From the IMG/VR virus record IMGVR_UViG_3300005573_001166, positions 64,001 through 128,000 of that record: DNA of 64,000 bases, one strand, 5' to 3'. Below are positions 1 through 64,000 of this stretch, one piece after another. This DNA is from a virus. The notes beneath the pieces were generated by a model that made no database searches, had not been told where the DNA came from, and saw only the letters and a program-made list of their open reading frames with translations. The stretch's first letter is position 1. The number at the start of each line of letters is the position of its first letter. Both the position numbers and the translations under genes were made by a program.

Positions 1-1655
1 GAGATATATTAGGGTGGTTGTCTGATGATCTTGTATACGACATTTTATGTACTAAGGTAGCTTCTACAGTAAAACTAGCTAAAACGTATTTAGACATTAC
101 TCCTAGTCTTATATATCAGGAGTATGAAAACAACATTGCAGCTGTGAAGCTTGAACCTCTGAAATATTTTGATAGGTTAGGAGTTAAAGGTATTACAAAT
201 TTGGAGTTCTTGCAGAACATAAAGCAGTATAAGAAACAGGCAGAAGATTATTTAAACAACCTTATAGACAGCTTTAGACCTGAAATAAGTAGTTATTTAA
301 AAGAATTGCAACGCGTACTTGAGGAACTTGAAGACCTTCCAGAACATTCTCCTGTATCTGATCAAGTGCTTGAGTTTCTATCCAATCCTCCCAAAGTTAC
401 GTTTCCAGAGCTAGTCCGTCTGTTTAGGGAGTTTAAATGGGAACCTCTTTTTGGTGGCGAGTTATGGGCTCAGATTGCAGAAGCTACTATAAGGTTAGAA
501 GACTATTATAAAAAGGTAGTACCTACTGACGATCCTATTGAGAGTATAGGACCGATAGTTGAGAGGTATGTTAGAGATCCTAAAGATTTGAATAACCTGG
601 CAGTTGCCTTAGACTTATACAATTCTTTGGAGCATAATACTGGTAGTTTATTCAAGGATGTAACTCCTGAGATGCCTTACTGGTTAACGTTAGTTGCTTC
701 TGGTACATATCAACCGGAAATCCTATCTAAAATGAGTCCGAAGGTAAGGCAAATAGTTAGTGCTTATTATAGGGAAGTAGGGCCTCCAGAGTCTAGGAAA
801 CAGTTTATTGATAGTTTTGTAACACAGGTTCTTCGCAGGCGACTTCCCAAAGGTAAGCTTCCAGGTCCTGCTATACTGCTTCATATAGATGAAAGTTTGG
901 CAGGAGACGTATATGAGCGTTTAAAATATGAGATACAAAAAAGTGATCCGGTAAAAGATTCGGAGAAGCTTCAGGATTATATGGTTCTATTAGAGGATTT
1001 AGTATCGTCTAGTGCTTGGCAAGATTATGAGGAGAAACAGTTAAAACAATTACAACCTACTCCAGATGGTATAAAACATTTTATGCAAGAGATGGGAGTA
1101 TTTTATACATTTAAACATGCGCTTCCTTCCTATTTGTTAGAAAGTGTTAATCGGGAAGTTATAGCAAAGTTCTTTCAGGGGGTTACAGAGCCTGAAATAT
1201 TTCAGGCAACTTGCAAGGCAATGCCTTTAGACTTTTTAGCTACATATTTTGATACGGCACAAGGAGATAGGTTTGACACGGCAACACAGATACTTTTTGA
1301 AAGAGCAATTGCAGAGGGGGAAATAAGTTACTTGTTAAATAATTTATATGCTGAGACTGCTCCTATTCTATTAAACTTACTAACGACGCCTAAAGGGGGA
1401 TTACTTATTTTAAAGTTAGAGACTACAGATGAACTCGACTCTCTTGTAGACACGATTGTAGAGAAATATAAGTCCGGTTTAATTCCGGAACAAACTGCAA
1501 TGCAATTACTACAGATATTAGGCAAATTTCCAGATTCAGAGCCGTCTCTAGAACCTGCGGAGCCTCCCTTAGAACCTACAGAACCGTCTTTAGAATCTGC
1601 AGAGATGGTAGAACAACCTTCTGAACAGGAGGAAAGGAATGAGCAAATTGTTTAA
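1..1655 (+). CDS. Putative internal head/virion protein, 5'-partial; paralog of the C-terminal two thirds of 1639..3987
   Basis: Frame is open upstream of the annotated TTG at 18 (DILGWLSDDLVYD aligns with SIKDWLSDSLTYD of the paralog). Shared GGELWAQIAEA...LDLY(N/D)SLEHNTGSLF domain; acidic tail. Confidence 0.6.
   Translation, partial: DILGWLSDDLVYDILCTKVASTVKLAKTYLDITPSLIYQEYENNIAAVKLEPLKYFDRLGVKGITNLEFLQNIKQYKKQAEDYLNNLIDSFRPEISSYLKELQRVLEELEDLPEHSPVSDQVLEFLSNPPKVTFPELVRLFREFKWEPLFGGELWAQIAEATIRLEDYYKKVVPTDDPIESIGPIVERYVRDPKDLNNLAVALDLYNSLEHNTGSLFKDVTPEMPYWLTLVASGTYQPEILSKMSPKVRQIVSAYYREVGPPESRKQFIDSFVTQVLRRRLPKGKLPGPAILLHIDESLAGDVYERLKYEIQKSDPVKDSEKLQDYMVLLEDLVSSSAWQDYEEKQLKQLQPTPDGIKHFMQEMGVFYTFKHALPSYLLESVNREVIAKFFQGVTEPEIFQATCKAMPLDFLATYFDTAQGDRFDTATQILFERAIAEGEISYLLNNLYAETAPILLNLLTTPKGGLLILKLETTDELDSLVDTIVEKYKSGLIPEQTAMQLLQILGKFPDSEPSLEPAEPPLEPTEPSLESAEMVEQPSEQEERNEQIV
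456..806 (+). repeat. Near-identical ~350 bp segment shared with 2833..3183
   Basis: Direct alignment from ggcgagtt(a/g)tgggctcag to gtctaggaaacagttt; few substitutions, while the flanks are much more diverged. Confidence 0.9.
1540..1602 (+). repeat. Three 21-bp tandem repeats (EPSLEPA/EPPLEPT/EPSLESA)
   Basis: gagccgtctctagaacctgcg / gagcctcccttagaacctaca / gaaccgtctttagaatctgca. Confidence 0.8.
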
Positions 1656-3987
1656 ATTTGATCCTAATTCTACTACAAACGAGGGAAGATGGAGGCTTAT
1701 AGATCCTAAAGTTTTCGCACCTAATTCTATGCGAAGTTGGTACTCTTGGCAGGGTATACAGGCACCCGGTATTAGGTTTATAGTAGGTATAGACAACAGG
1801 GACAAGAAGTGGAAACCCCAAGCAATTCGCTTTGACAAAAAGTTGTGGACGGAGGAGAAGGCAGCAGCTTGGTGGCAGAAGCATAAAGACAGGTTTGTTA
1901 AAGAGTGGCAACCTTCCGACTGGCAGACTAATATAAAAACAGCTAAAACAAGTAAATTCGTTATACAAGAACATGATGCAACTAGAGCAGGGAAGCATTT
2001 TGATTTAAGGTTTGAAAGAGGGAATGTAGCTAAATCTTTTGCTGTACCCAAGCACACGATGCCGAGTACAGGAGAAAAAGTACTTGCAATCCAAGTCCAA
2101 GATCACCCAGTTAGTTTTATGAAGTGGGAAGGTACCGTACCTGAAGGCACCTATGGAGCAGGAAATATACGTATATTTGACCAAGGAGAGTATCGTATCA
2201 ATAGGTGGACAGATGATGTAATAGACGTCACTTTTGAAGGGAACAAGATAAAAGGTAGGTATGTTTTTATACATACAGGGGATGCTAAATGGTTGATTAC
2301 TAAACCTAAGAAGCAGATTGTAACTGCAGCTTTTACAGATGTACGTACTAAATTATTTGATTTCTACGGAGTAGCTTTTCTACCCATCACAGAGCGGTCT
2401 GAAGGTGTGAGTATTAAAGACTGGTTATCAGATAGCCTTACTTACGATGCCGTGACTCTTAAAGTCTCTTCTGTAATAAAACTAGCTAAAACATATTTAG
2501 ATGAAGTTCCTACATTTATATACGACGAACTTCTCCACTGTACCGATGCCCTGGGTTGGAGGCCTGTGTTGTATTTACAGAAAGTTGGCTACGATCCTGA
2601 AAATCCTAAGCATAGGGAGAATGTTAACGAGTTTATGGAGAAAGCAGACTATATGATAAATCGTCTTGTAAATAGTTTTAGTCCTGAAACAAGAGATCTC
2701 TTAAAGGAATTAAGGGAGTACGTTCTGCGACTAGAAGGCTCTGCTTCTGCTTTTTACTCTAGAATACGCAGCATCCCGTTGCCTGAAGCAATACGTATAT
2801 TTAGGGAGTTTGTGTGGCGCCCGTACTATGGCGGCGAGTTGTGGGCTCAGATTGCAGAAGCTACTATAAGGTTAGGAGATTATTATAAAAAGGTAGTACC
2901 TACTGACGATCCTGTTGAGAGTATAGGACCGATAGTTGAGAGGTATGTTAGAGATCCTAAAGATTTGAATAACCTGGCAGTTGCCTTAGACTTATACGAT
3001 TCTTTGGAGCATAATACTGGTAGTTTATTCAGGTATTCAGCCCCAGAGATGCCTTACTGGTTAACATTAGTTGCTTCTGGTACATATCAACCGGAAATCT
3101 TATCTAAAATGAGTTCGAAGGTAAGGCAAATAGTTAGTGCTTATTATAGGGAAGTAGGGCCTCCAGAGTCTAGGAAACAGTTTGTCGATAATTTTATAGG
3201 TATTGCAGCTGAGAAAGCAACTGTACTAGGAAAAGTTACAGATGCCTCTTTAGCGGGAGATTTATACAAATATTTGAAAGATAATATAAAAGGGGCAGAT
3301 ACTATGAAAGCTATTGTGTTTTCTAAAGGATGGAGAGATTACGAGTTGCAATACTTCAAGCAATTGGAACCTAACTCTGAGGGCATTGAGGAATTTAGTC
3401 AGGAATTACATTTCCTTAAGAAGTTAGTACCAAATGATTTTACGTCTCTATTTTCTAACCTGTTGGGTGTAGCAGAAGTACCGGTAATTGAGGCTTTGTT
3501 TGAGGAAGAGTCTACAGATACTAATCTATTTGTAGAAACGTGTTATAAACTTCCACTGGATTGTTTATTCAATCATCTTGATAAGGTCACTGGAAGCAAG
3601 TTTTACAGAGGTGTATTCGTATTGTTTCAGAGGGCGATTTCTGAAGATTACTTAAACTATATACCAAGTTACTTGAATACTGAGACTGCTCCTGTACTGT
3701 CTACAGTCATTAATTTTGTTCCTGAGTTAGGCCCAGGCAAATTGAAGTTAATGGATATTGTTCTTAAAAAGTTTCAGCAACAGGATTTAACAGCAGAAGC
3801 AGCTAATGATCTACTGCAAAGTTTAGGATACGAGGAGACAGTAGAGCAAATGTTGTCTTCAGAACAACCAGATACAAATTCTGTACAAGAAGCTCCTTTA
3901 GCTACAGATTCTGTTCAGACTGAAGAACCAATAGAAAACGAAACTAAGGTGTCTGAAGAAACGGAACTTCAGATGGAGGAGTATTAA
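1639..3987 (+). CDS. Multidomain virion-associated protein: small N-terminal head-module domain + LigD-type 3'-phosphoesterase (PE) domain + HNTG-motif domain
   Basis: Residues ~105-225 (about 1954-2310) carry the LigD PE signature FVIQEHDA..KHFDLRFE...SFAVPK...LAIQVQDHP....WEG.VPEG.YGAG....FDQGEY...KGRY. The N-terminal R..DP..F...GI..IVG...QAIRFDK..WT...A..W...H domain resembles those seen beside phage prohead proteases. Confidence 0.8.
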   Translation: MSKLFKFDPNSTTNEGRWRLIDPKVFAPNSMRSWYSWQGIQAPGIRFIVGIDNRDKKWKPQAIRFDKKLWTEEKAAAWWQKHKDRFVKEWQPSDWQTNIKTAKTSKFVIQEHDATRAGKHFDLRFERGNVAKSFAVPKHTMPSTGEKVLAIQVQDHPVSFMKWEGTVPEGTYGAGNIRIFDQGEYRINRWTDDVIDVTFEGNKIKGRYVFIHTGDAKWLITKPKKQIVTAAFTDVRTKLFDFYGVAFLPITERSEGVSIKDWLSDSLTYDAVTLKVSSVIKLAKTYLDEVPTFIYDELLHCTDALGWRPVLYLQKVGYDPENPKHRENVNEFMEKADYMINRLVNSFSPETRDLLKELREYVLRLEGSASAFYSRIRSIPLPEAIRIFREFVWRPYYGGELWAQIAEATIRLGDYYKKVVPTDDPVESIGPIVERYVRDPKDLNNLAVALDLYDSLEHNTGSLFRYSAPEMPYWLTLVASGTYQPEILSKMSSKVRQIVSAYYREVGPPESRKQFVDNFIGIAAEKATVLGKVTDASLAGDLYKYLKDNIKGADTMKAIVFSKGWRDYELQYFKQLEPNSEGIEEFSQELHFLKKLVPNDFTSLFSNLLGVAEVPVIEALFEEESTDTNLFVETCYKLPLDCLFNHLDKVTGSKFYRGVFVLFQRAISEDYLNYIPSYLNTETAPVLSTVINFVPELGPGKLKLMDIVLKKFQQQDLTAEAANDLLQSLGYEETVEQMLSSEQPDTNSVQEAPLATDSVQTEEPIENETKVSEETELQMEEY

Positions 3988-3990
3988 GAA

Positions 3991-4245
3991 ATGAGACTAC
4001 CTGAGACAGAAGAAGATTTTCTTAAATATTTAAAGTTTATATACTTACCTTACAGAAAAGCAGAACTTGACGAATCGGAGCTTCCAATTACCTATGATAT
4101 AACACAATGTGCTTGGTGTAAAAGGTATGTAGATAAACAGACCCGACAATATGTAGACAAACCGGAAGGAGTACAAGTAGTATCCCACGGCATATGCCCT
4201 GAATGCAAAAAGAAGTTATTAGAAGAAGCTTCTAAGCTTTTTTGA
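3991..4245 (+). CDS. Small zinc-ribbon protein
   Basis: CAWC and SHGICPEC motifs. Confidence 0.65.
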   Translation: MRLPETEEDFLKYLKFIYLPYRKAELDESELPITYDITQCAWCKRYVDKQTRQYVDKPEGVQVVSHGICPECKKKLLEEASKLF

Positions 4246-4303
4246 AAAAATCAAAAAAACTTTATAATGAATTAATAACCAGCTGTAAAAATTCTTTTTT
4301 AGC

Positions 4304-4332
4304 TTGACATTTGATATGTGTTTTATTATAAT
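4304..4332 (+). promoter_or_regulatory. Consensus sigma70/sigmaA promoter
   Basis: TTGACA (4304-4309), 17 nt spacer, TATAAT (4327-4332). A weaker TAGACT-N18-TATAAT lies at 4372-4401. Confidence 0.85.
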
Positions 4333-4424
4333 AGAATTTTGAACAAAGGAGTCTTTACTTTTAACATTTTATAGACTTATGCCCTGTGAATAGTGTATAA
4401 TTATATCGTATTATTAACCAACAC

Positions 4425-4468
4425 CGCTCCGACTTCCTTTGTATTAGGTGGAAGTTGGAGCGTTTTTT
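4425..4468 (+). terminator. Intrinsic terminator
   Basis: 13-bp stem cgctccgacttcc / ggaagttggagcg (one G-U) followed by T6. Confidence 0.75.
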
Positions 4469-4538
4469 AAGTTTATAGGACTAGCCTTAAGAAACCTGCT
4501 TAGAAATACTACTCTTTTTTTAAAACACCAAAAAGAAC

Positions 4539-5186
4539 ATGAAAACTAATACTCTAAAATATACAACTCCCGACAGGTGGTTGTTGATAACGGGAGTAGT
4601 CGAGCGTCTTACTAGCGACCAACCCTCTATACCTATTCAAAAGTTAATAGAGGCTATAGATAAGAGAGTACATCCTCCTTTAACTCAAACGGAAAAGGGT
4701 AGAATATATAAATTATATAACAAGTTTCAAGCTTCAGAGAGGCAGGAGAAAGTTATGGATGAGACGAATCAGGGGTTAAGCGTACCCCTCTTTGCCCAAC
4801 CAGGTTTATACATGTTTGGAAGTAGTTTACTTCAGAAGTATCCTGAGTTGAGGGGCGCTGATTATTGGAGGGCCTTTCAGCAAGCTCTCCAGCTACTTCG
4901 TAGTAATGTAGATGAGGACCGTATACTCGAGGTTATAGAATCGGAGTATCCTACAGTGGATAACTCGTTAGTTATGAAGGCAGCTAAAAGCTTTTTAAGG
5001 GAGGGGTCTATGTATATAGAAGGAAGGTTATATGGAGAAACCTTCAAGGACGATACTATACCTAAAATTGCAGCTATTTATTCGGATCTGATATGGCAAG
5101 GAGCGTCAGAGGAGTTTGTATTTGGCTTTAAAGACGGTTTGCCCAGAAAGGCAAGCCTGTTTATTTCTAATATGAGGAGTAACTAA
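4539..5186 (+). CDS. Hypothetical protein, head module
   Basis: 215-aa ORF coupled to the next gene; possible in-frame internal start at 5010 (GGGAGGGG-tct-ATG). Confidence 0.55.
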   Translation: MKTNTLKYTTPDRWLLITGVVERLTSDQPSIPIQKLIEAIDKRVHPPLTQTEKGRIYKLYNKFQASERQEKVMDETNQGLSVPLFAQPGLYMFGSSLLQKYPELRGADYWRAFQQALQLLRSNVDEDRILEVIESEYPTVDNSLVMKAAKSFLREGSMYIEGRLYGETFKDDTIPKIAAIYSDLIWQGASEEFVFGFKDGLPRKASLFISNMRSN

Positions 5187-5187
5187 A

Positions 5188-5448
5188 ATGATTATACACA
5201 ACTTAACTTCACAGGATCTTTCTTTTAATATAGACTCAGGTATAGGTGTAGACTTAAAAGGACAGCAGTTCAGAACAGTTATTGCTGCCGGTAGTAGTGC
5301 TACTATATCAAATGCAATGATGTTCCTTTTAATGTTGAACCCGGAATTTCAATCGGCATATGCCAACGGCAACATATCTGTAACATATGACACTGGTGAT
5401 GCTACTTTCTTCGGTAGGATACAAAGCTTACTAGGCGGAACTTTATAA
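5188..5448 (+). CDS. Small protein of a paralogous N-x-T..DL family (with 16869, 17246, 18792, 41710)
   Basis: AGGAG RBS; IHNLTSQDLSF...IAAGSSATI...NPEFQSAYANGNISV pattern. Confidence 0.6.
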   Translation: MIIHNLTSQDLSFNIDSGIGVDLKGQQFRTVIAAGSSATISNAMMFLLMLNPEFQSAYANGNISVTYDTGDATFFGRIQSLLGGTL

Positions 5449-5459
5449 GGAGAGTATGA

Positions 5460-6128
5460 GTGTTTATCTTGCCGGAAGATATGTCTATAAAGCAGTTCCA
5501 GTCTTTCTGGACTAGAACACCTAGCAAAATAAAGAAGGTATTGCTGGACAATATAACAGAGATCTCCTATACAGATGATCAGGATTCTAGACTTCAGGGT
5601 AAAAGGGCAATTTTGGAAGGAACTAACCTTTTTTTAGTAAAGGGTTGCGACTTAGAAGAGATATGGCATGAAGCGGCCCATTTACTTTTAGATGCACTAC
5701 CTCAAAAGCAGGAGATATTGGACTCTTACAAAAAGGATGAGGAAGCTTTAGCCGATGAGCTTTACTTTTTGCTATACAAGGGCATCCCTTCTGATTTCTG
5801 GATTAAATACTTAACCGCTTCAATAAAGACTGCAAGTGTATCATCTATAGATATAATAGATGCTGCTTTAGATACATTAGCAACCTTAGTTTTATCCAGT
5901 GACGACGAGTCATATATCTGGGCATTAGAGATTGCTAAAGAGGCCGTAAAGGACTTACGGAAGGAGGATATGCTTTCTTATGAAAGTAGGGAAGCACCTA
6001 GACAATATTATTATCGTGAAGATTTAGCTTTATCTCCTCTTAAAACACATCAAAACAATCCTTTAGAAGTTAGTAGGGTAGATGTTACTCCTCGAGGCAA
6101 TAGTGCAGACGGTCTAGGTTTAGTATAA
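5460..6128 (+). CDS. Zincin-like (HExxH) domain protein, putative head protein
   Basis: WHEAAH plus downstream EEALADE third-ligand helix; internal IKTAS motif; AAGGAG RBS. Confidence 0.55.
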   Translation: MFILPEDMSIKQFQSFWTRTPSKIKKVLLDNITEISYTDDQDSRLQGKRAILEGTNLFLVKGCDLEEIWHEAAHLLLDALPQKQEILDSYKKDEEALADELYFLLYKGIPSDFWIKYLTASIKTASVSSIDIIDAALDTLATLVLSSDDESYIWALEIAKEAVKDLRKEDMLSYESREAPRQYYYREDLALSPLKTHQNNPLEVSRVDVTPRGNSADGLGLV

Positions 6129-6140
6129 GGAGTATAGAAA

Positions 6141-9100
6141 GTGGGCAGAATTATAAGATACGGTACTAGTGTTTCTATTGTAGAAACGTACGAGAAAATA
6201 TCGGATGTCAAGTTAGGCCCTAAAACTTTGGAGCGAGTTGCTGCAGTAACTCCTGTAGCCCAGTACTCCGATAAGTACTTGTATGTTGTAGCTAGGGCGG
6301 TATCTGGCTATGAAAAGTGGGGTCCTAACGATAACGGGGATTCCTTTGAGTGGGAGGAGCTTTTAAAAGCATACCCTACATTTATACGAGGGGGAGTGTA
6401 TAGAGATCATAACAATCAGGATAGAAAGCAAGCGATAGGTATTATCTTGGATGCATGGCCTGATATGGAAGGTCAATACATAGATGTTTTGATGGCAATT
6501 AATAAGAAAAAGGCCCCCAGGGAAGTTGCATGGATAAAAGAAGGTACATTAGACTCTGTAAGTATGGGATGCGTGGTAGATGAGGCTATTTGTTCTATTT
6601 GCGGCAATGTTGCAAGAGATGAGTCAGAGTATTGCGAGCATGTAAGAAATGGTATGAAGGGAAGGATTATCGGGGGCAAATTATGCCACGAGTTCAATAG
6701 AGGAGTTAGATTTTTTGAGGTTAGTTTAATTAGTCCTTACTCAGAAGCTGCTGATCCTGAAGCTAAAATCAAGCAAACCTTGGCTTCGAAAGATACAGAT
6801 GAGTTCGAGGAATGGATTGTAGAAACCAGTTTTTCTGATGTAAAAGAATCTGATTTGCTGGATAGTTTTTCTTATCAGATTGGGGATCAGGTATATACCC
6901 AAGATGGGTCTAAAGGTGTTATAGTGGGGACTGAGGGTATGTATCCGAAAGTGGCGATAGGTAAGTCACGAGTTCAACTGTTTGATCCCAAAACTTTAAC
7001 TATTGTTAAGGGGGTTAATGAAATGGCTTCTGATGTTATCAAACAAGCTCAGGGTACTGAGAAAGAAGAATTTGGTAGGGATCATCCTAATAAGGCTAAC
7101 CCTACTACAGGTAGATGGGGAGGGGACTATGGGTCTCCTGCAGAGAAATACGAACAGGACTTTAATCGCACAGAGGTTGAATCTGAAAGTGTAGATTTAA
7201 GAGGTTCTCAGGTTTCTAGTCAAATAGAAAGGCCTGATTATCTGCATAAAGGTAAAACGTCTGGAGAAGTAGAAGGTCCTATGCCTAAGAAGGCGTCGGT
7301 AGATGAATTAGAGAAACAATTGGAAGAGCATTTAAAGAGTACTGCAGAAAAAGTACTTGAATTAGAGCAGGTTAAGAAGGGAGAGGCTGTTAAAAAGAGC
7401 TTTATGTCTAGACTTAGACAGGCATTAGGTATAGAAAGAGAAGCAGCTGAAGATTATGGACGCGATGCTCCTGCTAGAGGCAATCCTAGTACCATGAGGG
7501 ATGCGGGGGATTATCAAGAATCTGAAAAATACTATGCAGCTCAAAAGGAAGAAGGAGATACTAAAGCTGTCGAAACTAAAAAAGATATAGATGCTCAAAG
7601 GCCTTATACCTATTCTAATACTCTAGAAAACATCTATACCAAGCTTCCTAAGGTAGCTATGTCGGTTAAAGAGATAACCGATAAACTGAAAGAGATATTT
7701 GGAGATGAACAAAAAGCTGCTACTTTTGCAAAAACTTTATCAGAGTTAAACGATAAAGAAGTAGAAGATGTTTTAAAAATGATTGCAGAATTGGAAGCAG
7801 AAGAAAAAGAGGAGACTGAAGGCAAACCGGCTCCTTTGGGTATGCCAAGCGGTTCTAAAGTTGCAGCTATCTACCACATCAGGTTGGCTTTGGCACATAA
7901 AAAATTAGCTGCATTAGGTGACTGGGGTAATGAGGATCCTGTTGCGCATGCTAAGAGGATGATTTTGCAGCAGATAACTAGAGATCCTACTACAAATATA
8001 CAGTCTATGTTTATGCTTGCTTCCAGCATAAGGAACCTAAATGAAGAGCAAAAAGCAAAATTGTCTAAAGAATTGGGCCTTGCAAAGGAGGCTGCGTTGG
8101 ATTACAAAAATATGACTAAGGAAGAATTAATCGGTGCCCTCAAATACGCTAAAGCAATGGGTGATCTTAAAGCAGAGAATAGTATACTTAATGCTTTATT
8201 GTCCAAGAAGGAAGACGCTCCTGTAAGGAAAACAGCTGCATCTTGGGATGAGATAATTCCTTATATAGTAGAGCAGATGAAAAAAGGTAGAAGCTATCAA
8301 GATATAAAGGCCGAAATAGATGAGAAGTTTGATATTACACCCGGTTCAAAGAAAGGCCCCGAACCTAAGAAAGCTCCTTCTAAGGAACCTGCTATGGGGC
8401 CAGGCGGCAGTTTTATGCCTGAACCAGGAAATGCATCTGAGCTAACTAAAAGTCCAAGTGAGGGAGGATACCTAAGCTCAGGTTCGCCTTCTCAAACAGG
8501 TCTGTGGGGAGGAGAAACTCCCGGTGCTATGAATGAAAGAGAAATTGGAAGAAGCTCTTCTGTGAAAACGGCAGGTAGATCCCTTAAAGAGTGGGTAGCT
8601 GAGTTGGAGAAAAAAGGCGCCCCTGCTAAAGTTATAAGACAGTTTCAACATATATGGAATTCTGCTATAGAAGATGGTAAAAGTGAGGAATACGCTGCTA
8701 GAGCTGCTATAGATAAGCTTCCTAAAGAATACCTAGAAGAACCTACAGAAGCACATGGTCCAGGTAAGAGCGGTTCTAAGAAAACAGCTGCAGAGCTTTT
8801 AAATGACTACGACATTACTAAAGGAACTGGTGCTAGATGGAATGCTACTACTAAAGAGTTAGCAGATGAGTCTAATCAGGAGCAAAAAAAGGACTTTATT
8901 GCAGAGCTTAAAGAGGCTAGAAAGAAAGAGCTTCTTGCAAGACAGCTGGAAGTAACAGCCGGTAGATCCCTCAAAGAGTGGGTAGCTGAGTTGAAGAAAA
9001 AGGGCGCTCCTGCTAAAGTTATAAGGCAGTTTCAACATATATGGAATTCTGCTATAGAGGATGGTAAAAGTGAGGCATATGCTGCTAGAGCTGCTATAGA

Positions 9101-10715
9101 CAAGCTTCCTAAAGAATATCTAGAAAAGCCTACAAAAGTACATGGTCCAGGTAAGAGCGGTCCTAAGAAGACAGCTGCAGCAGATGAGCACTTTTATGAT
9201 ATCTCTACTAGCTCTGAACCAAAAGCTCCTAGCTCTGAGTTGGCTGCTGAAGAGAATAAAAAGCAGGATGCGGACTTTAAGAATGAGCTAAAACAGGCTA
9301 CCGGTGTTAGGATAGGCCAACCTATCAAAGTAGTAGTAGGTACAGGTGAAGAGCATCTCGGGAATGTAGCCGAAGTATATACGGATGAAAATGTTATAGT
9401 AGTTGATTATGACGATATACGTAATAGAGACGCTATAAACTTAACAGCAGGTAAATCTAAAGTTTACGGAGAGGCACATGTATTTACTAGACCTGAAATA
9501 GTTACCGTAAAGAAGGGTAATTGGATAGCCTATGGCGATGGAAAGTCTTGGAACTTGTATAACTTCAAGAGATCGGCTTCTAAGTTAGCAGAAGTTAAGT
9601 TAGCAGATGTGGATATTGAAGAGGTAGCAAATACTTTCAATTTAAAGGATAAGTCTCAAGTACCCGCTTTCTTTGCAGGCAAAGAGTATGGAGAAGCAGT
9701 ATTAGACAAGACAATAGAAGCGGAGGCTCAAGGAGCGTTTAATACTGAAGCAGGAACTGGTTTGAGTGTAGATTCTACAGAATCGGATATAAATGTAGGA
9801 GATGAGGTAGTTATTGCTCCAGATTGGCTGCCCACAGGCGAGGAAACAGAAGAGTTAGTAAATGATGTAGTCAATCTAAAGAACGAAAACGTTCCAGGGA
9901 TAGTAGAGCAGATTACTGCAGAGGGTTCATATGTAGTTGACTTTGGTGGAGAGGTGCCTATTGTACTTACTGCAGCTGAGATCAGAAAGGCAAAAGATGA
10001 TAGTTTAACATATGGAACTGATGTAAGGTGGTCGGAAGAAACTAAGGAACTTGCAGATGAAGCAAATAGTGAACAAGAGAAAGAATACCAAAAGGAACAA
10101 GTGTTATCTTCCTTCGGACCTGATTCCAGGCACCATACTGTTATGGCAGCAGTTAATGTTTCGGAAGCAATTCAGTTTATGAAAAAACTAGTAGAAGATG
10201 CTGGACTGAAAATTAAGGATGCTTTGACAGCTGCTGCAGAAGCGTTTGAGATGACAGAAGAAGAGGTAAATAAGTTGGTAAACAGTGATGAGTATATAAA
10301 GGAGTTTGAGACGCCCAAGCCGGAAGAATCCGAAAAACAAGAGCCTGAAAAACAAGAATCAGAGAAACTAGAACAGTTGAAAGCTAAAATGGCAGGGCTG
10401 AAAAAGAGACTTTGCATCCGAATTGCGGAAGATATGGCAGATAAAGGACTAATAGAAGGACTGGACATAAATGCCGATCCTACTACTAGGGAACAAGCTA
10501 TTGAGCGTCAAGTATCTCTTCTAATGAGACTAGATCAAGATGGTTTGTATGAGTTTGAGAAAGCAGTCAAATCTGCTTCAGATCCTAGTGGAGTAGAAGC
10601 GATGAAACAGATAAAGGTAGGTCCTGAGGAAGGAACTTTAAAGCAAGCACTTGCAATGAGAGGCGTACCAGGAATACGTAAAGACGGACTAGACGATCCT
10701 AACTTCTTTATGTAA
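6141..10715 (+). CDS. Prohead (capsid maturation) protease fused to a long scaffold/core polyprotein
   Basis: N-terminal ~215 aa: PNDNGDSF...YRDHNN...AIGIILDA...DSVSMGC.V..A.CSICGN...YCEHV...FFEVSL...ADPEA. The remainder is acidic, repeat-containing and coiled-coil; it lies upstream of the MCP. Confidence 0.85.
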   Translation: MGRIIRYGTSVSIVETYEKISDVKLGPKTLERVAAVTPVAQYSDKYLYVVARAVSGYEKWGPNDNGDSFEWEELLKAYPTFIRGGVYRDHNNQDRKQAIGIILDAWPDMEGQYIDVLMAINKKKAPREVAWIKEGTLDSVSMGCVVDEAICSICGNVARDESEYCEHVRNGMKGRIIGGKLCHEFNRGVRFFEVSLISPYSEAADPEAKIKQTLASKDTDEFEEWIVETSFSDVKESDLLDSFSYQIGDQVYTQDGSKGVIVGTEGMYPKVAIGKSRVQLFDPKTLTIVKGVNEMASDVIKQAQGTEKEEFGRDHPNKANPTTGRWGGDYGSPAEKYEQDFNRTEVESESVDLRGSQVSSQIERPDYLHKGKTSGEVEGPMPKKASVDELEKQLEEHLKSTAEKVLELEQVKKGEAVKKSFMSRLRQALGIEREAAEDYGRDAPARGNPSTMRDAGDYQESEKYYAAQKEEGDTKAVETKKDIDAQRPYTYSNTLENIYTKLPKVAMSVKEITDKLKEIFGDEQKAATFAKTLSELNDKEVEDVLKMIAELEAEEKEETEGKPAPLGMPSGSKVAAIYHIRLALAHKKLAALGDWGNEDPVAHAKRMILQQITRDPTTNIQSMFMLASSIRNLNEEQKAKLSKELGLAKEAALDYKNMTKEELIGALKYAKAMGDLKAENSILNALLSKKEDAPVRKTAASWDEIIPYIVEQMKKGRSYQDIKAEIDEKFDITPGSKKGPEPKKAPSKEPAMGPGGSFMPEPGNASELTKSPSEGGYLSSGSPSQTGLWGGETPGAMNEREIGRSSSVKTAGRSLKEWVAELEKKGAPAKVIRQFQHIWNSAIEDGKSEEYAARAAIDKLPKEYLEEPTEAHGPGKSGSKKTAAELLNDYDITKGTGARWNATTKELADESNQEQKKDFIAELKEARKKELLARQLEVTAGRSLKEWVAELKKKGAPAKVIRQFQHIWNSAIEDGKSEAYAARAAIDKLPKEYLEKPTKVHGPGKSGPKKTAAADEHFYDISTSSEPKAPSSELAAEENKKQDADFKNELKQATGVRIGQPIKVVVGTGEEHLGNVAEVYTDENVIVVDYDDIRNRDAINLTAGKSKVYGEAHVFTRPEIVTVKKGNWIAYGDGKSWNLYNFKRSASKLAEVKLADVDIEEVANTFNLKDKSQVPAFFAGKEYGEAVLDKTIEAEAQGAFNTEAGTGLSVDSTESDINVGDEVVIAPDWLPTGEETEELVNDVVNLKNENVPGIVEQITAEGSYVVDFGGEVPIVLTAAEIRKAKDDSLTYGTDVRWSEETKELADEANSEQEKEYQKEQVLSSFGPDSRHHTVMAAVNVSEAIQFMKKLVEDAGLKIKDALTAAAEAFEMTEEEVNKLVNSDEYIKEFETPKPEESEKQEPEKQESEKLEQLKAKMAGLKKRLCIRIAEDMADKGLIEGLDINADPTTREQAIERQVSLLMRLDQDGLYEFEKAVKSASDPSGVEAMKQIKVGPEEGTLKQALAMRGVPGIRKDGLDDPNFFM
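8574..9180 (+). repeat. Two 220-bp direct repeats (8574-8793, 8961-9180) encoding ChaB-like helical modules
   Basis: GRSLKEWVAEL.KKGAPAKVIRQFQHIWNSAIEDGKSE.YAARAAIDKLPKEYLE.PT..HGPGKSG.KKTAA occurs twice with near-identical DNA. Confidence 0.85.
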
Positions 10716-10733
10716 TATGGAGGTTCCTATAAA

Positions 10734-13700
10734 ATGGAGTTGTCTGAGTTAGCTAGACAATTATCTCAGGATATTATATACAATACCCACATAGAACGAA
10801 CAGGTATCGGGAAGTATGTAGTGTCCGGCGTACCTACTAACTACTTAGAGTACGTACTATCTGAGTTTCCTGAGATCTCTGAAAAGGCTGCTGTAGCAAT
10901 AGCTGCAGCCGTTGAAAGAGATGTAGAAGCTTACATTGATGGTTTTCTGAGAGTAGGCGCCAAACCTATACGGTTTGGGCAATCTGTACAAGATATATAC
11001 AATCTTGCTTTACAGTTAAAAAATACAGCCGCTTCTCCGGATGACCTTTTTGATAAAGTAAGCGATCAAATGGGTACGACTTTAGACCAAACGTACCTAC
11101 CTTTGATAACAGCTGTCTTCAATTGGCAGCCCGGACAGGATGATACGGATATATCTAACGCACTGCAAGCTATTGGAATACCTCCCGGTACTTTTGCTCC
11201 GGCTTCTACAGCTACTGCCCCTGAGCTAGGTACTCCGACTCCTGAATTGGGTACAATACCTGCTATGCCCGGATATACATATGGGCCTGAAGGAGGAGGA
11301 CCTGGAGTACCTAGCGTAACTGCTTTATTGAAAAAGGCACAAGATGATTTTGACGATGAAGATTTTGAAGATTCAGATGAGACTGAGGTACCTACAGAAA
11401 TTCCGGGATACTGGGAAGAGTACCACGAACCTTCACCTGAAATATTTGAAGAAGTTAGAAAGCAGTTTCCTGAAGAGAAAAAGGTAGAGGAAGGGGAAGG
11501 GGAGGACGAGTTACTTGAACTACAAGAACAGTCTCTAGAAGATATAGAGACTACAACACGTCCTCTTTTAGGTTTAGACGATGTAGATATAGTTCTTAGA
11601 GGTATAGAACGTACACTTGCAGGTTCATATAGACACTTAATGTTTGAAGCTGTTGATTACATTAACAAGTTAATGAATGTTACACCTTCAGAAGAATATA
11701 CTAGTAGGTATGTTCAAGCAAGTTCTGTCTTATATACAGCATTACTTTATGGAGATGAAGCACCTGATATCCTCTTAGAATATTTCCCAGCAGCTTTTAC
11801 AAAAGCATCCGATATAATAGATTATGTGCAAAAGCTTGCCCCTTATAAGGAAGGGCTAAAGAAGGGGTTGCTAGATTATATATATAACGAGTTTACCGGT
11901 GAGAATCGACTTTACTACACTCCAGAAGATATTGAGGAAAGACTAAATGAATATAAAAATCGATTAGAGTTGTCTATATATGAGGCCCCTGAAAGTATAG
12001 ACGAGAAGGTAGCAAATTTACGAGAGCGTTTAGAGAGGACAAACGAACGTACTTTAGACTTTGTAGATAAGAAGGTAAATCAGTTTTTAGAGAACCGTAT
12101 AGTTTTACCTTCTAGTAGGGAAGAAGAGTTACTTTCAGCTGCCCCATTACATATACCCGATGTCTCTTTCTCAGAAGACTTGCCTTTATGGCTTACATCC
12201 ATAAAACGACTATTGGGTTATATGCCTCTTAATAGTATAAACGATTTAATACACTTACTAGGAGAGGATGCGTTTGAAAACTTAGAAAAAGAGTTAGAAG
12301 CTCTGCCTAGTAATGTGAAAACAGTAGAACAAACTCCTTTGGGAGAGAAAGAAAAAATCGAGGATTTATACAGAGAAGTAGAGGAAAGAAAACAAGAGTG
12401 GTTAAAAGCTACCGGGACTGCAAAGCAAATAGCAGAAGCTGCTTATGATGCGGCTCGTGAAAAACTACGTACATACCTTATAGGCATATACGAAGACTTT
12501 TACCATAATGTAGTTTTAACCGTAGCAGGTCTTCCAGGTATGCCCGACGTACATCGACATTTTAGGAATTGGGTAAACTATTTTAGGGGGGCAGAGTCTT
12601 TCACTAGTTGGGGACCGGCATTTGATTTACTTTGGCAGTGGGCTTCTTACGGCAAAAAAAGCAACAACAATATAGACATACTTCCTGAAGAGCTGCAAGA
12701 GATAGATTTACAGATACGGAAGCATTTAGCTGAGCACCCTTCAAAACCTTTTGATGTAAGTCTTATTTCTAAATACATCGAAGTGCATATACCTGAGGGA
12801 GAAGAGTACAGAAAGATCAAGATGTATAACCCCCTCTACGTTAAATACGTAATGACTCCTTATAAGGAGGAAGATATAAATGCTCCTTTAGAAGGAACTA
12901 CAAGGTATTATGACGTATGGGGACAGTATATAGAGGGAGTTGTACCTAATGTCTCTCTAAATGTAAAAGAGACCCCTAGTATTATAGAAGTTACCCCCGA
13001 GATGTTAAAAGGGGAACCTACTGAAAGGGCTACTACAGAAGTAGAGCATGTGCCTGCAATAGCCGAATTTCAGGAGGTCAAAGAAGATATTAGGCGGAAG
13101 TTATCAGAAATCAAGAGAGCACTTACATACGAGTATTCCGACCCGACAGCTAGTCCTTACGGCGAGATATCTCCTTTAGAATTTTATAGGAATTCATTAG
13201 AAACTGTAATAGATTTACAGGATGACCTTAATTCAGCTTGGAAGGAATTGGCTGTAGATAACATAGAACAACTTCCGGGATTTGAGTATTTAGCTAAATC
13301 TTTACAAGAGGCTTACGACAAAACATCTACTGAATTACAATCTTTAATTACTGCACTTCAAGGAACTGATGTAGGTGAAGGGGAAGACAGAAGACATATT
13401 CCAGGATTAATTGATAAAGCGCAAGAAGCGCAGCAACCTAGAGAGGAGCAGCCTGGAATCGAAATATCTATAGAGGATCTAGTATCTGTAATAGAAGAAG
13501 GGAGAAAAGTTTATCAGGAGCTTGTACAAAGGGCGGATGATTTAACAGATGATTCTGATGCCAGAGAATTACTCTCTATGATAGAAAGTGAGCTTTCTTC
13601 TTTTACAGGTAAGGCCAATGCCTTAGCCCCCCAATTGTTTGGTATGTTCTCTGATAGAGCTCAGGAGATAAAAGATGCTGTTTCTCAGGCTCGTGTTTTA

Positions 13701-14642
13701 CGAGAGAGTTATCAATTTTTAGAGGATAAGGTAAGAAGTTATATTTCAGAAGGTTCAGATGAGTTAGTTGCAAAACGGTTTGAAGGCGTTTTTTCTGATC
13801 TCTACAACCTAGTAGAGAAGTACAAAGACTATGCAAACGATGTAAACGCCAATCTAGACTCCTTATTGGAAGAGAGGCCCGTGGAGTTATTATCTGAAAT
13901 AGAGTCTCGAATGAAAGAGTTAGGTGCTGCAATGCAGGCAGCAAAAGAGCAAAATGTCGACCCTGTAAAAGTAGAAGACAACAACAGGCTATTAGCAGAC
14001 GCTATTAATACATACTATAGATTAAGGGGTTTAAGAGAGGAAGTTATAAATGCAACAACACCTACATCCCTTTTAGACAGATTTGAAAGTGTAGCAGCTG
14101 GTTTAGAGAGATATGTAGATAGGACACAGGAAGAGATCACTGCAGATCTTAACAGGCAGCAGGTAAGGAATCTGATAAAAGGCATACAAGCTACTACAAA
14201 CTCCTATGCATCTAGCGTAAACTCTTTAATAGAGCAGTTGAAAGATGTTTCTGGTACTGAGAAGGACAAAGTTCTAAGTATATACCACAGAGCTAAGGAA
14301 GCCTACAATCGGTTGAATGGTATACGCAAAGAGCTATCCGAGCGTTTAGTAGGAAGTCCTCTGAGTAATTTAGAGCAAGAGGTGGACAAATTAGATAGCT
14401 TTTTAAACGATATCAAGGAGAAGGCGAGAGAGGCTGAAACCAGAGAGGATAAAGTTTCTTTAATAAAAGAGATAAACGATCGCATGCCTGAATTCGTGAT
14501 TGCCTTAAACAATCTAAAGAATCAATTACTTCCTATACTTAAAGGGGAAGACTTAATATACTGTAAAGATCTTTATGGTGATGCTAGGACGCTTGTTGTA
14601 GCAATCTCTTCAATAGGTAGAGATTTAAAGGGGCAGCTTTAA
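10734..14642 (+). CDS. Large acidic helical protein, probable internal head/ejection protein
   Basis: 1302 aa, GGAGG RBS, Pro/Thr-rich linker, amphipathic-helical C-terminal third; lies between protease and MCP. No recognisable catalytic motif. Confidence 0.5.
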   Translation: MELSELARQLSQDIIYNTHIERTGIGKYVVSGVPTNYLEYVLSEFPEISEKAAVAIAAAVERDVEAYIDGFLRVGAKPIRFGQSVQDIYNLALQLKNTAASPDDLFDKVSDQMGTTLDQTYLPLITAVFNWQPGQDDTDISNALQAIGIPPGTFAPASTATAPELGTPTPELGTIPAMPGYTYGPEGGGPGVPSVTALLKKAQDDFDDEDFEDSDETEVPTEIPGYWEEYHEPSPEIFEEVRKQFPEEKKVEEGEGEDELLELQEQSLEDIETTTRPLLGLDDVDIVLRGIERTLAGSYRHLMFEAVDYINKLMNVTPSEEYTSRYVQASSVLYTALLYGDEAPDILLEYFPAAFTKASDIIDYVQKLAPYKEGLKKGLLDYIYNEFTGENRLYYTPEDIEERLNEYKNRLELSIYEAPESIDEKVANLRERLERTNERTLDFVDKKVNQFLENRIVLPSSREEELLSAAPLHIPDVSFSEDLPLWLTSIKRLLGYMPLNSINDLIHLLGEDAFENLEKELEALPSNVKTVEQTPLGEKEKIEDLYREVEERKQEWLKATGTAKQIAEAAYDAAREKLRTYLIGIYEDFYHNVVLTVAGLPGMPDVHRHFRNWVNYFRGAESFTSWGPAFDLLWQWASYGKKSNNNIDILPEELQEIDLQIRKHLAEHPSKPFDVSLISKYIEVHIPEGEEYRKIKMYNPLYVKYVMTPYKEEDINAPLEGTTRYYDVWGQYIEGVVPNVSLNVKETPSIIEVTPEMLKGEPTERATTEVEHVPAIAEFQEVKEDIRRKLSEIKRALTYEYSDPTASPYGEISPLEFYRNSLETVIDLQDDLNSAWKELAVDNIEQLPGFEYLAKSLQEAYDKTSTELQSLITALQGTDVGEGEDRRHIPGLIDKAQEAQQPREEQPGIEISIEDLVSVIEEGRKVYQELVQRADDLTDDSDARELLSMIESELSSFTGKANALAPQLFGMFSDRAQEIKDAVSQARVLRESYQFLEDKVRSYISEGSDELVAKRFEGVFSDLYNLVEKYKDYANDVNANLDSLLEERPVELLSEIESRMKELGAAMQAAKEQNVDPVKVEDNNRLLADAINTYYRLRGLREEVINATTPTSLLDRFESVAAGLERYVDRTQEEITADLNRQQVRNLIKGIQATTNSYASSVNSLIEQLKDVSGTEKDKVLSIYHRAKEAYNRLNGIRKELSERLVGSPLSNLEQEVDKLDSFLNDIKEKAREAETREDKVSLIKEINDRMPEFVIALNNLKNQLLPILKGEDLIYCKDLYGDARTLVVAISSIGRDLKGQL

Positions 14643-14920
14643 TGGACACTAGGGAATGGGTACAGCAATACAAGAAAAATCTAAAATGTGAAGAGTGTGG
14701 AGAATCCGATCCCATATGCCTTGTATTTCATCATCCTATTAGAGATCTTAAAGTTGCTTCTATACACAAATTAGTAGAACGAAAAGCTAGTATAGAAGAA
14801 ATAAAAAAAGAGATAGAAAAATGTATAGTTTTGTGCTTCAATTGTCATTTGAAGCATCATAGAGACCTCAGAGAACAATCTAAACTTAATCAATTCTTTG
14901 AGGAATATGTTTTTGAGTAG
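14642..14920 (+). CDS. HNH endonuclease (zinc-binding)
   Basis: CEECG....CLVFHH ... KCIVLCFNCHLKHH. Confidence 0.85.
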   Translation: MDTREWVQQYKKNLKCEECGESDPICLVFHHPIRDLKVASIHKLVERKASIEEIKKEIEKCIVLCFNCHLKHHRDLREQSKLNQFFEEYVFE

Positions 14921-15067
14921 CTTTTTAGTTTTGGCTGTTTTTCATAGAAAAGCTGCTTTTCAATTGAGGTAAAAAACAGCTGCTCTACCGGTCTTAGGGC
15001 GCAAGCTGACTATGTACAAGGGGGGATCGGTTGGAGCTAAAGATAACCTTGTAGGAGGATTTATATA

Positions 15068-15580
15068 ATGGGTGTTCAAGTTAGGTTTTTAGGTGGTTAT
15101 CAGGATGGTACATTAGATGTCAATCCTTTGACTGCTGCTTATGTAGCAGGTCAACCATTAAAAGTCAATACTAGCGGTCAATTGGAGTTGTGTACATGTT
15201 ACAGGCAAGGATACGACGATGGATATGTAGGTCTTGCTAAAGGATATTCAGGTTCTACAACGGATAAGAACTCTGATATTTATAACGGCAAGGCGACATA
15301 TTTTGCAGGATTCAATCAGCTTAAACTGGATAATCAAGGCACAGCAAGAAATGCAAACGATGATTATCCTTTCGACACATCATTAACTTACAATGAGGGC
15401 GATGATATATACATCGACGAGAACGGTAAACTAACCAACAACGGCCCAGGTGCACATCCGGGTTACGCAACAGTGTGTAGCAATGCAACTCCAATAGCAT
15501 ACGTGGTAGAGGTAGGTACTGGGGTGGCAGCTGACGGGACGAGTACTTACAGCTATCTAGTAATAAACCAAGTAAGATAA
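15068..15580 (+). CDS. Head decoration/capsid cement protein
   Basis: Strong AGGAGG RBS; Gly-rich beta protein (AGQPLKV...G; Y..GD.IY....GKLT) immediately upstream of the MCP. Confidence 0.6.
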   Translation: MGVQVRFLGGYQDGTLDVNPLTAAYVAGQPLKVNTSGQLELCTCYRQGYDDGYVGLAKGYSGSTTDKNSDIYNGKATYFAGFNQLKLDNQGTARNANDDYPFDTSLTYNEGDDIYIDENGKLTNNGPGAHPGYATVCSNATPIAYVVEVGTGVAADGTSTYSYLVINQVR

Positions 15581-15748
15581 TTTTTCACCTTTCTCCTTCT
15601 AACATCACCCCTATTTACTAACCAAAAACTCCCCTGTTAGAAGGAGATTTTAACAACACTGCCGAGGCTTTTTTTAGCAATCATACTTATATTTTATAAA
15701 GTTCTAGCTTTCGGCAGTTAACTAGAACTAAGACAGGAGGTTAATAAA

Positions 15749-16738
15749 ATGGCTACATATGGAGAACAAACACAGGGAGGTCTTTCACAGGCAGCTGTTA
15801 ACCAAATTAGCACTGCTATTGCTAATGCACTTAAATTGTCCCAAAGAAATACACCTGTAAACTCAAGTGAGAAAAGGAGACAGGAGTATTTATCCGGCAT
15901 TCAAAAAGAGGCCACATTAGCGAGGGCGTTAACAACAGAAGCAGGTCTTAGAAAGATAGCTGCTAATATGGCAAACCCAGTTCGTTTCTATCTAGATTAC
16001 AAAGGCATATTCCGCAAATTTGCAGTAGTAGAACAAATTCCAGACGGTGTGCCGATGATCTACGACAGAGACCAACCGGATGTCCCAGCAGTAAAGGTAG
16101 CAGCTGGCGGTGCTGGTGCAATGATTGAAATGGTCGCTCAAAGAATAGAGCTAGAACCTTTCGAAATTGTTGCAAGGCCAAAAGTTCCTTATCGCGAACT
16201 ATTTAACCGCAGATTCAGAGCATTGGATCGTGCGAAAGACAAATTAATTTGGGGTATGGAACTACGTGAAGACCTTATAGGTTTCAGCTTACTAGCTTCT
16301 GCATGGGCAGCAGGTCCAAACGCAGGTGTAAATGTTGCAGGTGCTTTAACAAAAGCAGCATTAGCAGATGCATTTGCTCAAATTGAAAGATGGAGGTTAC
16401 CAGTAGCTGCTGTTCTAATGAGTGCATATGGAACAAGAGATATTCGTTCTTGGGAATGGACAGTATTAGACCAGTTAGCTTTGCAGGAAATCCGCGAAAC
16501 AGGTTACTTGGGTAATTTGTGGGGCGCCGACTTTTACGTCTCAGACCAAGTCTCTTACGGAACAATGTATATAATGACATCTCCTAAGTTCTTGGCCTGG
16601 ATGCCTTTCAGACGTGATACCCAAGTTATTCCAGCAGATGATCCCGACAACCTCTGGTTAGGCTTTGTAGGTTATGAACTCTTAGGAATGACTGTATTTA
16701 ACAGCCGAGGAGTAACCAGGTTAACATTTACCGTATAA
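15749..16738 (+). CDS. Major capsid protein (HK97 fold)
   Basis: AGGAGG RBS; ARALTTEAG..KIA..MANPVR..LDY.GI.RK...VEQ.PDG....YD.D ... ETGYLG.LWGA..YVS ... GFV.YE.LG pattern of large-myovirus MCPs; followed by a terminator. Confidence 0.85.
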   Translation: MATYGEQTQGGLSQAAVNQISTAIANALKLSQRNTPVNSSEKRRQEYLSGIQKEATLARALTTEAGLRKIAANMANPVRFYLDYKGIFRKFAVVEQIPDGVPMIYDRDQPDVPAVKVAAGGAGAMIEMVAQRIELEPFEIVARPKVPYRELFNRRFRALDRAKDKLIWGMELREDLIGFSLLASAWAAGPNAGVNVAGALTKAALADAFAQIERWRLPVAAVLMSAYGTRDIRSWEWTVLDQLALQEIRETGYLGNLWGADFYVSDQVSYGTMYIMTSPKFLAWMPFRRDTQVIPADDPDNLWLGFVGYELLGMTVFNSRGVTRLTFTV

Positions 16739-16758
16739 CCCACTGCCTTCCCCCCAAG

Positions 16759-16788
16759 ATAGCCCTAGGAAACTAGGGCTATTTTTTT
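16759..16788 (+). terminator. Intrinsic terminator after the MCP
   Basis: atagccctag-gaaa-ctagggctat followed by a T-run. Confidence 0.9.
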
Positions 16789-16868
16789 GCCTATTTATAC
16801 GAGAAGGGATGAAATGTGTAAATTAAGAATAGAGGTAGATCTTTTTTACTTATTTTAAGGAGGAAATT

Positions 16869-17243
16869 ATGGAAACAAAAGAATCGTACATTTTTGGCAA
16901 CATAACAGATCAGGATATCGTTTTCCCAGATTTAATTGTAGGTACAGGGAATACAGGACCTGCATTTAAACTACAGCCGGGGGAGGTTGTAAATTTCGAG
17001 GAGTTCTTCTCACCTCAAAGGTTAAAGAGGGCACGCTCTATAGCTATAGCAAAGGAAAGGGGGCTTATAAAGGAATGCGCTCCTGGAGAAGTTATAGAGG
17101 TTAAAAAGCGAATATATACATCAGGACCTGCTCCTAAAAACGAGTTTGATATACTTTTAGAGGAAGAACTCAAAAAAGAGCAAGAGGAGCAGGAAAGATT
17201 AAGAGCCAGTTCTATAGATGTTCTAGGTTCGAGGAATAGGTAG
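16869..17243 (+). CDS. Small head-associated protein, N-x-T..DL family
   Basis: AAGGAGG RBS; FGNITDQDIVFPDL...LQPGEVVNF...SIAIAKERGLI. Confidence 0.6.
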   Translation: METKESYIFGNITDQDIVFPDLIVGTGNTGPAFKLQPGEVVNFEEFFSPQRLKRARSIAIAKERGLIKECAPGEVIEVKKRIYTSGPAPKNEFDILLEEELKKEQEEQERLRASSIDVLGSRNR

Positions 17244-17245
17244 AA

Positions 17246-17566
17246 TTGCGTATTATAAATAATACATCAGGTCCTGTTTATATAACAGATCTAGCTTTGC
17301 GGGTAGGCAGCTCTCCTGTTTCAATAGACGCTACTAAAATTGCCTATTCCAGTAATTTGATAGAAGCGGTAGTTAAGGGTTTTGTTTCCTTAGAGATACT
17401 AGGCAGTGAGAAGGATGACTCGGCTGTTCGGCAATATTTGGAACGCTTGGATGATGCAACTGCTTTAAGTAAAGGGAAACAACTAGCTGAACAACTTATA
17501 GAGGATATGAAAAAGCGTACCAGTAACTGCCTATCTGTTAAACCCGCAAGATTGTTAGAGCAGTAA
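17246..17566 (+). CDS. Small protein, N-x-T..DL family
   Basis: IINNTSGPVYITDL...SSNLIEAVVKGFVSL. Confidence 0.6.
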   Translation: MRIINNTSGPVYITDLALRVGSSPVSIDATKIAYSSNLIEAVVKGFVSLEILGSEKDDSAVRQYLERLDDATALSKGKQLAEQLIEDMKKRTSNCLSVKPARLLEQ

Positions 17567-17586
17567 AACCTTCGGAGGTACCTTTA

Positions 17587-18795
17587 ATGAGATTAGGTAT
17601 TATCGCCCCCCTAATATTCGGCAGCTCTGGATACGCTAGAGCAGGTAGGCAGATAATGTTCGGATTATCTGATTTGGGGATAGATATTCAGTTATACGGT
17701 ATAAACCCTCGAGTATCAGATACCACTATATCAAAGGAAGAGCTAGATAGAGTGCGTTCTTTCACCTCCTTTACACAACCTCCCGATATATGGTTCAACT
17801 TAGCCCCCCAATGTTTATTTTCTTATACAAAAGAGCATACAGGATACAAAATAGGGATGTCTATGTTCGAAACCCTTCATAACCCTCCTTCTTTCACAGA
17901 AAAGTGTGCTATGTGCGATGAGATATGGGTACCTTCGCACTTTAATTTCTACACCTTTAACGAGTCAAGCAAAGTGCCGAAAGAGAAATTAGCTTATATG
18001 CCGTTGGGGGTAGATACCAATATTTACTCACCTAGGGAGTCCAAATATAAGATAACAGATAACCTAAATACCGAGTTTGACTTTGTATATGGTATTATTT
18101 GTGGATATTCTGCTAGAAAAGGGGTAGATTTAGTTCTTACGGCACACCATGAGCTTTTTAGTACAGACAGTAGGGTAGCTTTATTTGTTAAGGGAGACGG
18201 GTATGGGGCTAGGTTATTCCCTAAAGATATTGCATCTCTCTATGCAGGGCAAACTATTATAAGGGACAGCAATGTATGTGATAGAAGTAAAATACTAAAG
18301 AATAAGCCTCCTGTATTATACAGCTTTGAATCGTATCCTGATTCTGAGATAGTTGAGATTCTATTGTCTTTAGATGCTTTTGTTTTTCCTAGCAGGGGGG
18401 AGGGGTTTGGATTACCACCGTTAGAAGCTATGAGTTGTGCTTTACCTGTGATAGGAACTGCCGCTACGGGTATGAAGGAATTTATGCTGCCCAGTATTTC
18501 TTATCCTGTAAAATCTAACGGTTTCAAGCCTGAGCCTAGATGCGACTGGATAACTACTCAATACAAAGGCAACTTATTTGCAGATCCTGATTATATATCA
18601 TACAGAGATGCTGTTTGGGATGTATATACAAACCGAAAGAAAGCTAAAGCTAAGGGAGTTAAGGCTAGAGAGTTTGTAGTAAAGCATTATGATTATAAAA
18701 TAGTAACTACCAGAATGAAGAGAAGGTTAGAGGAGATTTTATCTGGTAAAACTAGTACAGAAGGTTTTTGGCCGGATGGAGGAGGTGGAATATGA
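17587..18795 (+). CDS. Glycosyltransferase, GT4 (GT-B)
   Basis: SSGYARA N-terminal motif, RKGVDL, FVFPSRGEGFGLPPLEAMSC. Confidence 0.9.
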   Translation: MRLGIIAPLIFGSSGYARAGRQIMFGLSDLGIDIQLYGINPRVSDTTISKEELDRVRSFTSFTQPPDIWFNLAPQCLFSYTKEHTGYKIGMSMFETLHNPPSFTEKCAMCDEIWVPSHFNFYTFNESSKVPKEKLAYMPLGVDTNIYSPRESKYKITDNLNTEFDFVYGIICGYSARKGVDLVLTAHHELFSTDSRVALFVKGDGYGARLFPKDIASLYAGQTIIRDSNVCDRSKILKNKPPVLYSFESYPDSEIVEILLSLDAFVFPSRGEGFGLPPLEAMSCALPVIGTAATGMKEFMLPSISYPVKSNGFKPEPRCDWITTQYKGNLFADPDYISYRDAVWDVYTNRKKAKAKGVKAREFVVKHYDYKIVTTRMKRRLEEILSGKTSTEGFWPDGGGGI

Positions 18796-19061
18796 AGATT
18801 TACAACATAACCCCTAGCGGCACAAAAGTTGTAATTCCGGACCTTAATATCACACTGTTGCCTGGGGATGCAGTAGAAATATCCCTTGAAGATCTTGGGT
18901 CACCTGCACTACAAAGAGCTATAAAAGCTAAAGTAGTAGCGGTAAAAGACTTTGGACTTAGTACTATTAAAACTGTCCCCAGTAACCGTATTACGTTACA
19001 AAGCATAGAACCTGTATTGTCTAACGTAAGAGCGGCTGTTTTAGTTAGGAGGGAAGTATGA
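18792..19061 (+). CDS. Small protein, N-x-T..DL family (start revised to ATG 18792)
   Basis: GGAGGT RBS and ATGA overlap; IYNITPSGTKVVIPDLNITLLPGDAVEI...SPALQRAIKAKVV. Confidence 0.6.
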   Translation: MKIYNITPSGTKVVIPDLNITLLPGDAVEISLEDLGSPALQRAIKAKVVAVKDFGLSTIKTVPSNRITLQSIEPVLSNVRAAVLVRREV

Positions 19062-20152
19062 AGATAGGTATATATTCACCTTATGTGTTTAGTCAAGTTA
19101 CAGGTAGAGCTAAAGTTAGTAGGTTACTAGCTTTAACTTTAGAGAAAGTGGGGATGGAGGTCAGGTTGCTAAATGCAAAACCCTCTACTTCTGACAATAC
19201 TTTAAGTGGGGAGGATTATAACCTTTTAGTGGACTTTACTAAAAGAGATTTCACTCCGGATGTTATTATAAGTTTTGTGCCTCTGGAGGAGGAGTATACT
19301 TGTAAAAAGGTAGGTATCTTATGCGATTTGTTCAATTCTGTTCCCCCTTCTTTTAATGCAGATCTGTGGGATGAGATATGGATACCTTCTAAAGCAACGT
19401 ATACAATGTTAACCAAGTCTAAAAAGCAATTAGCTGATAAAGCCCACTGGGTACCTTTTGGAATAGATACTGATGTTTTCAAACCGGGTGAAAAGATTAT
19501 AAGTATTAGCGATGAACTGAGCACCAAATTTGACTTTATATATGGATTTATAGGGGAGTATAATCCGAGAAAAGGCATAGATGTTTTGCTTCAAGCTCAT
19601 TACGACATGTTTGACTCTAACAGCTCTGTAGCCCTCTTTATAAAAGGAGATATGCGAGGAGCGAAGTATTTGCTGAAAGATACCCAACTTATTGAAAGTA
19701 ACATGCAAAAGAAAGAGTTCCCAATTATAGTTTACAGCTTTAACGCTTTTAAAGATACAGAGCTTGCTGCTATTTACAGAGCTATAGACTTATTTGTTAC
19801 TCTTACTAGAGGGGAGTGGTTTGGGCTGTCTGTTTTAGAGGCTATGAGTTGTGGGGTGCCTGTTGTAGCTACTTTAACCTCTGCTTTAAAAGATTTCAAG
19901 GAGCACATTTTTCCTGTTAAAACTGTTACTAACAGCAAATTACTAGACTCCCTTGATGGTCGATATGAAGGCTCTTTATTCTCGGAGCCGGATATAGAAC
20001 ACTACAAAAGGCTGGTTTTAGACATATATAACAAGGAGATAGATACAAGTGGCAAGGTTCAGAGTGCTAGAGAGTTTGTAGTAGATAACTACAGCTTATC
20101 TGCTTTCTCTAAAAACATCGAAAATAGATTAGAAACTCTACTAGGGGCATAA
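19058..20152 (+). CDS. Glycosyltransferase, GT4; paralog of 17587..18795
   Basis: RKGIDVL, TRGEWFGLSVLEAMSCGVPV; shared FDF.YG...VALF.KGD segments. Confidence 0.88.
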   Translation: MKIGIYSPYVFSQVTGRAKVSRLLALTLEKVGMEVRLLNAKPSTSDNTLSGEDYNLLVDFTKRDFTPDVIISFVPLEEEYTCKKVGILCDLFNSVPPSFNADLWDEIWIPSKATYTMLTKSKKQLADKAHWVPFGIDTDVFKPGEKIISISDELSTKFDFIYGFIGEYNPRKGIDVLLQAHYDMFDSNSSVALFIKGDMRGAKYLLKDTQLIESNMQKKEFPIIVYSFNAFKDTELAAIYRAIDLFVTLTRGEWFGLSVLEAMSCGVPVVATLTSALKDFKEHIFPVKTVTNSKLLDSLDGRYEGSLFSEPDIEHYKRLVLDIYNKEIDTSGKVQSAREFVVDNYSLSAFSKNIENRLETLLGA

Positions 20153-20153
20153 A

Positions 20154-21851
20154 ATGCACTTTCTATATATATCCGAGAGCCCCCATCCTTCTTTTGGGGG
20201 AGCATCTAAATGTATATACACTTTATTCTCCTACTTAACTAAATACAACCATCGTTGTACTACTATAGGCCCTGGAGGCGACAGTACCTTTGTATATAAA
20301 GACGTCAAAGTAATACACTCTTCTAATATTTACAATACCCTCTTATCTGTATTACAGGAAGACCCCCCAGATATAGTTATTACCCAACTTACAGGTGCTG
20401 ATACAGTACAAAGAACTTTACCTTCCCACATTCCCTTAATTTTAAGAATTCCTTCCTTTGAATTTATATGCAACGATCCTATCAAAATGGGAGACTGCTC
20501 CTTTCCCTGTTTACAGGGCAGTCCTTGTGCAGTTAAGGGAGCACATTTTGACCTATTCAAAAAGACTGCAGTAATAGGTTGCAGCGATTTCGTCAGTAAC
20601 ATAGTACAGAAAATATATAATGTTCCCTGTACTACTGTATATCCTTTCATAGACATACAGGAACATTTAGTAGAAAGTACAGGCAATTGCATAACAATGG
20701 TACAGGGGACTCCGTTAAAAGGGGTAGAACTGTTTTTAGATATTGCTACTAAATGCCCCGAATATCACTACTTGATAGTGGGTTTTACTAGTGTTTCTAA
20801 ATTTCCTACCAATGTAGAACATGTTCCTCCTACAGAGAACATGAAACAGGTATGGCAGAGAACAAAAGTACTACTGATTCCTTCTTTAGTTCAAGAGGCT
20901 TTTGGTAGGGTAGCTGTAGAGGCAGCTATTAACGGCATACCTGTAATAGCTTCAAATAAAGGCGGTTTGCCGGAAGCAGTTTCTCGTCCCTTCTGTTTAC
21001 CAGCTCGTCAATCTGAGTTATGGATATCAGAGTTGAAGCAATTGATGGAAAACGACGTATATTACGGTATAAGGTCTACTCAAGCTAAGGAATACGCTTC
21101 TAGATTTAGCCTTGTAAGTCAAGTCTCTAAATTTTTGCAAATAGCTTATACTTTTAAATATCCAGATTTACCTCCTACAAACACGAGCACTAAAGTAAGC
21201 ATCATAACATCTGTATATAAAGCTGGAGATTTTCTAGAGAAATATTTCAATTGGATATGCTCTCAAACATATAAAAATCTAGAGATCGTTTTAATATTGA
21301 ATGATCCTAGTGAACGAGAGTTATCTATTGTAGGTAAATATGTAGATAAATTAGAGATGCAGGTGGTTCAAGTGCCTTTAGAGCCTGTAACTGAGTCCTA
21401 CAATAGAGCATATAAGATAGCATCTGGAGATATACTGCTAGTAGCCAGCGTAGATGATACTTTGAGAGAAGATGCAATACATAGGTATGTCTATACTTTT
21501 GAAACTACAGCTGCAGATGTAGTATACTGCGATCATGTTAGGGTAACTAGTGAAGGTAGTATACCGGCCCCAAAAGTGGATTTTAACATAAACACTCTTA
21601 AGCAATTCTTTTATTTAGGCCCACATGTTGCAATACATCGCCGTATAGTAGAAAGTGGGGAATTTTTAAATACAGAATTTTTGTATGCTGCAGATTATGA
21701 ATACTATCTTAGGTTGGCTGTAAAAGGATATAAATTTGCAAGGATACCTATAGAGTTATCTACATATCTAGAACGGCCAGAGGCAATAACATATAGTTAC
21801 AGACAAGAACAAATAGATACTACTGAGAAAATAAAGAGGTTGTATGCTTAG
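20154..21851 (+). CDS. Bifunctional glycosyltransferase GT4 + GT2
   Basis: PSLVQEAFGRVAVEAAINGIPVIAS (GT4); VSIITSVY...SQTY.NLEIV...SVDD...AADYEYYLRL (GT2). Confidence 0.88.
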   Translation: MHFLYISESPHPSFGGASKCIYTLFSYLTKYNHRCTTIGPGGDSTFVYKDVKVIHSSNIYNTLLSVLQEDPPDIVITQLTGADTVQRTLPSHIPLILRIPSFEFICNDPIKMGDCSFPCLQGSPCAVKGAHFDLFKKTAVIGCSDFVSNIVQKIYNVPCTTVYPFIDIQEHLVESTGNCITMVQGTPLKGVELFLDIATKCPEYHYLIVGFTSVSKFPTNVEHVPPTENMKQVWQRTKVLLIPSLVQEAFGRVAVEAAINGIPVIASNKGGLPEAVSRPFCLPARQSELWISELKQLMENDVYYGIRSTQAKEYASRFSLVSQVSKFLQIAYTFKYPDLPPTNTSTKVSIITSVYKAGDFLEKYFNWICSQTYKNLEIVLILNDPSERELSIVGKYVDKLEMQVVQVPLEPVTESYNRAYKIASGDILLVASVDDTLREDAIHRYVYTFETTAADVVYCDHVRVTSEGSIPAPKVDFNINTLKQFFYLGPHVAIHRRIVESGEFLNTEFLYAADYEYYLRLAVKGYKFARIPIELSTYLERPEAITYSYRQEQIDTTEKIKRLYA

Positions 21852-22563
21852 CTGTATTATATTAGCAGGTGGTTTAGGTACTAGACTCTCTGCTCCTGTA
21901 CCTAAATGCGTAGTGCCTGTAAATAACAAACCTTTTCTTTTTTGGGTAATAAAAGGGTTACAGTACCAAGGAGTTGAAGATATTATTCTTTCTTTAGGGT
22001 ATAAGGCTGACTCTGTAATTTCTACAATGAAACCTATATTTGATGTAAGATATGTAGTAGAAAAAGAGCCTTTAGGTACTGGAGGAGCTATAAGGTATTG
22101 TTTAGAGTCTACTGCTACGGCAGATTCTGTCCTTATAGTAAACGGAGATTCCTTTGTCAGATTCAATTTAAAAGAACTGAAGAGAATATTCTCGGAGAAT
22201 ACAGGTGCTGTAGTAGCTTCTTATATGAATGATTGTAGTAGCTATGGGCGTATATCTATAGATGAGGATGGCCGTATTGTAGGCTTTATAGCAGGGGGAG
22301 GGAAAGAAGCGGGTATAATCAATGCAGGTATATGGCTGTTTGACAAACAGAAATTATTAGATTACATCCCTAAAGGTAAAGCATCTTTAGAATATGACGT
22401 ACTTCCCAATTTAATATCAAAAGAATCTTGTTTTGCATATACGGTAAAAGATCCTCTATTTGATATAGGCACTCCTGATAGGTTGAAAACGGCAGAATCT
22501 TTTTTTAAGAGTTTAGGAGGAGAGGATGGATTTCTCGAGTATATACGAGAAGTTATTTTATGA
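21844..22563 (+). CDS. hddC: D-glycero-alpha-D-manno-heptose 1-phosphate guanylyltransferase-like nucleotidyltransferase
   Basis: ILAGGLGTRL..PK, EKEPLGTGGAI, NGDS, INAGI, FDIGTPD; clustered with hddA/gmhA/gmhB homologs. Confidence 0.8.
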   Translation: MLSCIILAGGLGTRLSAPVPKCVVPVNNKPFLFWVIKGLQYQGVEDIILSLGYKADSVISTMKPIFDVRYVVEKEPLGTGGAIRYCLESTATADSVLIVNGDSFVRFNLKELKRIFSENTGAVVASYMNDCSSYGRISIDEDGRIVGFIAGGGKEAGIINAGIWLFDKQKLLDYIPKGKASLEYDVLPNLISKESCFAYTVKDPLFDIGTPDRLKTAESFFKSLGGEDGFLEYIREVIL

Positions 22564-23455
22564 CGCATATAGGATAAGGTTGGTAGAGGAAGAGATAATA
22601 AAATTGTTTCCTTACGATAAAATACAAAGCCCTGTGCATCTATCTATAGGACAAGAGCCTATAGCTGTAGGCCTTTGTAACAATTTGCAAAAAGAGGATC
22701 TCCTATTCTGTACTTACAGGTCCCATGCTTATTACCTAGCTAAGGGAGGAGACCTCAAAGAAATGTTTGCAGAGTTGTATGGAAAAACTACGGGTACTTG
22801 TTGTGGAAAAGCGGGATCTATGCACCTAGCAGATCCTAAAGTAAATATAATGGGAACTTCTGCTTTGGTAGCAAGTACTATACCTCATGCAGTAGGAGCG
22901 GGTTTAGCAGCTAAACTACTAGGTAAGGAGCATATAATAGTTTCTGTATTTGGAGATGGAGCTACAGAGGAGGGAGTATATCATGAGTCTTTAAACTTTG
23001 CTAGTTTACATAAGGTTCCTGTTTTATTTGTTTGCGAGGACAATGGATTTGCATGTTACACTCCTAAAAAATACAGACAAAGTTATAGTATATCAGCTCA
23101 AGCAGGGTTATACGGTATAACAACCTGGGAGATATATGAAGGATACGACTTATCAAAAGTTTACTCAATTTTTAGATCTGCTGTTTCAAGTGTAAAAGAA
23201 AATAGGCAACCTTGTTTTGTATGGTGTCGTACATATAGGTACAAAGAGCATGTAGGTATAAACGAAGACCACCACTTGCCTCCCAGAGACCCAACTGAGT
23301 ACAATATTTGGAAAAGTAGAGATTTTACAAACGATACAGAGTTGTGTTCAAAGTACAAAAGCAGTATATTACGAGAGATAGAGGGAGCTGTTTCTTTTGC
23401 AGAGCAAAGCCCCTACCCTACAAAAGCTGATTTATTTATACATGTAGGTGTCTAA
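22526..23455 (+). CDS. ThDP-dependent dehydrogenase E1 alpha-like subunit (sugar-modifying)
   Basis: HLSIGQE, YRSHA, GKAGSMH, FGDGATEEG...EDN, TYRYKEHVG. Confidence 0.88.
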   Translation: MDFSSIYEKLFYDAYRIRLVEEEIIKLFPYDKIQSPVHLSIGQEPIAVGLCNNLQKEDLLFCTYRSHAYYLAKGGDLKEMFAELYGKTTGTCCGKAGSMHLADPKVNIMGTSALVASTIPHAVGAGLAAKLLGKEHIIVSVFGDGATEEGVYHESLNFASLHKVPVLFVCEDNGFACYTPKKYRQSYSISAQAGLYGITTWEIYEGYDLSKVYSIFRSAVSSVKENRQPCFVWCRTYRYKEHVGINEDHHLPPRDPTEYNIWKSRDFTNDTELCSKYKSSILREIEGAVSFAEQSPYPTKADLFIHVGV

Positions 23456-23457
23456 AA

Positions 23458-23604
23458 ATGAAAGTATTTACTGTAACATTAATAACAACATTACTTGTGG
23501 TATATATAGTAATATGTTTTATAACTGCTTTTATTGCGTTCCTGTTTATAATTATAAGTCTTATTGTAAAAGGTATCCGTTACTTAAGGAGACGATTGTG
23601 GTAG
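23458..23604 (+). CDS. Unannotated 48-aa hydrophobic membrane peptide
   Basis: Manual translation MKVFTVTLITTLLVVYIVICFITAFIAFLFIIISLIVKGIRYLRRRLW*; AGGTG RBS upstream; fills the gap between E1 alpha and the true E1 beta start. Confidence 0.65.
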   Translation: MKVFTVTLITTLLVVYIVICFITAFIAFLFIIISLIVKGIRYLRRRLW

Positions 23605-24626
23605 TTACATATAGAGATGCTTTGCTGCAGGTAATGAATGACAGCTTAGAGAGGCCTAATACTATTATAATAGGCCAAGGAGTTTCAGATCCCAAAGGTA
23701 TATTTGGAACTACTTTAGGTTTGGCAGATAAATATGGATACGATAGGGTTATAGATGTTCCTTTATCAGAGGAATGTATAACAGGCGTTTGTATTGGAGC
23801 AGCATTAAACGGTATCTATCCCATTAACACTCATATTAGAGCTGATTTTGCGTTAGTAACTTTCAATCAGATCGTTAATTTAGCTGCTAAATACAGAGAT
23901 ACTTATCATGGTAACTTTGAACTACCTATGATGATAAGGATGGTAGTAGGGAGAAGCTGGGGACAGGGGGCACAACATTCTCAAAGCCCCCAAGCTCTCT
24001 TTGCTCATATACCCGGTCTAACTGTTTTCATGCCCTCAAATGCTCAAGCAGTACTAGATTGGTATACTTGGGCATTAGATTACAGAGATCCCGTCATCTT
24101 TATAGAGCATAGGCTTTTATACGATATACGGTTTGAAGTAAACAAACAACGTACTTCAAAGACCATACTAATGAGAGAGGGCAGAGATGTTACTATAGTA
24201 GCTACAAGTATTATGGTTTTAGAGACTATAAGGGCAGCTAAATATTTAGAACAATTTGGCATACATTGTGAAGTAATAGACTTAAATTGTATTTCTCACC
24301 CTGATTGGGAGTGTATTATAAGTAGCGTAGAGAAGACAGGCAGGTTATTGATTGCAGATACTAGTTGGAGGCCTTTTGGGGTATCTGCTGAAGTAGCTAG
24401 GGTTATAGGGGAAACGGATCCCGGTATACTAAAAGCTCCTATCAAAAGTGTAGGAATGCAGTTTGTTACATGTCCTACTGCTAAAGTACTAGAAGACGTT
24501 TTCTATCCTAGCCAGCATACACTTATAGATGACATTGCAACTTTAGTAATGGGAAGACACTCTATTCCTTTACCCACTGAGAGTTCTATGTCAGATACTT
24601 ATAAAAAATTCAAAGGTCCTTTTTGA
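23598..24626 (+). CDS. ThDP-dependent dehydrogenase E1 beta-like subunit (start revised to GTG 23598)
   Basis: AAGGAG RBS before GTG; TYRDAL, RVIDVPLSE, GQGAQHSQS, DPVIFIEHR, SVEKTGRLL. Confidence 0.88.
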   Translation: MVVTYRDALLQVMNDSLERPNTIIIGQGVSDPKGIFGTTLGLADKYGYDRVIDVPLSEECITGVCIGAALNGIYPINTHIRADFALVTFNQIVNLAAKYRDTYHGNFELPMMIRMVVGRSWGQGAQHSQSPQALFAHIPGLTVFMPSNAQAVLDWYTWALDYRDPVIFIEHRLLYDIRFEVNKQRTSKTILMREGRDVTIVATSIMVLETIRAAKYLEQFGIHCEVIDLNCISHPDWECIISSVEKTGRLLIADTSWRPFGVSAEVARVIGETDPGILKAPIKSVGMQFVTCPTAKVLEDVFYPSQHTLIDDIATLVMGRHSIPLPTESSMSDTYKKFKGPF

Positions 24627-24638
24627 GGAGGCAAAATT

Positions 24639-25607
24639 ATGCGGGTTTTAATTACAGGTATTGCAGGTATGGTAGGATCCCATTTAGCGGATTATATACT
24701 AGAAAATCATCCAGATGTAGAGGTTCATGGTATAATAACATGGGGTTCGTCTATCGAGAATATTAAGCATATTGCAGATAAAGTGGTGCTACATATAGGG
24801 GATTTAACTGATTTAGGTTCTGCTATTTCTACCGTTAAAGCTTCATTGCCAGACAGGATATTCCACCTAGCAGCACAATCGTATGTAATGAGTAGTTTTC
24901 AGATGCCTGCTGCTACTATAACGGCAAACGTTATAGGTACTTCAAATCTGCTAGAAGCTGTTAGGGTTACAGGTATACGACCTCGAATACACGTCTGTTC
25001 TAGCTCTGAAGTTTACGGGCAGGTTTCTATAAATGAGGTGCCTATAAAGGAAACTGCTCCTTTTAGACCTGCTTCTCCGTATGCGGTCTCTAAAGCAGCT
25101 GCAGATATGCTTGCATATCAATACTTTTTATCTTATAACATGGATATAATTAGGACGAGGATGTTTACGCATACAGGACCTAGAAGAGGAGATGTATTTG
25201 CGGAATCTGCCTTTGCCAAACAAATTGCGCTTGTAGAAGCAGGGAAACAGCCTAACCCGGTAAAAGTAGGCAATCTTAACAGCGTCAGAACTTTTCAGGA
25301 TGTAAGGGACGCGGTTAAAGCATACTGGATTTTACTAGAGAAATGTCCTGCAGGAGAGGTCTATAACATCGGAGGAAATACTACTGTTACTATAGGAGAG
25401 ATGTTAGAAATGTTAAAGTCTATGGCAAGATGTCCTATAGAGCATACAGTAGATCCTTCCTTACTTAGGCCTTCTGATGTTACAATGCAAATACCGGATT
25501 CTAGTAAATTCAAACAGGCTACCGGGTGGGAGCCTGAAATTCCTCTAGAGGTTACTTTAAGGGATCTTTTAAATTACCATAGAGATAAAGTTGCTAGACA
25601 GTTATAG
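24639..25607 (+). CDS. gmd: GDP-mannose/GDP-heptose 4,6-dehydratase
   Basis: ITGIAGMVGSHL, FHLAAQSYV, SSSEVYG, SPYAVSK, LLRPSDV. Confidence 0.85.
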   Translation: MRVLITGIAGMVGSHLADYILENHPDVEVHGIITWGSSIENIKHIADKVVLHIGDLTDLGSAISTVKASLPDRIFHLAAQSYVMSSFQMPAATITANVIGTSNLLEAVRVTGIRPRIHVCSSSEVYGQVSINEVPIKETAPFRPASPYAVSKAAADMLAYQYFLSYNMDIIRTRMFTHTGPRRGDVFAESAFAKQIALVEAGKQPNPVKVGNLNSVRTFQDVRDAVKAYWILLEKCPAGEVYNIGGNTTVTIGEMLEMLKSMARCPIEHTVDPSLLRPSDVTMQIPDSSKFKQATGWEPEIPLEVTLRDLLNYHRDKVARQL

Positions 25608-25618
25608 GAGAATAGGCG

Positions 25619-26626
25619 ATGATTATATCTAAAACTCCTTACAGAGTATCATTTATAGGCGGAGGAACAGACTACCCTACATGGTATAGGGAGCATAAAG
25701 GCGCAGTGATATCTACTACAATAGATAAGTATTGTTATGTTATTTGCAGGTATTTACCCTGTACTTTTCACAGCAGGCATGTAGTTGTTTGGTCTTATAT
25801 AGAGGCAGTGCAATCGATATCTGAAATTTTACATCCTGCAGTGAGGGCAGCCTTACAATATCTAGATTTTGACGATAGTAAGAGCATATCCATATATTAC
25901 CAAGGGGATCTACCAGCTAGGGCAGGAATGGGATCAAGTTCTACTTTTACGGTAGGTTTACTACATGCATTAACTAGACTAAAAGGGCAGTTCTTATCAA
26001 AAAGGGACCTAGCGCAAAAAGCAATATTTTTGGAACAAGATATTTTAAAAGAGAGTGTAGGATCCCAAGATCAGATAGCTGCTGCCTATGGGGGACTAAA
26101 TTTAATAGAACTTGCAGGCAACGATTTCTCTGTAATACCTCTAAACCTACCTTCTGATATCTACATTCAATTACAGAAAAATCTACTACTTTTTTATATA
26201 GGTTCGGGGCGTTTTGCTAATGTTATTGCTGCAGACATTGTAGCTAACATACCTAAGTCGTCGGACTTCTTACAAGAGCTTTATGGTTTAGTATATCAGG
26301 GAATAGACTTGTTAGAACAAGGTAACTTGGACGATTTTGGATACCTGTTACACCGAGGTTGGGAACTTAAAAAGGAGTTAAGTAAAAAAACCAGTAGTAG
26401 TTATATAGATAACATATACGAAACTGCTATAGGGGCAGGGGCATTGGGAGGCAAGTTGTTGGGTGCAGGAGGTACAGGGTTTATGCTTTTCTATGTTCCT
26501 GAGAAAAAGCAATCTAATGTTTTAAACGCTTTGCATTATTTTAACCATGTAAACTTCTCATTTGAGAAAGCGGGTACTCAGGTTATATTAGATACCTACA
26601 ACAATCCGCTATATGTTGATATGTAG
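25619..26626 (+). CDS. hddA: D-glycero-alpha-D-manno-heptose 7-phosphate kinase (GHMP family)
   Basis: [51 protein letters not shown]. Confidence 0.88.
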
Positions 26627-26634
26627 GTGAAAGG

Positions 26635-27135
26635 ATGAATATACTATTTAAAACTGATTGGTTTACTATAGAGTCCGTTCCAATGCCTGACGGTCAACCT
26701 TTCTTCTGCCTTAAATGTAAGGATGCCGTAATAGTTCTTGCAATTACTACAGATGATAAAATAGTTATGGTAAAGCAATACAGGCCTACCTTAAACAGAT
26801 ATGCGCTGGAGTTACCTGCCGGAAGTATAGAGGAGGGGGAATCTCCTTTAGCAGCAGCTAAGAGGGAATTATATGAGGAAACAGGATTTATATGTAACCG
26901 ATATACCCTCTTGTATAAGGGTCTTACCTGGCAAAGTAGAACAAATATGACTTTCTCCTTATATTTAGGATTAGATACCCAGTTCGATCACAATTACAAA
27001 GCATCTGAAGATATACAAGTTGTACTAATAGATGTTACTGATGCCAAAAGATTGTTTTATGAAGGTATAGTAGATAACTTTATCTACTACACAGCTTTAA
27101 AACTAGCAGAAGAAAAATGTGGGATACGTTTTTAG
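26635..27135 (+). CDS. Nudix hydrolase (NDP-sugar/ADP-ribose pyrophosphatase-like)
   Basis: QYRP...ELPAG and Nudix box [22 protein letters not shown]. Confidence 0.9.
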
Positions 27136-27150
27136 AAAGGAGGGATTGTT

Positions 27151-28848
27151 TTGAGGGTAGCAGATTATATAACAGATTTTATCTATAAGTTAGGAGTAGA
27201 TACCGTCTTTACATTGGTCGGCGGCGGGTCTATATACCTAGACGATAGTTTAGAGTTGCATCCTAACATGAAATATATATGTGTTTGCAATGAGGCTACC
27301 GCTCCTATGATGGCAGAAGCCTATGCTAGGATAAAGGGGGGAATGGGAGCAACATATGTTACAACAGGTCCTGGAGGTACTAATGCTGTAACTGGGTTAG
27401 CAGAAGCCTATGTAGATTCTGCACCTATAATAATCATATCGGGTCAAGTTCCTCTTAAACATACTACGCATTTACTAAACAAATCGGGGGAAAGGCTTAG
27501 GACGTTCGGTACGCAGGAATTAGACATTATCAGTGTAGTTAAGCCTTTAACAAAGTATGCAGAAATGATAACAGATCCTAAAAGTATAAGGTATCACTTA
27601 GAGAAAGCTGCTTATTTAGCGGCTAAAGACAGAAAGGGGCCTGTTTGGTTAGATATTCCTTTAGATATACAAGCTGCAGAAATAACTCCCTCTGCATTAG
27701 AAGGCTTCACTCCAGAGGATGAAAAGGAAGAGATACTGTATGCGGATTTATGTAAAGTAATAGACTATTTACAGAGAGCAGAGAGGCCTCTAATAATAGC
27801 GGGTCAAGGTATAAGGGCTTCTAAATCGATACCTATATTCAGGAAGCTAGTACAGATGTTAAACATACCTATAGTATTCTCTAGATTGGGACAGGATCTA
27901 TTGCCCCACAATCATCCTAATGTTATAGGACATGGGGGTACAAAAGGTATTAGAGCAGCTGCTACTATTATGAGAGAGGCGGATGTGATTTTATGCCTAG
28001 GTTCTCGACTCTCTATACCTTTCGTCGGTGATAATTTAGAAATGATATCTGAGGATGCAGAAATAATAGTGGTAGATATAGACTTTGCAGAGCTTAGAAA
28101 ACCCGGAGTACTTATATCTTTAGCAATACAAGCAGATGTAAGTGATTTCATAAAGCAGCTTATTAACCTTTTATCTGAGATAGGTATAAAGGATCACAGC
28201 AACTGGATGTCTTACTGTAGAGATGTTAAGGAAAGGGAGGCTGTTAAACTTACGCAATTTACTGGTAATCCTATAAACCTATACTGGTTTTTATACAAAC
28301 TAGATCTATTCTCAGAAGACTATCATATCTTTATAAGTGATGCAGGCTCTAGTTACTTTGTATCCGGCCAGATGCTAAAATTTGAGAGAGGGCAGAGAGA
28401 GATTACATCAGGAGCATTTGCATCTATGGGACTTACAATCCCGCTAGCTATAGGAACTGCTGTTGCTTGTCCTAATAAACAAATATTAGCTGTAACAGGA
28501 GACGGCTCTCTAGAACTTAATATGCAAGAGTTAAAAACGATGGCGTGTAATAGACTTAACATAAAGCTTTTTGTTATTAATAACGGAGGATATGCATCTA
28601 TTAGAAATACGCAAGATGCTTTACTTGACAGCAGATATGTAGGATCTAATCAATACGAAGCAGGTACCTTAAATCTAAAGGCACTAGCTGATACTTTCGG
28701 ATTAGATTACTATAAAATAGACGATTGGAAGACCATTGACAAACAATTAAACGTAATTACCAAAGAAGACACCCCTGCCTTTATAGAAGTAATCTGTACC
28801 CCAAAACAAATCATACTAGAAAAAAAGAATAATTGGGGAGAGGTATAG
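27151..28848 (+). CDS. Acetolactate synthase-like ThDP-binding carboligase (YerE-like)
   Basis: NEATA.MMAEAYAR, VTTGPGGTNA.TG, GPVWLDIPLDIQ, GDGSL..N.QEL...NNGGY. Confidence 0.88.
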   Translation: MRVADYITDFIYKLGVDTVFTLVGGGSIYLDDSLELHPNMKYICVCNEATAPMMAEAYARIKGGMGATYVTTGPGGTNAVTGLAEAYVDSAPIIIISGQVPLKHTTHLLNKSGERLRTFGTQELDIISVVKPLTKYAEMITDPKSIRYHLEKAAYLAAKDRKGPVWLDIPLDIQAAEITPSALEGFTPEDEKEEILYADLCKVIDYLQRAERPLIIAGQGIRASKSIPIFRKLVQMLNIPIVFSRLGQDLLPHNHPNVIGHGGTKGIRAAATIMREADVILCLGSRLSIPFVGDNLEMISEDAEIIVVDIDFAELRKPGVLISLAIQADVSDFIKQLINLLSEIGIKDHSNWMSYCRDVKEREAVKLTQFTGNPINLYWFLYKLDLFSEDYHIFISDAGSSYFVSGQMLKFERGQREITSGAFASMGLTIPLAIGTAVACPNKQILAVTGDGSLELNMQELKTMACNRLNIKLFVINNGGYASIRNTQDALLDSRYVGSNQYEAGTLNLKALADTFGLDYYKIDDWKTIDKQLNVITKEDTPAFIEVICTPKQIILEKKNNWGEV

Positions 28849-28900
28849 TAATTACATACCCCTACAACAGAAAGGCCTTTATAGGGGGTTTTAGGCCGTT
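28848..28900. repeat. Dispersed dyad element, copy 1 (centre plus right arm)
   Basis: GTAATTAC at 28848-28855, then AAAGGCCTTTATAGGGGGTTTTAGGCC at 28871-28897. Confidence 0.75.
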
Positions 28901-28929
28901 TTAGCCGTATTTTAAGGAGAGATTTAAAT

Positions 28930-29727
28930 TTGAAAGATATATCGTTTTTAAAGCGCAAGGCTAATCAATTTAGGGTAGATGTTTTAAGGAAAACGTATGA
29001 GACAAAAAAAGGTCACATAGGAGGAACTTTCTCCTGTATAGATATTTTAGTATATCTATATTACAATCTACTGCATATCCCATCGCCCACAGATAGTAAT
29101 AGGGATAGGGTTGTAATAGGTAAGGGACATATATGTTATGCTTTATATTGTATATTTGCAGATTTGGGTTGGATAGATAATGAGTTACTAGATGAGTGGG
29201 GTAAAAACGGTAGCTTTTTAGGGGGACAATTACACATAGATACTCCTGGGGTAGAGTATAGTTCTGGTTCTTTAGGGCATGCAGTAGGAGTTGGGGCGGG
29301 AATGGCTTGGGTAGCAAAGCATGATGGTAGAAAGTTTAAGGTATATGCTTTAATAGGAGATGGGGAGTGTGCTGAGGGGTCTATATGGGAGGCAATATCT
29401 TTTGCTGTAGCTGCTAAATTAGACAATCTAATAGTGATTGTAGATAGTAATAAGTTATCTGCTACAGATGTATCAGATGACCCTTTGCTTCCTAAAAAGT
29501 TTGAGTCTTTTGGTTGTACTGTTTATAGGGTAGACGGTCATGATTTTCAGGCATTAGATAACTGTTTTTCCAATATCTCTGGTCTGGGCCCCTCTGTTGT
29601 TATAGCCGATACTATAAAAGGCAAAGGTATATCTTTTGCAGAGCATGTTGCTAGGTGGCATAATGGTATCCCGAGTGAGCAGGAGTACTTTTCAGCTTTA
29701 ACAGAGTTAAGCGCCTTGGGAGTATAA
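28930..29727 (+). CDS. Transketolase, N-terminal subunit
   Basis: GHIGG.FS..DIL, RDR..IGKGH, SSGSLGH, GDGECAEGSIWEA...D.N, TIKGKG. Confidence 0.9.
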   Translation: MKDISFLKRKANQFRVDVLRKTYETKKGHIGGTFSCIDILVYLYYNLLHIPSPTDSNRDRVVIGKGHICYALYCIFADLGWIDNELLDEWGKNGSFLGGQLHIDTPGVEYSSGSLGHAVGVGAGMAWVAKHDGRKFKVYALIGDGECAEGSIWEAISFAVAAKLDNLIVIVDSNKLSATDVSDDPLLPKKFESFGCTVYRVDGHDFQALDNCFSNISGLGPSVVIADTIKGKGISFAEHVARWHNGIPSEQEYFSALTELSALGV

Positions 29728-29728
29728 A

Positions 29729-30595
29729 ATGGATATAAGAGATGTATTATTTGATACCGTATACGAGTTAGCAGCTGCGGATGACAGATTAATCTTTATA
29801 ACTGCAGATGCCGACGCATTTAGTTTGCATAAGTTTAAGAAAGATTTCCCGGATAGATTTATAAATATAGGGGTTGCCGAGCAGGCTTTAATAGATGTAG
29901 CTGCTGGTATAGCATTGACAGGTAAGAAGGTTTTTGTATATGCTATTACTCCTTTTATTACGATGAGGGTGTTTGAGCATATCAAAACTACCATGTGCGC
30001 TATGAATTTACCTGTAGTTATTATAGGGTTAGGTGTAGGCTTATCTTTTGGAAATGACGGCCCTACTCATCATGCTACCCAAGACATCTCAATAATGAGA
30101 GCATTGCCTGAATTGTCTATATACAATCCCTTTGACGCTTTTACCGCTAAAGAAAGTATAATAGAAGCGTATGAGGGGGGTGCTCCTAGCTACATACGGC
30201 TGGATAAAGGGGAGTATCCTAACAGGGAATATGAGTATAAGAGTGGAGTAGCCGTTAGAAGGGTTTTTACTGCAGACAGATTGATAATAAGTACGGGTAC
30301 TATAGTACATACTATATTAGAGGTAGACTCTTACAGCGATGTATGGAGCATAGTTAAATTGAAGCCTCTTTGCATAAAGGAACCTTTTGGATATAAAGAG
30401 GTATTTGTAATTGAGGAGCATTCGAAGACTGGAGGGTTGGGATCTGCTTTGAAGGAAAGTTTTCCTAGTTTAGAGTTCAGGCATTACTGTCTACCTGATG
30501 AGCAGATATTTAAATATGGAAGTAGAGAGTATTTATTAGAGCTTTTCGGTTTAGGTAAAAAATCTTTATCAAAAATTTTAGGAGGAAAGATGTGA
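29729..30595 (+). CDS. Transketolase, C-terminal subunit
   Basis: FPDRFINIGVAEQ, GPTHHATQD, YIRLDK, EEHSKTGGLGS. Confidence 0.9.
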   Translation: MDIRDVLFDTVYELAAADDRLIFITADADAFSLHKFKKDFPDRFINIGVAEQALIDVAAGIALTGKKVFVYAITPFITMRVFEHIKTTMCAMNLPVVIIGLGVGLSFGNDGPTHHATQDISIMRALPELSIYNPFDAFTAKESIIEAYEGGAPSYIRLDKGEYPNREYEYKSGVAVRRVFTADRLIISTGTIVHTILEVDSYSDVWSIVKLKPLCIKEPFGYKEVFVIEEHSKTGGLGSALKESFPSLEFRHYCLPDEQIFKYGSREYLLELFGLGKKSLSKILGGKM

Positions 30596-31509
30596 GGATA
30601 ACTATAGAGGATCTAGTTGAATCTTTTGGGGCAACGGCGGAAGATATACCGACAGAAGTAAAAGACTTACTTATCTCAAATCCTTTAGAGTACGAGATAT
30701 TAGAAGGAAAGGATAAGGAGGAGGTTATACTAAAAGTACTTAAAAAGATTTATTCCGATCAACAAAAGGTAGGAACAGAGGAGCGTAAGGAGGTTTGGTT
30801 TAGGGGGTGGAAGGAGAATTTGGACGCTTATAGAGAGAGCAGAGACTTAAAAGACCTAACTCCTAAATTTATAAGGCCCAACTCCCCTATTAGATTTAAA
30901 GGCAACTTTATACAGCCCACAGTGCATAATTTTGAGTTAGACTTTTTCCACTTATTTAGAATTTACCTGTTTAAGAAGTATTTTAAGGGCTTTAAGTATA
31001 TATACGACTTCGGGTGCGGCTCTTGTTTTAACACAGTAATCCTTGCTGCTTTATTTCCGGACTCAACCATTACAGCATTAGACTTCGTTTCTAGTTCTAT
31101 GGAAATAGTAGACGAATTGAAAAAAGACTTCAGCAATATACAAGGCCATTTATTCGACTTAACCCTTCCCAATTATAACGTAAAACTGGAAGAAGAGAGT
31201 CTAGTATTTACGTCAGGTACTATAGAACAAGTAGCTTCCAAGTTTTACCCTTTCTTAAATTACCTACTATATTATAAACCTAAACTCTGTGTCCACATAG
31301 AACCTGTTATAGAGCTATATGACGAGAACAATTTGTTAGATTACTTGGCTATCTTGTTTCATAGAAAAAGAGGCTATAGTACCGGATTTCTACCAGCGTT
31401 ATATGCACTGGTAGAGCTGCGTAAAGTGGAAATATTAAAGGTAAAAAGGCTTCATTTTGGAAGCATGATGATGGAAGGTTTTACTAATATAATCTGGAGG
31501 CCGCTATGA
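30592..31509 (+). CDS. Class I SAM-dependent methyltransferase
   Basis: IYDFGCGS motif I, ALDF, FDLT; lies within the sugar cluster. Confidence 0.75.
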   Translation: MRITIEDLVESFGATAEDIPTEVKDLLISNPLEYEILEGKDKEEVILKVLKKIYSDQQKVGTEERKEVWFRGWKENLDAYRESRDLKDLTPKFIRPNSPIRFKGNFIQPTVHNFELDFFHLFRIYLFKKYFKGFKYIYDFGCGSCFNTVILAALFPDSTITALDFVSSSMEIVDELKKDFSNIQGHLFDLTLPNYNVKLEEESLVFTSGTIEQVASKFYPFLNYLLYYKPKLCVHIEPVIELYDENNLLDYLAILFHRKRGYSTGFLPALYALVELRKVEILKVKRLHFGSMMMEGFTNIIWRPL

Positions 31510-32279
31510 ATCTAGGTTTAAAAGATAAGGTTGCTATAGTAACTGGGGGCAGTCATGGTATAGGTCTAGCTATTGCCCAAGCACTTGCAACAGAAGGCTG
31601 TAAAGTGGTAGTATGTTCTAGAGATCCTATCAAACTTAAGGCTGCTTACGAAGCTGCAAGTAAGGCAATTCTTACTATACAAGCAGACATGACGAAGGAT
31701 GAGGATATACACAAGTTAGTAGATACTACTATAACTAGTTTTGGAACAGTACATATACTTGTAAACAATGTAGGAGGAGGGGGAAGATGGGGCAAGGAGG
31801 ATGTATTAGAGACTCCTTTGCAGGTTTGGCAAGAAGTATACGATAAGAATGTAGGTGCTGCGGTTAAATGTACTTTAGCTGTATTACCTTATATGGTAAA
31901 ACAGAAATGGGGTAGGGTAGTAACTGTAACATCTACATTAGGTAAGGAAGGTGGGGGGAGGCCTTGGTTTAATGTAGCTAAGACGGCAGAAACCGCCTTG
32001 ATGAAAAACTTTGCTTTGAATAAACAATTTGCACGGTGTAATATAACTTTCAACAGTGTTGCCCCTGGCTGTATTATGATTCCTGATACAGGTTGGGATT
32101 TGGAGCAGAAAAGGGATCCGGAGGCATTCAGCAAAATGGTAGATGAGAAATTCCCTTTAGGCAGATTAGGTACTCCGGAAGAGGTTGCATCTGTAGTAGC
32201 ATTTATATGCTCAGAGCAAGCCAGCTTAGTAAACGGGGCATCTATTTTAGTAGACGGGGGAGAGAGCAGGTGTTTCTAA
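31506..32279 (+). CDS. Short-chain dehydrogenase/reductase
   Basis: VTGGSHGIG, LVNNVG, NSVAPG, PLGRLG.PEEVA, VDGG. The catalytic YxxxK appears as FNVAK. Confidence 0.88.
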   Translation: MNLGLKDKVAIVTGGSHGIGLAIAQALATEGCKVVVCSRDPIKLKAAYEAASKAILTIQADMTKDEDIHKLVDTTITSFGTVHILVNNVGGGGRWGKEDVLETPLQVWQEVYDKNVGAAVKCTLAVLPYMVKQKWGRVVTVTSTLGKEGGGRPWFNVAKTAETALMKNFALNKQFARCNITFNSVAPGCIMIPDTGWDLEQKRDPEAFSKMVDEKFPLGRLGTPEEVASVVAFICSEQASLVNGASILVDGGESRCF

Positions 32280-33567
32280 CAGACTGTACTTTGATTATCA
32301 CAACCTACAACAGACCTAACTATTTAGATTACTACAGTTTATATACTCCTTTGACGTTAATATGCCTATATTAGTTGCAGATGCTAGTATGTTGGAGATA
32401 CACAAGCGGAATATTGACTTGCTAAAGAAATACAACGTCAAATATATATATTTGCCTGATGAATTCTTTATGGAGGCTATATCACGATCGTTAATGCTAG
32501 TTAATAGTAATTTTGTAGCATTTTGCCAGGACGACGATTTTATATTCCCCGATTTTATAGCAAGTGCGGTAGACTTTTTAACAGACAATCCTGATTATAT
32601 AATATGTAATGGAAGGTATGCGATAGGTGGTGAAGGCAGCTAACTTTTACAATCTAACAAAGAAGCTGAGCATGAGGATCCTCTTGAAAGGTTAACAGAT
32701 TATATGGGAAGTATGTCCCCTACTTTATTTACTGTGTGACAGACAAAAGGGATTTTAGAGCTACTCCCTTATTTTAATTTGTATCCTTATTACCACCCAC
32801 TACAGGAAATAACATGGACTTGTTTTCCTATGTTACTAGGAAAAATGAAGGTAATAGATAGCTTAAGTAGCATACATGTTATACACGGCACCAACCTTGC
32901 ACAGAGGAACCCAAATATGCCGTATTTAGGTAGTTGGGTAGCTAGTGATAAGCTTACAACGGAAATATTATTAACAACAAATGCAATAAACAACTTACTA
33001 CGTACAAACATTCCTCTATATGAGATAAAAAGCGCTTTTATACTGGGACTTTTACGATATTTCTCTAGTTTCGCTTTTATATTCAAACCAGTTCTCCCGC
33101 CCCCTTTAATCAGGTACGGCGAATCTATACCAAGGTATGCTCCTTTTGTAAAAGAGTTTATTAAAAGTTTATGTCCTATAGAAAGGACAGATAGTTTTGA
33201 CTCAGGAATTTATTTCAGTACAGCTTTCATTACGTCAACAGGGGTAGAGCCTAACCAAGAGTATGTCTCTCAGAGGGCTAAACAGATAGAATCGAGTAAG
33301 GAAAGGTTAAAGTGTCGGCAAGAGGTATTTGATGGCAACCTTTCAGAAAAGCTATATACTTTCAAGTATATAGAAGCTGAAAGTAAGGGATTTACGGATA
33401 CAACTCTTTTAGAATTATTGTTTGCACAAGAGTTCTTTCACAGTATAGAGGGGTGCTATATACCGGATTTCGAACCTGCTGCACTGTTGTATAAAAGAGC
33501 AAATTTACCCCACCCTCAACTTTCACATGCTTTATCGTTAATATCCAGGTATTCAAAAGCTATTTAA
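32270..33567 (+). pseudogene. Disrupted GT2 glycosyltransferase, paralog of 33585..34898
   Basis: Starts GTG-FLTDCTLIITTYNRPNYL. Frameshift near 32327, in-frame TAA at 32641, and TGA at 32737 where the intact paralog has Trp. Confidence 0.85.
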
Positions 33568-33584
33568 ACTTTGGAGGCGAAGAG

Positions 33585-34898
33585 ATGTCTTTAAAAGACT
33601 GTACCTTAGTAATACTAACATACAATAGGCCTAACTTTCTAAACAGGCTACTGCAGTTTTTACACTCATACGGTATAGATATTCCCATACTTGTTGCAGA
33701 TGCTAGTAATCAGAAGATACACCGTCGAAATATAGAGTTACTGCAAAAATACCCCAACACTGACTGTATCTATATACCAGATAGGCAACCTATAGATTCT
33801 ACCGTTTTAGCTGCATCTGTATGTAGCAGTTCTTATATAGCGTTTTGCCATGACGACGATTTTACATTTCCAGATTTTCTAACAGAGGCAATAGATTTTC
33901 TAAAAAGAAACCCTGATTATGTTTTATGTACTGGGCGGTACGGTATATACGATGGAGAGATGACGATACAATCTAACACAAGCTGCGAGTTAGACGATCC
34001 TTTAGAGAGATTGTCTTTTTACCTTTCTAATATGTCTCTTACCCTATTCTCTGTATGGCGCAAGGAAGCAGTTTTAAAACTATCAGCATACAGTGCATTA
34101 TATCCTTATTTTCACTATATGCAAGAGATAGTATATACTAGTTTTTGTGTGCTGTTAGGAAAAATAAAGGTATTAGATAAACTTTCTGTAGTTAGGGTAC
34201 ACCATAGTACCAACCTAGGAAAGAAGGTTCCGGGTTCTTATTGTATAGGAAATGAGATAGTCAACGGCTTCGATGCAGATACAGCACTAGCGGTAAAAGC
34301 AATAAAGGAGATTCTACCTAATAAGTCTGAGCAGGAGATACGTACTGCATTTATCAGCGGGCTTCTGAAACATTTCTCCAGTTTTGCTTTTCTACATCTA
34401 CCTCACTTCCGAAGTAAATTATCAGATTACAATGTTGTTGATATAGATAGCTACTCCCCTCTTATACAAGAGTTTGTATCTGAGATATGCCCCGTATCTA
34501 AAACTACCCCCTTTAGCATGGGGGAGTATTTTGAGAAAGTATTTAAAGCTAAATCAGAAGTACAGATTAACTATCAGCCTTATTTGCTTGAAAGAGAAAG
34601 GCAGATGGAATTAAACAAACCTCGACTTGAATATTGGAAGCAAGCCTTCCTTAGTGACCTGCATAAAAGGTTACACAACTTCAAATTTATAGAAGTAGAG
34701 GAGAAGGGGTTTACAGACACTGAGTTAATAGACCTTTTATTTTTGAGAGAATTTTTTTGTAGTATAGAAGGTTGTTATATACCAGAGTTTGAACCTGCCT
34801 GCATAATATGTAAGAAGATAGGACTTGAGAGTTCAGAAGTAAGGGAGACTTTAGAGTGTTTGAAGTCTTTAGTTGACCGATATCCTATAGGAGTTTAA
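33585..34898 (+). CDS. Glycosyltransferase GT2 (TIGR00180-like)
   Basis: LVILTYNRPNFL, LVADAS, FCHDDDF, FL..NPDY. Confidence 0.82.
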   Translation: MSLKDCTLVILTYNRPNFLNRLLQFLHSYGIDIPILVADASNQKIHRRNIELLQKYPNTDCIYIPDRQPIDSTVLAASVCSSSYIAFCHDDDFTFPDFLTEAIDFLKRNPDYVLCTGRYGIYDGEMTIQSNTSCELDDPLERLSFYLSNMSLTLFSVWRKEAVLKLSAYSALYPYFHYMQEIVYTSFCVLLGKIKVLDKLSVVRVHHSTNLGKKVPGSYCIGNEIVNGFDADTALAVKAIKEILPNKSEQEIRTAFISGLLKHFSSFAFLHLPHFRSKLSDYNVVDIDSYSPLIQEFVSEICPVSKTTPFSMGEYFEKVFKAKSEVQINYQPYLLERERQMELNKPRLEYWKQAFLSDLHKRLHNFKFIEVEEKGFTDTELIDLLFLREFFCSIEGCYIPEFEPACIICKKIGLESSEVRETLECLKSLVDRYPIGV

Positions 34899-34902
34899 AA
34901 AC

Positions 34903-35631
34903 ATGATATCTATCGTTTCTTCCACAGCTAGACCGTTACTATGGTTAGATTTTTACAAGCATCTAGGTACGAATAAAGTAGATTTTGAGGTGATTTTTGT
35001 AGGCCCCAATGAGCCGGATTTCCAACTACCTTCAAATATGCGTTTTATAAAATCACCTGTAAAACCGGCTCAGTGTGTCGAAATAGGTACTAGAGCTGCA
35101 AATGGAGACTATTTACTGGTAACAGCAGACGATCTATTTTTCCAAGATCCTCATCCCTTAGATACCTTATTAGAGGACTTCCTAAGCTATGAAAATGATA
35201 AATTGATGCTTTCTTCTGGATATGCTTGGTACTCACCGACAGCACCGGAAGGTTATGTTAAACTGGGACCAGACTTTCACAAAAGTCCTGAAATAGATGG
35301 TAAGCATTATATACTCCCTGTAGGGTTTACGATAAGAAGGGATTACTATAGATATCTGGGAGGTGTAGATAGAAGGTTTATTGCTTTATATTGGGATTTA
35401 GATTTATGCTATAGAGTAATAAGGGACGGAGGTATTACAGCCTTAAGTAGAGTTACGGCAGTAGAAGTTGTAGTTGCGGGTGTTCTATGCTTGGAGTATC
35501 AGGGTATAGATATGAATCAAACACTTCACGGTTTATGGGGGGATGACTTTATAAGAAAATCTCCGGTAGAGCCTTTTGATGATTATAACATATTAACAGA
35601 GTCTCAAGGGCCGAAAGGAAGATGGGTATGA
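34903..35631 (+). CDS. Glycosyltransferase GT2-like, copy A
   Basis: ISIV, FEVIFV, ANGDYLLVTADD, YLGGVDRRF...WDLDL.YR. Confidence 0.78.
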   Translation: MISIVSSTARPLLWLDFYKHLGTNKVDFEVIFVGPNEPDFQLPSNMRFIKSPVKPAQCVEIGTRAANGDYLLVTADDLFFQDPHPLDTLLEDFLSYENDKLMLSSGYAWYSPTAPEGYVKLGPDFHKSPEIDGKHYILPVGFTIRRDYYRYLGGVDRRFIALYWDLDLCYRVIRDGGITALSRVTAVEVVVAGVLCLEYQGIDMNQTLHGLWGDDFIRKSPVEPFDDYNILTESQGPKGRWV

Positions 35632-36611
35632 AGAAGATAGCCGAATTCTTTAAAGGTAAAAACATTCTTATAACAGGGGGTACAGGTATGATAGGTAGGG
35701 CGATTATAAGACAACTATATCAAATCCCCTGTACCCTTGTAAGTGTTTCACTGGACGATATAACCCTTCCTGGAGTAACTTGTATAAAAGGGGATTTGGC
35801 AGACTTTAACTTCTGTAAGGAGATAACAAAAGGAATAGATTATTGCTTTCACGTTGCCGGTATAAAAGGATCGGCTAGTGTAACAACTACCAAACCTGCC
35901 AGTTTTTTTGTCCCTCTGCTCCAGATGAATACTAATATTCTAGAAGCTTGTAGACTTAACAACGTAGAAAAAATAGTATATACTAGTTCCATAGGAGCTT
36001 ATAGTAGCAAAGATGTATTTAAAGAGACAACCGACATCGAGACGGATCTACCCATGGACGTGTATCCTGGATTTGCTAAGAGAATGGCAGAGTTACAGAT
36101 AAGAGCGTATAACATACAATACAAGCTGTCCAACTTTGCAATAGTTCGTTTATGTAGTGTATATGGGCCGGGAGATAGTTTTGACCCTAACTCGGCAATG
36201 GTGATACCTGCCCTCATATATAGAGTATACCACAAGGTAGAAGATCCTGTTGTTATATGGGGAGACGGATCTGCTATAAGGGATTTCGCTTACTGCGATG
36301 ATATAGCGGTTGGTATAATAAAAGCATTGCATTTTGGAACTAAGTCGAGATATTACAACTTGGGTTCGGGCAAAGGGGTTAGTATTAAACAATTAGTAGA
36401 AACTTTGAGGAAGATAGTTGATTTTAATTATGTTTTTGACACTTCCGTACAGGTGGGTTATTCTAAAAGGGTTATGGACATCACATTAGCTAGAAAGTAT
36501 TTAGACTACAAACCTACTACATCTCTGGAAGCGGGTTTAAAGAAAACATATGATTGGTTTTCTCTCAATGCTAAAGCTTATAAACTAAAAAAGAACTATT
36601 TCCAAGAGTAG
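35628..36611 (+). CDS. NAD(P)-dependent epimerase/reductase, GDP-fucose synthase-like
   Basis: ITGGTGMIG, YGPGD.FD....VIPALI, WGDGSAIRDF. Confidence 0.85.
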   Translation: MKKIAEFFKGKNILITGGTGMIGRAIIRQLYQIPCTLVSVSLDDITLPGVTCIKGDLADFNFCKEITKGIDYCFHVAGIKGSASVTTTKPASFFVPLLQMNTNILEACRLNNVEKIVYTSSIGAYSSKDVFKETTDIETDLPMDVYPGFAKRMAELQIRAYNIQYKLSNFAIVRLCSVYGPGDSFDPNSAMVIPALIYRVYHKVEDPVVIWGDGSAIRDFAYCDDIAVGIIKALHFGTKSRYYNLGSGKGVSIKQLVETLRKIVDFNYVFDTSVQVGYSKRVMDITLARKYLDYKPTTSLEAGLKKTYDWFSLNAKAYKLKKNYFQE

Positions 36612-36832
36612 CAAAGAAACTTACTAATACATCTATTTAGATGTATTACGAACCTGTTTTTTAAAGTCTTTTGACTACCGACTTTGTAACCGAGTACGTT
36701 TTACTCTCAAACTGATTCAAAACCACGGTTGTTCTAAAAAGCAGGTTGAAAAATAATTTTTAGCACTGACAAGCTCTATACGAATTATAAAAACCGAACT
36801 GCTCCGATATCCTACAGGAGTTTAAAAAAAAC

Positions 36833-37561
36833 ATGATATCTATCGTTTCTTCCACAGTTAGACCGTCACTATGGTTAGATTTTTACAAACATTTAGGCAC
36901 GAATAAAGTAGATTTTGAGGTGATTTTTGTAGGCCCCAATGAGCCGGATTTCCAATTACCTTCAAATATGTATTTTATAAAATCACCTGTAAAACCGGTT
37001 CAGTGTGTCGAGATAGGTACTAGAGCTGCAAATGGAGACTATCTACTGGTAACAGCAGACGATCTATTTTTCCAAGATCCTCATCCTCTAGATACCTTAT
37101 TAGAGGACTTCCTAAGCTATGAAAATGATAAATTGATGCTTTCTTGTAGGTACGCTAGGTACTCACCAACAGGGACGGGAGCTATTGAGAAACTGGGACC
37201 AGACTTTCACAAAAGTCCTGAAATAGATGGTAAGTATTATATACTCCCTATAGGGTTTATGATAAGAAGGGATTACTATAGATATCTGGGAGGTGTAGAT
37301 AGAAGGTTTATTGCTTTATATTGGGAGTTAGATTTATGTTATAGAGTAATAAAGGATGGAGGTATTACAGCCTTAAGTAGAGTTACTGCATTAGAAGTTG
37401 TAACGGTGAGCGTTCTATGCAGAGAGTATCAGGGTATAGATAGGGATCAAACACTTCACGGTTTATGGGGGGATGACTTTATAAGAAAATCTCCGGTAGA
37501 GCCTTTTGATGATTATAACATATTAACAGAGTCTCAAGGGCCGAAAGGAAGATGGGTTTAG
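36833..37561 (+). CDS. Glycosyltransferase GT2-like, copy B (recent duplicate of 34903..35631)
   Basis: Near-identical DNA, including the upstream ccgatatccta(t/c)aggagtttaaaa. Confidence 0.8.
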   Translation: MISIVSSTVRPSLWLDFYKHLGTNKVDFEVIFVGPNEPDFQLPSNMYFIKSPVKPVQCVEIGTRAANGDYLLVTADDLFFQDPHPLDTLLEDFLSYENDKLMLSCRYARYSPTGTGAIEKLGPDFHKSPEIDGKYYILPIGFMIRRDYYRYLGGVDRRFIALYWELDLCYRVIKDGGITALSRVTALEVVTVSVLCREYQGIDRDQTLHGLWGDDFIRKSPVEPFDDYNILTESQGPKGRWV

Positions 37562-37585
37562 ATTTAATAGTTAGGAGGTAATATA

Positions 37586-38698
37586 ATGCTAGTAAACATA
37601 GACAGAGACGGAGTTATAAATCATAATAATAGGTCTATCTCAGGAGGACCTTATTATGTACTCAGTCTCAAACAGTTTGAGTGGATACCTGGAAGTAAAG
37701 AAGCTATAGTAAGGCTGCAAAAAGCAGGTTTTACTATACACATAGTAACTAGTCAAAAATGTATAACTAAAAACTTAACTACTATTGAGGATATTGATAA
37801 AATACACGATTACATGATGCAAAGTATTATAGAAGAGGGGGGTAAAGACATAGATGTATCTGTGGTAGTCTCCGAGGATGTTGCTACTTCAAAAGCAGAA
37901 GCTATTATGGATCACCCGGAATACAAGGCAGGGGATATTTGTTGGATGATAGGAGATTCCAAGGAAGATATAATAGCAGGTAAGTTGGCAGGATGCCGGA
38001 CTATATTTATAGTCCCAGAGAACGTACCTGATTCTGAGAGGCATTTAAACCTTGCAGATTACTATGCAGACAGTTTGTTAGCTGCTACTTCTATAGTGTT
38101 AAAAGAAAGTACTCCTACTGAAAACATCGATATTCAAGACCTCATATGCAAGGCTTGTCTGGAACATATAGGGGTAATTAACCTTATACTAGATGGAGGT
38201 ACATCCGATATAGTGAAACTGTGCTGTTTAGCTGCATCTGTAATAAAAGCAGGAGGTAAGATAATACTGTTCGGTAATGGGGGGTCTGCAGCAGATGCAC
38301 AACATATAGCAGCAGAGTTTGTAAACGTATTAGAAAAACACAATAAAAGACCTGCGCTTAATGCAATTGCCCTTACTACCAACACCTCTATTATTACTTC
38401 TATAGCTAACGACTTTAGTTACAATGATATCTTTAGTAGGCAAATAGAGGCTATAGGCGTAAAAGGAGATTTAGCTATAGGTATAAGTACTAGCGGAACA
38501 TCTGAAAACGTGATTAGGGGGTTATTAAAAGCCAAGGAGATGGGTTTGTATACTACCATTTTAACAGGCGATAGTAAAACAGTAAGCACGGACTTAGCAG
38601 TATGTGTTTCTTCTAAAAATACTCCTAGAATACAAGAAGCGCATGTTTTAATAGGCCATATTCTTTGTTCTGTTATAGAAAAGATGGGGGTGTGTTGA
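37586..38698 (+). CDS. gmhA: GmhB (heptose bisphosphate phosphatase, HAD) - GmhA (sedoheptulose-7-P isomerase, SIS) fusion
   Basis: DRDGVIN, VTSQ, WMIGD..ED...G..AG (GmhB); GNGGSAADAQH.AAE, ANDF.Y..IFSRQ, ISTSG.SENV, TPRIQE.H..IGH (GmhA). Confidence 0.9.
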   Translation: MLVNIDRDGVINHNNRSISGGPYYVLSLKQFEWIPGSKEAIVRLQKAGFTIHIVTSQKCITKNLTTIEDIDKIHDYMMQSIIEEGGKDIDVSVVVSEDVATSKAEAIMDHPEYKAGDICWMIGDSKEDIIAGKLAGCRTIFIVPENVPDSERHLNLADYYADSLLAATSIVLKESTPTENIDIQDLICKACLEHIGVINLILDGGTSDIVKLCCLAASVIKAGGKIILFGNGGSAADAQHIAAEFVNVLEKHNKRPALNAIALTTNTSIITSIANDFSYNDIFSRQIEAIGVKGDLAIGISTSGTSENVIRGLLKAKEMGLYTTILTGDSKTVSTDLAVCVSSKNTPRIQEAHVLIGHILCSVIEKMGVC

Positions 38699-39639
38699 TG
38701 TTTAAAGATAAACGTATTTTGGTAACCGGTGGAAGGACTGGTTTTCTGGGTGTTAATTTTACAAGGGAATTGCTTAAGAGGGGGGCCTTTGTATACGCTA
38801 CTTCGCTTTCGTCAAAGAAAAATAGTTTACTAGAACCTTGTCCAAACTTAGTAGAGTATATATCTGACTTGAGATACGATAAAATACCTGAAGGTATAGA
38901 TTACATTATTCATTGTGCTGCTCATACTGCAGGTGCCAAAGAGATTGTAGGCAATCCTGCTATTCAAGTGACTCCCAACATTCAAATGAATGCCAACTTA
39001 CTTCATAATGCTGCAGAAAGCGGAGTAGAGAAATTTGTATTTATAAGCAGCACTGCCATCTACCCCGAGACAGATAAGCCTGTAGTAGAGAGCATGGGAT
39101 TTGAAAGAGATCCTGCTAACGTATATTTTGGAGTAGGTTGGATGAAGAGATGCACAGAAAAGTTAGCGGAGTTCTTTTACAGGCATTACGGCATGCAAGT
39201 TCTTATTATTAGACCTTCTAACGTCTACGGTCCTTACTGTAGTTTCGATTTAGATAGGTCGCATGTTATACCTGCATTAATTAAAAAGTTTATGGAGCAG
39301 AATTCTGTAACTGTTTGGGGATTACCTACTGTAGGAAGGGATTTCATATATGTAGATGACTTAGTTACAGGTACTTTACTTGCCTTAGAGGAGCTTTCAG
39401 GATTTGAGGTATACAACCTAGCTTCAGGCAAGATATGTACTATACAGGAACTGGTAGATTTACTTGTAAAACTAACAGGTTTTAAGGGACAGATAACATA
39501 CGATGACTCTAAACCTATGACTATTTTCAAGAGAGAAATAAATACAGATAAAGTATACCTTAGATTGGGCTTTAAAGCTGATACTCCCTTAGAAGAGGGA
39601 CTAAAACGTACTATAGCTTGGTACAAGGAGCAACTATGA
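38698..39639 (+). CDS. NAD(P)-dependent epimerase/reductase, GDP-fucose synthase-like (start revised to ATG 38698)
   Basis: TGATG overlap; VTGGRTGFLG, HCAA, RPSNVYGP...FD...SHVIPALI, RDFIYVDD. Confidence 0.85.
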   Translation: MFKDKRILVTGGRTGFLGVNFTRELLKRGAFVYATSLSSKKNSLLEPCPNLVEYISDLRYDKIPEGIDYIIHCAAHTAGAKEIVGNPAIQVTPNIQMNANLLHNAAESGVEKFVFISSTAIYPETDKPVVESMGFERDPANVYFGVGWMKRCTEKLAEFFYRHYGMQVLIIRPSNVYGPYCSFDLDRSHVIPALIKKFMEQNSVTVWGLPTVGRDFIYVDDLVTGTLLALEELSGFEVYNLASGKICTIQELVDLLVKLTGFKGQITYDDSKPMTIFKREINTDKVYLRLGFKADTPLEEGLKRTIAWYKEQL

Positions 39640-40148
39640 AGATACATAAAACGCCTTTAGCCAAGGTCCTTTTAATAGAGCCTCCTACCATTTTCGAAGA
39701 TTTCAGGGGTACTTATGTAGAATTATACAACGAGTTTCTTTATCAAGAATTGGGTGTAAAGTTTATACAAGATGATATCTCTACTTCATACAAAAACGTA
39801 CTTAGGGGGATACATGGAGATGCTACTACCTACAAATTAGTGTCCTGTTTATTGGGGAGCTTTTATTTGGTGGTCGTAAACAACGATCCAGAATCTCCTG
39901 AGTATAGAAAATGGACCTCTTTTACCCTTAGCGACCACAATCATTTACAGGTATTTATACCTCCTAAGTTCGGGAACGGTCATTTAGTTCTGACGGAAAA
40001 AGCTATCTTTCATTATAAGCAATCTACTTACTATGACAGAAGTTCCCAATTTACAATAGCTTGGAATGATCCTAGTTTAAATATTTATTGGCCTACAACT
40101 GCACCTATACTCTCTGTTAGAGATAGTTGCGTAAAGATGGAGACATAA
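39636..40148 (+). CDS. RmlC-like cupin NDP-4-keto-sugar 3,5-epimerase (start revised to ATG 39636)
   Basis: FEDFRG.Y.E, QDD.S.S..NVLRG.H, IPP.FGNGH, YK.S.YY, WNDP.L.I.WP. Confidence 0.88.
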   Translation: MKIHKTPLAKVLLIEPPTIFEDFRGTYVELYNEFLYQELGVKFIQDDISTSYKNVLRGIHGDATTYKLVSCLLGSFYLVVVNNDPESPEYRKWTSFTLSDHNHLQVFIPPKFGNGHLVLTEKAIFHYKQSTYYDRSSQFTIAWNDPSLNIYWPTTAPILSVRDSCVKMET

Positions 40149-40151
40149 AAA

Positions 40152-40376
40152 ATGCCGGAGCTTAATACAAACGGTTGGGGGGAGTGGGGGAAGCATGTAC
40201 TACTGGAACTTGATCGTTTGGATGGACAAACACAAGAGATTCTGAAAATGTATAGGGAGATACTAATAGAAGTAACTACTCTAAAGGTAAAAGTTACACT
40301 GTTTAGTGTGGTTGCTTCTATAGTAGTTACTTCTATTATATCTGCTTTAATAGGGTACTTCTTAAAAAGGGGATGA
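40152..40376 (+). CDS. Small membrane protein, XhlA/holin-like
   Basis: NGW.EW.KHVL.EL.RL coiled coil followed by one C-terminal TM helix and a basic tail. Confidence 0.55.
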   Translation: MPELNTNGWGEWGKHVLLELDRLDGQTQEILKMYREILIEVTTLKVKVTLFSVVASIVVTSIISALIGYFLKRG

Positions 40377-40381
40377 GTTAG

Positions 40382-41716
40382 GTGTTAAGAGAGTTGATAG
40401 AAAAGTTTATTGTGGGTAGCCTATACAGTACCTACCTATATAAACCTGGAAAGCTTGAAGATCTGAAAAAACTAACAGATAACTTAGTTAAAATAGAAAA
40501 GGAGAGAGAGGTACTATATACCAAACTAGTATTAGAGAGGGAGCAGCTACTCGCTTTATTTAACAGTATAAATGAGCCTTTGCATGTCTCTAATTTAGAA
40601 ACAAATGAAATACTTTTTGCCAATGATAGTTTTAAAAGTTTGATAGGTATTGATCCTATAGGTAAGAAATGTTATGAATTGATTTGCAACAACCCTTGTA
40701 ACAAGCAAGTAAGGAACGTGTTTTATAGCGAAAAATTTAACAAATGGTTTAAATGTGTAAATAAGGTTATAGACTGGCCACAAGAGTCGGATAGTATTAA
40801 AGCAATGTTTGAACTGCTTATAGATATAACAGATGCTCATACATTACAGTTACAACTGGCGGAAAGGGAAGCAAAATTCAAGTCGTTAGTATCATTATTA
40901 GGTGATTACGTGTGGCAGATAGATGAAAAGGGTTATTTTAACTATGTAAGTGGTAATTCAAACGACATTTGGGGATACTGTCCTGCAGAGATAACAGGTA
41001 GGCATATAGAAGACTTTTTGCAGGATACTCATAGAGATAGAAGCTTTTCAGAACTTTTAAAAACGTATGAGCCTATAAAAGAGTATAAAGGTATTGGAGC
41101 GCGTAAGGACGGCTCTGTTACAATAGTAGAAACTAGTGCCGTTCCTATTTACGATACTTCAGGTGTATTTAAAGGGTATTTGGGAGTAGATAAGGATATA
41201 ACAGAAAAAGAGCAACTGAAGAAGGCTATTGAGACACTGCACGATCTAGCATGGCGTATAAATAGAACGAACTCGCTTCATGAAGCTTTAACATATGCAG
41301 TAGATAGCGCTCAAGAGTTATTGAAAGCAGATATAGGAGAGTATTACCTTATAGACAAGGATACGGATACTTTAAACTTAATATATTGTAGGGGAGCTAC
41401 AGATGATGAAGTAACTAATACTCGTAGTTATAGTACAGGTAATATTAAACATTCTATTGTAAAACAAGGGAAGCTTGTATATATTGCAGATACAGACCAC
41501 GTTTTAGATACATACATGCGTACTTTAGTAATTGTTCCAATTAACAATGGGGATATAGTTGGTTGTTTCTGTTTGGGCTACAGAGAACCCCGAAACGTGC
41601 CTTCCTATCTACTACAGACTTTAGAGAGTTTAGGCAAGCTACTTAGTATAGTAATAAACCGACTCCATAAGGAGACCGATAGCGATTATAAATGTTTAGG
41701 AGGCAGTGAATGTTAG
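40382..41716 (+). CDS. PAS-PAS-GAF sensory protein without an output domain
   Basis: ILFAN..F...IGKKCYE...DIT (PAS1); W.ID..G.F.YVS....WGY...E..G...RKDG....VE.S..P..D..G...GY.G..KDITE (PAS2); then a GAF-like domain. No HisKA, HATPase or GGDEF motif. Confidence 0.8.
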   Translation: MLRELIEKFIVGSLYSTYLYKPGKLEDLKKLTDNLVKIEKEREVLYTKLVLEREQLLALFNSINEPLHVSNLETNEILFANDSFKSLIGIDPIGKKCYELICNNPCNKQVRNVFYSEKFNKWFKCVNKVIDWPQESDSIKAMFELLIDITDAHTLQLQLAEREAKFKSLVSLLGDYVWQIDEKGYFNYVSGNSNDIWGYCPAEITGRHIEDFLQDTHRDRSFSELLKTYEPIKEYKGIGARKDGSVTIVETSAVPIYDTSGVFKGYLGVDKDITEKEQLKKAIETLHDLAWRINRTNSLHEALTYAVDSAQELLKADIGEYYLIDKDTDTLNLIYCRGATDDEVTNTRSYSTGNIKHSIVKQGKLVYIADTDHVLDTYMRTLVIVPINNGDIVGCFCLGYREPRNVPSYLLQTLESLGKLLSIVINRLHKETDSDYKCLGGSEC

Positions 41717-42114
41717 AGATTAAAAAAAGTGATTCAATACAATCGTCAGTATATATAACAGGTCTTAACGTTAAGATTCCCACTGACGGCTCTTGGGCTC
41801 CCCTTACAGGATATACCAAAGAGCAAATAGCTTCTTTAGACTGTCTACGACAGGCTTATGAGAAGGAGCTGATAGAGATAAGGGCAGATGACTATTCAGG
41901 CATGCCCTCTTGGTTTTATGAAGCGTATAGAAGTCAAGTAAAGGTTCCTACTTACGTATTGGAATATGAAGAAGAAAAAGTTGTAGATTATCTTTCTAAC
42001 TTAAAGGAAAAAGCGAACATTATTGTTTGGTATCTTGTAAGAACAGAGTTATTAAAACTCGAACGTAAGGGATTAGCCAGAGAGAAGGTACTTTCTATTC
42101 TTATGGAGGAATAA
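41710..42114 (+). CDS. Small protein, distant N-x-T..DL family member
   Basis: VYITGLNVKIP...EQIASLDCLRQAYEKELIEI pattern; GGAGG RBS. Confidence 0.5.
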   Translation: MLEIKKSDSIQSSVYITGLNVKIPTDGSWAPLTGYTKEQIASLDCLRQAYEKELIEIRADDYSGMPSWFYEAYRSQVKVPTYVLEYEEEKVVDYLSNLKEKANIIVWYLVRTELLKLERKGLAREKVLSILMEE

Positions 42115-42117
42115 GTT

Positions 42118-43143
42118 GTGAGTGTTGCTTTTATGGGGCCTTGGATAGGTGAATTCGGATGGGAATTGTTAACATGGCAAGGTTTTTGTAGAGCTAAATC
42201 GGCATCATATGACAAAACATATGTATGCAGTTTTCCGGAAACAGAATACTTATATAAAGACTTTGCTACCTTTATTGCACATAACCATCCTAGAAGAGTG
42301 TTAGATTGGCAGGATATTAGTAAGGTAGAGTATACTATCCCTGAAGATGTAACAGATCATATTACGCCGTTTAAACGTTATAGAGTACCAGAACAGAAGT
42401 TTATAAAGTTTGGAAGCTCTCCTATACATGAATTTGATTATCTAATACATGCAAGAGGTACAAACAAGAACCCAAGTAAAAACTACCCTAAAGACTACTG
42501 GCAGGTTATAGTAAATGGACTGGAAGGCAAAGGAGCTTGTATAGGGACTACTTCTGATATGTTTATAGAAGGTACTACAGACTTAAGAGGTATTCCTTTA
42601 GAGCAGTTGACTAATTATATTGCAGGTAGTAAGGTTGTAATAGGTCCCAGTTCCGGTGTGATGCATTTAGCAACTCTGTGTGGTACTCCTATTATAGTTT
42701 GGGGGGATAAAGCTACGTACTTTGGGGAGACGTTGGAACAGAGATATAAAGTTACCTGGAATCCTTTTAATACTACTGTAGAGTTTCTATTTGACGATTT
42801 TTGGAAGCCAGAGCCTTTTCTTGTAGTTAAGAAAGTATACAACTTGCTAGGTACTCCTTCTATCTCAAAACCTAAAGCTGCTGTAGTTCCTTTAAAAGCT
42901 CCAGATGTAGAGGTAACTATTAAAGTAGGGGAAGGTACTGCTAAACTTTTACAAGATGCAATGTCATCTGGTAGGTGGTTTTTATCTGTAACATACGTCT
43001 CTCAAGATAAGACTTTACAGCAAGGATGGGAAACTCGTAACTTTCCCATCGGCGACTTAATTCCTAGTATTGAACATCTTAAGTTAGATATGGCAGAAAA
43101 ACAAATAAACCCAACTAAACTAAACCCTAAAGAGTGGAGGTAG
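42118..43143 (+). CDS. Glycosyltransferase GT9 (heptosyltransferase-like)
   Basis: KNYP..YW, DLRG..LEQL...I......IGPSSG.MHLA...GTP..V.WG. Confidence 0.78.
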   Translation: MSVAFMGPWIGEFGWELLTWQGFCRAKSASYDKTYVCSFPETEYLYKDFATFIAHNHPRRVLDWQDISKVEYTIPEDVTDHITPFKRYRVPEQKFIKFGSSPIHEFDYLIHARGTNKNPSKNYPKDYWQVIVNGLEGKGACIGTTSDMFIEGTTDLRGIPLEQLTNYIAGSKVVIGPSSGVMHLATLCGTPIIVWGDKATYFGETLEQRYKVTWNPFNTTVEFLFDDFWKPEPFLVVKKVYNLLGTPSISKPKAAVVPLKAPDVEVTIKVGEGTAKLLQDAMSSGRWFLSVTYVSQDKTLQQGWETRNFPIGDLIPSIEHLKLDMAEKQINPTKLNPKEWR

Positions 43144-43145
43144 GC

Positions 43146-45374
43146 ATGGCGAATTTGAAACTTGAAATTCATAACCACCAAGCTGCCGGTGATACTTTAT
43201 GTATGACTTGTGCTATAAGAGATTTGAAGAACTCCTTTCCTGACAGATACGATATTAAGCCTGTAACAAATTATATGCATATATGGGACAACAATCCTTA
43301 TATATCTGATTTTGACAGTGCCGATATCGTAATAAAAGTAGGTACAGGAATAGGCGTAAACAGATCACAGTCAACTCATTTACATATGTGTGAGGCTTAC
43401 AGACTTTCTATAGAGGACAAGCTAAACATATCTATAAAACAAGGCCCAATAAGGCCGGATGTACATCTTAGTTCAGAAGAAATAGAGGAACCTCCTTTAG
43501 TAGAGGGACACTACTGGTTAATAGCTCCAGGTACTAGAAACCAGTTTACTAGTAAGATATGGCCTTATGATAGATGGCAACAAGTTGTAGAAGCCTTTCC
43601 TAACATCACCTTTGTTCAGATAGGGTTAAGGGAGCACCCTACTCCTCTACTTCAAGGAAAAAACGTTATAAACTTTACAGGTAAGACAGAAGATCCTAAT
43701 ACCGGTATCAGAGATTTGTTTAAGCTTTGCTATCACGCACAGGGAGGATTATCATTAGTTTCCTTTTTAATGCACTTGATGGCTGCCTTTCAAAAACCTT
43801 GTGTAGTTGTAGCAGGAGCTAGAGAGCCTGCCTCTTTTGAAGCATACAACTTCCACAGATACTTACATAACCAAGGATCTTTATACTGTCCCAAGTTTAC
43901 GGATATAACTAAATCATGTTGGAGAACTAGTGTCGAAGGATGTTCCAACAGAACATCTGATGGGTATCCTAAATGCTTAGATATGATTACTGTAGATGAT
44001 GTTGTAAAAGCTGTAGAAAGTTATTATATAGGAGGTAGGCTTGTATTAGGAGATACATATGTATATAGAGAGGAAGAGGAAAAACAAGAAGCGCCTATTT
44101 TTGTACAGGAACCTCTAGAGCCAACAGAAGAAGAGTTACGAAACGTTATGATGGGGGTAGTAGAACCTACAAAACCTGCTTTGGAAGTACCAGAACCGAC
44201 AGAGAATGAAATAAAGAGACTTATAAAAGAGGTAATACAAAAGACAAAAACACAAGGGCCTATAGAAGGCACAACAGAACTTGTAAAAGAGGTAATACAA
44301 ACACAAGAACCTGTAGAAGGCACAGCAGAGCCTACAAAAGAAGCGATACAAGGAACTGGAGAGAATGAGACATCTGTTACTAACGCTTCTACGCCAAAGT
44401 TACATAAAGAAGGCAAAATATTCAAGATGGTCTGTAACGCAAGTTCTTTGGGAGGAGGAGAGAAATCTGCTATTTGGATTATGAATAGGATGGTACAAGA
44501 GGGCTATAAAGTATTTCTAGTACCTACTTCAAATGTAAGCAGTACATTTACAACCCACATCCCTAATGTAGAAGTAACTAACCAACTTACAGCACCTTGC
44601 GATATTCTTATGTTTTATACAAACGACTCTGTATTCTCTTTCCATGAAGAAAAGTACCAGATTTTCGCTAAAGTACAAGCAGTTAAAAAGGTGATGGTGC
44701 TTAATTACAAAATAGGTAAAACGGTTGAAGTAAGTTGGTCTAAAAACTGGGATAGATATGTATTTTTAAATACTACTATGGAAAAGTCGTTCTTAGAAAA
44801 ACTGCCTACCGCAAAAACTACTGTGTTGCCTCCCCCTGTAGACCTATCACCTTTTCTAAGTATAGACCTGGGGTCTCTAAACAAAACGTTGCATATCGTA
44901 AGACATTCTAGCCAAGGGGATCGTAAATATCCTAAGTTTATAAACGAACTTATCCGTAAAATAAGAGAAAAGGATTCTAAATGCAAATTCAGTTTTATGC
45001 CTCCTCCTACTTTCCTAGATACTAGTATACCCAATATAAGCTGTTTTAGATACGATGAAGTGCCGGTACCCGATTTCTTAAAAAGAGGAAACCTGTTCTG
45101 GTACCCACTACCCGAAAACTATACAGACCAAGGCCCTAGAGTAATTATAGAAGCTATGGCTATAGGCTTGCCCGTTATAGCCGATAATAGAGATGGAGCT
45201 AAGGATAGAGTAACTCCGGAAACAGGGTGGCTTTGTAATAATAAAGATGAGTACGTAGATATTATAACAAACATAAAGGGAAAGGAGTTGTCTAAAAAAG
45301 GAGAGGCAGCTAAAGAAAGAGCGGCAAAAGAATTTAACCCTGAGAAGTGGATCAATATGCTTTTGGAGTTATAA
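43146..45374 (+). CDS. Bifunctional glycosyltransferase GT9 + acidic repeat linker + GT4
   Basis: AGD.L..T.AIR.LK, KIWP..RW, F.MHL.AAF.KP.VV (GT9); GGGE.S, DQGPRVIIEAMAIGLPVI (GT4); start at ATG 43146 after GGAGGT. Confidence 0.82.
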   Translation: MANLKLEIHNHQAAGDTLCMTCAIRDLKNSFPDRYDIKPVTNYMHIWDNNPYISDFDSADIVIKVGTGIGVNRSQSTHLHMCEAYRLSIEDKLNISIKQGPIRPDVHLSSEEIEEPPLVEGHYWLIAPGTRNQFTSKIWPYDRWQQVVEAFPNITFVQIGLREHPTPLLQGKNVINFTGKTEDPNTGIRDLFKLCYHAQGGLSLVSFLMHLMAAFQKPCVVVAGAREPASFEAYNFHRYLHNQGSLYCPKFTDITKSCWRTSVEGCSNRTSDGYPKCLDMITVDDVVKAVESYYIGGRLVLGDTYVYREEEEKQEAPIFVQEPLEPTEEELRNVMMGVVEPTKPALEVPEPTENEIKRLIKEVIQKTKTQGPIEGTTELVKEVIQTQEPVEGTAEPTKEAIQGTGENETSVTNASTPKLHKEGKIFKMVCNASSLGGGEKSAIWIMNRMVQEGYKVFLVPTSNVSSTFTTHIPNVEVTNQLTAPCDILMFYTNDSVFSFHEEKYQIFAKVQAVKKVMVLNYKIGKTVEVSWSKNWDRYVFLNTTMEKSFLEKLPTAKTTVLPPPVDLSPFLSIDLGSLNKTLHIVRHSSQGDRKYPKFINELIRKIREKDSKCKFSFMPPPTFLDTSIPNISCFRYDEVPVPDFLKRGNLFWYPLPENYTDQGPRVIIEAMAIGLPVIADNRDGAKDRVTPETGWLCNNKDEYVDIITNIKGKELSKKGEAAKERAAKEFNPEKWINMLLEL

Positions 45375-45394
45375 TTTAACATACCCAAAATCGC

Positions 45395-45483
45395 CTCTAA
45401 AACCCCCTATAAGCCTCTTTTATAAATTTTATATGTAATTACTACTAAAAAATTAAAAAGGCCTTTATAGGGGGGAATAGGCC
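45395..45483. repeat. Dispersed dyad element, copy 2 (complete)
   Basis: CCCCCTATAAG (45403), central palindrome GTAATTAC (45435-45442), AAGGCCTTTATAGGGGGGAATAGGCC (45458-45483). Confidence 0.85.
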
Positions 45484-45502
45484 TTTTTAAGGGAGGTTTA
45501 GA

Positions 45503-46510
45503 ATGATATTTAGATTAATTGGGAAGGCAGATAGATATAAAACAGATTTTGGGGGTCAAAAAGCATTAATAGACATACTTAACGGTATGCATAATGCGGG
45601 GTATCAGACAGAGTGGGTTTCTTATTTCGGCAACTTTATAACTAACGAATTGTTTAGGGCAAGTATTCCTAATACAAAGGTACTTACAACAGTGCAAGAG
45701 ATGTTACAGCCTTGTGATATTTTTATGTTGTTTGTAGGTTCTCAGGCTAAATCTTTTGGTAAGGAGGCTTGCAAGGTATTTAATGATATACCTAAAGGGG
45801 CTAAAAAAGTTATCAGCTTGAATACTGTTTTGGGGCAGGTTGCTGATTACACAACTGAGGAGGGTAGAGCTGCTGCATGGGCTAGAGAGTTTGATCTTTA
45901 TATATTTGAGAATACGGCTTACATGAAAAAGTTTCTTTCTGTAGTTCCTAATAGGAAAGCTATAGTACTACATCCTTGTGTAGATATATCTCCTTTTTTG
46001 AAAATCTCTCCTACCTTCCAAGAGCCAATACATGTAGTAAGGTTAGTGTCTAGACCTAAAACAAAAATCCCTAGAAACACTAACGATTTAATACTAAAGA
46101 TTAGAGAATACCAACCTAACTGTATTTTTAGCTTTATGGAGTACACTGACTATATAATGGATGCCCCTTATATATATAAATACCATAGAGACCAAATACC
46201 TCCTCCAGAATTTTTGGCCAGAGGTAATTGTTTCTGGCATCCGTTACCTCCAGGGGTGGGGGAACCAGGTCCCAGAGTTATTGTAGAGGCTATGGCAGCA
46301 GGGCTACCTGTAATTGCTAACGGAGGAGATGGTCCTAAAGACAGGGTAACGCCTGAAACAGGTTGGCATGTAAACTCCTTAGACGAGATACCTGAAATCT
46401 TTAAAGGGTTAACTGTTGCAGAGTTAGAGAGAAAAGGGAAAGCGGCTAGGGAACGGGCTATTAGCGAATTCGGAGTTACTCCTTGGGTAAATGCAATTAT
46501 TAATGAGTAG
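45503..46510 (+). CDS. Glycosyltransferase GT4; paralog of the C-terminal domain of 43146..45374
   Basis: FGGQK, EPGPRVIVEAMAAGLPVI, KDRVTPETGW shared with the upstream gene. Confidence 0.82.
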   Translation: MIFRLIGKADRYKTDFGGQKALIDILNGMHNAGYQTEWVSYFGNFITNELFRASIPNTKVLTTVQEMLQPCDIFMLFVGSQAKSFGKEACKVFNDIPKGAKKVISLNTVLGQVADYTTEEGRAAAWAREFDLYIFENTAYMKKFLSVVPNRKAIVLHPCVDISPFLKISPTFQEPIHVVRLVSRPKTKIPRNTNDLILKIREYQPNCIFSFMEYTDYIMDAPYIYKYHRDQIPPPEFLARGNCFWHPLPPGVGEPGPRVIVEAMAAGLPVIANGGDGPKDRVTPETGWHVNSLDEIPEIFKGLTVAELERKGKAARERAISEFGVTPWVNAIINE

Positions 46511-46521
46511 GAGAAAGGAAT

Positions 46522-47706
46522 ATGAAGCTTTGTTTCTTTACTATGGCTAATAATAAACGATATGATTGGGCGTATAGGTTAATTTTGTCCGGAGAAGCAG
46601 TGAAGAGGCCTATTTGGTTTTTCAGAATACCAGACGGACACCCAGATCCCAAGAGGTATAAAATAGAGCTGCTAATGGGCGATCTATTGCCAGAAGCAGA
46701 TAAATATATCTACCTAGATAGCGATGTTCTTATGTTACAACATGGAGATTGGGAGTCAGAAGAAGCATATGGAGCTGTTAGCGAGGAAAAATTCCATATA
46801 AGTTCTAAAAATGCATTCTCAGATGAAAAAGGCTACAAAGCTTACTGCGATTTATTTGCTAAATACAATTATCCTACTAGAGTTAACACAGGAGTTGTAG
46901 TATTGCCTGGTAGTATTAGAAAGCAAGTAGGTGAAAGGTGGAAGTATTGGTGCGAGTATATAGAGTCCTTATGTGAACTACCGATGAAACTAAGAGACCA
47001 GCCTCAATTTCCTTTTGTTATGTGTGAATTTAAAATACCTGTACTTCCCGACAGGTTTTGTGCTATAATAAAGAGAGAAAGTGTACGTTCTGACCATATC
47101 GCTTTACATGCTTCCGGCCATCCTAGAGGAGATGATTTAAACCAATATATTAGTGCCGCTAATAAGCTACTAGGGGAACAGGTAGTAGGTGGTGGCGGTA
47201 AAAGGTGGCATGTACTTACCAAACTTATTATTCAATATGCTCCAAATCCTACATATCCTGTGGGTGCAGAGGTAGGGGTTTACAGAGGAGAAAATGCTTT
47301 CCATTTACTTGATATATTTCCCGGCTTAAAACTTCACTGTATTGACAATAGAAAGCTTACAAATCCTGAAAAGCACCTAGCTAGGGCCTTTGAGGATTGG
47401 GAAAGAAATAAACGGCCTTACATGGACCGTATTATAGAACATACAGTAGATTCAGATAAGGCTGATTTACCTGCAGAATCTTTAGACTACGTCTTTATAG
47501 ATGCAGATCACAGAACCGATGCTGTTGTTAAGGACATAAAGCACTATCTCCCCCTTGTAAAAAAAGGAGGGTTTATAGCAGGACACGATATAGATTACAG
47601 AGGAACTTATTACGGTAGAGATAGTGTTAGAAATGCTGTAACGGCAGTATTTGGGAACGACTTTCAAACCGGTGCCGATCATACATGGTGGCATATAAAG
47701 AAATAG
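46522..47706 (+). CDS. GT8-like glycosyltransferase fused to a SAM-dependent methyltransferase
   Basis: YIYLDSDV, NTGV, DQ (GT8-like); GAEVGVYRG, DYVFIDADH, VKKGG.IAGHD (methyltransferase). Confidence 0.8.
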   Translation: MKLCFFTMANNKRYDWAYRLILSGEAVKRPIWFFRIPDGHPDPKRYKIELLMGDLLPEADKYIYLDSDVLMLQHGDWESEEAYGAVSEEKFHISSKNAFSDEKGYKAYCDLFAKYNYPTRVNTGVVVLPGSIRKQVGERWKYWCEYIESLCELPMKLRDQPQFPFVMCEFKIPVLPDRFCAIIKRESVRSDHIALHASGHPRGDDLNQYISAANKLLGEQVVGGGGKRWHVLTKLIIQYAPNPTYPVGAEVGVYRGENAFHLLDIFPGLKLHCIDNRKLTNPEKHLARAFEDWERNKRPYMDRIIEHTVDSDKADLPAESLDYVFIDADHRTDAVVKDIKHYLPLVKKGGFIAGHDIDYRGTYYGRDSVRNAVTAVFGNDFQTGADHTWWHIKK

Positions 47707-47716
47707 GTTAATAGAA

Positions 47717-49060
47717 ATGCCTACCCCCTTTGTTTGTACTATAGGAAGAAAAAATAGAGACTATACCCATCTCTCTACTTGGGAGAATGCTATTAAGTGT
47801 AATTTAACTGCTTCTACTACTAAAGTATACAGCTGTACTAAATCTACAGGTAATACTTATCCACTTAGAGATAGCAGTACAGTATACCTTTATAGCGGTA
47901 ATGTTAAACTAGATTGCACTGCTAAACTACACCATGCTACCGAGTCCCAAGCACTTTTATCTAATATAAAAGGTTCCGTCGCTCCTCAAATAGGGCACAG
48001 TTTCAGGGAAAGCTTGAAACACGATTATATTACTTTAACAGATAACGGAGATTCTGTTATTGCTGTAGCAGAGTGTTACAACGACACTCTAGAGGATTTG
48101 TGGGATAATGTGACTTTTAAAGGTTGGAAGACAAGTAGCGATAACTACATAAAAATATATACCCCCACGGAAGAAAGGCATACAGGAGTAGAAGGTACCG
48201 GCTTTAGTATATACAATCCAGGAATCAACGATATAATAACTTTATACGACGTTGATGTAGTAATAGAAGGCATTGAATTTAAAGGAGGAGCTAAACAGAT
48301 TGCATGTATATATACTTCTCCAAAAACTATTACTATAAACTCCTGTATTTTACATGATAACTACTACGGACCTCTTATAGCCCCTCCAAAGATTGCAGGG
48401 GCGGTTATAAAGATATACAATTGTATAATGTATGACAGTAGGCAGTCTGTTATCTCCTCTTGTTCTCCTAGTACGTTATATGTCGAAAACTGTACTATAT
48501 ACAATCCCGGTTTTGGATATGGAGTAGTAGATGGGCAATGTTATAACGTAGTAGTATTTAGAAGCAACAACAGTATAGCATGTTTTGGTAGTAATACTAC
48601 AGGAGATTACAACTGCGACGGTACTAGTTCTGGTTTAGACGGCACTGCTCCTGGCGGACATTCACTTCATAATACATCACTTAGAGACATTAACTGGTAC
48701 AATGTTGTAGATTATAGAACTGCTATGAACTTTTTTACATGCGAGGGAAGCGTACTTATAAACAGAGGCATTACTAGAAAAGAAGGAGATATAGGTTTTA
48801 ACACCGATATTTTAGGGGTAACTAGGGAGGGATATTACTGGGATATCGGTGCTTTTCAGGCAGGGGGCTCTTCTGCATATAGCTCATCAAGTTCTTCATT
48901 TTCAAGTGAAAGCAGTAGTTCTTCTAGTTTTAGTAGTTTCAGTTCCAGTTACTCTTCCTCGTCTTCATCAAGTGAGTCTGTAGCAGAATACCTTCTACTA
49001 AGAACACAGGCCGATCTTTTGCGTTTAAGGGATTGGCAACAGCGAGGAAGGATACGTTAG
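47717..49060 (+). CDS. Virion surface protein with parallel beta-helix-like repeats and a C-terminal Ser-rich tract
   Basis: DY..LS.WE, INSCILHD/IYNCIMYD/VENCTIYN stacks, DIL...R...WDIGAFQ, then 29 Ser in 37 residues. Confidence 0.7.
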   Translation: MPTPFVCTIGRKNRDYTHLSTWENAIKCNLTASTTKVYSCTKSTGNTYPLRDSSTVYLYSGNVKLDCTAKLHHATESQALLSNIKGSVAPQIGHSFRESLKHDYITLTDNGDSVIAVAECYNDTLEDLWDNVTFKGWKTSSDNYIKIYTPTEERHTGVEGTGFSIYNPGINDIITLYDVDVVIEGIEFKGGAKQIACIYTSPKTITINSCILHDNYYGPLIAPPKIAGAVIKIYNCIMYDSRQSVISSCSPSTLYVENCTIYNPGFGYGVVDGQCYNVVVFRSNNSIACFGSNTTGDYNCDGTSSGLDGTAPGGHSLHNTSLRDINWYNVVDYRTAMNFFTCEGSVLINRGITRKEGDIGFNTDILGVTREGYYWDIGAFQAGGSSAYSSSSSSFSSESSSSSSFSSFSSSYSSSSSSSESVAEYLLLRTQADLLRLRDWQQRGRIR

Positions 49061-49070
49061 GAGGTATAAG

Positions 49071-50021
49071 GTGACTTGGACACAGAGAGTGTTGTCTATA
49101 CTAGAGTCGGATAAGAAGGCTACATTTAACACATTATATAAACTGTGCCCCGGTATAAAGAGAAAATATTTAAGTAACTTATTGTATAGGTTGCAAAACA
49201 GACAGATAATAAAGAAAGAAGGGGATTTCTTTCTACTAGTAGCTCCCTATGATTCTCATTTTCCTGGAGTTCAACTGCCCATAATTAGGCATAGAGTTAC
49301 AGATTATAGTTTTACGGGGGAAGTAATAAAATTTGGGGTAGTGTCAGACAGTCATTTAGGATCGGTGTATGATAATGTCCCTTTATTGAAAGCTGCATAT
49401 GATGTATTTGATAGAGAAGGTATTACTAAAGTATTTCATGCAGGAGATATATGCGATGGAGAGCATATGAGACAAGGACATGAGTATGAGCTTAGAGTAG
49501 TAGGTTTTGACAAGCAGTGTGAATATGTAGTCAACGAATACCCCCATAGAGAAGGTATAGAGACTATTTTCTTATGCGGCAACCATGACATGTCTTTTTG
49601 GAAATACAGTGGGGTAGATATTGGAGTACATATTGCAAGACAGAGGCCTGATCTAAAATACATAGGTACCCTAGAAGCAGATATTACCCTTACTACTACT
49701 ACCGGTAGTACTACAGTAAGGTTATGGCATCCTTTGTTGGGGTCTGCATATGCTATTTCCTATCACCCACAAAGATATATAGAGTCATTATCTGGAGGGA
49801 GCAAACCAGGTATATTAATAATAGGGAATTTCCATAAAGCAGAGTGGCTTTTTTATAGAAACATACATACCCTTCAACCAGGGTGTTTACAATTTCAAAC
49901 CAGGTGGATGAAAGGCAAACGTATATCAGCACATTTGGGTTTCTCTATTGTAGAAGCTCATCTATGCGATAAAGGCGTTGCCAGACTAAAGTTTGAATTC
50001 TTTCCTGACTATGATTCATAA
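49071..50021 (+). CDS. Calcineurin-like metallophosphoesterase with N-terminal winged-helix
   Basis: VSDSHLGS, HAGDICDG, GNHD, LWHP, GNFH. Confidence 0.82.
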   Translation: MTWTQRVLSILESDKKATFNTLYKLCPGIKRKYLSNLLYRLQNRQIIKKEGDFFLLVAPYDSHFPGVQLPIIRHRVTDYSFTGEVIKFGVVSDSHLGSVYDNVPLLKAAYDVFDREGITKVFHAGDICDGEHMRQGHEYELRVVGFDKQCEYVVNEYPHREGIETIFLCGNHDMSFWKYSGVDIGVHIARQRPDLKYIGTLEADITLTTTTGSTTVRLWHPLLGSAYAISYHPQRYIESLSGGSKPGILIIGNFHKAEWLFYRNIHTLQPGCLQFQTRWMKGKRISAHLGFSIVEAHLCDKGVARLKFEFFPDYDS

Positions 50022-50700
50022 TCCTAAATTAGTAGGTTCTAACGTAATAGATTGTATACCTGTTGCAGGTAGGTGTCCCAACAACTGCAACCCTTGCTTC
50101 TATAATGAAGGGGAATTTTTTCATGATATAAACGAGCCTTTGATTCCTACATTAGAGGAGGTAGGAGATAAGATAGTAAGGGTTAATTCAGGTAGAGACT
50201 CTACTATAGATTTTGAGGAAGTCATACAAAAAACCAAACAGTATCCAAAAAAATTTTACAATACTAGCTTAAGTGATAAGATTACAGAATTTCCTGCTCC
50301 TGTAGTATTTACATGTAACAGGAAGAACCACTTAGTTACTCTTTTGCTTAAAAATACGAACCTTATGTTTGTAAGAGTTAGAACTGCTTATTGGAATACA
50401 GACATTGTAAATATTGCAGTAGAGCATTATACTAGCATGGGGATACCGGTAGTATTAACTTTTTTATACTTTAGCGATAGGCATATAGGCAACTCATTTC
50501 CAATAGAGCACTTAGATAAATATGAGAAAGTAAAACACGTAGTAAACGATAGGTATTTTATCAAACCGGAGTATTGGAAGCAGATAGTAAGTAGATACAA
50601 AAACAAGTCAGATGTTTATACTTGCGGTACGTTAAAAGACCACACATGTAAAAGTTGCAGAAACTGCGAACGACTATACTACAGATATACAGGGGGGTGA
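50011..50700 (+). CDS. Radical SAM-like Fe-S protein
   Basis: CPNNCNPCFY (CX3CX2C) and a C-terminal TCG...TCKSCRNC cluster. Confidence 0.6.
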   Translation: MIHNPKLVGSNVIDCIPVAGRCPNNCNPCFYNEGEFFHDINEPLIPTLEEVGDKIVRVNSGRDSTIDFEEVIQKTKQYPKKFYNTSLSDKITEFPAPVVFTCNRKNHLVTLLLKNTNLMFVRVRTAYWNTDIVNIAVEHYTSMGIPVVLTFLYFSDRHIGNSFPIEHLDKYEKVKHVVNDRYFIKPEYWKQIVSRYKNKSDVYTCGTLKDHTCKSCRNCERLYYRYTGG

Positions 50701-50706
50701 TCACTT

Positions 50707-51501
50707 TTGGAGTTTATATACGTAAACGATAATTGGCCTTTTAGAGTTCAAACATATGAACCTGATGGCACTGCTATTACGGTAGACTCTGCTACTGTAA
50801 CTATCACTAAACTAGAGACTATGGAAAAGGTAGTAGACGGAGCTGCTGCAACAATACATTCGGGGTATGTAGAGTATATAGTAACGAATACGATTACTTC
50901 GGAAACGGGCAACTATATAATAGACTGGAATATAACTTTAGGAGACGTAACAAAAAGCTATAGAGAAGTCTTTCAAGTTATAGAGGTGCCTCAATATTCC
51001 TTAAAAGAGATGTCCCTTATAAATGCTTTAGCAATACGATTGAAAGATAACAGGCCTGTTTTATACAGAGTAGACGAACAAGAGAGAAAATGGCATGATG
51101 AGGAGTTATATAGTTTCTTGTATTATGCAATAGCAGATTTCAATGGTACACCTCCAGCATGGACCAATTATGGGTTTGAGGATCTGCCCCCCCAAGTATA
51201 CGGAATTATATTACTAGGAGCACAAATAGCAGCAATTATAGCAGAAGCAACCTTACAAGCTGCAAACGATTTTAGCTATAATGATAATGGATTAACCGTC
51301 ACACTTTCTAGATCAGGACATTATATGCAAGTAGCAAATGCTTTATGGAACATGTGGCTACAACAAGTACCCAAGATAAAGAGATATTTAGGATTCGAGC
51401 TGACGCATTTTGTAGGAGTAAAAACACAAAGAATGCCGGTAAGTGTAAGAAGACCTCTAAGTATGCTACCCCATTTAGAGTCCGTTTTCTCTATGAGTTA
51501 A
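50707..51501 (+). CDS. Head-tail connector/neck protein
   Basis: Ig/BppU-like N-terminus, then RLKD...W.DEEL..FL..A..DFN.TPP...NDFSY.D.G.....SRS neck-protein pattern; position before the tail genes. Confidence 0.6.
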   Translation: MEFIYVNDNWPFRVQTYEPDGTAITVDSATVTITKLETMEKVVDGAAATIHSGYVEYIVTNTITSETGNYIIDWNITLGDVTKSYREVFQVIEVPQYSLKEMSLINALAIRLKDNRPVLYRVDEQERKWHDEELYSFLYYAIADFNGTPPAWTNYGFEDLPPQVYGIILLGAQIAAIIAEATLQAANDFSYNDNGLTVTLSRSGHYMQVANALWNMWLQQVPKIKRYLGFELTHFVGVKTQRMPVSVRRPLSMLPHLESVFSMS

Positions 51502-52590
51502 AGAAAAACGGCCTATTCCCCCCTATAAAGGCCTTATTACGAATTTGTAGGTAAATATATACCCACCTACAAGAAAGTAAGTTATAGGGGGGAATAGGTG
51601 GGTTATAGGGGGGATTAAAAGACAACCCCTCCCCGTTTTAAGGTTAAAAGGTAAAAATTTGAGATTTACTGTTATTTTAGAAAACACTTTTTAACACGGA
51701 AAGCATGTAAAGCAACCGGAACTGACCTATGCAAACAGGAAGCTTAGGTTGAGCAGACAGTTGAAAGCACCTACAGTCAATCTTAAGGTTCAAACGTAGC
51801 AGCAAAGGGGGGTAGACAATTTTTTGTTGAAATTTTGGCAGACGCTGCCCCGTTAAGCCCTTATAAATAAAGGGCTGCCCCCCCGATTTTCGGTACCTAT
51901 AAGCCTATAAGCCTATAAGAAAATTCCTTTTTTCTTTTTTTTCTTTTTTTGTTTATTTTTTTTATTTTTTTAATAATATATAAAAAATATATATAAATAT
52001 ATATAAAAAATTTAAAAAATAACTTATATACCTATGTAAACAGTAGAAAAAAAAGATCTAATTTTTTCACAAAAATTTTTTAAAAAAAATTTTTATAAAA
52101 AAACTATCTCTTTTTTTTCTCCTATTTACATCTGTTGCTTCGCAACAGGACACGCAGGGAGAAGCTCTTTATTTATAAGGGTTTTGTCAATCAATTTTAG
52201 TCGTATTTTTCGATTTGGTATAAACCCTCAAACCTTTTATTTATGTAGTATTTAACAGGCAGACAGTAAGTGGTAAGATTTATAGGTGGTAGACATTTCT
52301 CGATTTGGCATAAAACTTCTGTGAGTCCTTTATTTACGTAGTATTTAGCAGGCAGACATTTTTCTGGTAGACATTTGTGGGCATTCTTGGTTTTCGGTAT
52401 AAAAACTCTTGTAAGCCTTTTATTTACATAGTATTTGTCAAATGTTGGAATAGGACACGCAACTGGATAGACATTTTCCGGTAGACATTTCTCGATTTCG
52501 GTATAAACTTTTGTAAGCTTTTTATTTACGTAGTATTTAGCAGGCAGACATTTTGGTAAGACATTCTTTGGTCTGCGGAGGTAGAGGTAT
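51502..52590. other. 1.09 kb non-coding region: putative replication origin (dyad element copy 3, AT-rich core, iteron-like repeats)
   Basis: No ORF. GGCCTATTCCCCCCTATAAAGGCC at 51510 faces TTATAGGGGGG at 51582 and 51603; triple ctataag repeat at ~51897-51919; A/T-tract core ~51925-52125; four ~90-100 bp repeats. Confidence 0.65.
52205..52570 (+). repeat. Four imperfect ~90-100 bp tandem repeats
   Basis: Units (cgat)tt(c)gg(t/c)ataaa...tttattta(c/t)(g/a)tagtattt...ggYagacatt start near 52211, 52302, 52391 and 52493. Confidence 0.85.
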
Positions 52591-53115
52591 ATGAGTGTAC
52601 CTGTAGCAGCAAATGCTGTTGTATCTCCTAGTTCATTTCAGATAGGAGACACTGTTACAGCTTCTTATACATACTCAGGAGATCCAGAATCAGGTACTTT
52701 AATTAGGTGGTATAAGAACAATATACATCAGAGGTCTCTAGACAATAAACGTTCTTTTGTTGTTTCTGGTGTTAGAGGGGATGTTTTCTACTTTACTGTT
52801 ACTCCTTGCGATGGAACCCAGTATGGGAGTACTGTTGTCTCTGCAGTAGGTATAATGAAAAACAATCCTCCTCCGGATGTGTCTTGGGTAGAAATAATAC
52901 CTCATACTCCAGTAGCAGGTGTTGACGATTTGAAGGTATTTCATGAAGAGGTAGAAGATCCTGATGGAGATAAGGTGATATACCATTATAAGTGGTATAA
53001 AAACGGTATAGAGTTGACTGATTATGAAGATAAAACGACTATTCCCTATACCGAGGTCTCCGAGGGAGATGTGTTTACAGTAGAGGTAGCTACTACAGAT
53101 AACTACGAGGGGTGA
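52591..53115 (+). CDS. Tandem Ig-like domain virion protein
   Basis: GD.V.A.Y.Y.GDPESGT.I.WYKN...FTVTP.DG; DPDGD.V.Y.Y.WYKNG...GD..T.EV. Confidence 0.7.
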   Translation: MSVPVAANAVVSPSSFQIGDTVTASYTYSGDPESGTLIRWYKNNIHQRSLDNKRSFVVSGVRGDVFYFTVTPCDGTQYGSTVVSAVGIMKNNPPPDVSWVEIIPHTPVAGVDDLKVFHEEVEDPDGDKVIYHYKWYKNGIELTDYEDKTTIPYTEVSEGDVFTVEVATTDNYEG

Positions 53116-54053
53116 TTTTAATGCCTATCTGGTTGCAGGACAATATGCTATCTACTATTAGATACTTTAATAGGTTTATAAGCATGCAATCAGCAGAATG
53201 CTGCTACCTACTTTTTAGACGTTGGTCTGGAGACATGGTCTCAAATACGGTTACCTCTTATAGGTATAATACCTACTATAAATGCTATGAATTCGATTTG
53301 TATACTCCTACAAACCCACCTTCCGGTGGAAAGCCTAGACTTCCTTCTATTCGCATTTTTTTAGATGGAGAAGAAATGGTACCTGTTCCATCTTTTAATG
53401 ATGTTACCTCCGAAAATCAGTTTTGGTGCGAGGTAGGAAAAGGCACTCCTAAAAGCAAAGAAGGGGAGGGGAATATTATCATAGGCTTTAAACCTGGTTT
53501 CGATCCTAGAAGTCATATTGTTACTTATATTTACGAAGAGGTGTGTCATTGTATAGAAGCAGAAGAACAGAACTTTCACCCTCTTTCTACCTGTACTACT
53601 TGTTATGGTACAGGTTATGTAGGTGGTTATACGCAATATACATGCCCCCCTTTAATAGAAGGAGGTAGGGTTATACGCCCTGCAAACACTATACTAGTAA
53701 GGTTTCCACTTGCAAGTGAGACTGCTAGAGTGGGTAAGTATGGAATAGAGGTAAGAACTCAAAGAAAGAGTTGGGCAGTAGTATCTCCTTTGTTACATGA
53801 TTGGGATGTTATAGTTAGGCCTAGAGCATTCGGAGCTCCTTATAACATTGATCCTACTACTCTAGCTATTCCAGATGAGAGGTATGCTGTAGTAGAGTGG
53901 GAGCATTCAAGTACAAGAGCATCTTATAGCCTACCTCTAAAAGAGCAACCTGGAGCATATGCTGTAGATAAAGGGGTTACATTACATCAAAAGTTTATAC
54001 TTAATGAATATCAACCTGCACATATTATCTATCAGGTACCAATAACTACATAG
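53112..54053 (+). CDS. Neck/head-closure protein with zinc finger
   Basis: CHC...CTTCYGTGYVGGY and P.L..WD.IV motifs typical of large-myovirus neck proteins. Confidence 0.65.
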   Translation: MILMPIWLQDNMLSTIRYFNRFISMQSAECCYLLFRRWSGDMVSNTVTSYRYNTYYKCYEFDLYTPTNPPSGGKPRLPSIRIFLDGEEMVPVPSFNDVTSENQFWCEVGKGTPKSKEGEGNIIIGFKPGFDPRSHIVTYIYEEVCHCIEAEEQNFHPLSTCTTCYGTGYVGGYTQYTCPPLIEGGRVIRPANTILVRFPLASETARVGKYGIEVRTQRKSWAVVSPLLHDWDVIVRPRAFGAPYNIDPTTLAIPDERYAVVEWEHSSTRASYSLPLKEQPGAYAVDKGVTLHQKFILNEYQPAHIIYQVPITT

Positions 54054-54064
54054 GGGATGTTAAG

Positions 54065-54556
54065 ATGGGTGCTGCTGGTTTTTTAGGTTCGATTGCTAGA
54101 GCTGTTGTAGGAGAAGCTGCTGCAGAGGAAGCAACTCTCGGTGGGCTACTTGGAAGAGTGTTGGGTAGTGACGGTAGTATAAAGGATGCAGGTAATATAG
54201 TAAATCAGTTTATTGGGGAAGGAAAGGTTCCGCCCATTTCCTTTAGTGTCGAAGAGTACCCCAAAGAGCTTGAGAATCTAGGTGATCCTGTTAAGATAGA
54301 TGAAGGACTTAACCTTTGGAAGGAGCAGCTGATTCAAGAAATATATTCACAATTTTCGGAAGGTACGAATAAGAGATCTATACCTTTTTCAGTTAACGCC
54401 GATGTGTCTGGAAATAAAATAAATATATATATATCCAAGTCTCCTGCTGTCAGACAAAGTTTGGATATAAGCAGCATATTACTTGCAGTCTTAAAGGCTC
54501 GTAAAATTACTATAGGTGATATTTTTGTCGCTATTGCTACTTCGGGTCTTTTTTAA
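54065..54556 (+). CDS. Hypothetical protein, neck/tail module
   Basis: ORF with RBS between the neck and tail-completion genes. Confidence 0.5.
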   Translation: MGAAGFLGSIARAVVGEAAAEEATLGGLLGRVLGSDGSIKDAGNIVNQFIGEGKVPPISFSVEEYPKELENLGDPVKIDEGLNLWKEQLIQEIYSQFSEGTNKRSIPFSVNADVSGNKINIYISKSPAVRQSLDISSILLAVLKARKITIGDIFVAIATSGLF

Positions 54557-54579
54557 GTAGTTATAAGAGGAATGATAAG

Positions 54580-55299
54580 ATGGCTTTTTATAGATTTACA
54601 AGAGCTTGTAGAAATATTATAGTAGAGTATCTTCGTTCTCAGTTGCAGGAAGGCGGAGAGCATTTTGATGGCAGTGAATATGTAACATTGCCGGAAGTAA
54701 CTGTATCAGATGTATATAGGTACGATCCTAGAAAGTTACCTGCAGTTGTTACAGATATTGCAACAGGAGGTACCAGAACATTAGCGTTTAATCAACAGGT
54801 CGGACAATACGTAGATACCTATGGAATTTACGGAGAAAGAGGGCAGTCTTATATAGCATATGGAGGTAGGGGAGATTTTGATATAAATTTGCATTGCATA
54901 GCTAACGATAGAGAGACTATGGAAAAGCTAACAGATCTCGTAGCTTTTACATTAGTTATAGGGATGGGTTGGATTTATTATAATAAGCATATACTTTTAA
55001 GGGAGGTGAGATTTGGAGGGGACGGGGTAGATGATAAGGTGGGGCAAGAGCCTGTATACTTTGGTAATCTAGTTGTCCCTGCAACAGCAGATTGGCGGTT
55101 AATAATGCCTAGAGATACAATATCTAAAGTAGATATAGATGTTGATCTAGTTACACCTGATGATCCCTTTACAGATCCAAATAATGTAGTTCCTGGATCC
55201 ATAACCCCTATAGACCTTACGTCTAATATAGGGAAGATAACAGAGGATCAGAGTTTAAATAGTAAAAATCCGCCGTTAAGACCTATGCGGCGTAGATAA
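54580..55299 (+). CDS. Tail completion/terminator protein
   Basis: Directly before the sheath gene; Y.Y..RKLPA.V and C.A.D....E.L.D.V patterns. Confidence 0.6.
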   Translation: MAFYRFTRACRNIIVEYLRSQLQEGGEHFDGSEYVTLPEVTVSDVYRYDPRKLPAVVTDIATGGTRTLAFNQQVGQYVDTYGIYGERGQSYIAYGGRGDFDINLHCIANDRETMEKLTDLVAFTLVIGMGWIYYNKHILLREVRFGGDGVDDKVGQEPVYFGNLVVPATADWRLIMPRDTISKVDIDVDLVTPDDPFTDPNNVVPGSITPIDLTSNIGKITEDQSLNSKNPPLRPMRRR

Positions 55300-55317
55300 T
55301 GTTAGGAGGTTATAAGA

Positions 55318-56751
55318 ATGGCTTCGTTTTATCGTCCACCAGGTGTGTATCCGGAATTAGTTCCTTCTCCTCAAGCAGTACAACTAGGATTATTTGCTAG
55401 AGTACCTGTCTTTATAGGAAGGGGACAGAATTCTATTACTACAACAGAAAGAATAACTAAAGCAGCAGCAGGATATGGACCAGATGTCCTTTCATATGAA
55501 GTTGCTTCTGTTGATGGCGAGTATCAAATAACAAGTGTAGGAGATTACCCAAATCAAATAAGATATGTACAAGGAACTGATTTCGAGGTAGTAGATGTAG
55601 ATGGTTCCCCTAAAGGCATATCTTGGCTTGGTGCTAAGGCTCCAGATGACGGTGACTACTACTATATTACATACAAAAGGCCTGTAGATAGCTCTCAGTA
55701 TGAATATAAATTGTATACGGATGCAAATGAGCTTGTAGCAGTACATGGAGAAGAGACTACAGACAATGAAGTTTCTGTAGCAGGTGTGTTAGCTCTAAGG
55801 AATGGAGCTCCTGCAGTAGGTATCATACAGTTAAATACTACCAGTACAGATCCTGATGATTTATATGCTGCATATGAAGATACTATTCCTATACTAGAGC
55901 AGCTAGATACTTCTTATTGTAGATTTATAGTTCCCACTACCTGCATAGGAGATGGTACAACTCCCAGTGATCCTGATATCTTCAGTTTATTTTATGATCA
56001 TATTAGTGATATGAGTAATACTTATAATAGAAGATGGAGGGCACTTATTAGAGGTATAAGAGCTCAGACAGATGCTACTAATTCTACAGTAAGGCAGGAT
56101 CTCGTAACTTTAGGTACCAGCTATTCGGGAACGCAGCATGCTAGAAGAGTAATAGTAGTAGCTCCAGGTGAAATATATAGAGTACTTAGGGATCCTACTA
56201 CGGGTGTATATTCTAGCACTCTCTTAGGTGGTTGGGCTTTAGCTGCTGCTGCTGCGGGTAGAATATGCAGTGATTACAATCCTTCCACTCCATTGACACG
56301 GAAGCAGGTAGTAGGTATATCTACTGACAGGGTATTTTCTGAGAGCGATATGAATATACTAGCAGGTACAGGAAGTGTGACCGTGTTTTCTTATAAGGGA
56401 GCTAATCTTATATGCAGGCATGGCATAACTACCGATAAGACTAATGCAAACACTCAAGAAATATCCGTAGTAGAGGTGGAGGACTTTATAAAAATACAGA
56501 CAATATATGTATTGGAAGACTCTTTTATTGGTACTCCTATAATAGAAGGGTTAACTGATACAGTTAGAGTAGTTATAGCAAGTCTTTTAGAGCAGCTTAT
56601 TTTACAAGCTATTATAGCGGATTATGACTCGGGATCCATAACAGTAACGCAAGATGACAATGATCCAAGAATAATAAATGTGTTTTTCAGGGTTAAACCC
56701 GCTTATCCACTTAACTGGATAGATATAAGGTTCCAGTTCTATACAAAGTGA
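55318..56751 (+). CDS. Contractile tail sheath protein
   Basis: YRPPGVY N-terminus, PLTRK, RHG.TT....N..EISV....DF, DPR.I.V.F...P.YPLNWI.I.F. Confidence 0.92.
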   Translation: MASFYRPPGVYPELVPSPQAVQLGLFARVPVFIGRGQNSITTTERITKAAAGYGPDVLSYEVASVDGEYQITSVGDYPNQIRYVQGTDFEVVDVDGSPKGISWLGAKAPDDGDYYYITYKRPVDSSQYEYKLYTDANELVAVHGEETTDNEVSVAGVLALRNGAPAVGIIQLNTTSTDPDDLYAAYEDTIPILEQLDTSYCRFIVPTTCIGDGTTPSDPDIFSLFYDHISDMSNTYNRRWRALIRGIRAQTDATNSTVRQDLVTLGTSYSGTQHARRVIVVAPGEIYRVLRDPTTGVYSSTLLGGWALAAAAAGRICSDYNPSTPLTRKQVVGISTDRVFSESDMNILAGTGSVTVFSYKGANLICRHGITTDKTNANTQEISVVEVEDFIKIQTIYVLEDSFIGTPIIEGLTDTVRVVIASLLEQLILQAIIADYDSGSITVTQDDNDPRIINVFFRVKPAYPLNWIDIRFQFYTK

Positions 56752-56810
56752 GTTGTATGCTCCTTGTATAGTTTAGAGTTATTTGTGTATTTTTTTTATA
56801 AAGGTGAGCC

Positions 56811-56848
56811 GTACTTTAGGTTGTCCTGACCTAAAGTACTTATATTTT
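56811..56848 (+). promoter_or_regulatory. Hairpin in the tail-tube leader (terminator-like or processing/stability element)
   Basis: Perfect 11-bp stem gtactttaggt-tgtcctg-acctaaagtac, followed by ttatattttt and the AAGGAGG RBS. Confidence 0.55.
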
Positions 56849-56865
56849 TAAGGAGGTTATATAAA

Positions 56866-57480
56866 ATGCCTTTTCCAAGTACTTTTACAGGTTGGAGACC
56901 GATGCCTCCTCCTCCAACAGCTTCTAGAGTATATTATGCCTACAGTATTTTAGCTAGAGGGGTTACAGGTAACTATAAAACTGTAGGTACTTTCCAGCAG
57001 TTCAGTCCTTCAAGTACTAGGCAAGTTGTTAGGGTTAGGGGTATAGCTACTTATGGAGGTTATCCTTTTGAACTTGCTCCAGGTCCTGCAGATACTAGTA
57101 TTACAGTTAATTATTTAATGTTGTATCTGTTGCCTTTAAACGAGGCATTGGGTTACCAAGTAGGGTCTGTAACGGATCTTAACAGACAGCGCGTTCCTTT
57201 TGCAATTATGGAAAGGTGTAGGCTTCCTGTAGAAAGTGAGATGACGACCCCTATTTCTGGAGGCTTGCCTTCAAAAATGACTGGAAATCAAACATGGGAG
57301 GTAAATCTGTACCTAGATTGTTACTTGTCTAATGTAGGTAGAACTATTACTCAGGGAACCGTTACTGTTGCAGAAACAGCTACTATTCAAGTAGGTTATG
57401 CAGTTGATTCTAAGCATTTTCAGTATGGTCTTACAGGAGAACAGTTTGAAGAGCTAGCCCCCCCTCAAACGGTCAGTTAG
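56866..57480 (+). CDS. Tail tube protein
   Basis: Follows the sheath; VG..Q.FSP.S.R......GI, ELAPG, L..QR.PF.I, Y.DCY....GR.......V.E.A.I. Confidence 0.8.
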   Translation: MPFPSTFTGWRPMPPPPTASRVYYAYSILARGVTGNYKTVGTFQQFSPSSTRQVVRVRGIATYGGYPFELAPGPADTSITVNYLMLYLLPLNEALGYQVGSVTDLNRQRVPFAIMERCRLPVESEMTTPISGGLPSKMTGNQTWEVNLYLDCYLSNVGRTITQGTVTVAETATIQVGYAVDSKHFQYGLTGEQFEELAPPQTVS

Positions 57481-57495
57481 TAACCTGGAGGTTTT

Positions 57496-57993
57496 ATGTT
57501 AAGTGAGTTATTTTACTCAGAAGAAGAGCAAAATTCTGTAGGTGCTAGGCTCATAGATCTGTACGTACTTCCTTCTAGGGTGTTCAAGATAACAGTTCCT
57601 TCTGCAGTGGGAGGTACTACAGAGATATCTGTTAAGATGCGGCTTTTATGTGATAAAGAGAATCAAGAAGTAGCAAGTATTACAGATAACTTTGGTCCTC
57701 TATCTAGGATACTTGCTCACAGGAAGCATATCTTAGCAAGAGCAGTAGAGTCTATAGAGGGAGTTCCTATAGAGATGCCTTCTAAATTAAAGCAGAGGTA
57801 CAGGGAAACTATGGGTAGAGATCCTACTCCTGTAGAGGAAAAGTTGTGGGTATTTGATGCCTGCCAAAGTCCCATATTGGAGCAGTTAATTGAGTGTTAT
57901 GATGAGTTAAGGAAAGAGCAGCAGAGGTATATAGAGGATCTTAAAAAAAAATCACAAGAGCCCTCGGTAGATCAGTTTCAAGAGATGAAGTAA
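57496..57993 (+). CDS. Tail assembly chaperone (G-like)
   Basis: Between tube and tape measure; LARA..SI.G motif; A9 slippery run near the 3' end. Confidence 0.75.
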   Translation: MLSELFYSEEEQNSVGARLIDLYVLPSRVFKITVPSAVGGTTEISVKMRLLCDKENQEVASITDNFGPLSRILAHRKHILARAVESIEGVPIEMPSKLKQRYRETMGRDPTPVEEKLWVFDACQSPILEQLIECYDELRKEQQRYIEDLKKKSQEPSVDQFQEMK

Positions 57994-58382
57994 TTTTTAC
58001 TGTTTTAGGTAGGTTTCCTTTTTTGTTAAATGATGTAGGTAGGATGCATGAAAGTCTTTGGTGGTTTTTGTATATTACACTTCTAAACGAGGAATCACGT
58101 CGCAAGAAAGAAATACTTGATATTATTAATTCTTTACTTCCTTGGTTTAATTTCGATCTATGGAAAGCTGCCAAGGATGCAGAAGCAAGTAATCAGAATG
58201 CAGCTTTTTCGCAGCAGTTTAAAGCTGCTATGCAGGGTAAATATGACATGCCTCTAGATGAATTATTTGTAGGAGAGTCTGATATACCCGATGATTATTT
58301 TAAACAACTTTTTGAACAGCCTGGAAGTTCAGGACAACCTACTAGTACTATAAAAGATTATCTAGGTAAAAATAAGGAGTAG
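57943..58382 (+). CDS. Tail assembly chaperone T-like segment, reached by -1 frameshift (GT fusion)
   Basis: The -1 frame is closed by TAA at 57942, opens at the A9 run (57943-57951) and runs without a stop into 58023..58382, which has no RBS of its own. Confidence 0.8.
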
Positions 58383-58384
58383 TT

Positions 58385-60721
58385 ATGGGTGGAGGTCGCT
58401 CCCCTTTCGATGTGCCAGGAGCAGATGAGGTATTATCTCGGTTGCGTATTACATTTGATGTTGATACCCGTGATCTGCAACAGGGATTAGCACAAGCAAA
58501 AGGTATAATAGATCAGTTTGCTGGCGGTAGAACTGCCCAAGCCTCTGCTGGTCTTATTGCTCTTAAGACCTTAGTGAATGATACTACTACAATGATGTCA
58601 ATGTTGGGTATTCCTGTAAGTGTTACTGCAGCTTTTGGGGAGTTCTTAAAACAGCAGCAAAGCTTCTTAGATCTACAAAGAGCTATGTATGATGTAGCTA
58701 GAGAGGCTACTAGAGGAGGAATTGCGATTGAGTGGTCTCAGGGACAAGGAGAGGCTATCAGAGGCGTTCTAACTCAAACTGCTACTTGGGCTAGAGATGA
58801 GTTAAGAAGAACTGACCAAGAGATAGCTCAAACGTTTCAGGCAATAGCTAAAGCAGGTATGTTTACAGTCCAGGAGCAGGGTAGAAGTGCTTTAGCAAGT
58901 TTAGAAGAAGTTAGAAGGGCAGCTACAACAGCGTTTACTATGGAAGGTGTTTTAGGTTTCAGTCCTCAACAAGTACAAACAGTTTTACAAGCTATGCATG
59001 TTAACTTAAGACAAAGCGTAGACGAGATTTATGAGGCTATAGCTAGGTATGGACAAAGAGCCCGACAAATTAGTACTGAGGTTAATTTGCCTTTGCAGGA
59101 ACAAGCTATTATAGTGTCCAATATTATGCAACAATATAGTAAGTTTGGAGTAACCCTAGATGAAGTTTCTGAAACGATGAGGTCCTTAACTGCAGATACT
59201 AAAGAGCAGGCAGGAGCTTTACAAAACCTAGGACTCACATATGATATTATGCAGACAAGGATGAGGGCAAGAGTAGAGACTACTCCAGAGCAAGTAGTTG
59301 CTATGATGCATCAACTTAGCTCTGAAGAAATACGGCGTGTCTTTACTTCTGGTTTGCAAGCACAAGAGATTACAAACAGGCAGAAGGAGATATCTAGACG
59401 TTTACAGGAGACTGGAGTAGGAAGGATATTAGGGTTTACAGAAGAAGAGATGGGAAGTGGAAGAGCAGGTGCATTATTAATGGAAGGGCGGAGAGGTACA
59501 GGGGAGCGAATAAGAGATATAGAATGGCCTATGTTGCAAAGGACCTTCTCTGATCTTATGAACTTGGGGGTAGCAGTAAGTCTTGCAATGCAGAAATTGG
59601 TAGGTACAGGAGGAATGCCTGAAGAGGTTATGGCTCCCTGGCTTATACCTATAGCAAGGAATGTATTTGGACCTGCTGCTGCAGAAGCTTATTCGCATTT
59701 ACTGGACGTCGCTTCTAGAGATGTTGCCCGTCCTATTACAGCTACATTAGAGAGTACAAGTGCAGAACGCAGGGGAGATGCAGCAAAGCAACTAACTGCT
59801 CTAGAGGAAGGTTCAAGAGTGCAGAAAGATCATTTTGTTAGCACTCAAGAATATTACCGAAATTCTCTAGAATATTTAAAACAAATAGTTGAGAACACTA
59901 TGGGATGGCAGCAACGGATAGGATGGGGAATACGGACTGCATATCGAGAGTTTGCAAGTGAGGATGTTAGAGCAGCAGCTGCTCAACGGCAAGCCGAAGC
60001 TGTAGGTCAGGAAATTGCCTCTGCTGCTGCAAAGATTCCAGAGGGACAGGAAAGAGCGGGTCTTTGGGAAAGGGCTGCGGACCTTCTTGGAAGGGTGTTT
60101 CGCATGCAGGTGTTAGGTAGGACGGCGACTGGTGTGCCGACACCTGATTCTGAGAGGTTATGGAATGAAGCGCTTGCTGAAGATGTATTAAGTACTTTAG
60201 GTTACTATACTGAAAGCCGGACTGAAGTTGCAAAACGCTTGAGAGAGGCATATCGAGCGTTACAGAATCAGATAGGGGATATAGATAAAGGGGATATAGA
60301 TATTCTGAGGGGTAGGATTATGTACAGAAACGAACCTATTCCTGTTCCCGCTCTTTTAGGTTTAGTTCAGCAATTTTCTAAGTTACAGGGGTACAGCGGG
60401 CAGTTTCCTAATCTGGAGCAACTACTACAGTTTGCTCAGCAGCAAGGAATTACTATTCCTGAAGTAAAGCCTCCTCCTTCGCCAACTATTTCTCCACCTG
60501 CTGGAGCTCCACCTCAAACGACTCCATCTCCACCGACTCCTACCACCGGTCCTTCAAGGGAAGGACAACCAACAAGTATGCTTCCCAAGGAGTTAAATTT
60601 GAAGATAGATCATTTAACTATCAGAACAAACGATTCTATTTCTACTGTTAGGGCAGATGATGTAGAAGATGTAATGGGCGTATGGTTTTTTGAAAATAGT
60701 CAGTACAAAAGTTATGATTAA
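58385..60721 (+). CDS. Tape measure protein
   Basis: 778-aa Ala/Gln-rich helical protein after the chaperones; Pro/Thr-rich C-terminal linker. Confidence 0.78.
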   Translation: MGGGRSPFDVPGADEVLSRLRITFDVDTRDLQQGLAQAKGIIDQFAGGRTAQASAGLIALKTLVNDTTTMMSMLGIPVSVTAAFGEFLKQQQSFLDLQRAMYDVAREATRGGIAIEWSQGQGEAIRGVLTQTATWARDELRRTDQEIAQTFQAIAKAGMFTVQEQGRSALASLEEVRRAATTAFTMEGVLGFSPQQVQTVLQAMHVNLRQSVDEIYEAIARYGQRARQISTEVNLPLQEQAIIVSNIMQQYSKFGVTLDEVSETMRSLTADTKEQAGALQNLGLTYDIMQTRMRARVETTPEQVVAMMHQLSSEEIRRVFTSGLQAQEITNRQKEISRRLQETGVGRILGFTEEEMGSGRAGALLMEGRRGTGERIRDIEWPMLQRTFSDLMNLGVAVSLAMQKLVGTGGMPEEVMAPWLIPIARNVFGPAAAEAYSHLLDVASRDVARPITATLESTSAERRGDAAKQLTALEEGSRVQKDHFVSTQEYYRNSLEYLKQIVENTMGWQQRIGWGIRTAYREFASEDVRAAAAQRQAEAVGQEIASAAAKIPEGQERAGLWERAADLLGRVFRMQVLGRTATGVPTPDSERLWNEALAEDVLSTLGYYTESRTEVAKRLREAYRALQNQIGDIDKGDIDILRGRIMYRNEPIPVPALLGLVQQFSKLQGYSGQFPNLEQLLQFAQQQGITIPEVKPPPSPTISPPAGAPPQTTPSPPTPTTGPSREGQPTSMLPKELNLKIDHLTIRTNDSISTVRADDVEDVMGVWFFENSQYKSYD

Positions 60722-60735
60722 GGTAGGGGTGTTTA

Positions 60736-61335
60736 ATGGGGACGATTAGGCAGACGATAGAACGCATTAAAATAGAGCGTATTTCTGATTCAAACGATTT
60801 TGTGGAAATGTACGTAAATCCTCAGAGGATATCAATTAGACAGAGTAAAGTAATGCAGCAAGTGCAGACGAATACAGGTTGGATTTTTCAGCACTGGGGA
60901 TACGAGCCTATTGTTATAAGCTATTCAGGTGTAACAGGTTATATAGATCATCATAGTAAGGATCCTTATACCACTAATGCCTACCAGGCATTACTTAAGT
61001 TGAAGCATTTTTATGAAGCTCCCCAGAAGCAGCTACAAGGTATGGCAGCAGACCTTAATAAGATATCTGCAGAAGTAAATACTGAGCTTAGTAAGCTTGC
61101 TTTAAGGCTTCATTACAGAGCCGACACTTATGATGGGTATTTGACTAGATTTGAGTTTACAGAAGAAGAAAGCTCTCCTTGGTTATGGTCATACAGTATG
61201 GAGTTCAAGGCTTATTCATCTACCTATTCAACTTCAGCTTTGTCAGAAAGCAGTTCTTTAAGTGCATTTGAAAGTGAAGCTAAAAGCAGAGGGTTGTCAC
61301 AGGATTCTGATCTTACAGGAGCAGTAAATCTATAG
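60736..61335 (+). CDS. Baseplate/tail-tube initiator protein
   Basis: MYVNPQ.I......K.....QT..GW..QHWG....I.YSG.TG; Y.GY...F.F.E....PW...Y..EF. Confidence 0.7.
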   Translation: MGTIRQTIERIKIERISDSNDFVEMYVNPQRISIRQSKVMQQVQTNTGWIFQHWGYEPIVISYSGVTGYIDHHSKDPYTTNAYQALLKLKHFYEAPQKQLQGMAADLNKISAEVNTELSKLALRLHYRADTYDGYLTRFEFTEEESSPWLWSYSMEFKAYSSTYSTSALSESSSLSAFESEAKSRGLSQDSDLTGAVNL

Positions 61336-61349
61336 TAAGGGGTTAAACT

Positions 61350-63701
61350 ATGTCTAAGCCGGTAGAAGAGCAGTTAAAAGAAAGCATAGAGAAGCAGACT
61401 GAGCTAGATTTAAAGAAGTATCTTGAAGATAAACTAGCTCAGTATGTTAGAGCAGAAGAACTGCGTATGTGGATTACAAATAGAAAGAGGACAGGTTATA
61501 CTGCTAAAGTACCCCTACCCAGCGAATATTCTGTTTCTTTACCTAAAGAGCAGTGGGTTATTGCCTGGATAGATGTGTATACAGGTAGGAGTTTAGATAA
61601 GAGTTTTCGCGAGCTTTTAGGAGCAGATGTAGATCTTTCTAAGTTACCTACTGCGGGTTCCTCTTTTAAAGGGGGTATTGCACAGTCTTATGGTGCAGTC
61701 GCTGAGGACTCTAATGTTTTTAAAACAGAAGATTTTATAAGATTGAGTAACATACAAAGCATTCGCACTAGGATGTCTACTGACAGTACTGCCCCCGGCT
61801 CATGCACTATAACTTTGCAGAATCCGTTAGTTTTGAAAACTGCGGGCGGAACACAGTATTGGGAAAGGTTTTACTATAAGACAGGTAGGTATATAGACGG
61901 TACAAGGGTTTGGTATCTGTCTAAAAAGCCTTCTAAGTGGTATTGCGGTAAATTGAAGAAGGTTAACTCACCTGAAGAAGCTACTATAGTTTTAGACGAG
62001 ATACCTTTTAAAGTAATGTGGGAGGGAGGTACTCCTGAAGAGCAAATTCTTCCATCAGATACAGAGAGGTTTTTTGCCGAAGAAATGGGGGAGCCTATTT
62101 TAGAGCCTATGCAGAAATTTAAAGTATATGCTGTGAATAGGTTTCCTTACGATCTTTTAAGTAAATATGACTACAAGAGTGTTTTTGAAAAGTCTATGTC
62201 TTCCACTGCCGCTATGTTACTTTTTGGAGCTTCTCCTACTAGAAGCCAAACACCTGAAACTTCTGAAAGTGAAGGTTCTGGTTTATATGCTAGTCCTATA
62301 TTTACTGGTTATATATGTGATGTATCCCATAGACAAGAAGGAGCTAATTGGTATATAAATATTGTAGGCAAGGATGTTACCTGTTGGTTGGACTATAGTA
62401 GACTTAATGTTAATCCTAGTTTAAACGTCTGGGGGCAAGACGTAGCTGCAGAGGCTTTTCGCAGTGAAATGCCTATTTATACTATAAAATATGCAGGTAT
62501 GTCTGCAAGAGATATAATAACATCCCTGTTTTTAGGAGGCTCTGCTGCTGATGTAAGTACTTCCGCTAAATTATATACATCCTCAGCGGGAACGGAGGAA
62601 GTTACTGGCATAGCAGGTATTTCTGTACCGGTTTCCGGTCGAGTTACTTTGCACAATACGACTCCTGTAAATAACAGGTATAGAGTTACGACTTCTGATG
62701 GTTACACGGGTTGGATAGATAAATCTGCCATATCTAGGACGTATTCCGTTTATACGGGTGTAGGTAACTTTGTTTTGGATAGTAGTGTTGTATTACCTGT
62801 ATATGAGGTAGGTGCTCCTATTGAACAGCTTTATAAGAAAATGCTTCCTGATAAACTTGCAGTAGATCCTATCTTTGAGAGGGAGAAAGACGATGCCGTT
62901 TATCAGTCTTACAGGTATTACTTTCGTCAAAATTGGCCTACGTATCAATCAGATTATATTACTAGGAGAGATGTAGTAAATACTGTATGTAAAACGACTA
63001 ATACGGAATGTTATGCCGATGGCGATGGTAAGGTATGGTTTCATCCTATTTGGGCATACCACTCAGTTACATCTCCAGTTTATGTGCTGCATAAAGAAGA
63101 TGTAATATCTTGGTCTTTTACTTTTTCTGACAGGGAGGTCGTTACTTGGGTTCAAGCAACAGGTGAGTTTGATTTTAACGCGTTACCTACAGGTATGTTG
63201 TTTTCTCAGGTTTTCGAGACTCCTGAAATGGTAGGTAGGTTTGGTATAAGAGGTGCTGTATTTAGGAATCCTAACTTGAGAAATATAGCAGCATGTAGGG
63301 CTTTTGCCGAAGCCATGATGAGAAGGTTAAATACTAATATAGTTACGGGTACTGTTACTATGGTGTTGAGGCCAGAACTTCATTTGGCAAGAAATGTATA
63401 TATTCCTTGGTTGAATGCAATAGGTTACATTGCTGCTATAGAGCATCAGATACAATACGGAAGCAGAGCTACTACTACTTTAGATTTGAGGTATGTGAGA
63501 AGGCCCTGGGAACCTTGGACGGTAATAAATTATGAAGGAGACTCGGATGTTGATTATGTAGGACCTACCTCCAAAGAAACTACTTTTCCTAATTACGGTA
63601 CAACTCTACAAGGAGCCAATCTATCTATGCAAAAGCCTGTCACATCTACTGAGAGAAGTGACGTATCTGCCACTTCTCCTACAAAAAAGGAAACAAAGTA
63701 A
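61350..63701 (+). CDS. Baseplate hub protein (gp27-like) with an SH3-like insertion
   Basis: GSCTITL.NP, PIFTGYI..VS, G.D...WL, ECYAD.DG...F.P, RFG.R, GTVT...RPEL, YI..I.H......ATT.L.L. Confidence 0.72.
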   Translation: MSKPVEEQLKESIEKQTELDLKKYLEDKLAQYVRAEELRMWITNRKRTGYTAKVPLPSEYSVSLPKEQWVIAWIDVYTGRSLDKSFRELLGADVDLSKLPTAGSSFKGGIAQSYGAVAEDSNVFKTEDFIRLSNIQSIRTRMSTDSTAPGSCTITLQNPLVLKTAGGTQYWERFYYKTGRYIDGTRVWYLSKKPSKWYCGKLKKVNSPEEATIVLDEIPFKVMWEGGTPEEQILPSDTERFFAEEMGEPILEPMQKFKVYAVNRFPYDLLSKYDYKSVFEKSMSSTAAMLLFGASPTRSQTPETSESEGSGLYASPIFTGYICDVSHRQEGANWYINIVGKDVTCWLDYSRLNVNPSLNVWGQDVAAEAFRSEMPIYTIKYAGMSARDIITSLFLGGSAADVSTSAKLYTSSAGTEEVTGIAGISVPVSGRVTLHNTTPVNNRYRVTTSDGYTGWIDKSAISRTYSVYTGVGNFVLDSSVVLPVYEVGAPIEQLYKKMLPDKLAVDPIFEREKDDAVYQSYRYYFRQNWPTYQSDYITRRDVVNTVCKTTNTECYADGDGKVWFHPIWAYHSVTSPVYVLHKEDVISWSFTFSDREVVTWVQATGEFDFNALPTGMLFSQVFETPEMVGRFGIRGAVFRNPNLRNIAACRAFAEAMMRRLNTNIVTGTVTMVLRPELHLARNVYIPWLNAIGYIAAIEHQIQYGSRATTTLDLRYVRRPWEPWTVINYEGDSDVDYVGPTSKETTFPNYGTTLQGANLSMQKPVTSTERSDVSATSPTKKETK

Positions 63702-64000
63702 TGTTTTCTAAAACTTTTATGGATGATCTTCCGGCCAAACCTTCTCCTTACTTGAGGTGGGGTATAATAGAGGATGTTAGTTTAGTAGATATCTCTTATA
63801 AAGGGTATTCTCCTTTTGGGTATAGGAGTAAAGATATTGTTTTTACTTATGCCAGAACTGCAAGTATAAGGTGGTTAGATGGTCCGGGGGGTAGAGATTC
63901 TGTAAAGTTCATAGAGCCTATAGGTGTAACTTCTGTTCCTATGAAAGGATCGGTAGTAGCTGTCCTTTTTACAGGCCCTACTGGAGATCCTGTAATTATA
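63701..64000 (+). CDS. Baseplate spike (gpV/gp5 OB-fold) protein, 3'-partial
   Basis: TAATG overlap with the hub; open to the window end; G.I..V... and VPMKGSVVAVLF....PVII pattern. Confidence 0.6.
   Translation, partial: MFSKTFMDDLPAKPSPYLRWGIIEDVSLVDISYKGYSPFGYRSKDIVFTYARTASIRWLDGPGGRDSVKFIEPIGVTSVPMKGSVVAVLFTGPTGDPVII

Follow-up and report, generated by a model that had tools for sequence, protein, structure and literature searches.

The window is the whole 64,000-nt stretch of DNA that was analysed, part of a 159-kb contig (G000) from an uncultured hot-spring phage. CheckV places the completeness of this contig at 90%, with about 10% of the genome unseen. Within the window, positions 16869-49060 form an island, about 31 kb of co-oriented, tightly packed genes that follow the gene for the major capsid protein (MCP) and precede the next conserved gene of the head. 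Gene content was assigned by Pfam and NCBIfam, and the features of the island and its flanks are as follows.

15749-16738, plus strand: MCP, the upstream anchor; phrog_2522 (E 7e-45), 35% identity to Bacillus phage G gp27
16869-17566, plus strand: two small conserved ORFs (124 and 106 aa) opening the island
17587-21851, plus strand: GT4 17587, a 97-aa ORF, GT4 19058 and the GT4+GT2 fusion 20154
21844-22563, plus strand: HddC-type sugar-1-phosphate guanylyltransferase (PF00483; best NCBIfam model NF049965)
22526-24626, plus strand: ThDP enzyme pair resembling pyruvate-dehydrogenase E1 alpha (22526) and E1 beta (23448)
24639-25607, plus strand: GDP-heptose 4,6-dehydratase-like SDR (best PDB match 7US5)
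25619-27135, plus strand: HddA-type GHMP kinase 25619 and Nudix hydrolase 26635 (Pfam/NCBIfam)
27151-28848, plus strand: acetolactate-synthase-like (ALS-like) ThDP enzyme with three TPP domains
28930-30595, plus strand: split transketolase, N subunit 28930 and C subunit 29729
30592-32279, plus strand: weakly methyltransferase-like 30592 and SDR 31506
32207-33567, plus strand: paralogue of GT2 33585, broken into three pieces
33585-34898, plus strand: GT2
34903-37561, plus strand: 242-aa paralogues 34903 and 36833 on either side of Fcl-like reductase 35622
37586-40148, plus strand: GmhB-GmhA fusion 37586, Fcl-like C4 reductase 38665 and RmlC-like 3,5-epimerase 39618
40152-42114, plus strand: 74-aa ORF (hydrophobic segment at its C-terminus), PAS-PAS-GAF protein (40382-41716) and conserved 134-aa ORF 41710
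42118-43143, plus strand: GT9-like glycosyltransferase without the Cys4 motif
43134-45374, plus strand: fusion protein, GT9 domain with a TibC-type Cys4 motif joined through a linker to a GT4 domain
45503-47706, plus strand: GT4 45503 and the GT8-like/Methyltransf_24 fusion 46522
47717-49060, plus strand: right-handed beta-helix (residues 1-320), poly-Ser tract and conserved C-terminal peptide; last gene of the island
49071-51501, plus strand: metallophosphoesterase with wHTH, an ORF without assigned function and the conserved 264-aa gene 50707
55318-56751: tail sheath

Neighbouring genes overlap or lie at most 5 nt apart at 21 of the 35 junctions within the island, and 32 junctions span no more than 25 nt. 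Promoter and terminator sites show no excess in the island, GC content is flat (0.36-0.41) and all genes lie on one strand. Junction spacing and annotation thus bear out an earlier, sequence-only reading of this DNA, which had described a co-oriented, mostly coupled block of about 31 kb behind the MCP. Of the flanks named in that reading, the MCP is confirmed by its PHROG match, and the label "neck" is at most putative, the genes downstream of the island having no family match. The downstream anchor is gene 50707, whose homologue lies 1-2 kb past the MCP in island-less relatives. The two opening ORFs gave no match in Pfam and PHROG searches. Both have homologues in the same position in the related contigs G001 and G002, and ORF 16869 has a further homologue in G003. 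The PAS-PAS-GAF protein was absent from the earlier description of the island; ORF 41710 has a homologue inside the G001 island.

The island occurs at the identical site, on the MCP side, in G001 and G002. In G002, which comes from a different sample, nine genes syntenic with the island come after the MCP, with amino-acid identities of 45-72%. In the closest relative, G001, the site and ends are the same and the middle is different, with diacetamido-sugar-type genes and other glycosyltransferases (GTs). Contigs from four other studies, 95-99% identical, tile positions 15001-35000; two span the junction between MCP and island. A chimeric assembly, in which a bacterial LPS or capsule locus was misjoined to a phage, had been named as a finding that would overturn the earlier reading. 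Nothing was found in its favour, and the flat GC, the single coding strand, the islands of G001 and G002 at the same site and the junction-bridging contigs from independent metagenomes practically rule it out. The island is hence genuine.

All pathway assignments are best matches that score below the NCBIfam equivalog cut-offs. The GmhA part of fusion 37586 (residues 216-365, a SIS-domain sedoheptulose-7-P isomerase) matches TIGR00441 at E 7e-48 (162 bits, cut-off 209), and its GmhB part (residues 2-165, a HAD-IIIA phosphatase) is hit by GmhB models, none of which reaches its cut-off (E 1e-18 to 1e-8). Kinase 25619 has both GHMP N and C domains, where HldE and HldA have the PfkB fold, and matches HddA best (NF049969, E 4e-38, 132 bits against a cut-off of 600). 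The guanylyltransferase 21844, of the NTP_transferase fold and not the cytidylyltransferase fold of HldC, matches HddC NF049965 at E 3e-36 (125 bits, cut-off 300). Together, these enzymes are predicted to be able to make GDP-D-glycero-alpha-D-manno-heptose. The best PDB match of 24639 is the GDP-heptose 4,6-dehydratase 7US5 (E 7e-78; GDP-mannose dehydratases reach about 1e-44). The top matches of 39618 are the GDP-4-keto-heptose 3,5-epimerases 8DB5, 8DCO, 7M14 and 7AN4 (E about 3e-37), above true RmlC. For the Fcl-like reductases 38665 and 35622, GDP-fucose synthases (5e-34) outscore the C. jejuni reductases (about 1e-23). The dehydratase, the epimerase and the two reductases could thus form a Campylobacter-type branch, predicted to be able to yield one or more 6-deoxyheptoses. 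The enzyme logic is that of the Campylobacter jejuni capsule heptose pathway, in which a 4,6-dehydratase, 3- or 3,5-epimerases and C4 reductases act on GDP-heptose (PDB 7US5, 8DB5, 7M14) and which provides the best matches to dehydratase and epimerase. The C. jejuni product however enters an ABC-exported capsule, whereas the island has no export system and has additional ThDP enzymes. The earlier proposal that activated rare sugars are produced by the phage itself is supported by the GDP-heptose enzymes matched by 24639 and 39618.

The ThDP enzymes may add branches to these sugars. Three ThDP enzymes had been counted in the sequence-only reading; three ThDP systems are indeed present, encoded by five genes. 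The E1 alpha/beta-like pair is a candidate for an enzyme forming a two-carbon branch, by analogy with the precedents Plm8/Plm9 and AviB1/B2 (PMC4802897). The ALS-like 27151 is likewise a candidate YerE-like enzyme, a precedent cited in the same work (PMC4802897). The split transketolase could be a source of sedoheptulose-7-P or a sugar-chain extender. ThDP branch-formers, methyltransferases and deoxysugar enzymes are also typical of antibiotic sugar pathways (PMC4802897), which would suit a glycan placed on non-virion proteins, be they of the host or non-structural phage proteins, or a soluble or secreted glycoconjugate such as a natural-product-like glycoside or a decoy polysaccharide. The PAS-PAS-GAF protein and a REC-like domain on the GT9 homologue of G001 hint in the same direction, as they suggest that use is regulated and not constitutively late. 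No aglycone-building genes (PKS, NRPS or similar) turned up, though, when the island was scanned with Pfam, the site and the conserved ends link the island to structural genes, and the poly-Ser proteins described below have tailspike or fibre folds. We regard such a non-virion product as quite improbable.

The GTs are numerous. GT4 17587 is kept in all island-bearing relatives and has about 17 metagenome homologues at 50-72% identity, which are likely orthologues. The paralogues 34903 and 36833 share 90% identity and have GT-A-like Atlas features. In 46522, the first 230 residues are GT8-like (TM about 0.7, an Atlas lead). The GT8-like+Methyltransf_24 architecture of 46522 is common in Nucleocytoviricota. 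The previously stated 10 intact GT genes with 12 GT domains are reached only by accepting 34903, 36833 and the 46522 N-terminus, all of them Atlas leads. An eleventh GT gene (32207-33567), covered earlier merely by the word "intact", is broken here and, judging from the reads of other runs assembled into contigs, intact in sister populations. The changes taken from those contigs, a 4-nt insertion at 32324, A>T at 32643 and A>G at 32739, restore one 454-aa frame.

The GT9 domain of 43134 belongs to a large family and carries four cysteines (C252, C262, C270 and C281), each at least 90% conserved across 28 family members. In a profile alignment, all four match the iron-finger cysteines of TibC in the C-lobe insert (cysteine numbers from PMC4358343), and the WaaC and WaaF profile alignments end before this region. 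The hmmsearch match to TibC is weak (E 0.058). The structure model of the domain (ma1a6d186df3c, pLDDT 88) matches TibC 4RAP by Foldseek at E 7e-12 (TMq 0.63) and by VIA at Z 21.1 (rmsd 3.6, 264 aligned). The domain is thus modelled as a GT-B heptosyltransferase catalytic fold, with a TibC-type four-cysteine knuckle that is a putative iron finger. VIA-align scores tie with WaaF, WaaC and a Veillonella GT9 (Z 20-24), and because of this tie with LPS heptosyltransferases the fold alone cannot single out TibC. The BAHT enzymes (TibC and Aah; PDB 4RAP/4RB4; PMC4358343) share the GT-B heptosyltransferase fold and a four-cysteine knuckle at the matching place. They are cytoplasmic, assemble as dodecameric rings and modify serine only; TibC puts heptose on serines and never on threonines (PMC4358343). 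In contrast to BAHT enzymes, the 43134 GT9 domain is fused to a GT4 and has no N-terminal beta-barrel (TibC residues 1-97): the model aligns from TibC residue 88 and the domain starts at residue 8 of 43134. The donor here is probably a GDP-heptose derivative, judging from the pathway genes, where BAHT enzymes use ADP-heptose.

The same GT9 evidence can be turned towards the host envelope. The island might remodel LPS core or O-antigen, capsule, S-layer or another surface glycoconjugate during infection, with soluble phage GTs acting on host lipid-linked intermediates and export through host MsbA, Wzx or ABC systems. This could block superinfection or prevent cell debris from capturing progeny. 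LPS heptosyltransferases make up the GT9 family, WaaF and WaaC score level with the 43134 model (Z 20-21.5) and 42118 has no Cys4 motif. Capsules offer precedents for GDP-heptose and 6-deoxyheptoses, enzymes of the Campylobacter capsule give the best PDB matches, and O-antigen and capsule loci likewise have constant ends around a variable middle. Six-frame HMM searches for Bac_transf (PF02397), Glycos_transf_4 (PF00953), Wzy_C (PF04932) and Polysacc_synt (PF01943) nevertheless found none, with positive controls, and a hydropathy scan of the 161 plus-strand ORFs of the 159-kb contig found no multi-pass membrane protein. The contig, 90% complete by CheckV, hence carries no recognized priming transferase, flippase or Wzy/WaaL-type gene, and the absence of export, priming and polymerase genes held up. 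All the sugar machinery of the island is soluble. Lipid-carrier loci (Wzx/Wzy or ABC) differ from the island in having a priming transferase, flippase, polymerase or ligase. The step from a missing exporter to a target other than host LPS is weaker than had been stated, because soluble enzymes of the GT9 and GT4 families also assemble LPS core and host MsbA exports it, which makes a phage exporter unnecessary. Envelope remodelling nonetheless lacks a priming transferase, flippase, polymerase, ligase or membrane protein of its own, and places the genes within the head operon of an apparently lytic phage rather than in a lysogenic-conversion module. It also leaves the poly-Ser proteins and the TibC-type Cys4 motif unexplained, and a poly-Ser appendage gene closes the island and travels along with it. 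On balance, we consider envelope remodelling unlikely.

The phage's own DNA is a further conceivable substrate, with GTs building glycans on hydroxymethylated bases. Metagenomic phage clusters put hexose, HexNAc, Kdo or heptose on 5hmC, including mono- and di-heptose, and such clusters can be near structural genes (Pyle et al., bioRxiv 10.1101/2023.12.21.572611). Different from these clusters, no C5-cytosine methyltransferase lies beside the island GTs. Neither PF00145 (control positive in 9 genomes) nor the thymidylate-synthase-like hydroxymethylase PF00303 (control positive) was found on the contig; Tet/JBP-like dioxygenase PF12851 gave no match there, with a control that was silent everywhere. 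At least 10 GTs with branched-sugar enzymes also go far beyond the clusters known for DNA glycans, which have one to three sugars. Hypermodification of DNA is thus very unlikely, in agreement with what had been proposed from the sequence.

Poly-Ser tracts occur in four proteins of the phage only: the last gene product of the island, 47717, and G000 133963, 136535 and 149944, which are fibre-like, lie further downstream and have long periodic poly-Ser linkers. All four have appendage-like folds (tailspike or fibre). The fold of 47717 matches polysaccharide lyases and phage tailspikes at Z 17-21, and beta-helix, poly-Ser tract (20-150 residues) and C-terminal peptide are kept in 15 of 15 homologues. 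Its orthologue is likewise last in the G001 island. We regard 47717 as a candidate acceptor and tailspike-like virion appendage. The tracts are near-pure poly-Ser, with periodic Thr/Phe in G000 and Cys/Phe in G001. They use five Ser codons from both codon families, which indicates that it is the protein sequence that is maintained. Islands and many poly-Ser proteins go together in G000 and G001, and G003-G006 have no or a small insert and no such runs, a co-occurrence that is phylogenetically confounded as it sets two closely related island carriers against four distant phages. Poly-Ser linkers also occur in proteins without known glycosylation. The MCP has no Ser/Thr-rich extension.

We favour, with somewhat better than even confidence, that the island encodes a self-contained system by which the phage O-glycosylates proteins of its own virion appendages in the cytoplasm. 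The tight coupling of the island inside the head operon counts for this reading. A glycan on virion proteins had been proposed from the sequence, and the poly-Ser fibres, the beta-helix/poly-Ser gene at the island end, the TibC-type Cys4 motif and the exchange of cassettes speak for it; the target is one that we infer, and the poly-Ser stalks of the phage's own fibre proteins are the most likely site. The split transketolase would supply sedoheptulose-7-P, and the E1 alpha/beta pair and the ALS-like enzyme would put two-carbon branches onto 4-keto sugars. The conserved GT4, the TibC-like GT9 domain or both might start the chain. Soluble GTs would then extend it stepwise and directly on serine tracts, without a lipid carrier, and methyltransferases would cap the glycan. 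Acceptor tracts would be those of 47717 and of the downstream NHL-propeller fibre proteins. The process would be akin to the glycosylation of bacterial serine-rich-repeat adhesins and to autotransporter heptosylation.

Virion glycosylation in mycobacteriophages reportedly involves few GT genes and apparently uses host sugar nucleotides; here, 10-11 GT genes come with a rare-sugar supply that is predicted to be complete. In the mycobacteriophage work (Freeman et al. 2023, Cell Host Microbe, summarised in PMC12619734), phage GTs adjoin structural genes and cytoplasmic glycans are placed on virion proteins, namely on the C-termini of capsid and tail-tube subunits, whereas poly-Ser fibre stalks rather than the MCP are likely modified here. 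The serine-rich-repeat adhesins (SRRPs) of Gram-positive bacteria receive sugars on long Ser tracts from GtfA/GtfB and additional soluble GT4, GT8 and GT2 enzymes, stepwise in the cytoplasm and without a lipid carrier (PMC5578698). Common to both are a serine-rich protein, here a candidate acceptor, and several soluble GTs. The island, however, has no accessory Sec export (no multi-pass membrane protein, and thus no SecA2/SecY2-like system, appeared in the hydropathy scan of the plus-strand ORFs) and no shown GtfA/GtfB orthology, and its poly-Ser proteins are phage appendages. By analogy, it may work like an SRRP system without being a member. Giant eukaryotic viruses also encode sugar-nucleotide synthesis and GTs for their own particles (chlorovirus capsid glycans, PMC7019647; mimivirus fibril glycans). 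In contrast to these, the island belongs to a bacterial virus, and it would make heptose-based and ThDP-branched sugars from a swappable cassette. With its constant ends and variable middle, the locus appears to behave as such a cassette, and exchange of the middle among related phages would give their appendages another type of glycan.

Sugar-enzyme and glycosyltransferase (GT) genes form an island at 16869-49060, between the major capsid protein (MCP) gene and conserved gene 50707 (genes are named by their start positions in the window). The contig comes from a hot-spring metagenome, measures 159,386 bp and is 90% complete according to CheckV. The window covers its bases 64001-128000, carries essentially all credible genes on the + strand and has a flat GC content of 0.36-0.41. 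The MCP shares 35% identity with gp27 of Bacillus phage G, where the region after the MCP holds no comparable island.

Features of the island, its flanks and the fibre-like genes (window positions; positions marked G000 refer to the contig under study)
15749-16738, + strand: MCP (phrog_2522, E 7e-45)
17587, 19058, 20154 (N-terminal), 43134 (C-terminal), 45503: five GT4 domains
20154 (C-terminal), 33585: two intact GT2 domains
42118, 43134 (N-terminal): two GT9 domains
Island, heptose pathway: HddC-type nucleotidyltransferase, HddA-type GHMP kinase, GmhB-GmhA fusion
Island, sugar tailoring: 4,6-dehydratase, RmlC-like cupin, two Fcl-like reductases, SDR
Island, ThDP enzymes: E1 alpha/beta pair, acetolactate-synthase-like enzyme, split transketolase
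Island, other enzymes: Nudix hydrolase, two methyltransferase domains
47717-49060: beta-helix/poly-Ser protein, last island gene (AlphaFold model)
55318-56751: tail sheath
G000 133963-135762, 136535-138295, 149944-152766: NHL-propeller, fibre-like proteins with periodic poly-Ser linkers

All 33 ORFs between 16869 and 49060 were searched against Pfam and NCBIfam, and the matches confirmed the gene list of the sequence-only reading. The tight packing it described was borne out as well, with 21 of 35 gene junctions overlapping or within 5 nt and 32 of 35 within 25 nt. Its count of 12 GT domains held for nine, and the remaining three are protein-atlas leads only. Two of these leads are the paralogues 34903 and 36833 with likeness to viral GT-A clusters, and the third is the N-terminal 230 residues of 46522, which resemble GT8-like models (TM about 0.7). 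The GT-A-like pair encodes 242-aa proteins of 90% mutual identity, matches at 96% over 300 nt (34897-35196 vs 36827-37126), stands either side of reductase gene 35622 and represents a recent tandem-like duplication. At 40152-41716 the island also contains a 74-aa ORF whose C-terminal segment is hydrophobic and a PAS-PAS-GAF protein that lacks an output domain. Downstream of the island, the putative neck genes of the sequence-only reading matched no protein family. Outside the island, the contig carries further sugar genes. One is a GT4 gene at G000:C1:153692-154843, which follows the poly-Ser fibre gene 149944-152766 after two small ORFs. The others, likewise in G000:C1, are another GT4-like gene (8123-9169) and a second GHMP kinase (29947-30930) that shares 25% identity with the HddA-type kinase.

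The island appears to encode enzymes for GDP-heptose and its 4-keto, epimerised and reduced derivatives. The best PDB match of dehydratase 24639 is GDP-D-glycero-D-manno-heptose 4,6-dehydratase 7US5 (E 7e-78), with GDP-mannose dehydratases scoring far lower. Cupin 39618 best matches the C. jejuni GDP-4-keto-heptose epimerases, and the reductases are closest to GDP-fucose synthase. All NCBIfam matches of the pathway enzymes score under equivalog cut-offs. The combination of a GHMP-fold kinase with an NTP_transferase-fold nucleotidyltransferase points to heptose activation via the GDP-alpha rather than the ADP-beta route. Plm8/9 and AviB1/2, which are E1 alpha/beta-like pairs, and the ThDP flavoenzyme YerE attach pyruvate-derived two-carbon branches onto 4-keto sugars (PMC4802897). 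By this precedent, the E1 alpha/beta pair and the acetolactate-synthase-like enzyme of the island could add similar branches. The transketolase is a possible source of sedoheptulose-7-P, and the Nudix enzyme may trim the GDP-sugar pool. Full-length relatives of the GmhB-GmhA fusion (37586) are about 35% identical and spread over many phyla, and no host was assigned from them.

Six-frame HMM searches of the contig, with positive controls, detected none of Bac_transf, Glycos_transf_4, Wzy_C and Polysacc_synt, and a hydropathy scan of 161 + strand ORFs returned marginal single hydrophobic windows only. This agrees with the earlier claim that flippase, Wzy and priming transferase are missing, and judging from sequence, no lipid-carrier or export route is recognised on the contig. 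Glycan hypermodification of DNA is a published possibility, as heptose on 5hmC has been described (bioRxiv 10.1101/2023.12.21.572611), but profile searches found neither a C5-methyltransferase nor a hydroxymethylase on the contig. A Tet/JBP search gave no match, with the control likewise silent. The product could also be a soluble glycoside, a reading we do not favour given that Pfam scans of the island found no aglycone genes.

The family to which the GT9 domain of the GT9+GT4 fusion 43134 (residues 1-330) belongs counts 1,418 representatives at E <= 0.001. An alignment of 28 members shows no variation at C252 and conservation of at least 90% at C262, C270 and C281. All four cysteines are present in the homologue of G001, a related phage contig. 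The Foldseek top match of the model (pLDDT 88) is the heptosyltransferase TibC (4RAP; E 7e-12, TMq 0.63, rmsd 4.8), compared with E 3e-11, TMq 0.57 and rmsd 8.2 for WaaC. VIA-align Z scores were 24.1 for a Veillonella GT9, 21.5 for WaaF, 21.1 for TibC and 20.6 for WaaC, a tie that allows no discrimination by fold alone. Comparison of profiles with the PDB paired the four cysteines of the family one-to-one with TibC Cys339, 342, 358 and 370, with G-C-W in common, in a match that is weak overall (E 0.058). Profile alignments to WaaC and WaaF stop ahead of this Cys4 region. In TibC the four cysteines form the iron finger, the enzyme accepts serine but not threonine, and bacterial autotransporter heptosyltransferases are cytoplasmic (PMC4358343). 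Unlike TibC, the 43134 domain has no N-terminal beta-barrel. The Cys4 correspondence lends real but moderate support to a protein acceptor. The main rival explanation is that the sugars remodel the host LPS core or envelope through host exporters. LPS core synthesis likewise employs soluble GT9 and GT4 enzymes. Searches of the PDB with phmmer gave no useful match for 47717, 34903, 42118 or 43134 and only generic GT4 matches for 17587.

Candidate acceptors are found among the appendage proteins. Only five ORFs of the phage have Ser/Thr runs of at least 5 residues. Four of them carry long poly-Ser tracts, and the fifth has a single 5-residue run. The model of 47717 combines a confident right-handed beta-helix (residues 1-320), a disordered poly-Ser tract and a short C-terminal helix. 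Foldseek returned nothing at E <= 0.001 for this model, and the beta-helix fold was recovered by VIA-align, with Z scores of 20.6 for alginate lyase, 18.9 for the cyanophage Pam1 tailspike and 17.7 for an Acinetobacter phage depolymerase. The same plan is shared by all 15 of 15 homologues, with tracts of about 20 to 150 residues and a conserved C-terminal peptide. In the three fibre-like proteins, domains are joined via periodic S9-10-T-S-F linkers. The use of five Ser codons from both codon families in poly-Ser tracts indicates selection at the protein level. In G001, still longer tracts with a recurring Cys/Phe are part of beta-helix, Ig-like and propeller proteins, and no poly-Ser tracts were found in G003-G006. 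The co-occurrence of island and poly-Ser proteins is suggestive, in a set of few and related genomes.

On balance, we lean slightly towards virion proteins as the target of the sugars. The sequence-only reading of a virion glycan is upheld in part and has gained ground: the TibC-type Cys4, the poly-Ser appendages and the lack of an exporter speak for it, and host LPS-core remodelling stands against it as a rival. We suggest that soluble GTs would add the sugars one after another to the serine tracts of appendage proteins, either before the particle is assembled or in the course of it, and that exchange of the island's middle would switch the glycan type. The proposed mechanism resembles the intracellular glycosylation of serine-rich-repeat adhesins (PMC5578698).

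Relatives in IMG/VR, sorted by MCP into three groups with G001 compared additionally, show the island site to be a hot spot. The island is absent from G004, G005 and G006 (MCP 55-63% identical), where the 50707 homologue follows 1.2-2.2 kb after the MCP. G003 (MCP 70%) has an insert of 3.9 kb with a 16869 homologue and a GHMP kinase. In G002 (GC 31%; MCP 97% identical over the parts covered), the MCP is followed by a 16869 homologue, one unrelated inserted ORF and eight further island genes to the contig end, collinear with the studied phage at 40-72% amino-acid identity. G001 (MCP 90%) has an island of 25.8 kb at the identical site. Its upstream end matches 16869, 17246 and the 17587 GT4, and its downstream end matches 41710, the 43134-like GT9 and a 47717 orthologue, followed by 50707. 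The middle differs, with a sigma factor, methyltransferases, a GT4+GT9 fusion, six Glyco_trans_1_2 proteins, two DegT aminotransferases, a GFO oxidoreductase, and PglD-like and hexapeptide acetyltransferases, a predicted diacetamido-sugar type of pathway. In G001 (L013:1853-3406), a receiver-like domain is attached to the GT9 homologue, and the gene after the MCP encodes a sigma-70-type factor. Beyond its 50707 homologue, G001 has a second accessory block (44430-58589; L013/L017). Besides Methyltransf_24-like genes, this block encodes two large proteins whose poly-Ser tails, with periodic Cys/Phe, are up to ~290 residues long.

The island is not an assembly chimera. Contigs from sediment, microbial mat and hot spring, obtained in four other studies, together cover 15001-35000 with 95-99% identity, and two of these contigs bridge the MCP-island junction, which speaks against a misjoined host LPS/capsule locus. 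One contig of run X3 skips from 16374 to 26177, a joint that was discounted because only 21 letters support one side. The 17587 GT4 has about 17 metagenomic homologues, likely orthologues. When viral contigs were scanned with alignments of the GT4 and of the beta-helix protein, G001 and G002 alone were recovered, and a metagenome scan with the GT4 alignment had too generic patterns and returned mostly distant GT4 genes. One GT4 homologue, P0023, contains intein/homing-endonuclease domains (PF14528, PF14890). The MCP match is split by ~1.6 kb in G002 (L009:2410-4399) and ~0.4 kb in G003 (L007:6653-8037), which suggests an intron, intein or homing-endonuclease insertion. The studied phage has an HNH gene at 14642-14920.

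Variation also exists within populations. Three fragments at 32207-33567 constitute a broken paralogue of GT2 33585. Contigs from other runs differ at three sites: TAGA is duplicated at 32324, which inserts 4 nt, and two stops are replaced, TAA by TAT through A>T at 32643 and TGA by TGG through A>G at 32739. Combined, the changes create one 454-aa frame 46% identical to 33585; the variant contigs are low-depth, and no single one showed all three. Three or four other metagenomes have contigs in which the gene appears unbroken. Given the restored frame, sister populations probably have 11 intact GT genes, and this one glycosyltransferase varies between on and off within the population.

Rfam and tRNA scans found nothing in the window, and sigma-70 promoter and terminator scans stayed at chance level. 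An intergenic repeat of the AAAGGCC-TTTATAGGGGGG-AATAGGCC type lies at 28850-28930, 45457-45516 and 51520-51620, occupying two of the three island gaps longer than 60 nt and a site after gene 50707. Directly after the island and before 50707 lies a metallophosphoesterase (49071-50021) that begins with an HxlR-like winged helix; G001 lacks it at the corresponding position. A 1.09-kb non-coding gap (51501-52591) separates the head/island operon from the tail genes. It contains an extreme A/T tract (~51900-52130) and then four direct repeats spaced ~95 bp with the common core TTTATTTACRTAGTATTT (4 matches vs 0.56 expected), and may be an array of promoters or resemble an origin.

The island probably represents a variant of virus-encoded virion glycosylation. 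Giant eukaryotic viruses have self-sufficient glycan factories. To our knowledge, virion glycosylation has been chemically shown for only a few bacteriophages (mycobacteriophages), and our literature search found no description of heptosylation or poly-Ser glycosylation of phage appendages. A broader joint reading, which we hold tentatively and think rather unlikely in full, is a virion "serotype" locus in this clade. Such a locus would have a fixed post-capsid slot, conserved ends (two small ORFs and GT4 on one side, TibC-like GT9 and the poly-Ser beta-helix gene on the other), exchanged middle cassettes and sensor-tuned glycan coats on poly-Ser stalks. Exchange of whole sugar-pathway and GT cassettes would then give related phages chemically different coats, and single GT genes would be switched off within populations. 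The PAS-GAF domains of the studied phage and the REC-like domain of its relative may tune the coat. If this holds, Cys4-bearing GT9 enzymes would O-heptosylate serines in many phages, a protein modification not described so far. If the virion reading is right, about a fifth of a phage genome would be given to rare, branched, methylated heptose glycans on its own fibres, and phages would swap glycan pathways as bacterial O-antigen loci do. The TibC-type protein heptosyltransferase mechanism would reach viruses, and the island would be a source of thermostable enzymes for rare-sugar and glycoprotein synthesis. Poly-Ser tracts of phage fibres would gain a function, with a bearing on particle resistance to proteases, heat and adsorption to non-host material.

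Follow-up and report, generated by a model that had tools for sequence, protein, structure and literature searches.

What is the element that recurs with a fixed geometry in the gaps between genes of this uncultured hot-spring phage? The window, a stretch of 64,000 nucleotides, comes from a hot-spring metagenomic phage record of 159 kb, in which 154 of 170 ORFs lie on one strand by our own ORF calls. The original prediction described three intergenic copies of a dyad element in the window and proposed them as multiple replication origins or recombination sites. All three copies were found again with the predicted positions and geometry (see the table), and the genome holds three more loci, giving six in total (A to F, with copies 1 to 3 being C, D and E). 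A further five loci, also with a spacing of 30 or 31 nt, lie on three other metagenome contigs. The box TTATAGGGGG occurs exactly six times on the two strands of the window, compared to 0.24 ± 0.49 in 100 dinucleotide shuffles, none of which reached six; with at most one mismatch there are 21 matches against 6.9 ± 2.7 expected. In the 159-kb genome, all eight exact plus-strand boxes are intergenic, as judged by the same ORF calls, and the minus strand carries just two, namely the left arms of D and E.

The element consists of a small palindrome and, about 30 bases on, a TATA-plus-G-run box. Its constant part comprises the 14-bp palindrome (TAT)GTAATTAC(ATA), followed 30–31 nt later by AAAG-N4-TTATAGGGGG; measured from the start of the core to the start of the box, this spacing is 30 or 31 nt at 6/6 loci, and in nine of the ten halves on the related contigs. 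Profile search using nhmmer (17 halves) revealed a forward half at each of the six loci; reverse halves were confined to D, E and, as a weak match, F. The predicted dyad holds for the geometry of copy 2, in which the palindrome is 28 nt away from either run, but not as a symmetric unit: the invariant half is one-sided and strand-specific, lies on the gene strand in an intergenic gap at every copy, and always carries its box on the non-template strand. The “left arm” repeats the half in inverted orientation and occurs at three of the six loci (D, E and F), and the “dyad” is two inverted units with the palindrome in common. At D, E and F (a weak partial copy at F), and at all five related loci, the inverted half faces back into the upstream gene at its 3′ end. 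The interiors differ between copies, with A-type or B-type spacers, and three of the six copies lack one end; the spacers of A-type halves are AT-rich, whereas those of B- and C-type halves are not. ATAGG-like boxes, judged by eye, are phased 10–11 nt apart. The copies are very likely protein-bound sites of fixed geometry.

Table. Features of the three element copies in the window (window coordinates unless marked otherwise).
Feature	Position	Strand	Basis
Unit C (copy 1), forward half only	28847..28902	+	nhmmer E=2.9e-15, genome 92847-92902
Unit C core palindrome GTAATTAC	28848-28855	.	sequence
Unit C TTATAGGGGG	28879-28888	+	sequence; no left arm
Unit C rigid block AAAG-N4-TTATAGGGGG	28871..28888	+	
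Unit D (copy 2), forward half	45432..45488	+	nhmmer E=5.5e-13
Unit D inverted second half (“left arm”)	45388..45443	-	nhmmer E=2.4e-10
Unit D left run CCCCCTATAA	45403-45412		sequence
Unit D core palindrome GTAATTAC, common to both halves	45435-45442	.	sequence
Unit D right run TTATAGGGGGG	45465-45475		sequence
Unit E (copy 3), forward half	51548..51612	+	nhmmer E=2.7e-11
Unit E inverted half	51504..51561	-	nhmmer E=2.1e-13
Unit E sequence GGCCTATTCCCCCCTATAAAGGCC	51510-51533		sequence
Unit E degenerate core GTAAATAT	51551-51558		sequence
Unit E TTATAGGGGGG	51582-51592		sequence
Unit E tandem G-boxes, two	51582-51591, 51603-51612	+	

The stop codon of a ThDP-enzyme gene (27151-28848) marks the beginning of unit C, behind which AAGGAG precedes a TTG start codon at 28930 (transketolase N-half). 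A decayed extra copy lies inside the 3′ end of the same ThDP-enzyme gene (28753..28786, plus strand), with GTAATTAC at 28753 and GCCTTTATAG 24 nt on, and without a G-run; GCCTTTATAG forms a direct repeat at 28777 and 28875. The forward half of unit D is of A-type, having an AT-rich spacer and GAATAGGCC after the G-run, and is followed by GGGAGG and an ATG at 45503 (glycosyltransferase), while its inverted half is directed into the 3′ end of gene 43134-45374. The two arms of unit E are 17 nt long and 100% complementary.

The element heads gene blocks: the head-gene module at B, which stands directly before the protease and major head protein genes, sub-operons of the glycan island at C and D, the late virion operon at F and the replication block at A. 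Downstream of the constant half, B, C and D each have a ribosome-binding site and a start codon within 38–51 nt. In 7 of 12 gene-ward halves, the start codon lies 38–54 nt past the box, mostly after a GGAGG-like site (39 nt at B, 51 at C, 38 at D, 42 at an orphan box at genome 7159, and 41, 54 and 52 at L042, L043 and L052, respectively). Most likely, the element switches on transcription. We favor, with a probability of roughly 0.55, a phage-specific promoter/operator cassette that controls transcription and is closest to the promoter-early stem-loops (PeSLs) of the T4-type phages RB49 and phi1 (Arbiol et al. 2010, PMC2839356). “Simply promoters or terminators”, the alternative that the original prediction set against itself, now appears from the sequence to be the best reading. 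The constant half would be the promoter, in which the G-box block would serve as core promoter or start region, and the palindrome as the site of a dimeric activator or operator protein, or as an upstream promoter element. Some features fit poorly with a promoter. The conserved blocks do not match the usual 16–18-nt spacing of −35/−10 hexamers, the inverted halves facing the 3′ ends of upstream genes are oddly placed, and copy E has no gene behind it. In line with a phage-specific promoter, the host-type consensus reaches only 6–8 of 12 matches in the element-bearing gaps, compared to a 12/12 promoter elsewhere in the window (4304-4332). No RNA run was found to contain this DNA.

Such a promoter might be read by the host RNA polymerase with a divergent sigma factor of the phage itself. 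A candidate sigma70-family protein, divergent and with weak scores, is encoded at genome 17762-18550: it matches Pfam Sigma70_r2 at E=0.008, below the family cut-off, and PF04542 is present in a 47%-identical homologue. Profile search against solved structures gave sigma factors in five of six matches (E 0.026–0.19), and in an Atlas structure search seven of ten rows were named sigma factors and two more had sigma domains. Six-frame searches with PF04542, PF04545 and PF08281 returned nothing at E≤1, and a homologue was found neither in the searched parts of the related contigs nor in five fragmentary relatives without the motif. An HTH-phosphoribosyltransferase fusion adjoins the sigma gene; naming it as a candidate palindrome binder is only a guess.

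Divergent phage sigma factors, including SPO1 gp28 and gp33/34 and T4 gp55, serve middle and late promoters that, as here, are few, have a non-host consensus and stand before late gene blocks. To our knowledge, the element consensus is unlike that of any phage sigma-dependent promoter, and its block spacing, with the palindrome centered ~33 nt ahead of the G-run, is uncommon among −35/−10 promoters. In phages Mu (C and Mor) and P2 (Ogr), the late activators use a dyad that immediately precedes a weak core promoter. Both arrangements share a dimer-type palindrome at a fixed distance, a handful of late operons and the lack of a −35 element below the palindrome. They differ in that the palindrome of the element can serve two outward-facing halves.

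The position of the box on the non-template strand also suits a different function, in which polymerase arriving from upstream would pause at the G-rich box, pick up a phage NusG-like elongation factor at this ops-like loading site, and then pass the terminators of very long co-directional operons, glycan genes included. A gene for a NusG-like protein lies at genome 29392-29934 (E=6e-8 to Pfam NusG and E=1.2e-5 to solved NusG structures, with the PHROG annotation “transcription antiterminator”), and the strong one-strand gene bias of the phage agrees with such operons. Moreover, the specialised NusG paralogues RfaH, LoaP and UpxY serve long polysaccharide or antibiotic operons via short non-template-strand signals in their leaders (PMC7819879). 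However, the NusG-like gene adjoins no unit, the palindrome and inverted halves have no counterpart and are left unexplained, and a polymerase merely passing through would not be expected to cause the skew step described below. Nor does the box have any known likeness to the RfaH ops sequence. We regard this function as quite unlikely on its own; it is compatible with a promoter and may add to it.

The inverted runs raise the question of whether the element acts in RNA, as a terminator or a processing or stabilising hairpin without any promoter. In read-through RNA, the C-run would pair with the G-run, or a local GGCC...GGCC stem would form, and the transcript would be ended, cut or protected. 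Long hairpins are indeed possible at D, E and F (fold z-scores −1.80, −4.29 and −3.93; 0 of 200 shuffles folded as well as E or F), and at A, C and D there is a T-run behind the local GGCC stem. In addition, E closes the glycan island, with no ORF of at least 20 aa beginning just downstream on the plus strand, and termination does occur at PeSL stem-loops that have polyG/polyC tracts (PMC2839356). However, A, B and C lack the left arm, and their folds are no more stable than those of shuffles (−1.13, +0.68 and +0.12), and at 65–75 °C only the E hairpin is more than marginal, being the one strongly folded at 75 °C (−15.8 kcal/mol). Outside the 10–11-nt boxes the arms are not kept complementary, an A-type half facing a B-type half at D and at related loci; the loops measure 14 nt or more than 50 nt, and none of 12 terminator-like sites in window 28000-47999 coincides with a unit. 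Without an intervening promoter, a terminator placed 25–40 nt ahead of a ribosome-binding site would silence the head module behind B. We therefore consider a purely terminating or RNA-processing role unlikely.

Replication origins, iteron-type or promoter-primed, were the first proposal for these copies; in the R-loop form, the G-run transcript would stay hybridised and prime DNA synthesis. G-rich transcript starts favor stable RNA–DNA hybrids, and T4 oriF and oriG and the T7 primary origin are such promoter-primed origins, which likewise comprise several dispersed promoter-containing sites in one large phage genome. Helicase, primase, PolA and RecA are encoded by the phage itself, and the architecture is dyad-like, with the palindrome between AT-rich spacers in A-type halves and phased ATAGG-like boxes. 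The predicted skew inflection at third codon positions is present: GC3 skew steps up after five of six loci, with a difference of 0.31 compared to −0.01 at 14 other long gaps (Mann-Whitney p=0.0023). The hand-counted skew is roughly right in the 300-nt flanks (copy 1, −0.02 → 0.34; copy 2, 0.14 → 0.37; copy 3, 0.01 → 0.16), but the change is a step-up within an always-positive skew and not a switch of sign.

However, the predicted cumulative-skew minima at ~28.85, 45.44 and 51.55 kb are absent. The cumulative GC skew climbs monotonically across the window and has its single genome-wide minimum within the record's first 5 kb. The step fades within 1–3 kb at B, C and D, far below half the inter-copy distance; the B- and C-type spacers are not AT-rich; and, compared to T4/T7 and iteron origins, the element has no downstream unwinding element and coding sequence begins 40–50 nt past its box. 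An origin has no need for a strictly constant orientation relative to the genes, or for start codons at a set distance. A more origin-like stretch, with an AT-only run and four direct repeats, adjoins copy E at window 51.9–52.6 kb. The skew step fits promoter-proximal strand asymmetry, and can also be read as replicative or as a difference in gene content. Protein binding, the other part of the proposed initiation sites, stands as very likely; an origin role is unsupported, and we judge it very unlikely.

Site-specific recombination at res-like sites, or the spread of a MITE-like inverted-repeat element through the genome, would explain why the copies are dispersed and some have inverted ends, why copies 1 and 2 flank 16.5 kb of the glycan island, and why an element of up to 98.5% identity occurs in contigs with unrelated flanking genes. 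Metagenome contigs also often break at the copies, with loose ends at 28896, 45397, 45442 and 45488. However, no resolvase, tyrosine-recombinase or ParB gene was found in the record, compared to resolvase and tyrosine-recombinase controls matched in 13–14 of 14 genomes. Across four metagenome runs, no contig, which may miss rare forms, joins copy 1 to copy 2; none of the six joints listed connects 28.88 kb to 45.46 kb, and four “letters between” records are other element copies and not deletions. Target-site duplications were not seen by eye, the interiors differ with half of the copies missing one end, and insertions would not be expected to keep a constant orientation and start-codon distance. 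The predicted res role, like the origin, is unsupported, and site-specific recombination or transposition seems highly improbable; the element is probably not a start site of replication or recombination.

The promoter/operator cassette finds its closest parallel in the PeSLs, which, as described by Arbiol et al. (PMC2839356), are short repeated cassettes between a stop codon and the Shine-Dalgarno and start of the next gene. They combine a promoter with a stem-loop that often has tracts of G and of C, occur in plastic regions of accessory genes, and are common to phages at points of differing gene content. PeSLs carry consensus sigma70 promoters and number ~50 per genome, compared to the poor consensus matches and 6–7 units here. 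The element further differs in having a palindrome in its constant part, stem arms ~55–60 nt apart, a stem missing in half of the copies, and no mini-circle or exchange product among the contigs of the four metagenome runs. At D, E and F, the second inverted half would let the C-run pair with the G-run, and the resulting stem-loop may shield the cassette against transcription arriving from upstream, in the manner of PeSL cassettes.

The phage contigs from related metagenomes have only the element in common with this phage (up to 98.5% identity over 65 nt); tblastx found no gene similarity between this phage and the element-bearing related contigs, on which the half precedes ankyrin-repeat and subtilase genes. 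Since the cassettes are common to phages with unrelated flanking genes, they are probably points of homologous module exchange.

Re-inspection of the three intergenic copies in the window confirmed exactly the positions and spacings of the original prediction, which had described them as a dyad at GC-skew switches. The exact G/C-box occurs six times in the window, compared to 0.24 ± 0.49 in shuffled sequences, which is far above chance. Over the whole genome, TTATAGGGGG is found eight times on the plus strand, always intergenic, and twice on the minus strand, namely as the left arms of copies 2 and 3. A genome-wide motif scan revealed additional copies with the spacing kept, giving six loci with the full unit (A to F), as well as an orphan box and a relic. 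Alignment of the copies showed that the constant part is one-sided and is made up of four elements. It starts with the palindrome (TAT)GTAATTAC(ATA), after which come a spacer that varies, the rigid block AAAG-N4-TTATAGGGGG(G) and either GAATAGGCC (A-type, with an AT-rich spacer) or TTTTAGGC (B-type, with G and C in the spacer). The TTATAGGGGG box begins 30 or 31 nt past the core start at all six loci. By eye, ATAGG-like boxes follow the TATA in steps of 10-11 nt (ATAGG, ATAGG and TTAGG in the A-type; three ATAGG at E).

An nhmmer profile with 17 halves as input detected the forward half at 6/6 loci (E 3e-17 to 3e-11) but the reverse half at just three, namely D, E and, with a weak match of E=4.8e-6, F; on the reverse strand of A, B and C, the palindrome alone was matched. 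The geometry claimed for the dyad is indeed fixed, but the two-sidedness is not general. Because the forward half is present everywhere and the reverse half is not, the dyad consists of two units that face outward around one common palindrome, one of the two being dispensable. Beyond the 10-11-nt boxes the arms are not kept complementary, with an A-type half opposite a B-type half at D and at all related loci on other contigs; E is the exception, with 17-nt perfect arms. As a guess, an inverted half may be kept to form a two-faced promoter, in which the antisense arm insulates by collision. Elsewhere in the genome lies a hairpin, AAAACGGCCT / AGGCCGTTTT, which has a T-run and whose 13-nt loop is rich in G. 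It is directly preceded by the reverse complement of the 24 nt past the G-box of copy C, and looks like a rearranged fragment of the cassette.

The record is linear, 159,386 bp long and ~90% complete (the window being its bases 64001-128000), and 154 of its 170 ORFs lie on the plus strand by our own calls. Near-identical DNA was found in runs labelled as hot-spring, sediment and microbial-mat metagenomes, with at least half of the sampled words present in four runs, two of which may have been the origin of the record; no RNA run was listed among them. No cultured phage is close: for the 1524-aa head protein, Bacillus phage G and mycobacteriophages gave the best matches, over short stretches. 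No tRNA genes were found in six loci spanning the record outside window 6001-61000. One contig of the metagenome run X4 omits 3,645 bp of the glycan island, with 13 letters that fit both sides of the joint, which suggests a strain variant without that glycan block.

Positions of the unit, its variants and other features in the phage genome, the window and related contigs
Feature	Position	Strand	Description
Small genes	genome 0-3.2 kb	minus	ORF calls
Second leader repeat	genome 506-2758; L043:8858-9689; L052:11480-13134		intergenic; in the 0-3 kb region of the genome
Accessory and glycosyltransferase genes	genome 3.5-10.4 kb		
Orphan box	genome 7159 (7140-7203)		AAA(A)TGG-TTATAGGGGG block without palindrome, 5' of a GT9 glycosyltransferase start
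Locus A	genome 10362		full unit
Replication and nucleotide block	genome 10.8-63.7 kb		5'-3' exonuclease, DnaB-like helicase, primase, PolA, ribonucleotide reductase, dUTPase, SSB, RecA, queuosine-pathway genes
Sigma-like gene	genome 17762-18550		
Sigma-like gene plus HTH_17-phosphoribosyltransferase fusion	genome 17762-19140		overlapping genes; fusion at genome 18523-19140
NusG-like gene	genome 29392-29934		180 aa
Relic	genome 35425-35540		without palindrome; CTAAAACCCC and, ~70 nt on, GGGGGTTTTAGGCCGG and a GGTTATGGGGGGATTA box; between radical-SAM and AAA ATPase genes
Locus B	genome 63716		full unit, 285 nt ahead of the window
Basic-peptide ORF	genome 63786-63863		
Host-type promoter	window 4304-4332		TTGACA-N17-TATAAT
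Head module	window 6141; window 15749		protease domain; major head protein
Glycan island	window 17.5-51.5 kb		
Locus C			copy 1; full unit
Block omitted in X4 contig	window 33732-37378		
Locus D			copy 2; full unit
Locus E			copy 3; full unit
Non-coding stretch	window 51688-52590		900 bp
AT-rich part of stretch	window 51935-52019		at least 97% A/T; AT-rich from ~51925 to 52105
Direct repeats of stretch	window 52217-52555		four, of ~93-102 bp
Tail sheath; baseplate	window 55318 (tail sheath)		after the glycan island
Hairpin	genome ~129692-129745		
Amidase, cement protein, pectate-lyase-like spike	close to record end		
Locus F	genome 157525		full unit
Related dyads, Ga0078972_1002223	~3.5, 36.0 and 56.7 kb		65.5-kb contig
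Related copies, two Ga0272448 contigs			remaining true copies among the five loci
Genes behind or beside related cassettes	L043:636-3043; L048:137-943		

All six loci are intergenic, and in every copy the forward half lies on the gene strand. A start codon is found 38-54 nt past the box in 7/12 gene-ward halves, mostly after a GGAGG-like site, with distances of 39 nt at B, 51 nt at C, 38 nt at D, 42 nt at the orphan box, and 41, 52 and 54 nt at three related loci. The remaining five halves are those of F (80 nt), A (~125 nt, to a doubtful ORF), two related loci with a leader (~215 nt) and E, which has no gene behind it. The unit at B leads into the head module, that at F into a virion operon and that at A into the replication block, and those at C and D lead into sub-blocks of the glycan island (a split transketolase; glycosyltransferase and methyltransferase genes). 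Past B, the first ORF codes for a very basic peptide of 25 residues (MAVAKKKSNPKKRKRK...) and precedes the 595-aa head-module gene. The best host-type TTGACA-N16-18-TATAAT sites in the five gene-upstream gaps with a G-box match at 6-8 of 12 positions, and the scan for promoter-like sites in window 28000-47999 gave no sigma70-like site at the units. The late region does contain a 12/12 host-type promoter, located in a gap of 293 nt upstream of gene 4539-5186 of the window, and two other gaps have sites at 9/12 and 10/12.

The unit might act solely as a terminator or processing hairpin. A stem-loop is found at 3/6 loci (D, E and F) and at 5/5 related loci, and none at A, B and C. At 37 °C, the RNA folds of E (z -4.29) and F (z -3.93) are clearly better than those of shuffled sequences, D is marginal (z -1.80; 10/200 shuffles equally good), and A, B and C do not differ from shuffles; at 75 °C, E reaches -15.8 kcal/mol and the others -1.7 to -6.3 kcal/mol. 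The units differ from the compact GC-rich stem with a 3-8-nt loop and U-tract of an intrinsic terminator: the loop of the local GGCC stem measures 14 nt, and the arms of the long stem are more than 50 nt apart. No unit was among the 12 terminator-like or 52 promoter-like sites of window 28000-47999, both counts being at the level of shuffles; our own strict terminator script, which found two sites only and missed obvious ones, was not relied on. A search of the 64-kb window against Rfam gave no match at the gathering score, and window 45300-52700 gave two microRNA matches only, at chance level (E 0.41 and 0.83). We regard a purely terminating or processing role as unlikely.

The sigma-like protein of the phage matches Sigma70_r2 weakly, with an E of 0.008 that falls short of the cut-off, and a 47%-identical homologue has this domain on record. 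With a three-sequence profile, five of six matches among solved structures are sigma factors (E 0.026-0.19), and the alignment spans region 2, in addition to a region-4-like LG(V)..RV stretch. Among ten matches from protein atlas structures, seven are named sigma factors and two more have sigma domains, with low TM scores of 0.30-0.46. We take this protein to be a divergent sigma factor of the phage; the record has no other. Its gene end is overlapped by that of an HTH_17-phosphoribosyltransferase fusion with a PurR-like layout, which is a candidate binder of the palindrome. A search for T7-type RNA polymerase (PF00940) gave no match in the record, with the controls silent too. The NusG-like protein, encoded 10 kb past this gene pair, matches Pfam NusG (E=6e-8) and solved NusG structures (E=1.2e-5), and a word-index search gave no homologues of it. 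The presence of this protein favors a unit that loads a NusG factor, in the manner of the RfaH leader signal ops, a role that we nevertheless hold to be improbable. Homologues of the sigma or NusG proteins were found neither in the examined parts of the related contigs, G001 (the closest relative by major head protein) or IMG/VR, nor in the five head-protein relatives G001-G005, for which the whole search was silent.

Searches beyond the genome showed that the unit is shared with otherwise different DNA. The composite pattern is absent from IMG/VR, and its 12 single matches in bacterial genomes were taken as chance because they come from unrelated taxa with a single copy apiece, and because our own rough estimate predicts about as many chance matches, or more, for 18 fixed letters in 596 Gb. 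In metagenomes, 19/24 loci were dropped for having nothing past the composite pattern, and 5/24, on three contigs, are true copies. All five are full dyads, each combining an A-type with a B-type half. Their sole matches to the genome by blastn and tblastx are the unit (up to 98.5% identity over 65 nt) and a second leader repeat, with no other similarity by tblastx at E<=1e-6. This second repeat has 76-93% identity to the related contigs, and the surrounding genes differ. At four of the five loci, the A-type half is co-directed with the genes, and its B-type partner faces into the end of the gene upstream; the fifth, L042, has an S8 subtilase on the plus strand behind the A-type half. The genes behind the A-type half of the related loci encode ankyrin-repeat proteins, and several ankyrin-repeat genes, a WD40 protein and DUF2201 metallopeptidase/VWA proteins lie behind or beside the cassettes of L043 and L048.

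Single-box scans of IMG/VR gave no B-type match and two A-type matches, one in a stretch otherwise unlike the unit and the other (L075:1-43) a tandem array (GGGGGAATA)n that ends an unrelated 16.7-kb contig. Eight head-protein relatives have no unit within 10 kb on either side of that gene. In a whole-record scan of five of them, single-box matches did not exceed the reversed-pattern control, and none carried a palindrome. G001, with a head protein 90% identical, is collinear only in short patches of 64-82% DNA identity, and past its orthologue of window gene 50707-51501 it has neither a unit nor a 900-bp spacer; its k-mer repeats were taken as coding because of their periodicity. These head-protein relatives are too diverged to carry the motif. 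The presence of GTAATTAC in promoter flanks of KP34-like phages is coincidental and was set aside, and among the entries listed in a literature search for late promoters of thermophilic phages, none matched.

Altogether, several observations point to a one-directional transcription control signal: the strand bias is strict, the placement intergenic and the distance to ribosome-binding sites fixed; copy B, which has no hairpin, stands ahead of the head genes; the gaps lack host-type promoters; the genome encodes a phage sigma factor; and the unit is conserved between phages whose cargo is unrelated. We propose that the unit is a putative phage promoter/operator cassette, with a probability of about 0.55.

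The original prediction also considered the copies as candidate replication origins. GC skew is positive in every 2-kb interval, and the cumulative curve climbs throughout the window; genome-wide, over all sites as well as third codon positions, its only low point is in the first 5 kb, so that none of the copies marks a minimum. The hand-counted change of skew is nevertheless real as a local step-up. With 1-kb flanks, the downstream-minus-upstream skew of the six units is 0.173, compared to -0.015 ± 0.10 at 138 other plus-strand gene junctions (reached by 0/20,000 draws), and 0.36 versus -0.03 ± 0.23 at third positions (p=0.0002; n=5, since E has no gene behind it). When the element itself was left out and 14 other long gaps served as control, the step was 0.126 versus -0.016 for all sites (p=0.046) and 0.309 versus -0.013 at third positions (p=0.0023). 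GC3 skew is 0.31-0.63 in the first gene past each of A, B, C, D and F, compared to -0.20 to 0.19 in the gene before, and at B, C and D this rise is lost after one to three genes. We read the step as promoter-proximal strand asymmetry or a property of the first genes; judged by sequence, a replicative cause could also lie behind it.

With no cumulative minimum at any copy, replication origins at the copies seem very improbable. At the T4 origins oriF and oriG, and at ColE1 and mitochondrial origins, a transcript is kept hybridised to its template. By a combined scheme, the G-box unit would serve as a promoter and prime DNA replication as well: its G-run transcript would stay hybridised to the C-rich template, leading-strand synthesis would start from six or seven dispersed, co-oriented sites, and the third-position saw-tooth of GC skew past 5/6 units would be its mutational footprint. 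We give this scheme little credence as well. Directly past copy E lies a long non-coding stretch with an AT-rich part and four direct repeats, each containing a GGTAGACATTT box, which is more origin-like (or more like a promoter array) than the G-box units.

The copies had alternatively been viewed as res-like sites. A cognate recombinase gene was not found: the serine and tyrosine recombinase families PF00239 and PF00589 have no matches at E<=1 in the ~90% complete 159-kb record, with positive controls in 13 and 14 of 14 genomes, respectively; ParB is also absent from the record. None of the six joints listed for four runs, in contigs that drop rare forms, links two copies, as deletions or mini-circles from recombination between copies would, and a joint from 28.88 kb to 45.46 kb is absent from the contigs of X1, X3, X4 and X5. 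Among metagenome contigs over window 28500-48499, four records carry other copies of this kind and loose ends lie at units, which we read as assembly forks at the repeat. As for a MITE-like element, inverted ends occur at 3/6 loci only, two spacer types lie inside, and no target-site duplication is visible by eye at D, E and F. A res-like or MITE-like nature seems very improbable.

For the putative promoter/operator cassette, the closest described system is the promoter-early stem-loop (PeSL) cassette of T4-type phages. PeSL joins a promoter to a G/C-tract stem-loop, is located between stop and start, and serves as a modular exchange point (PMC2839356). Similarly, the units are located between the upstream stop codon and the downstream Shine-Dalgarno site and start, and are common to phages with otherwise unmatched DNA, as modular exchange points would be. 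However, the consensus sigma70 early promoter is missing from the units (6-8/12), and half of them (A, B and C) lack the stem. Because the defining promoter is absent and half of the copies are stemless, the unit is not a strict member of the PeSL family.

If the promoter/operator reading holds, the units would disclose, from sequence alone, a regulatory code of an uncultured thermophilic phage lineage, in which a class of promoters unlike those of the host, linked to a phage sigma factor, splits a 159-kb, one-strand genome into operons. The unit offers a concrete substrate for tests, with 60 bp of DNA, a single sigma-like protein and a single candidate HTH protein. Moreover, the skew step past the units is a measurable signal that could reveal the effect of transcription or replication on base composition at high temperature. 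On the same reading, cassettes carried between phages with unrelated genes would extend the concept of mobile regulatory cassettes from T4-type coliphages, where it has been described until now, to a distant hot-spring group.
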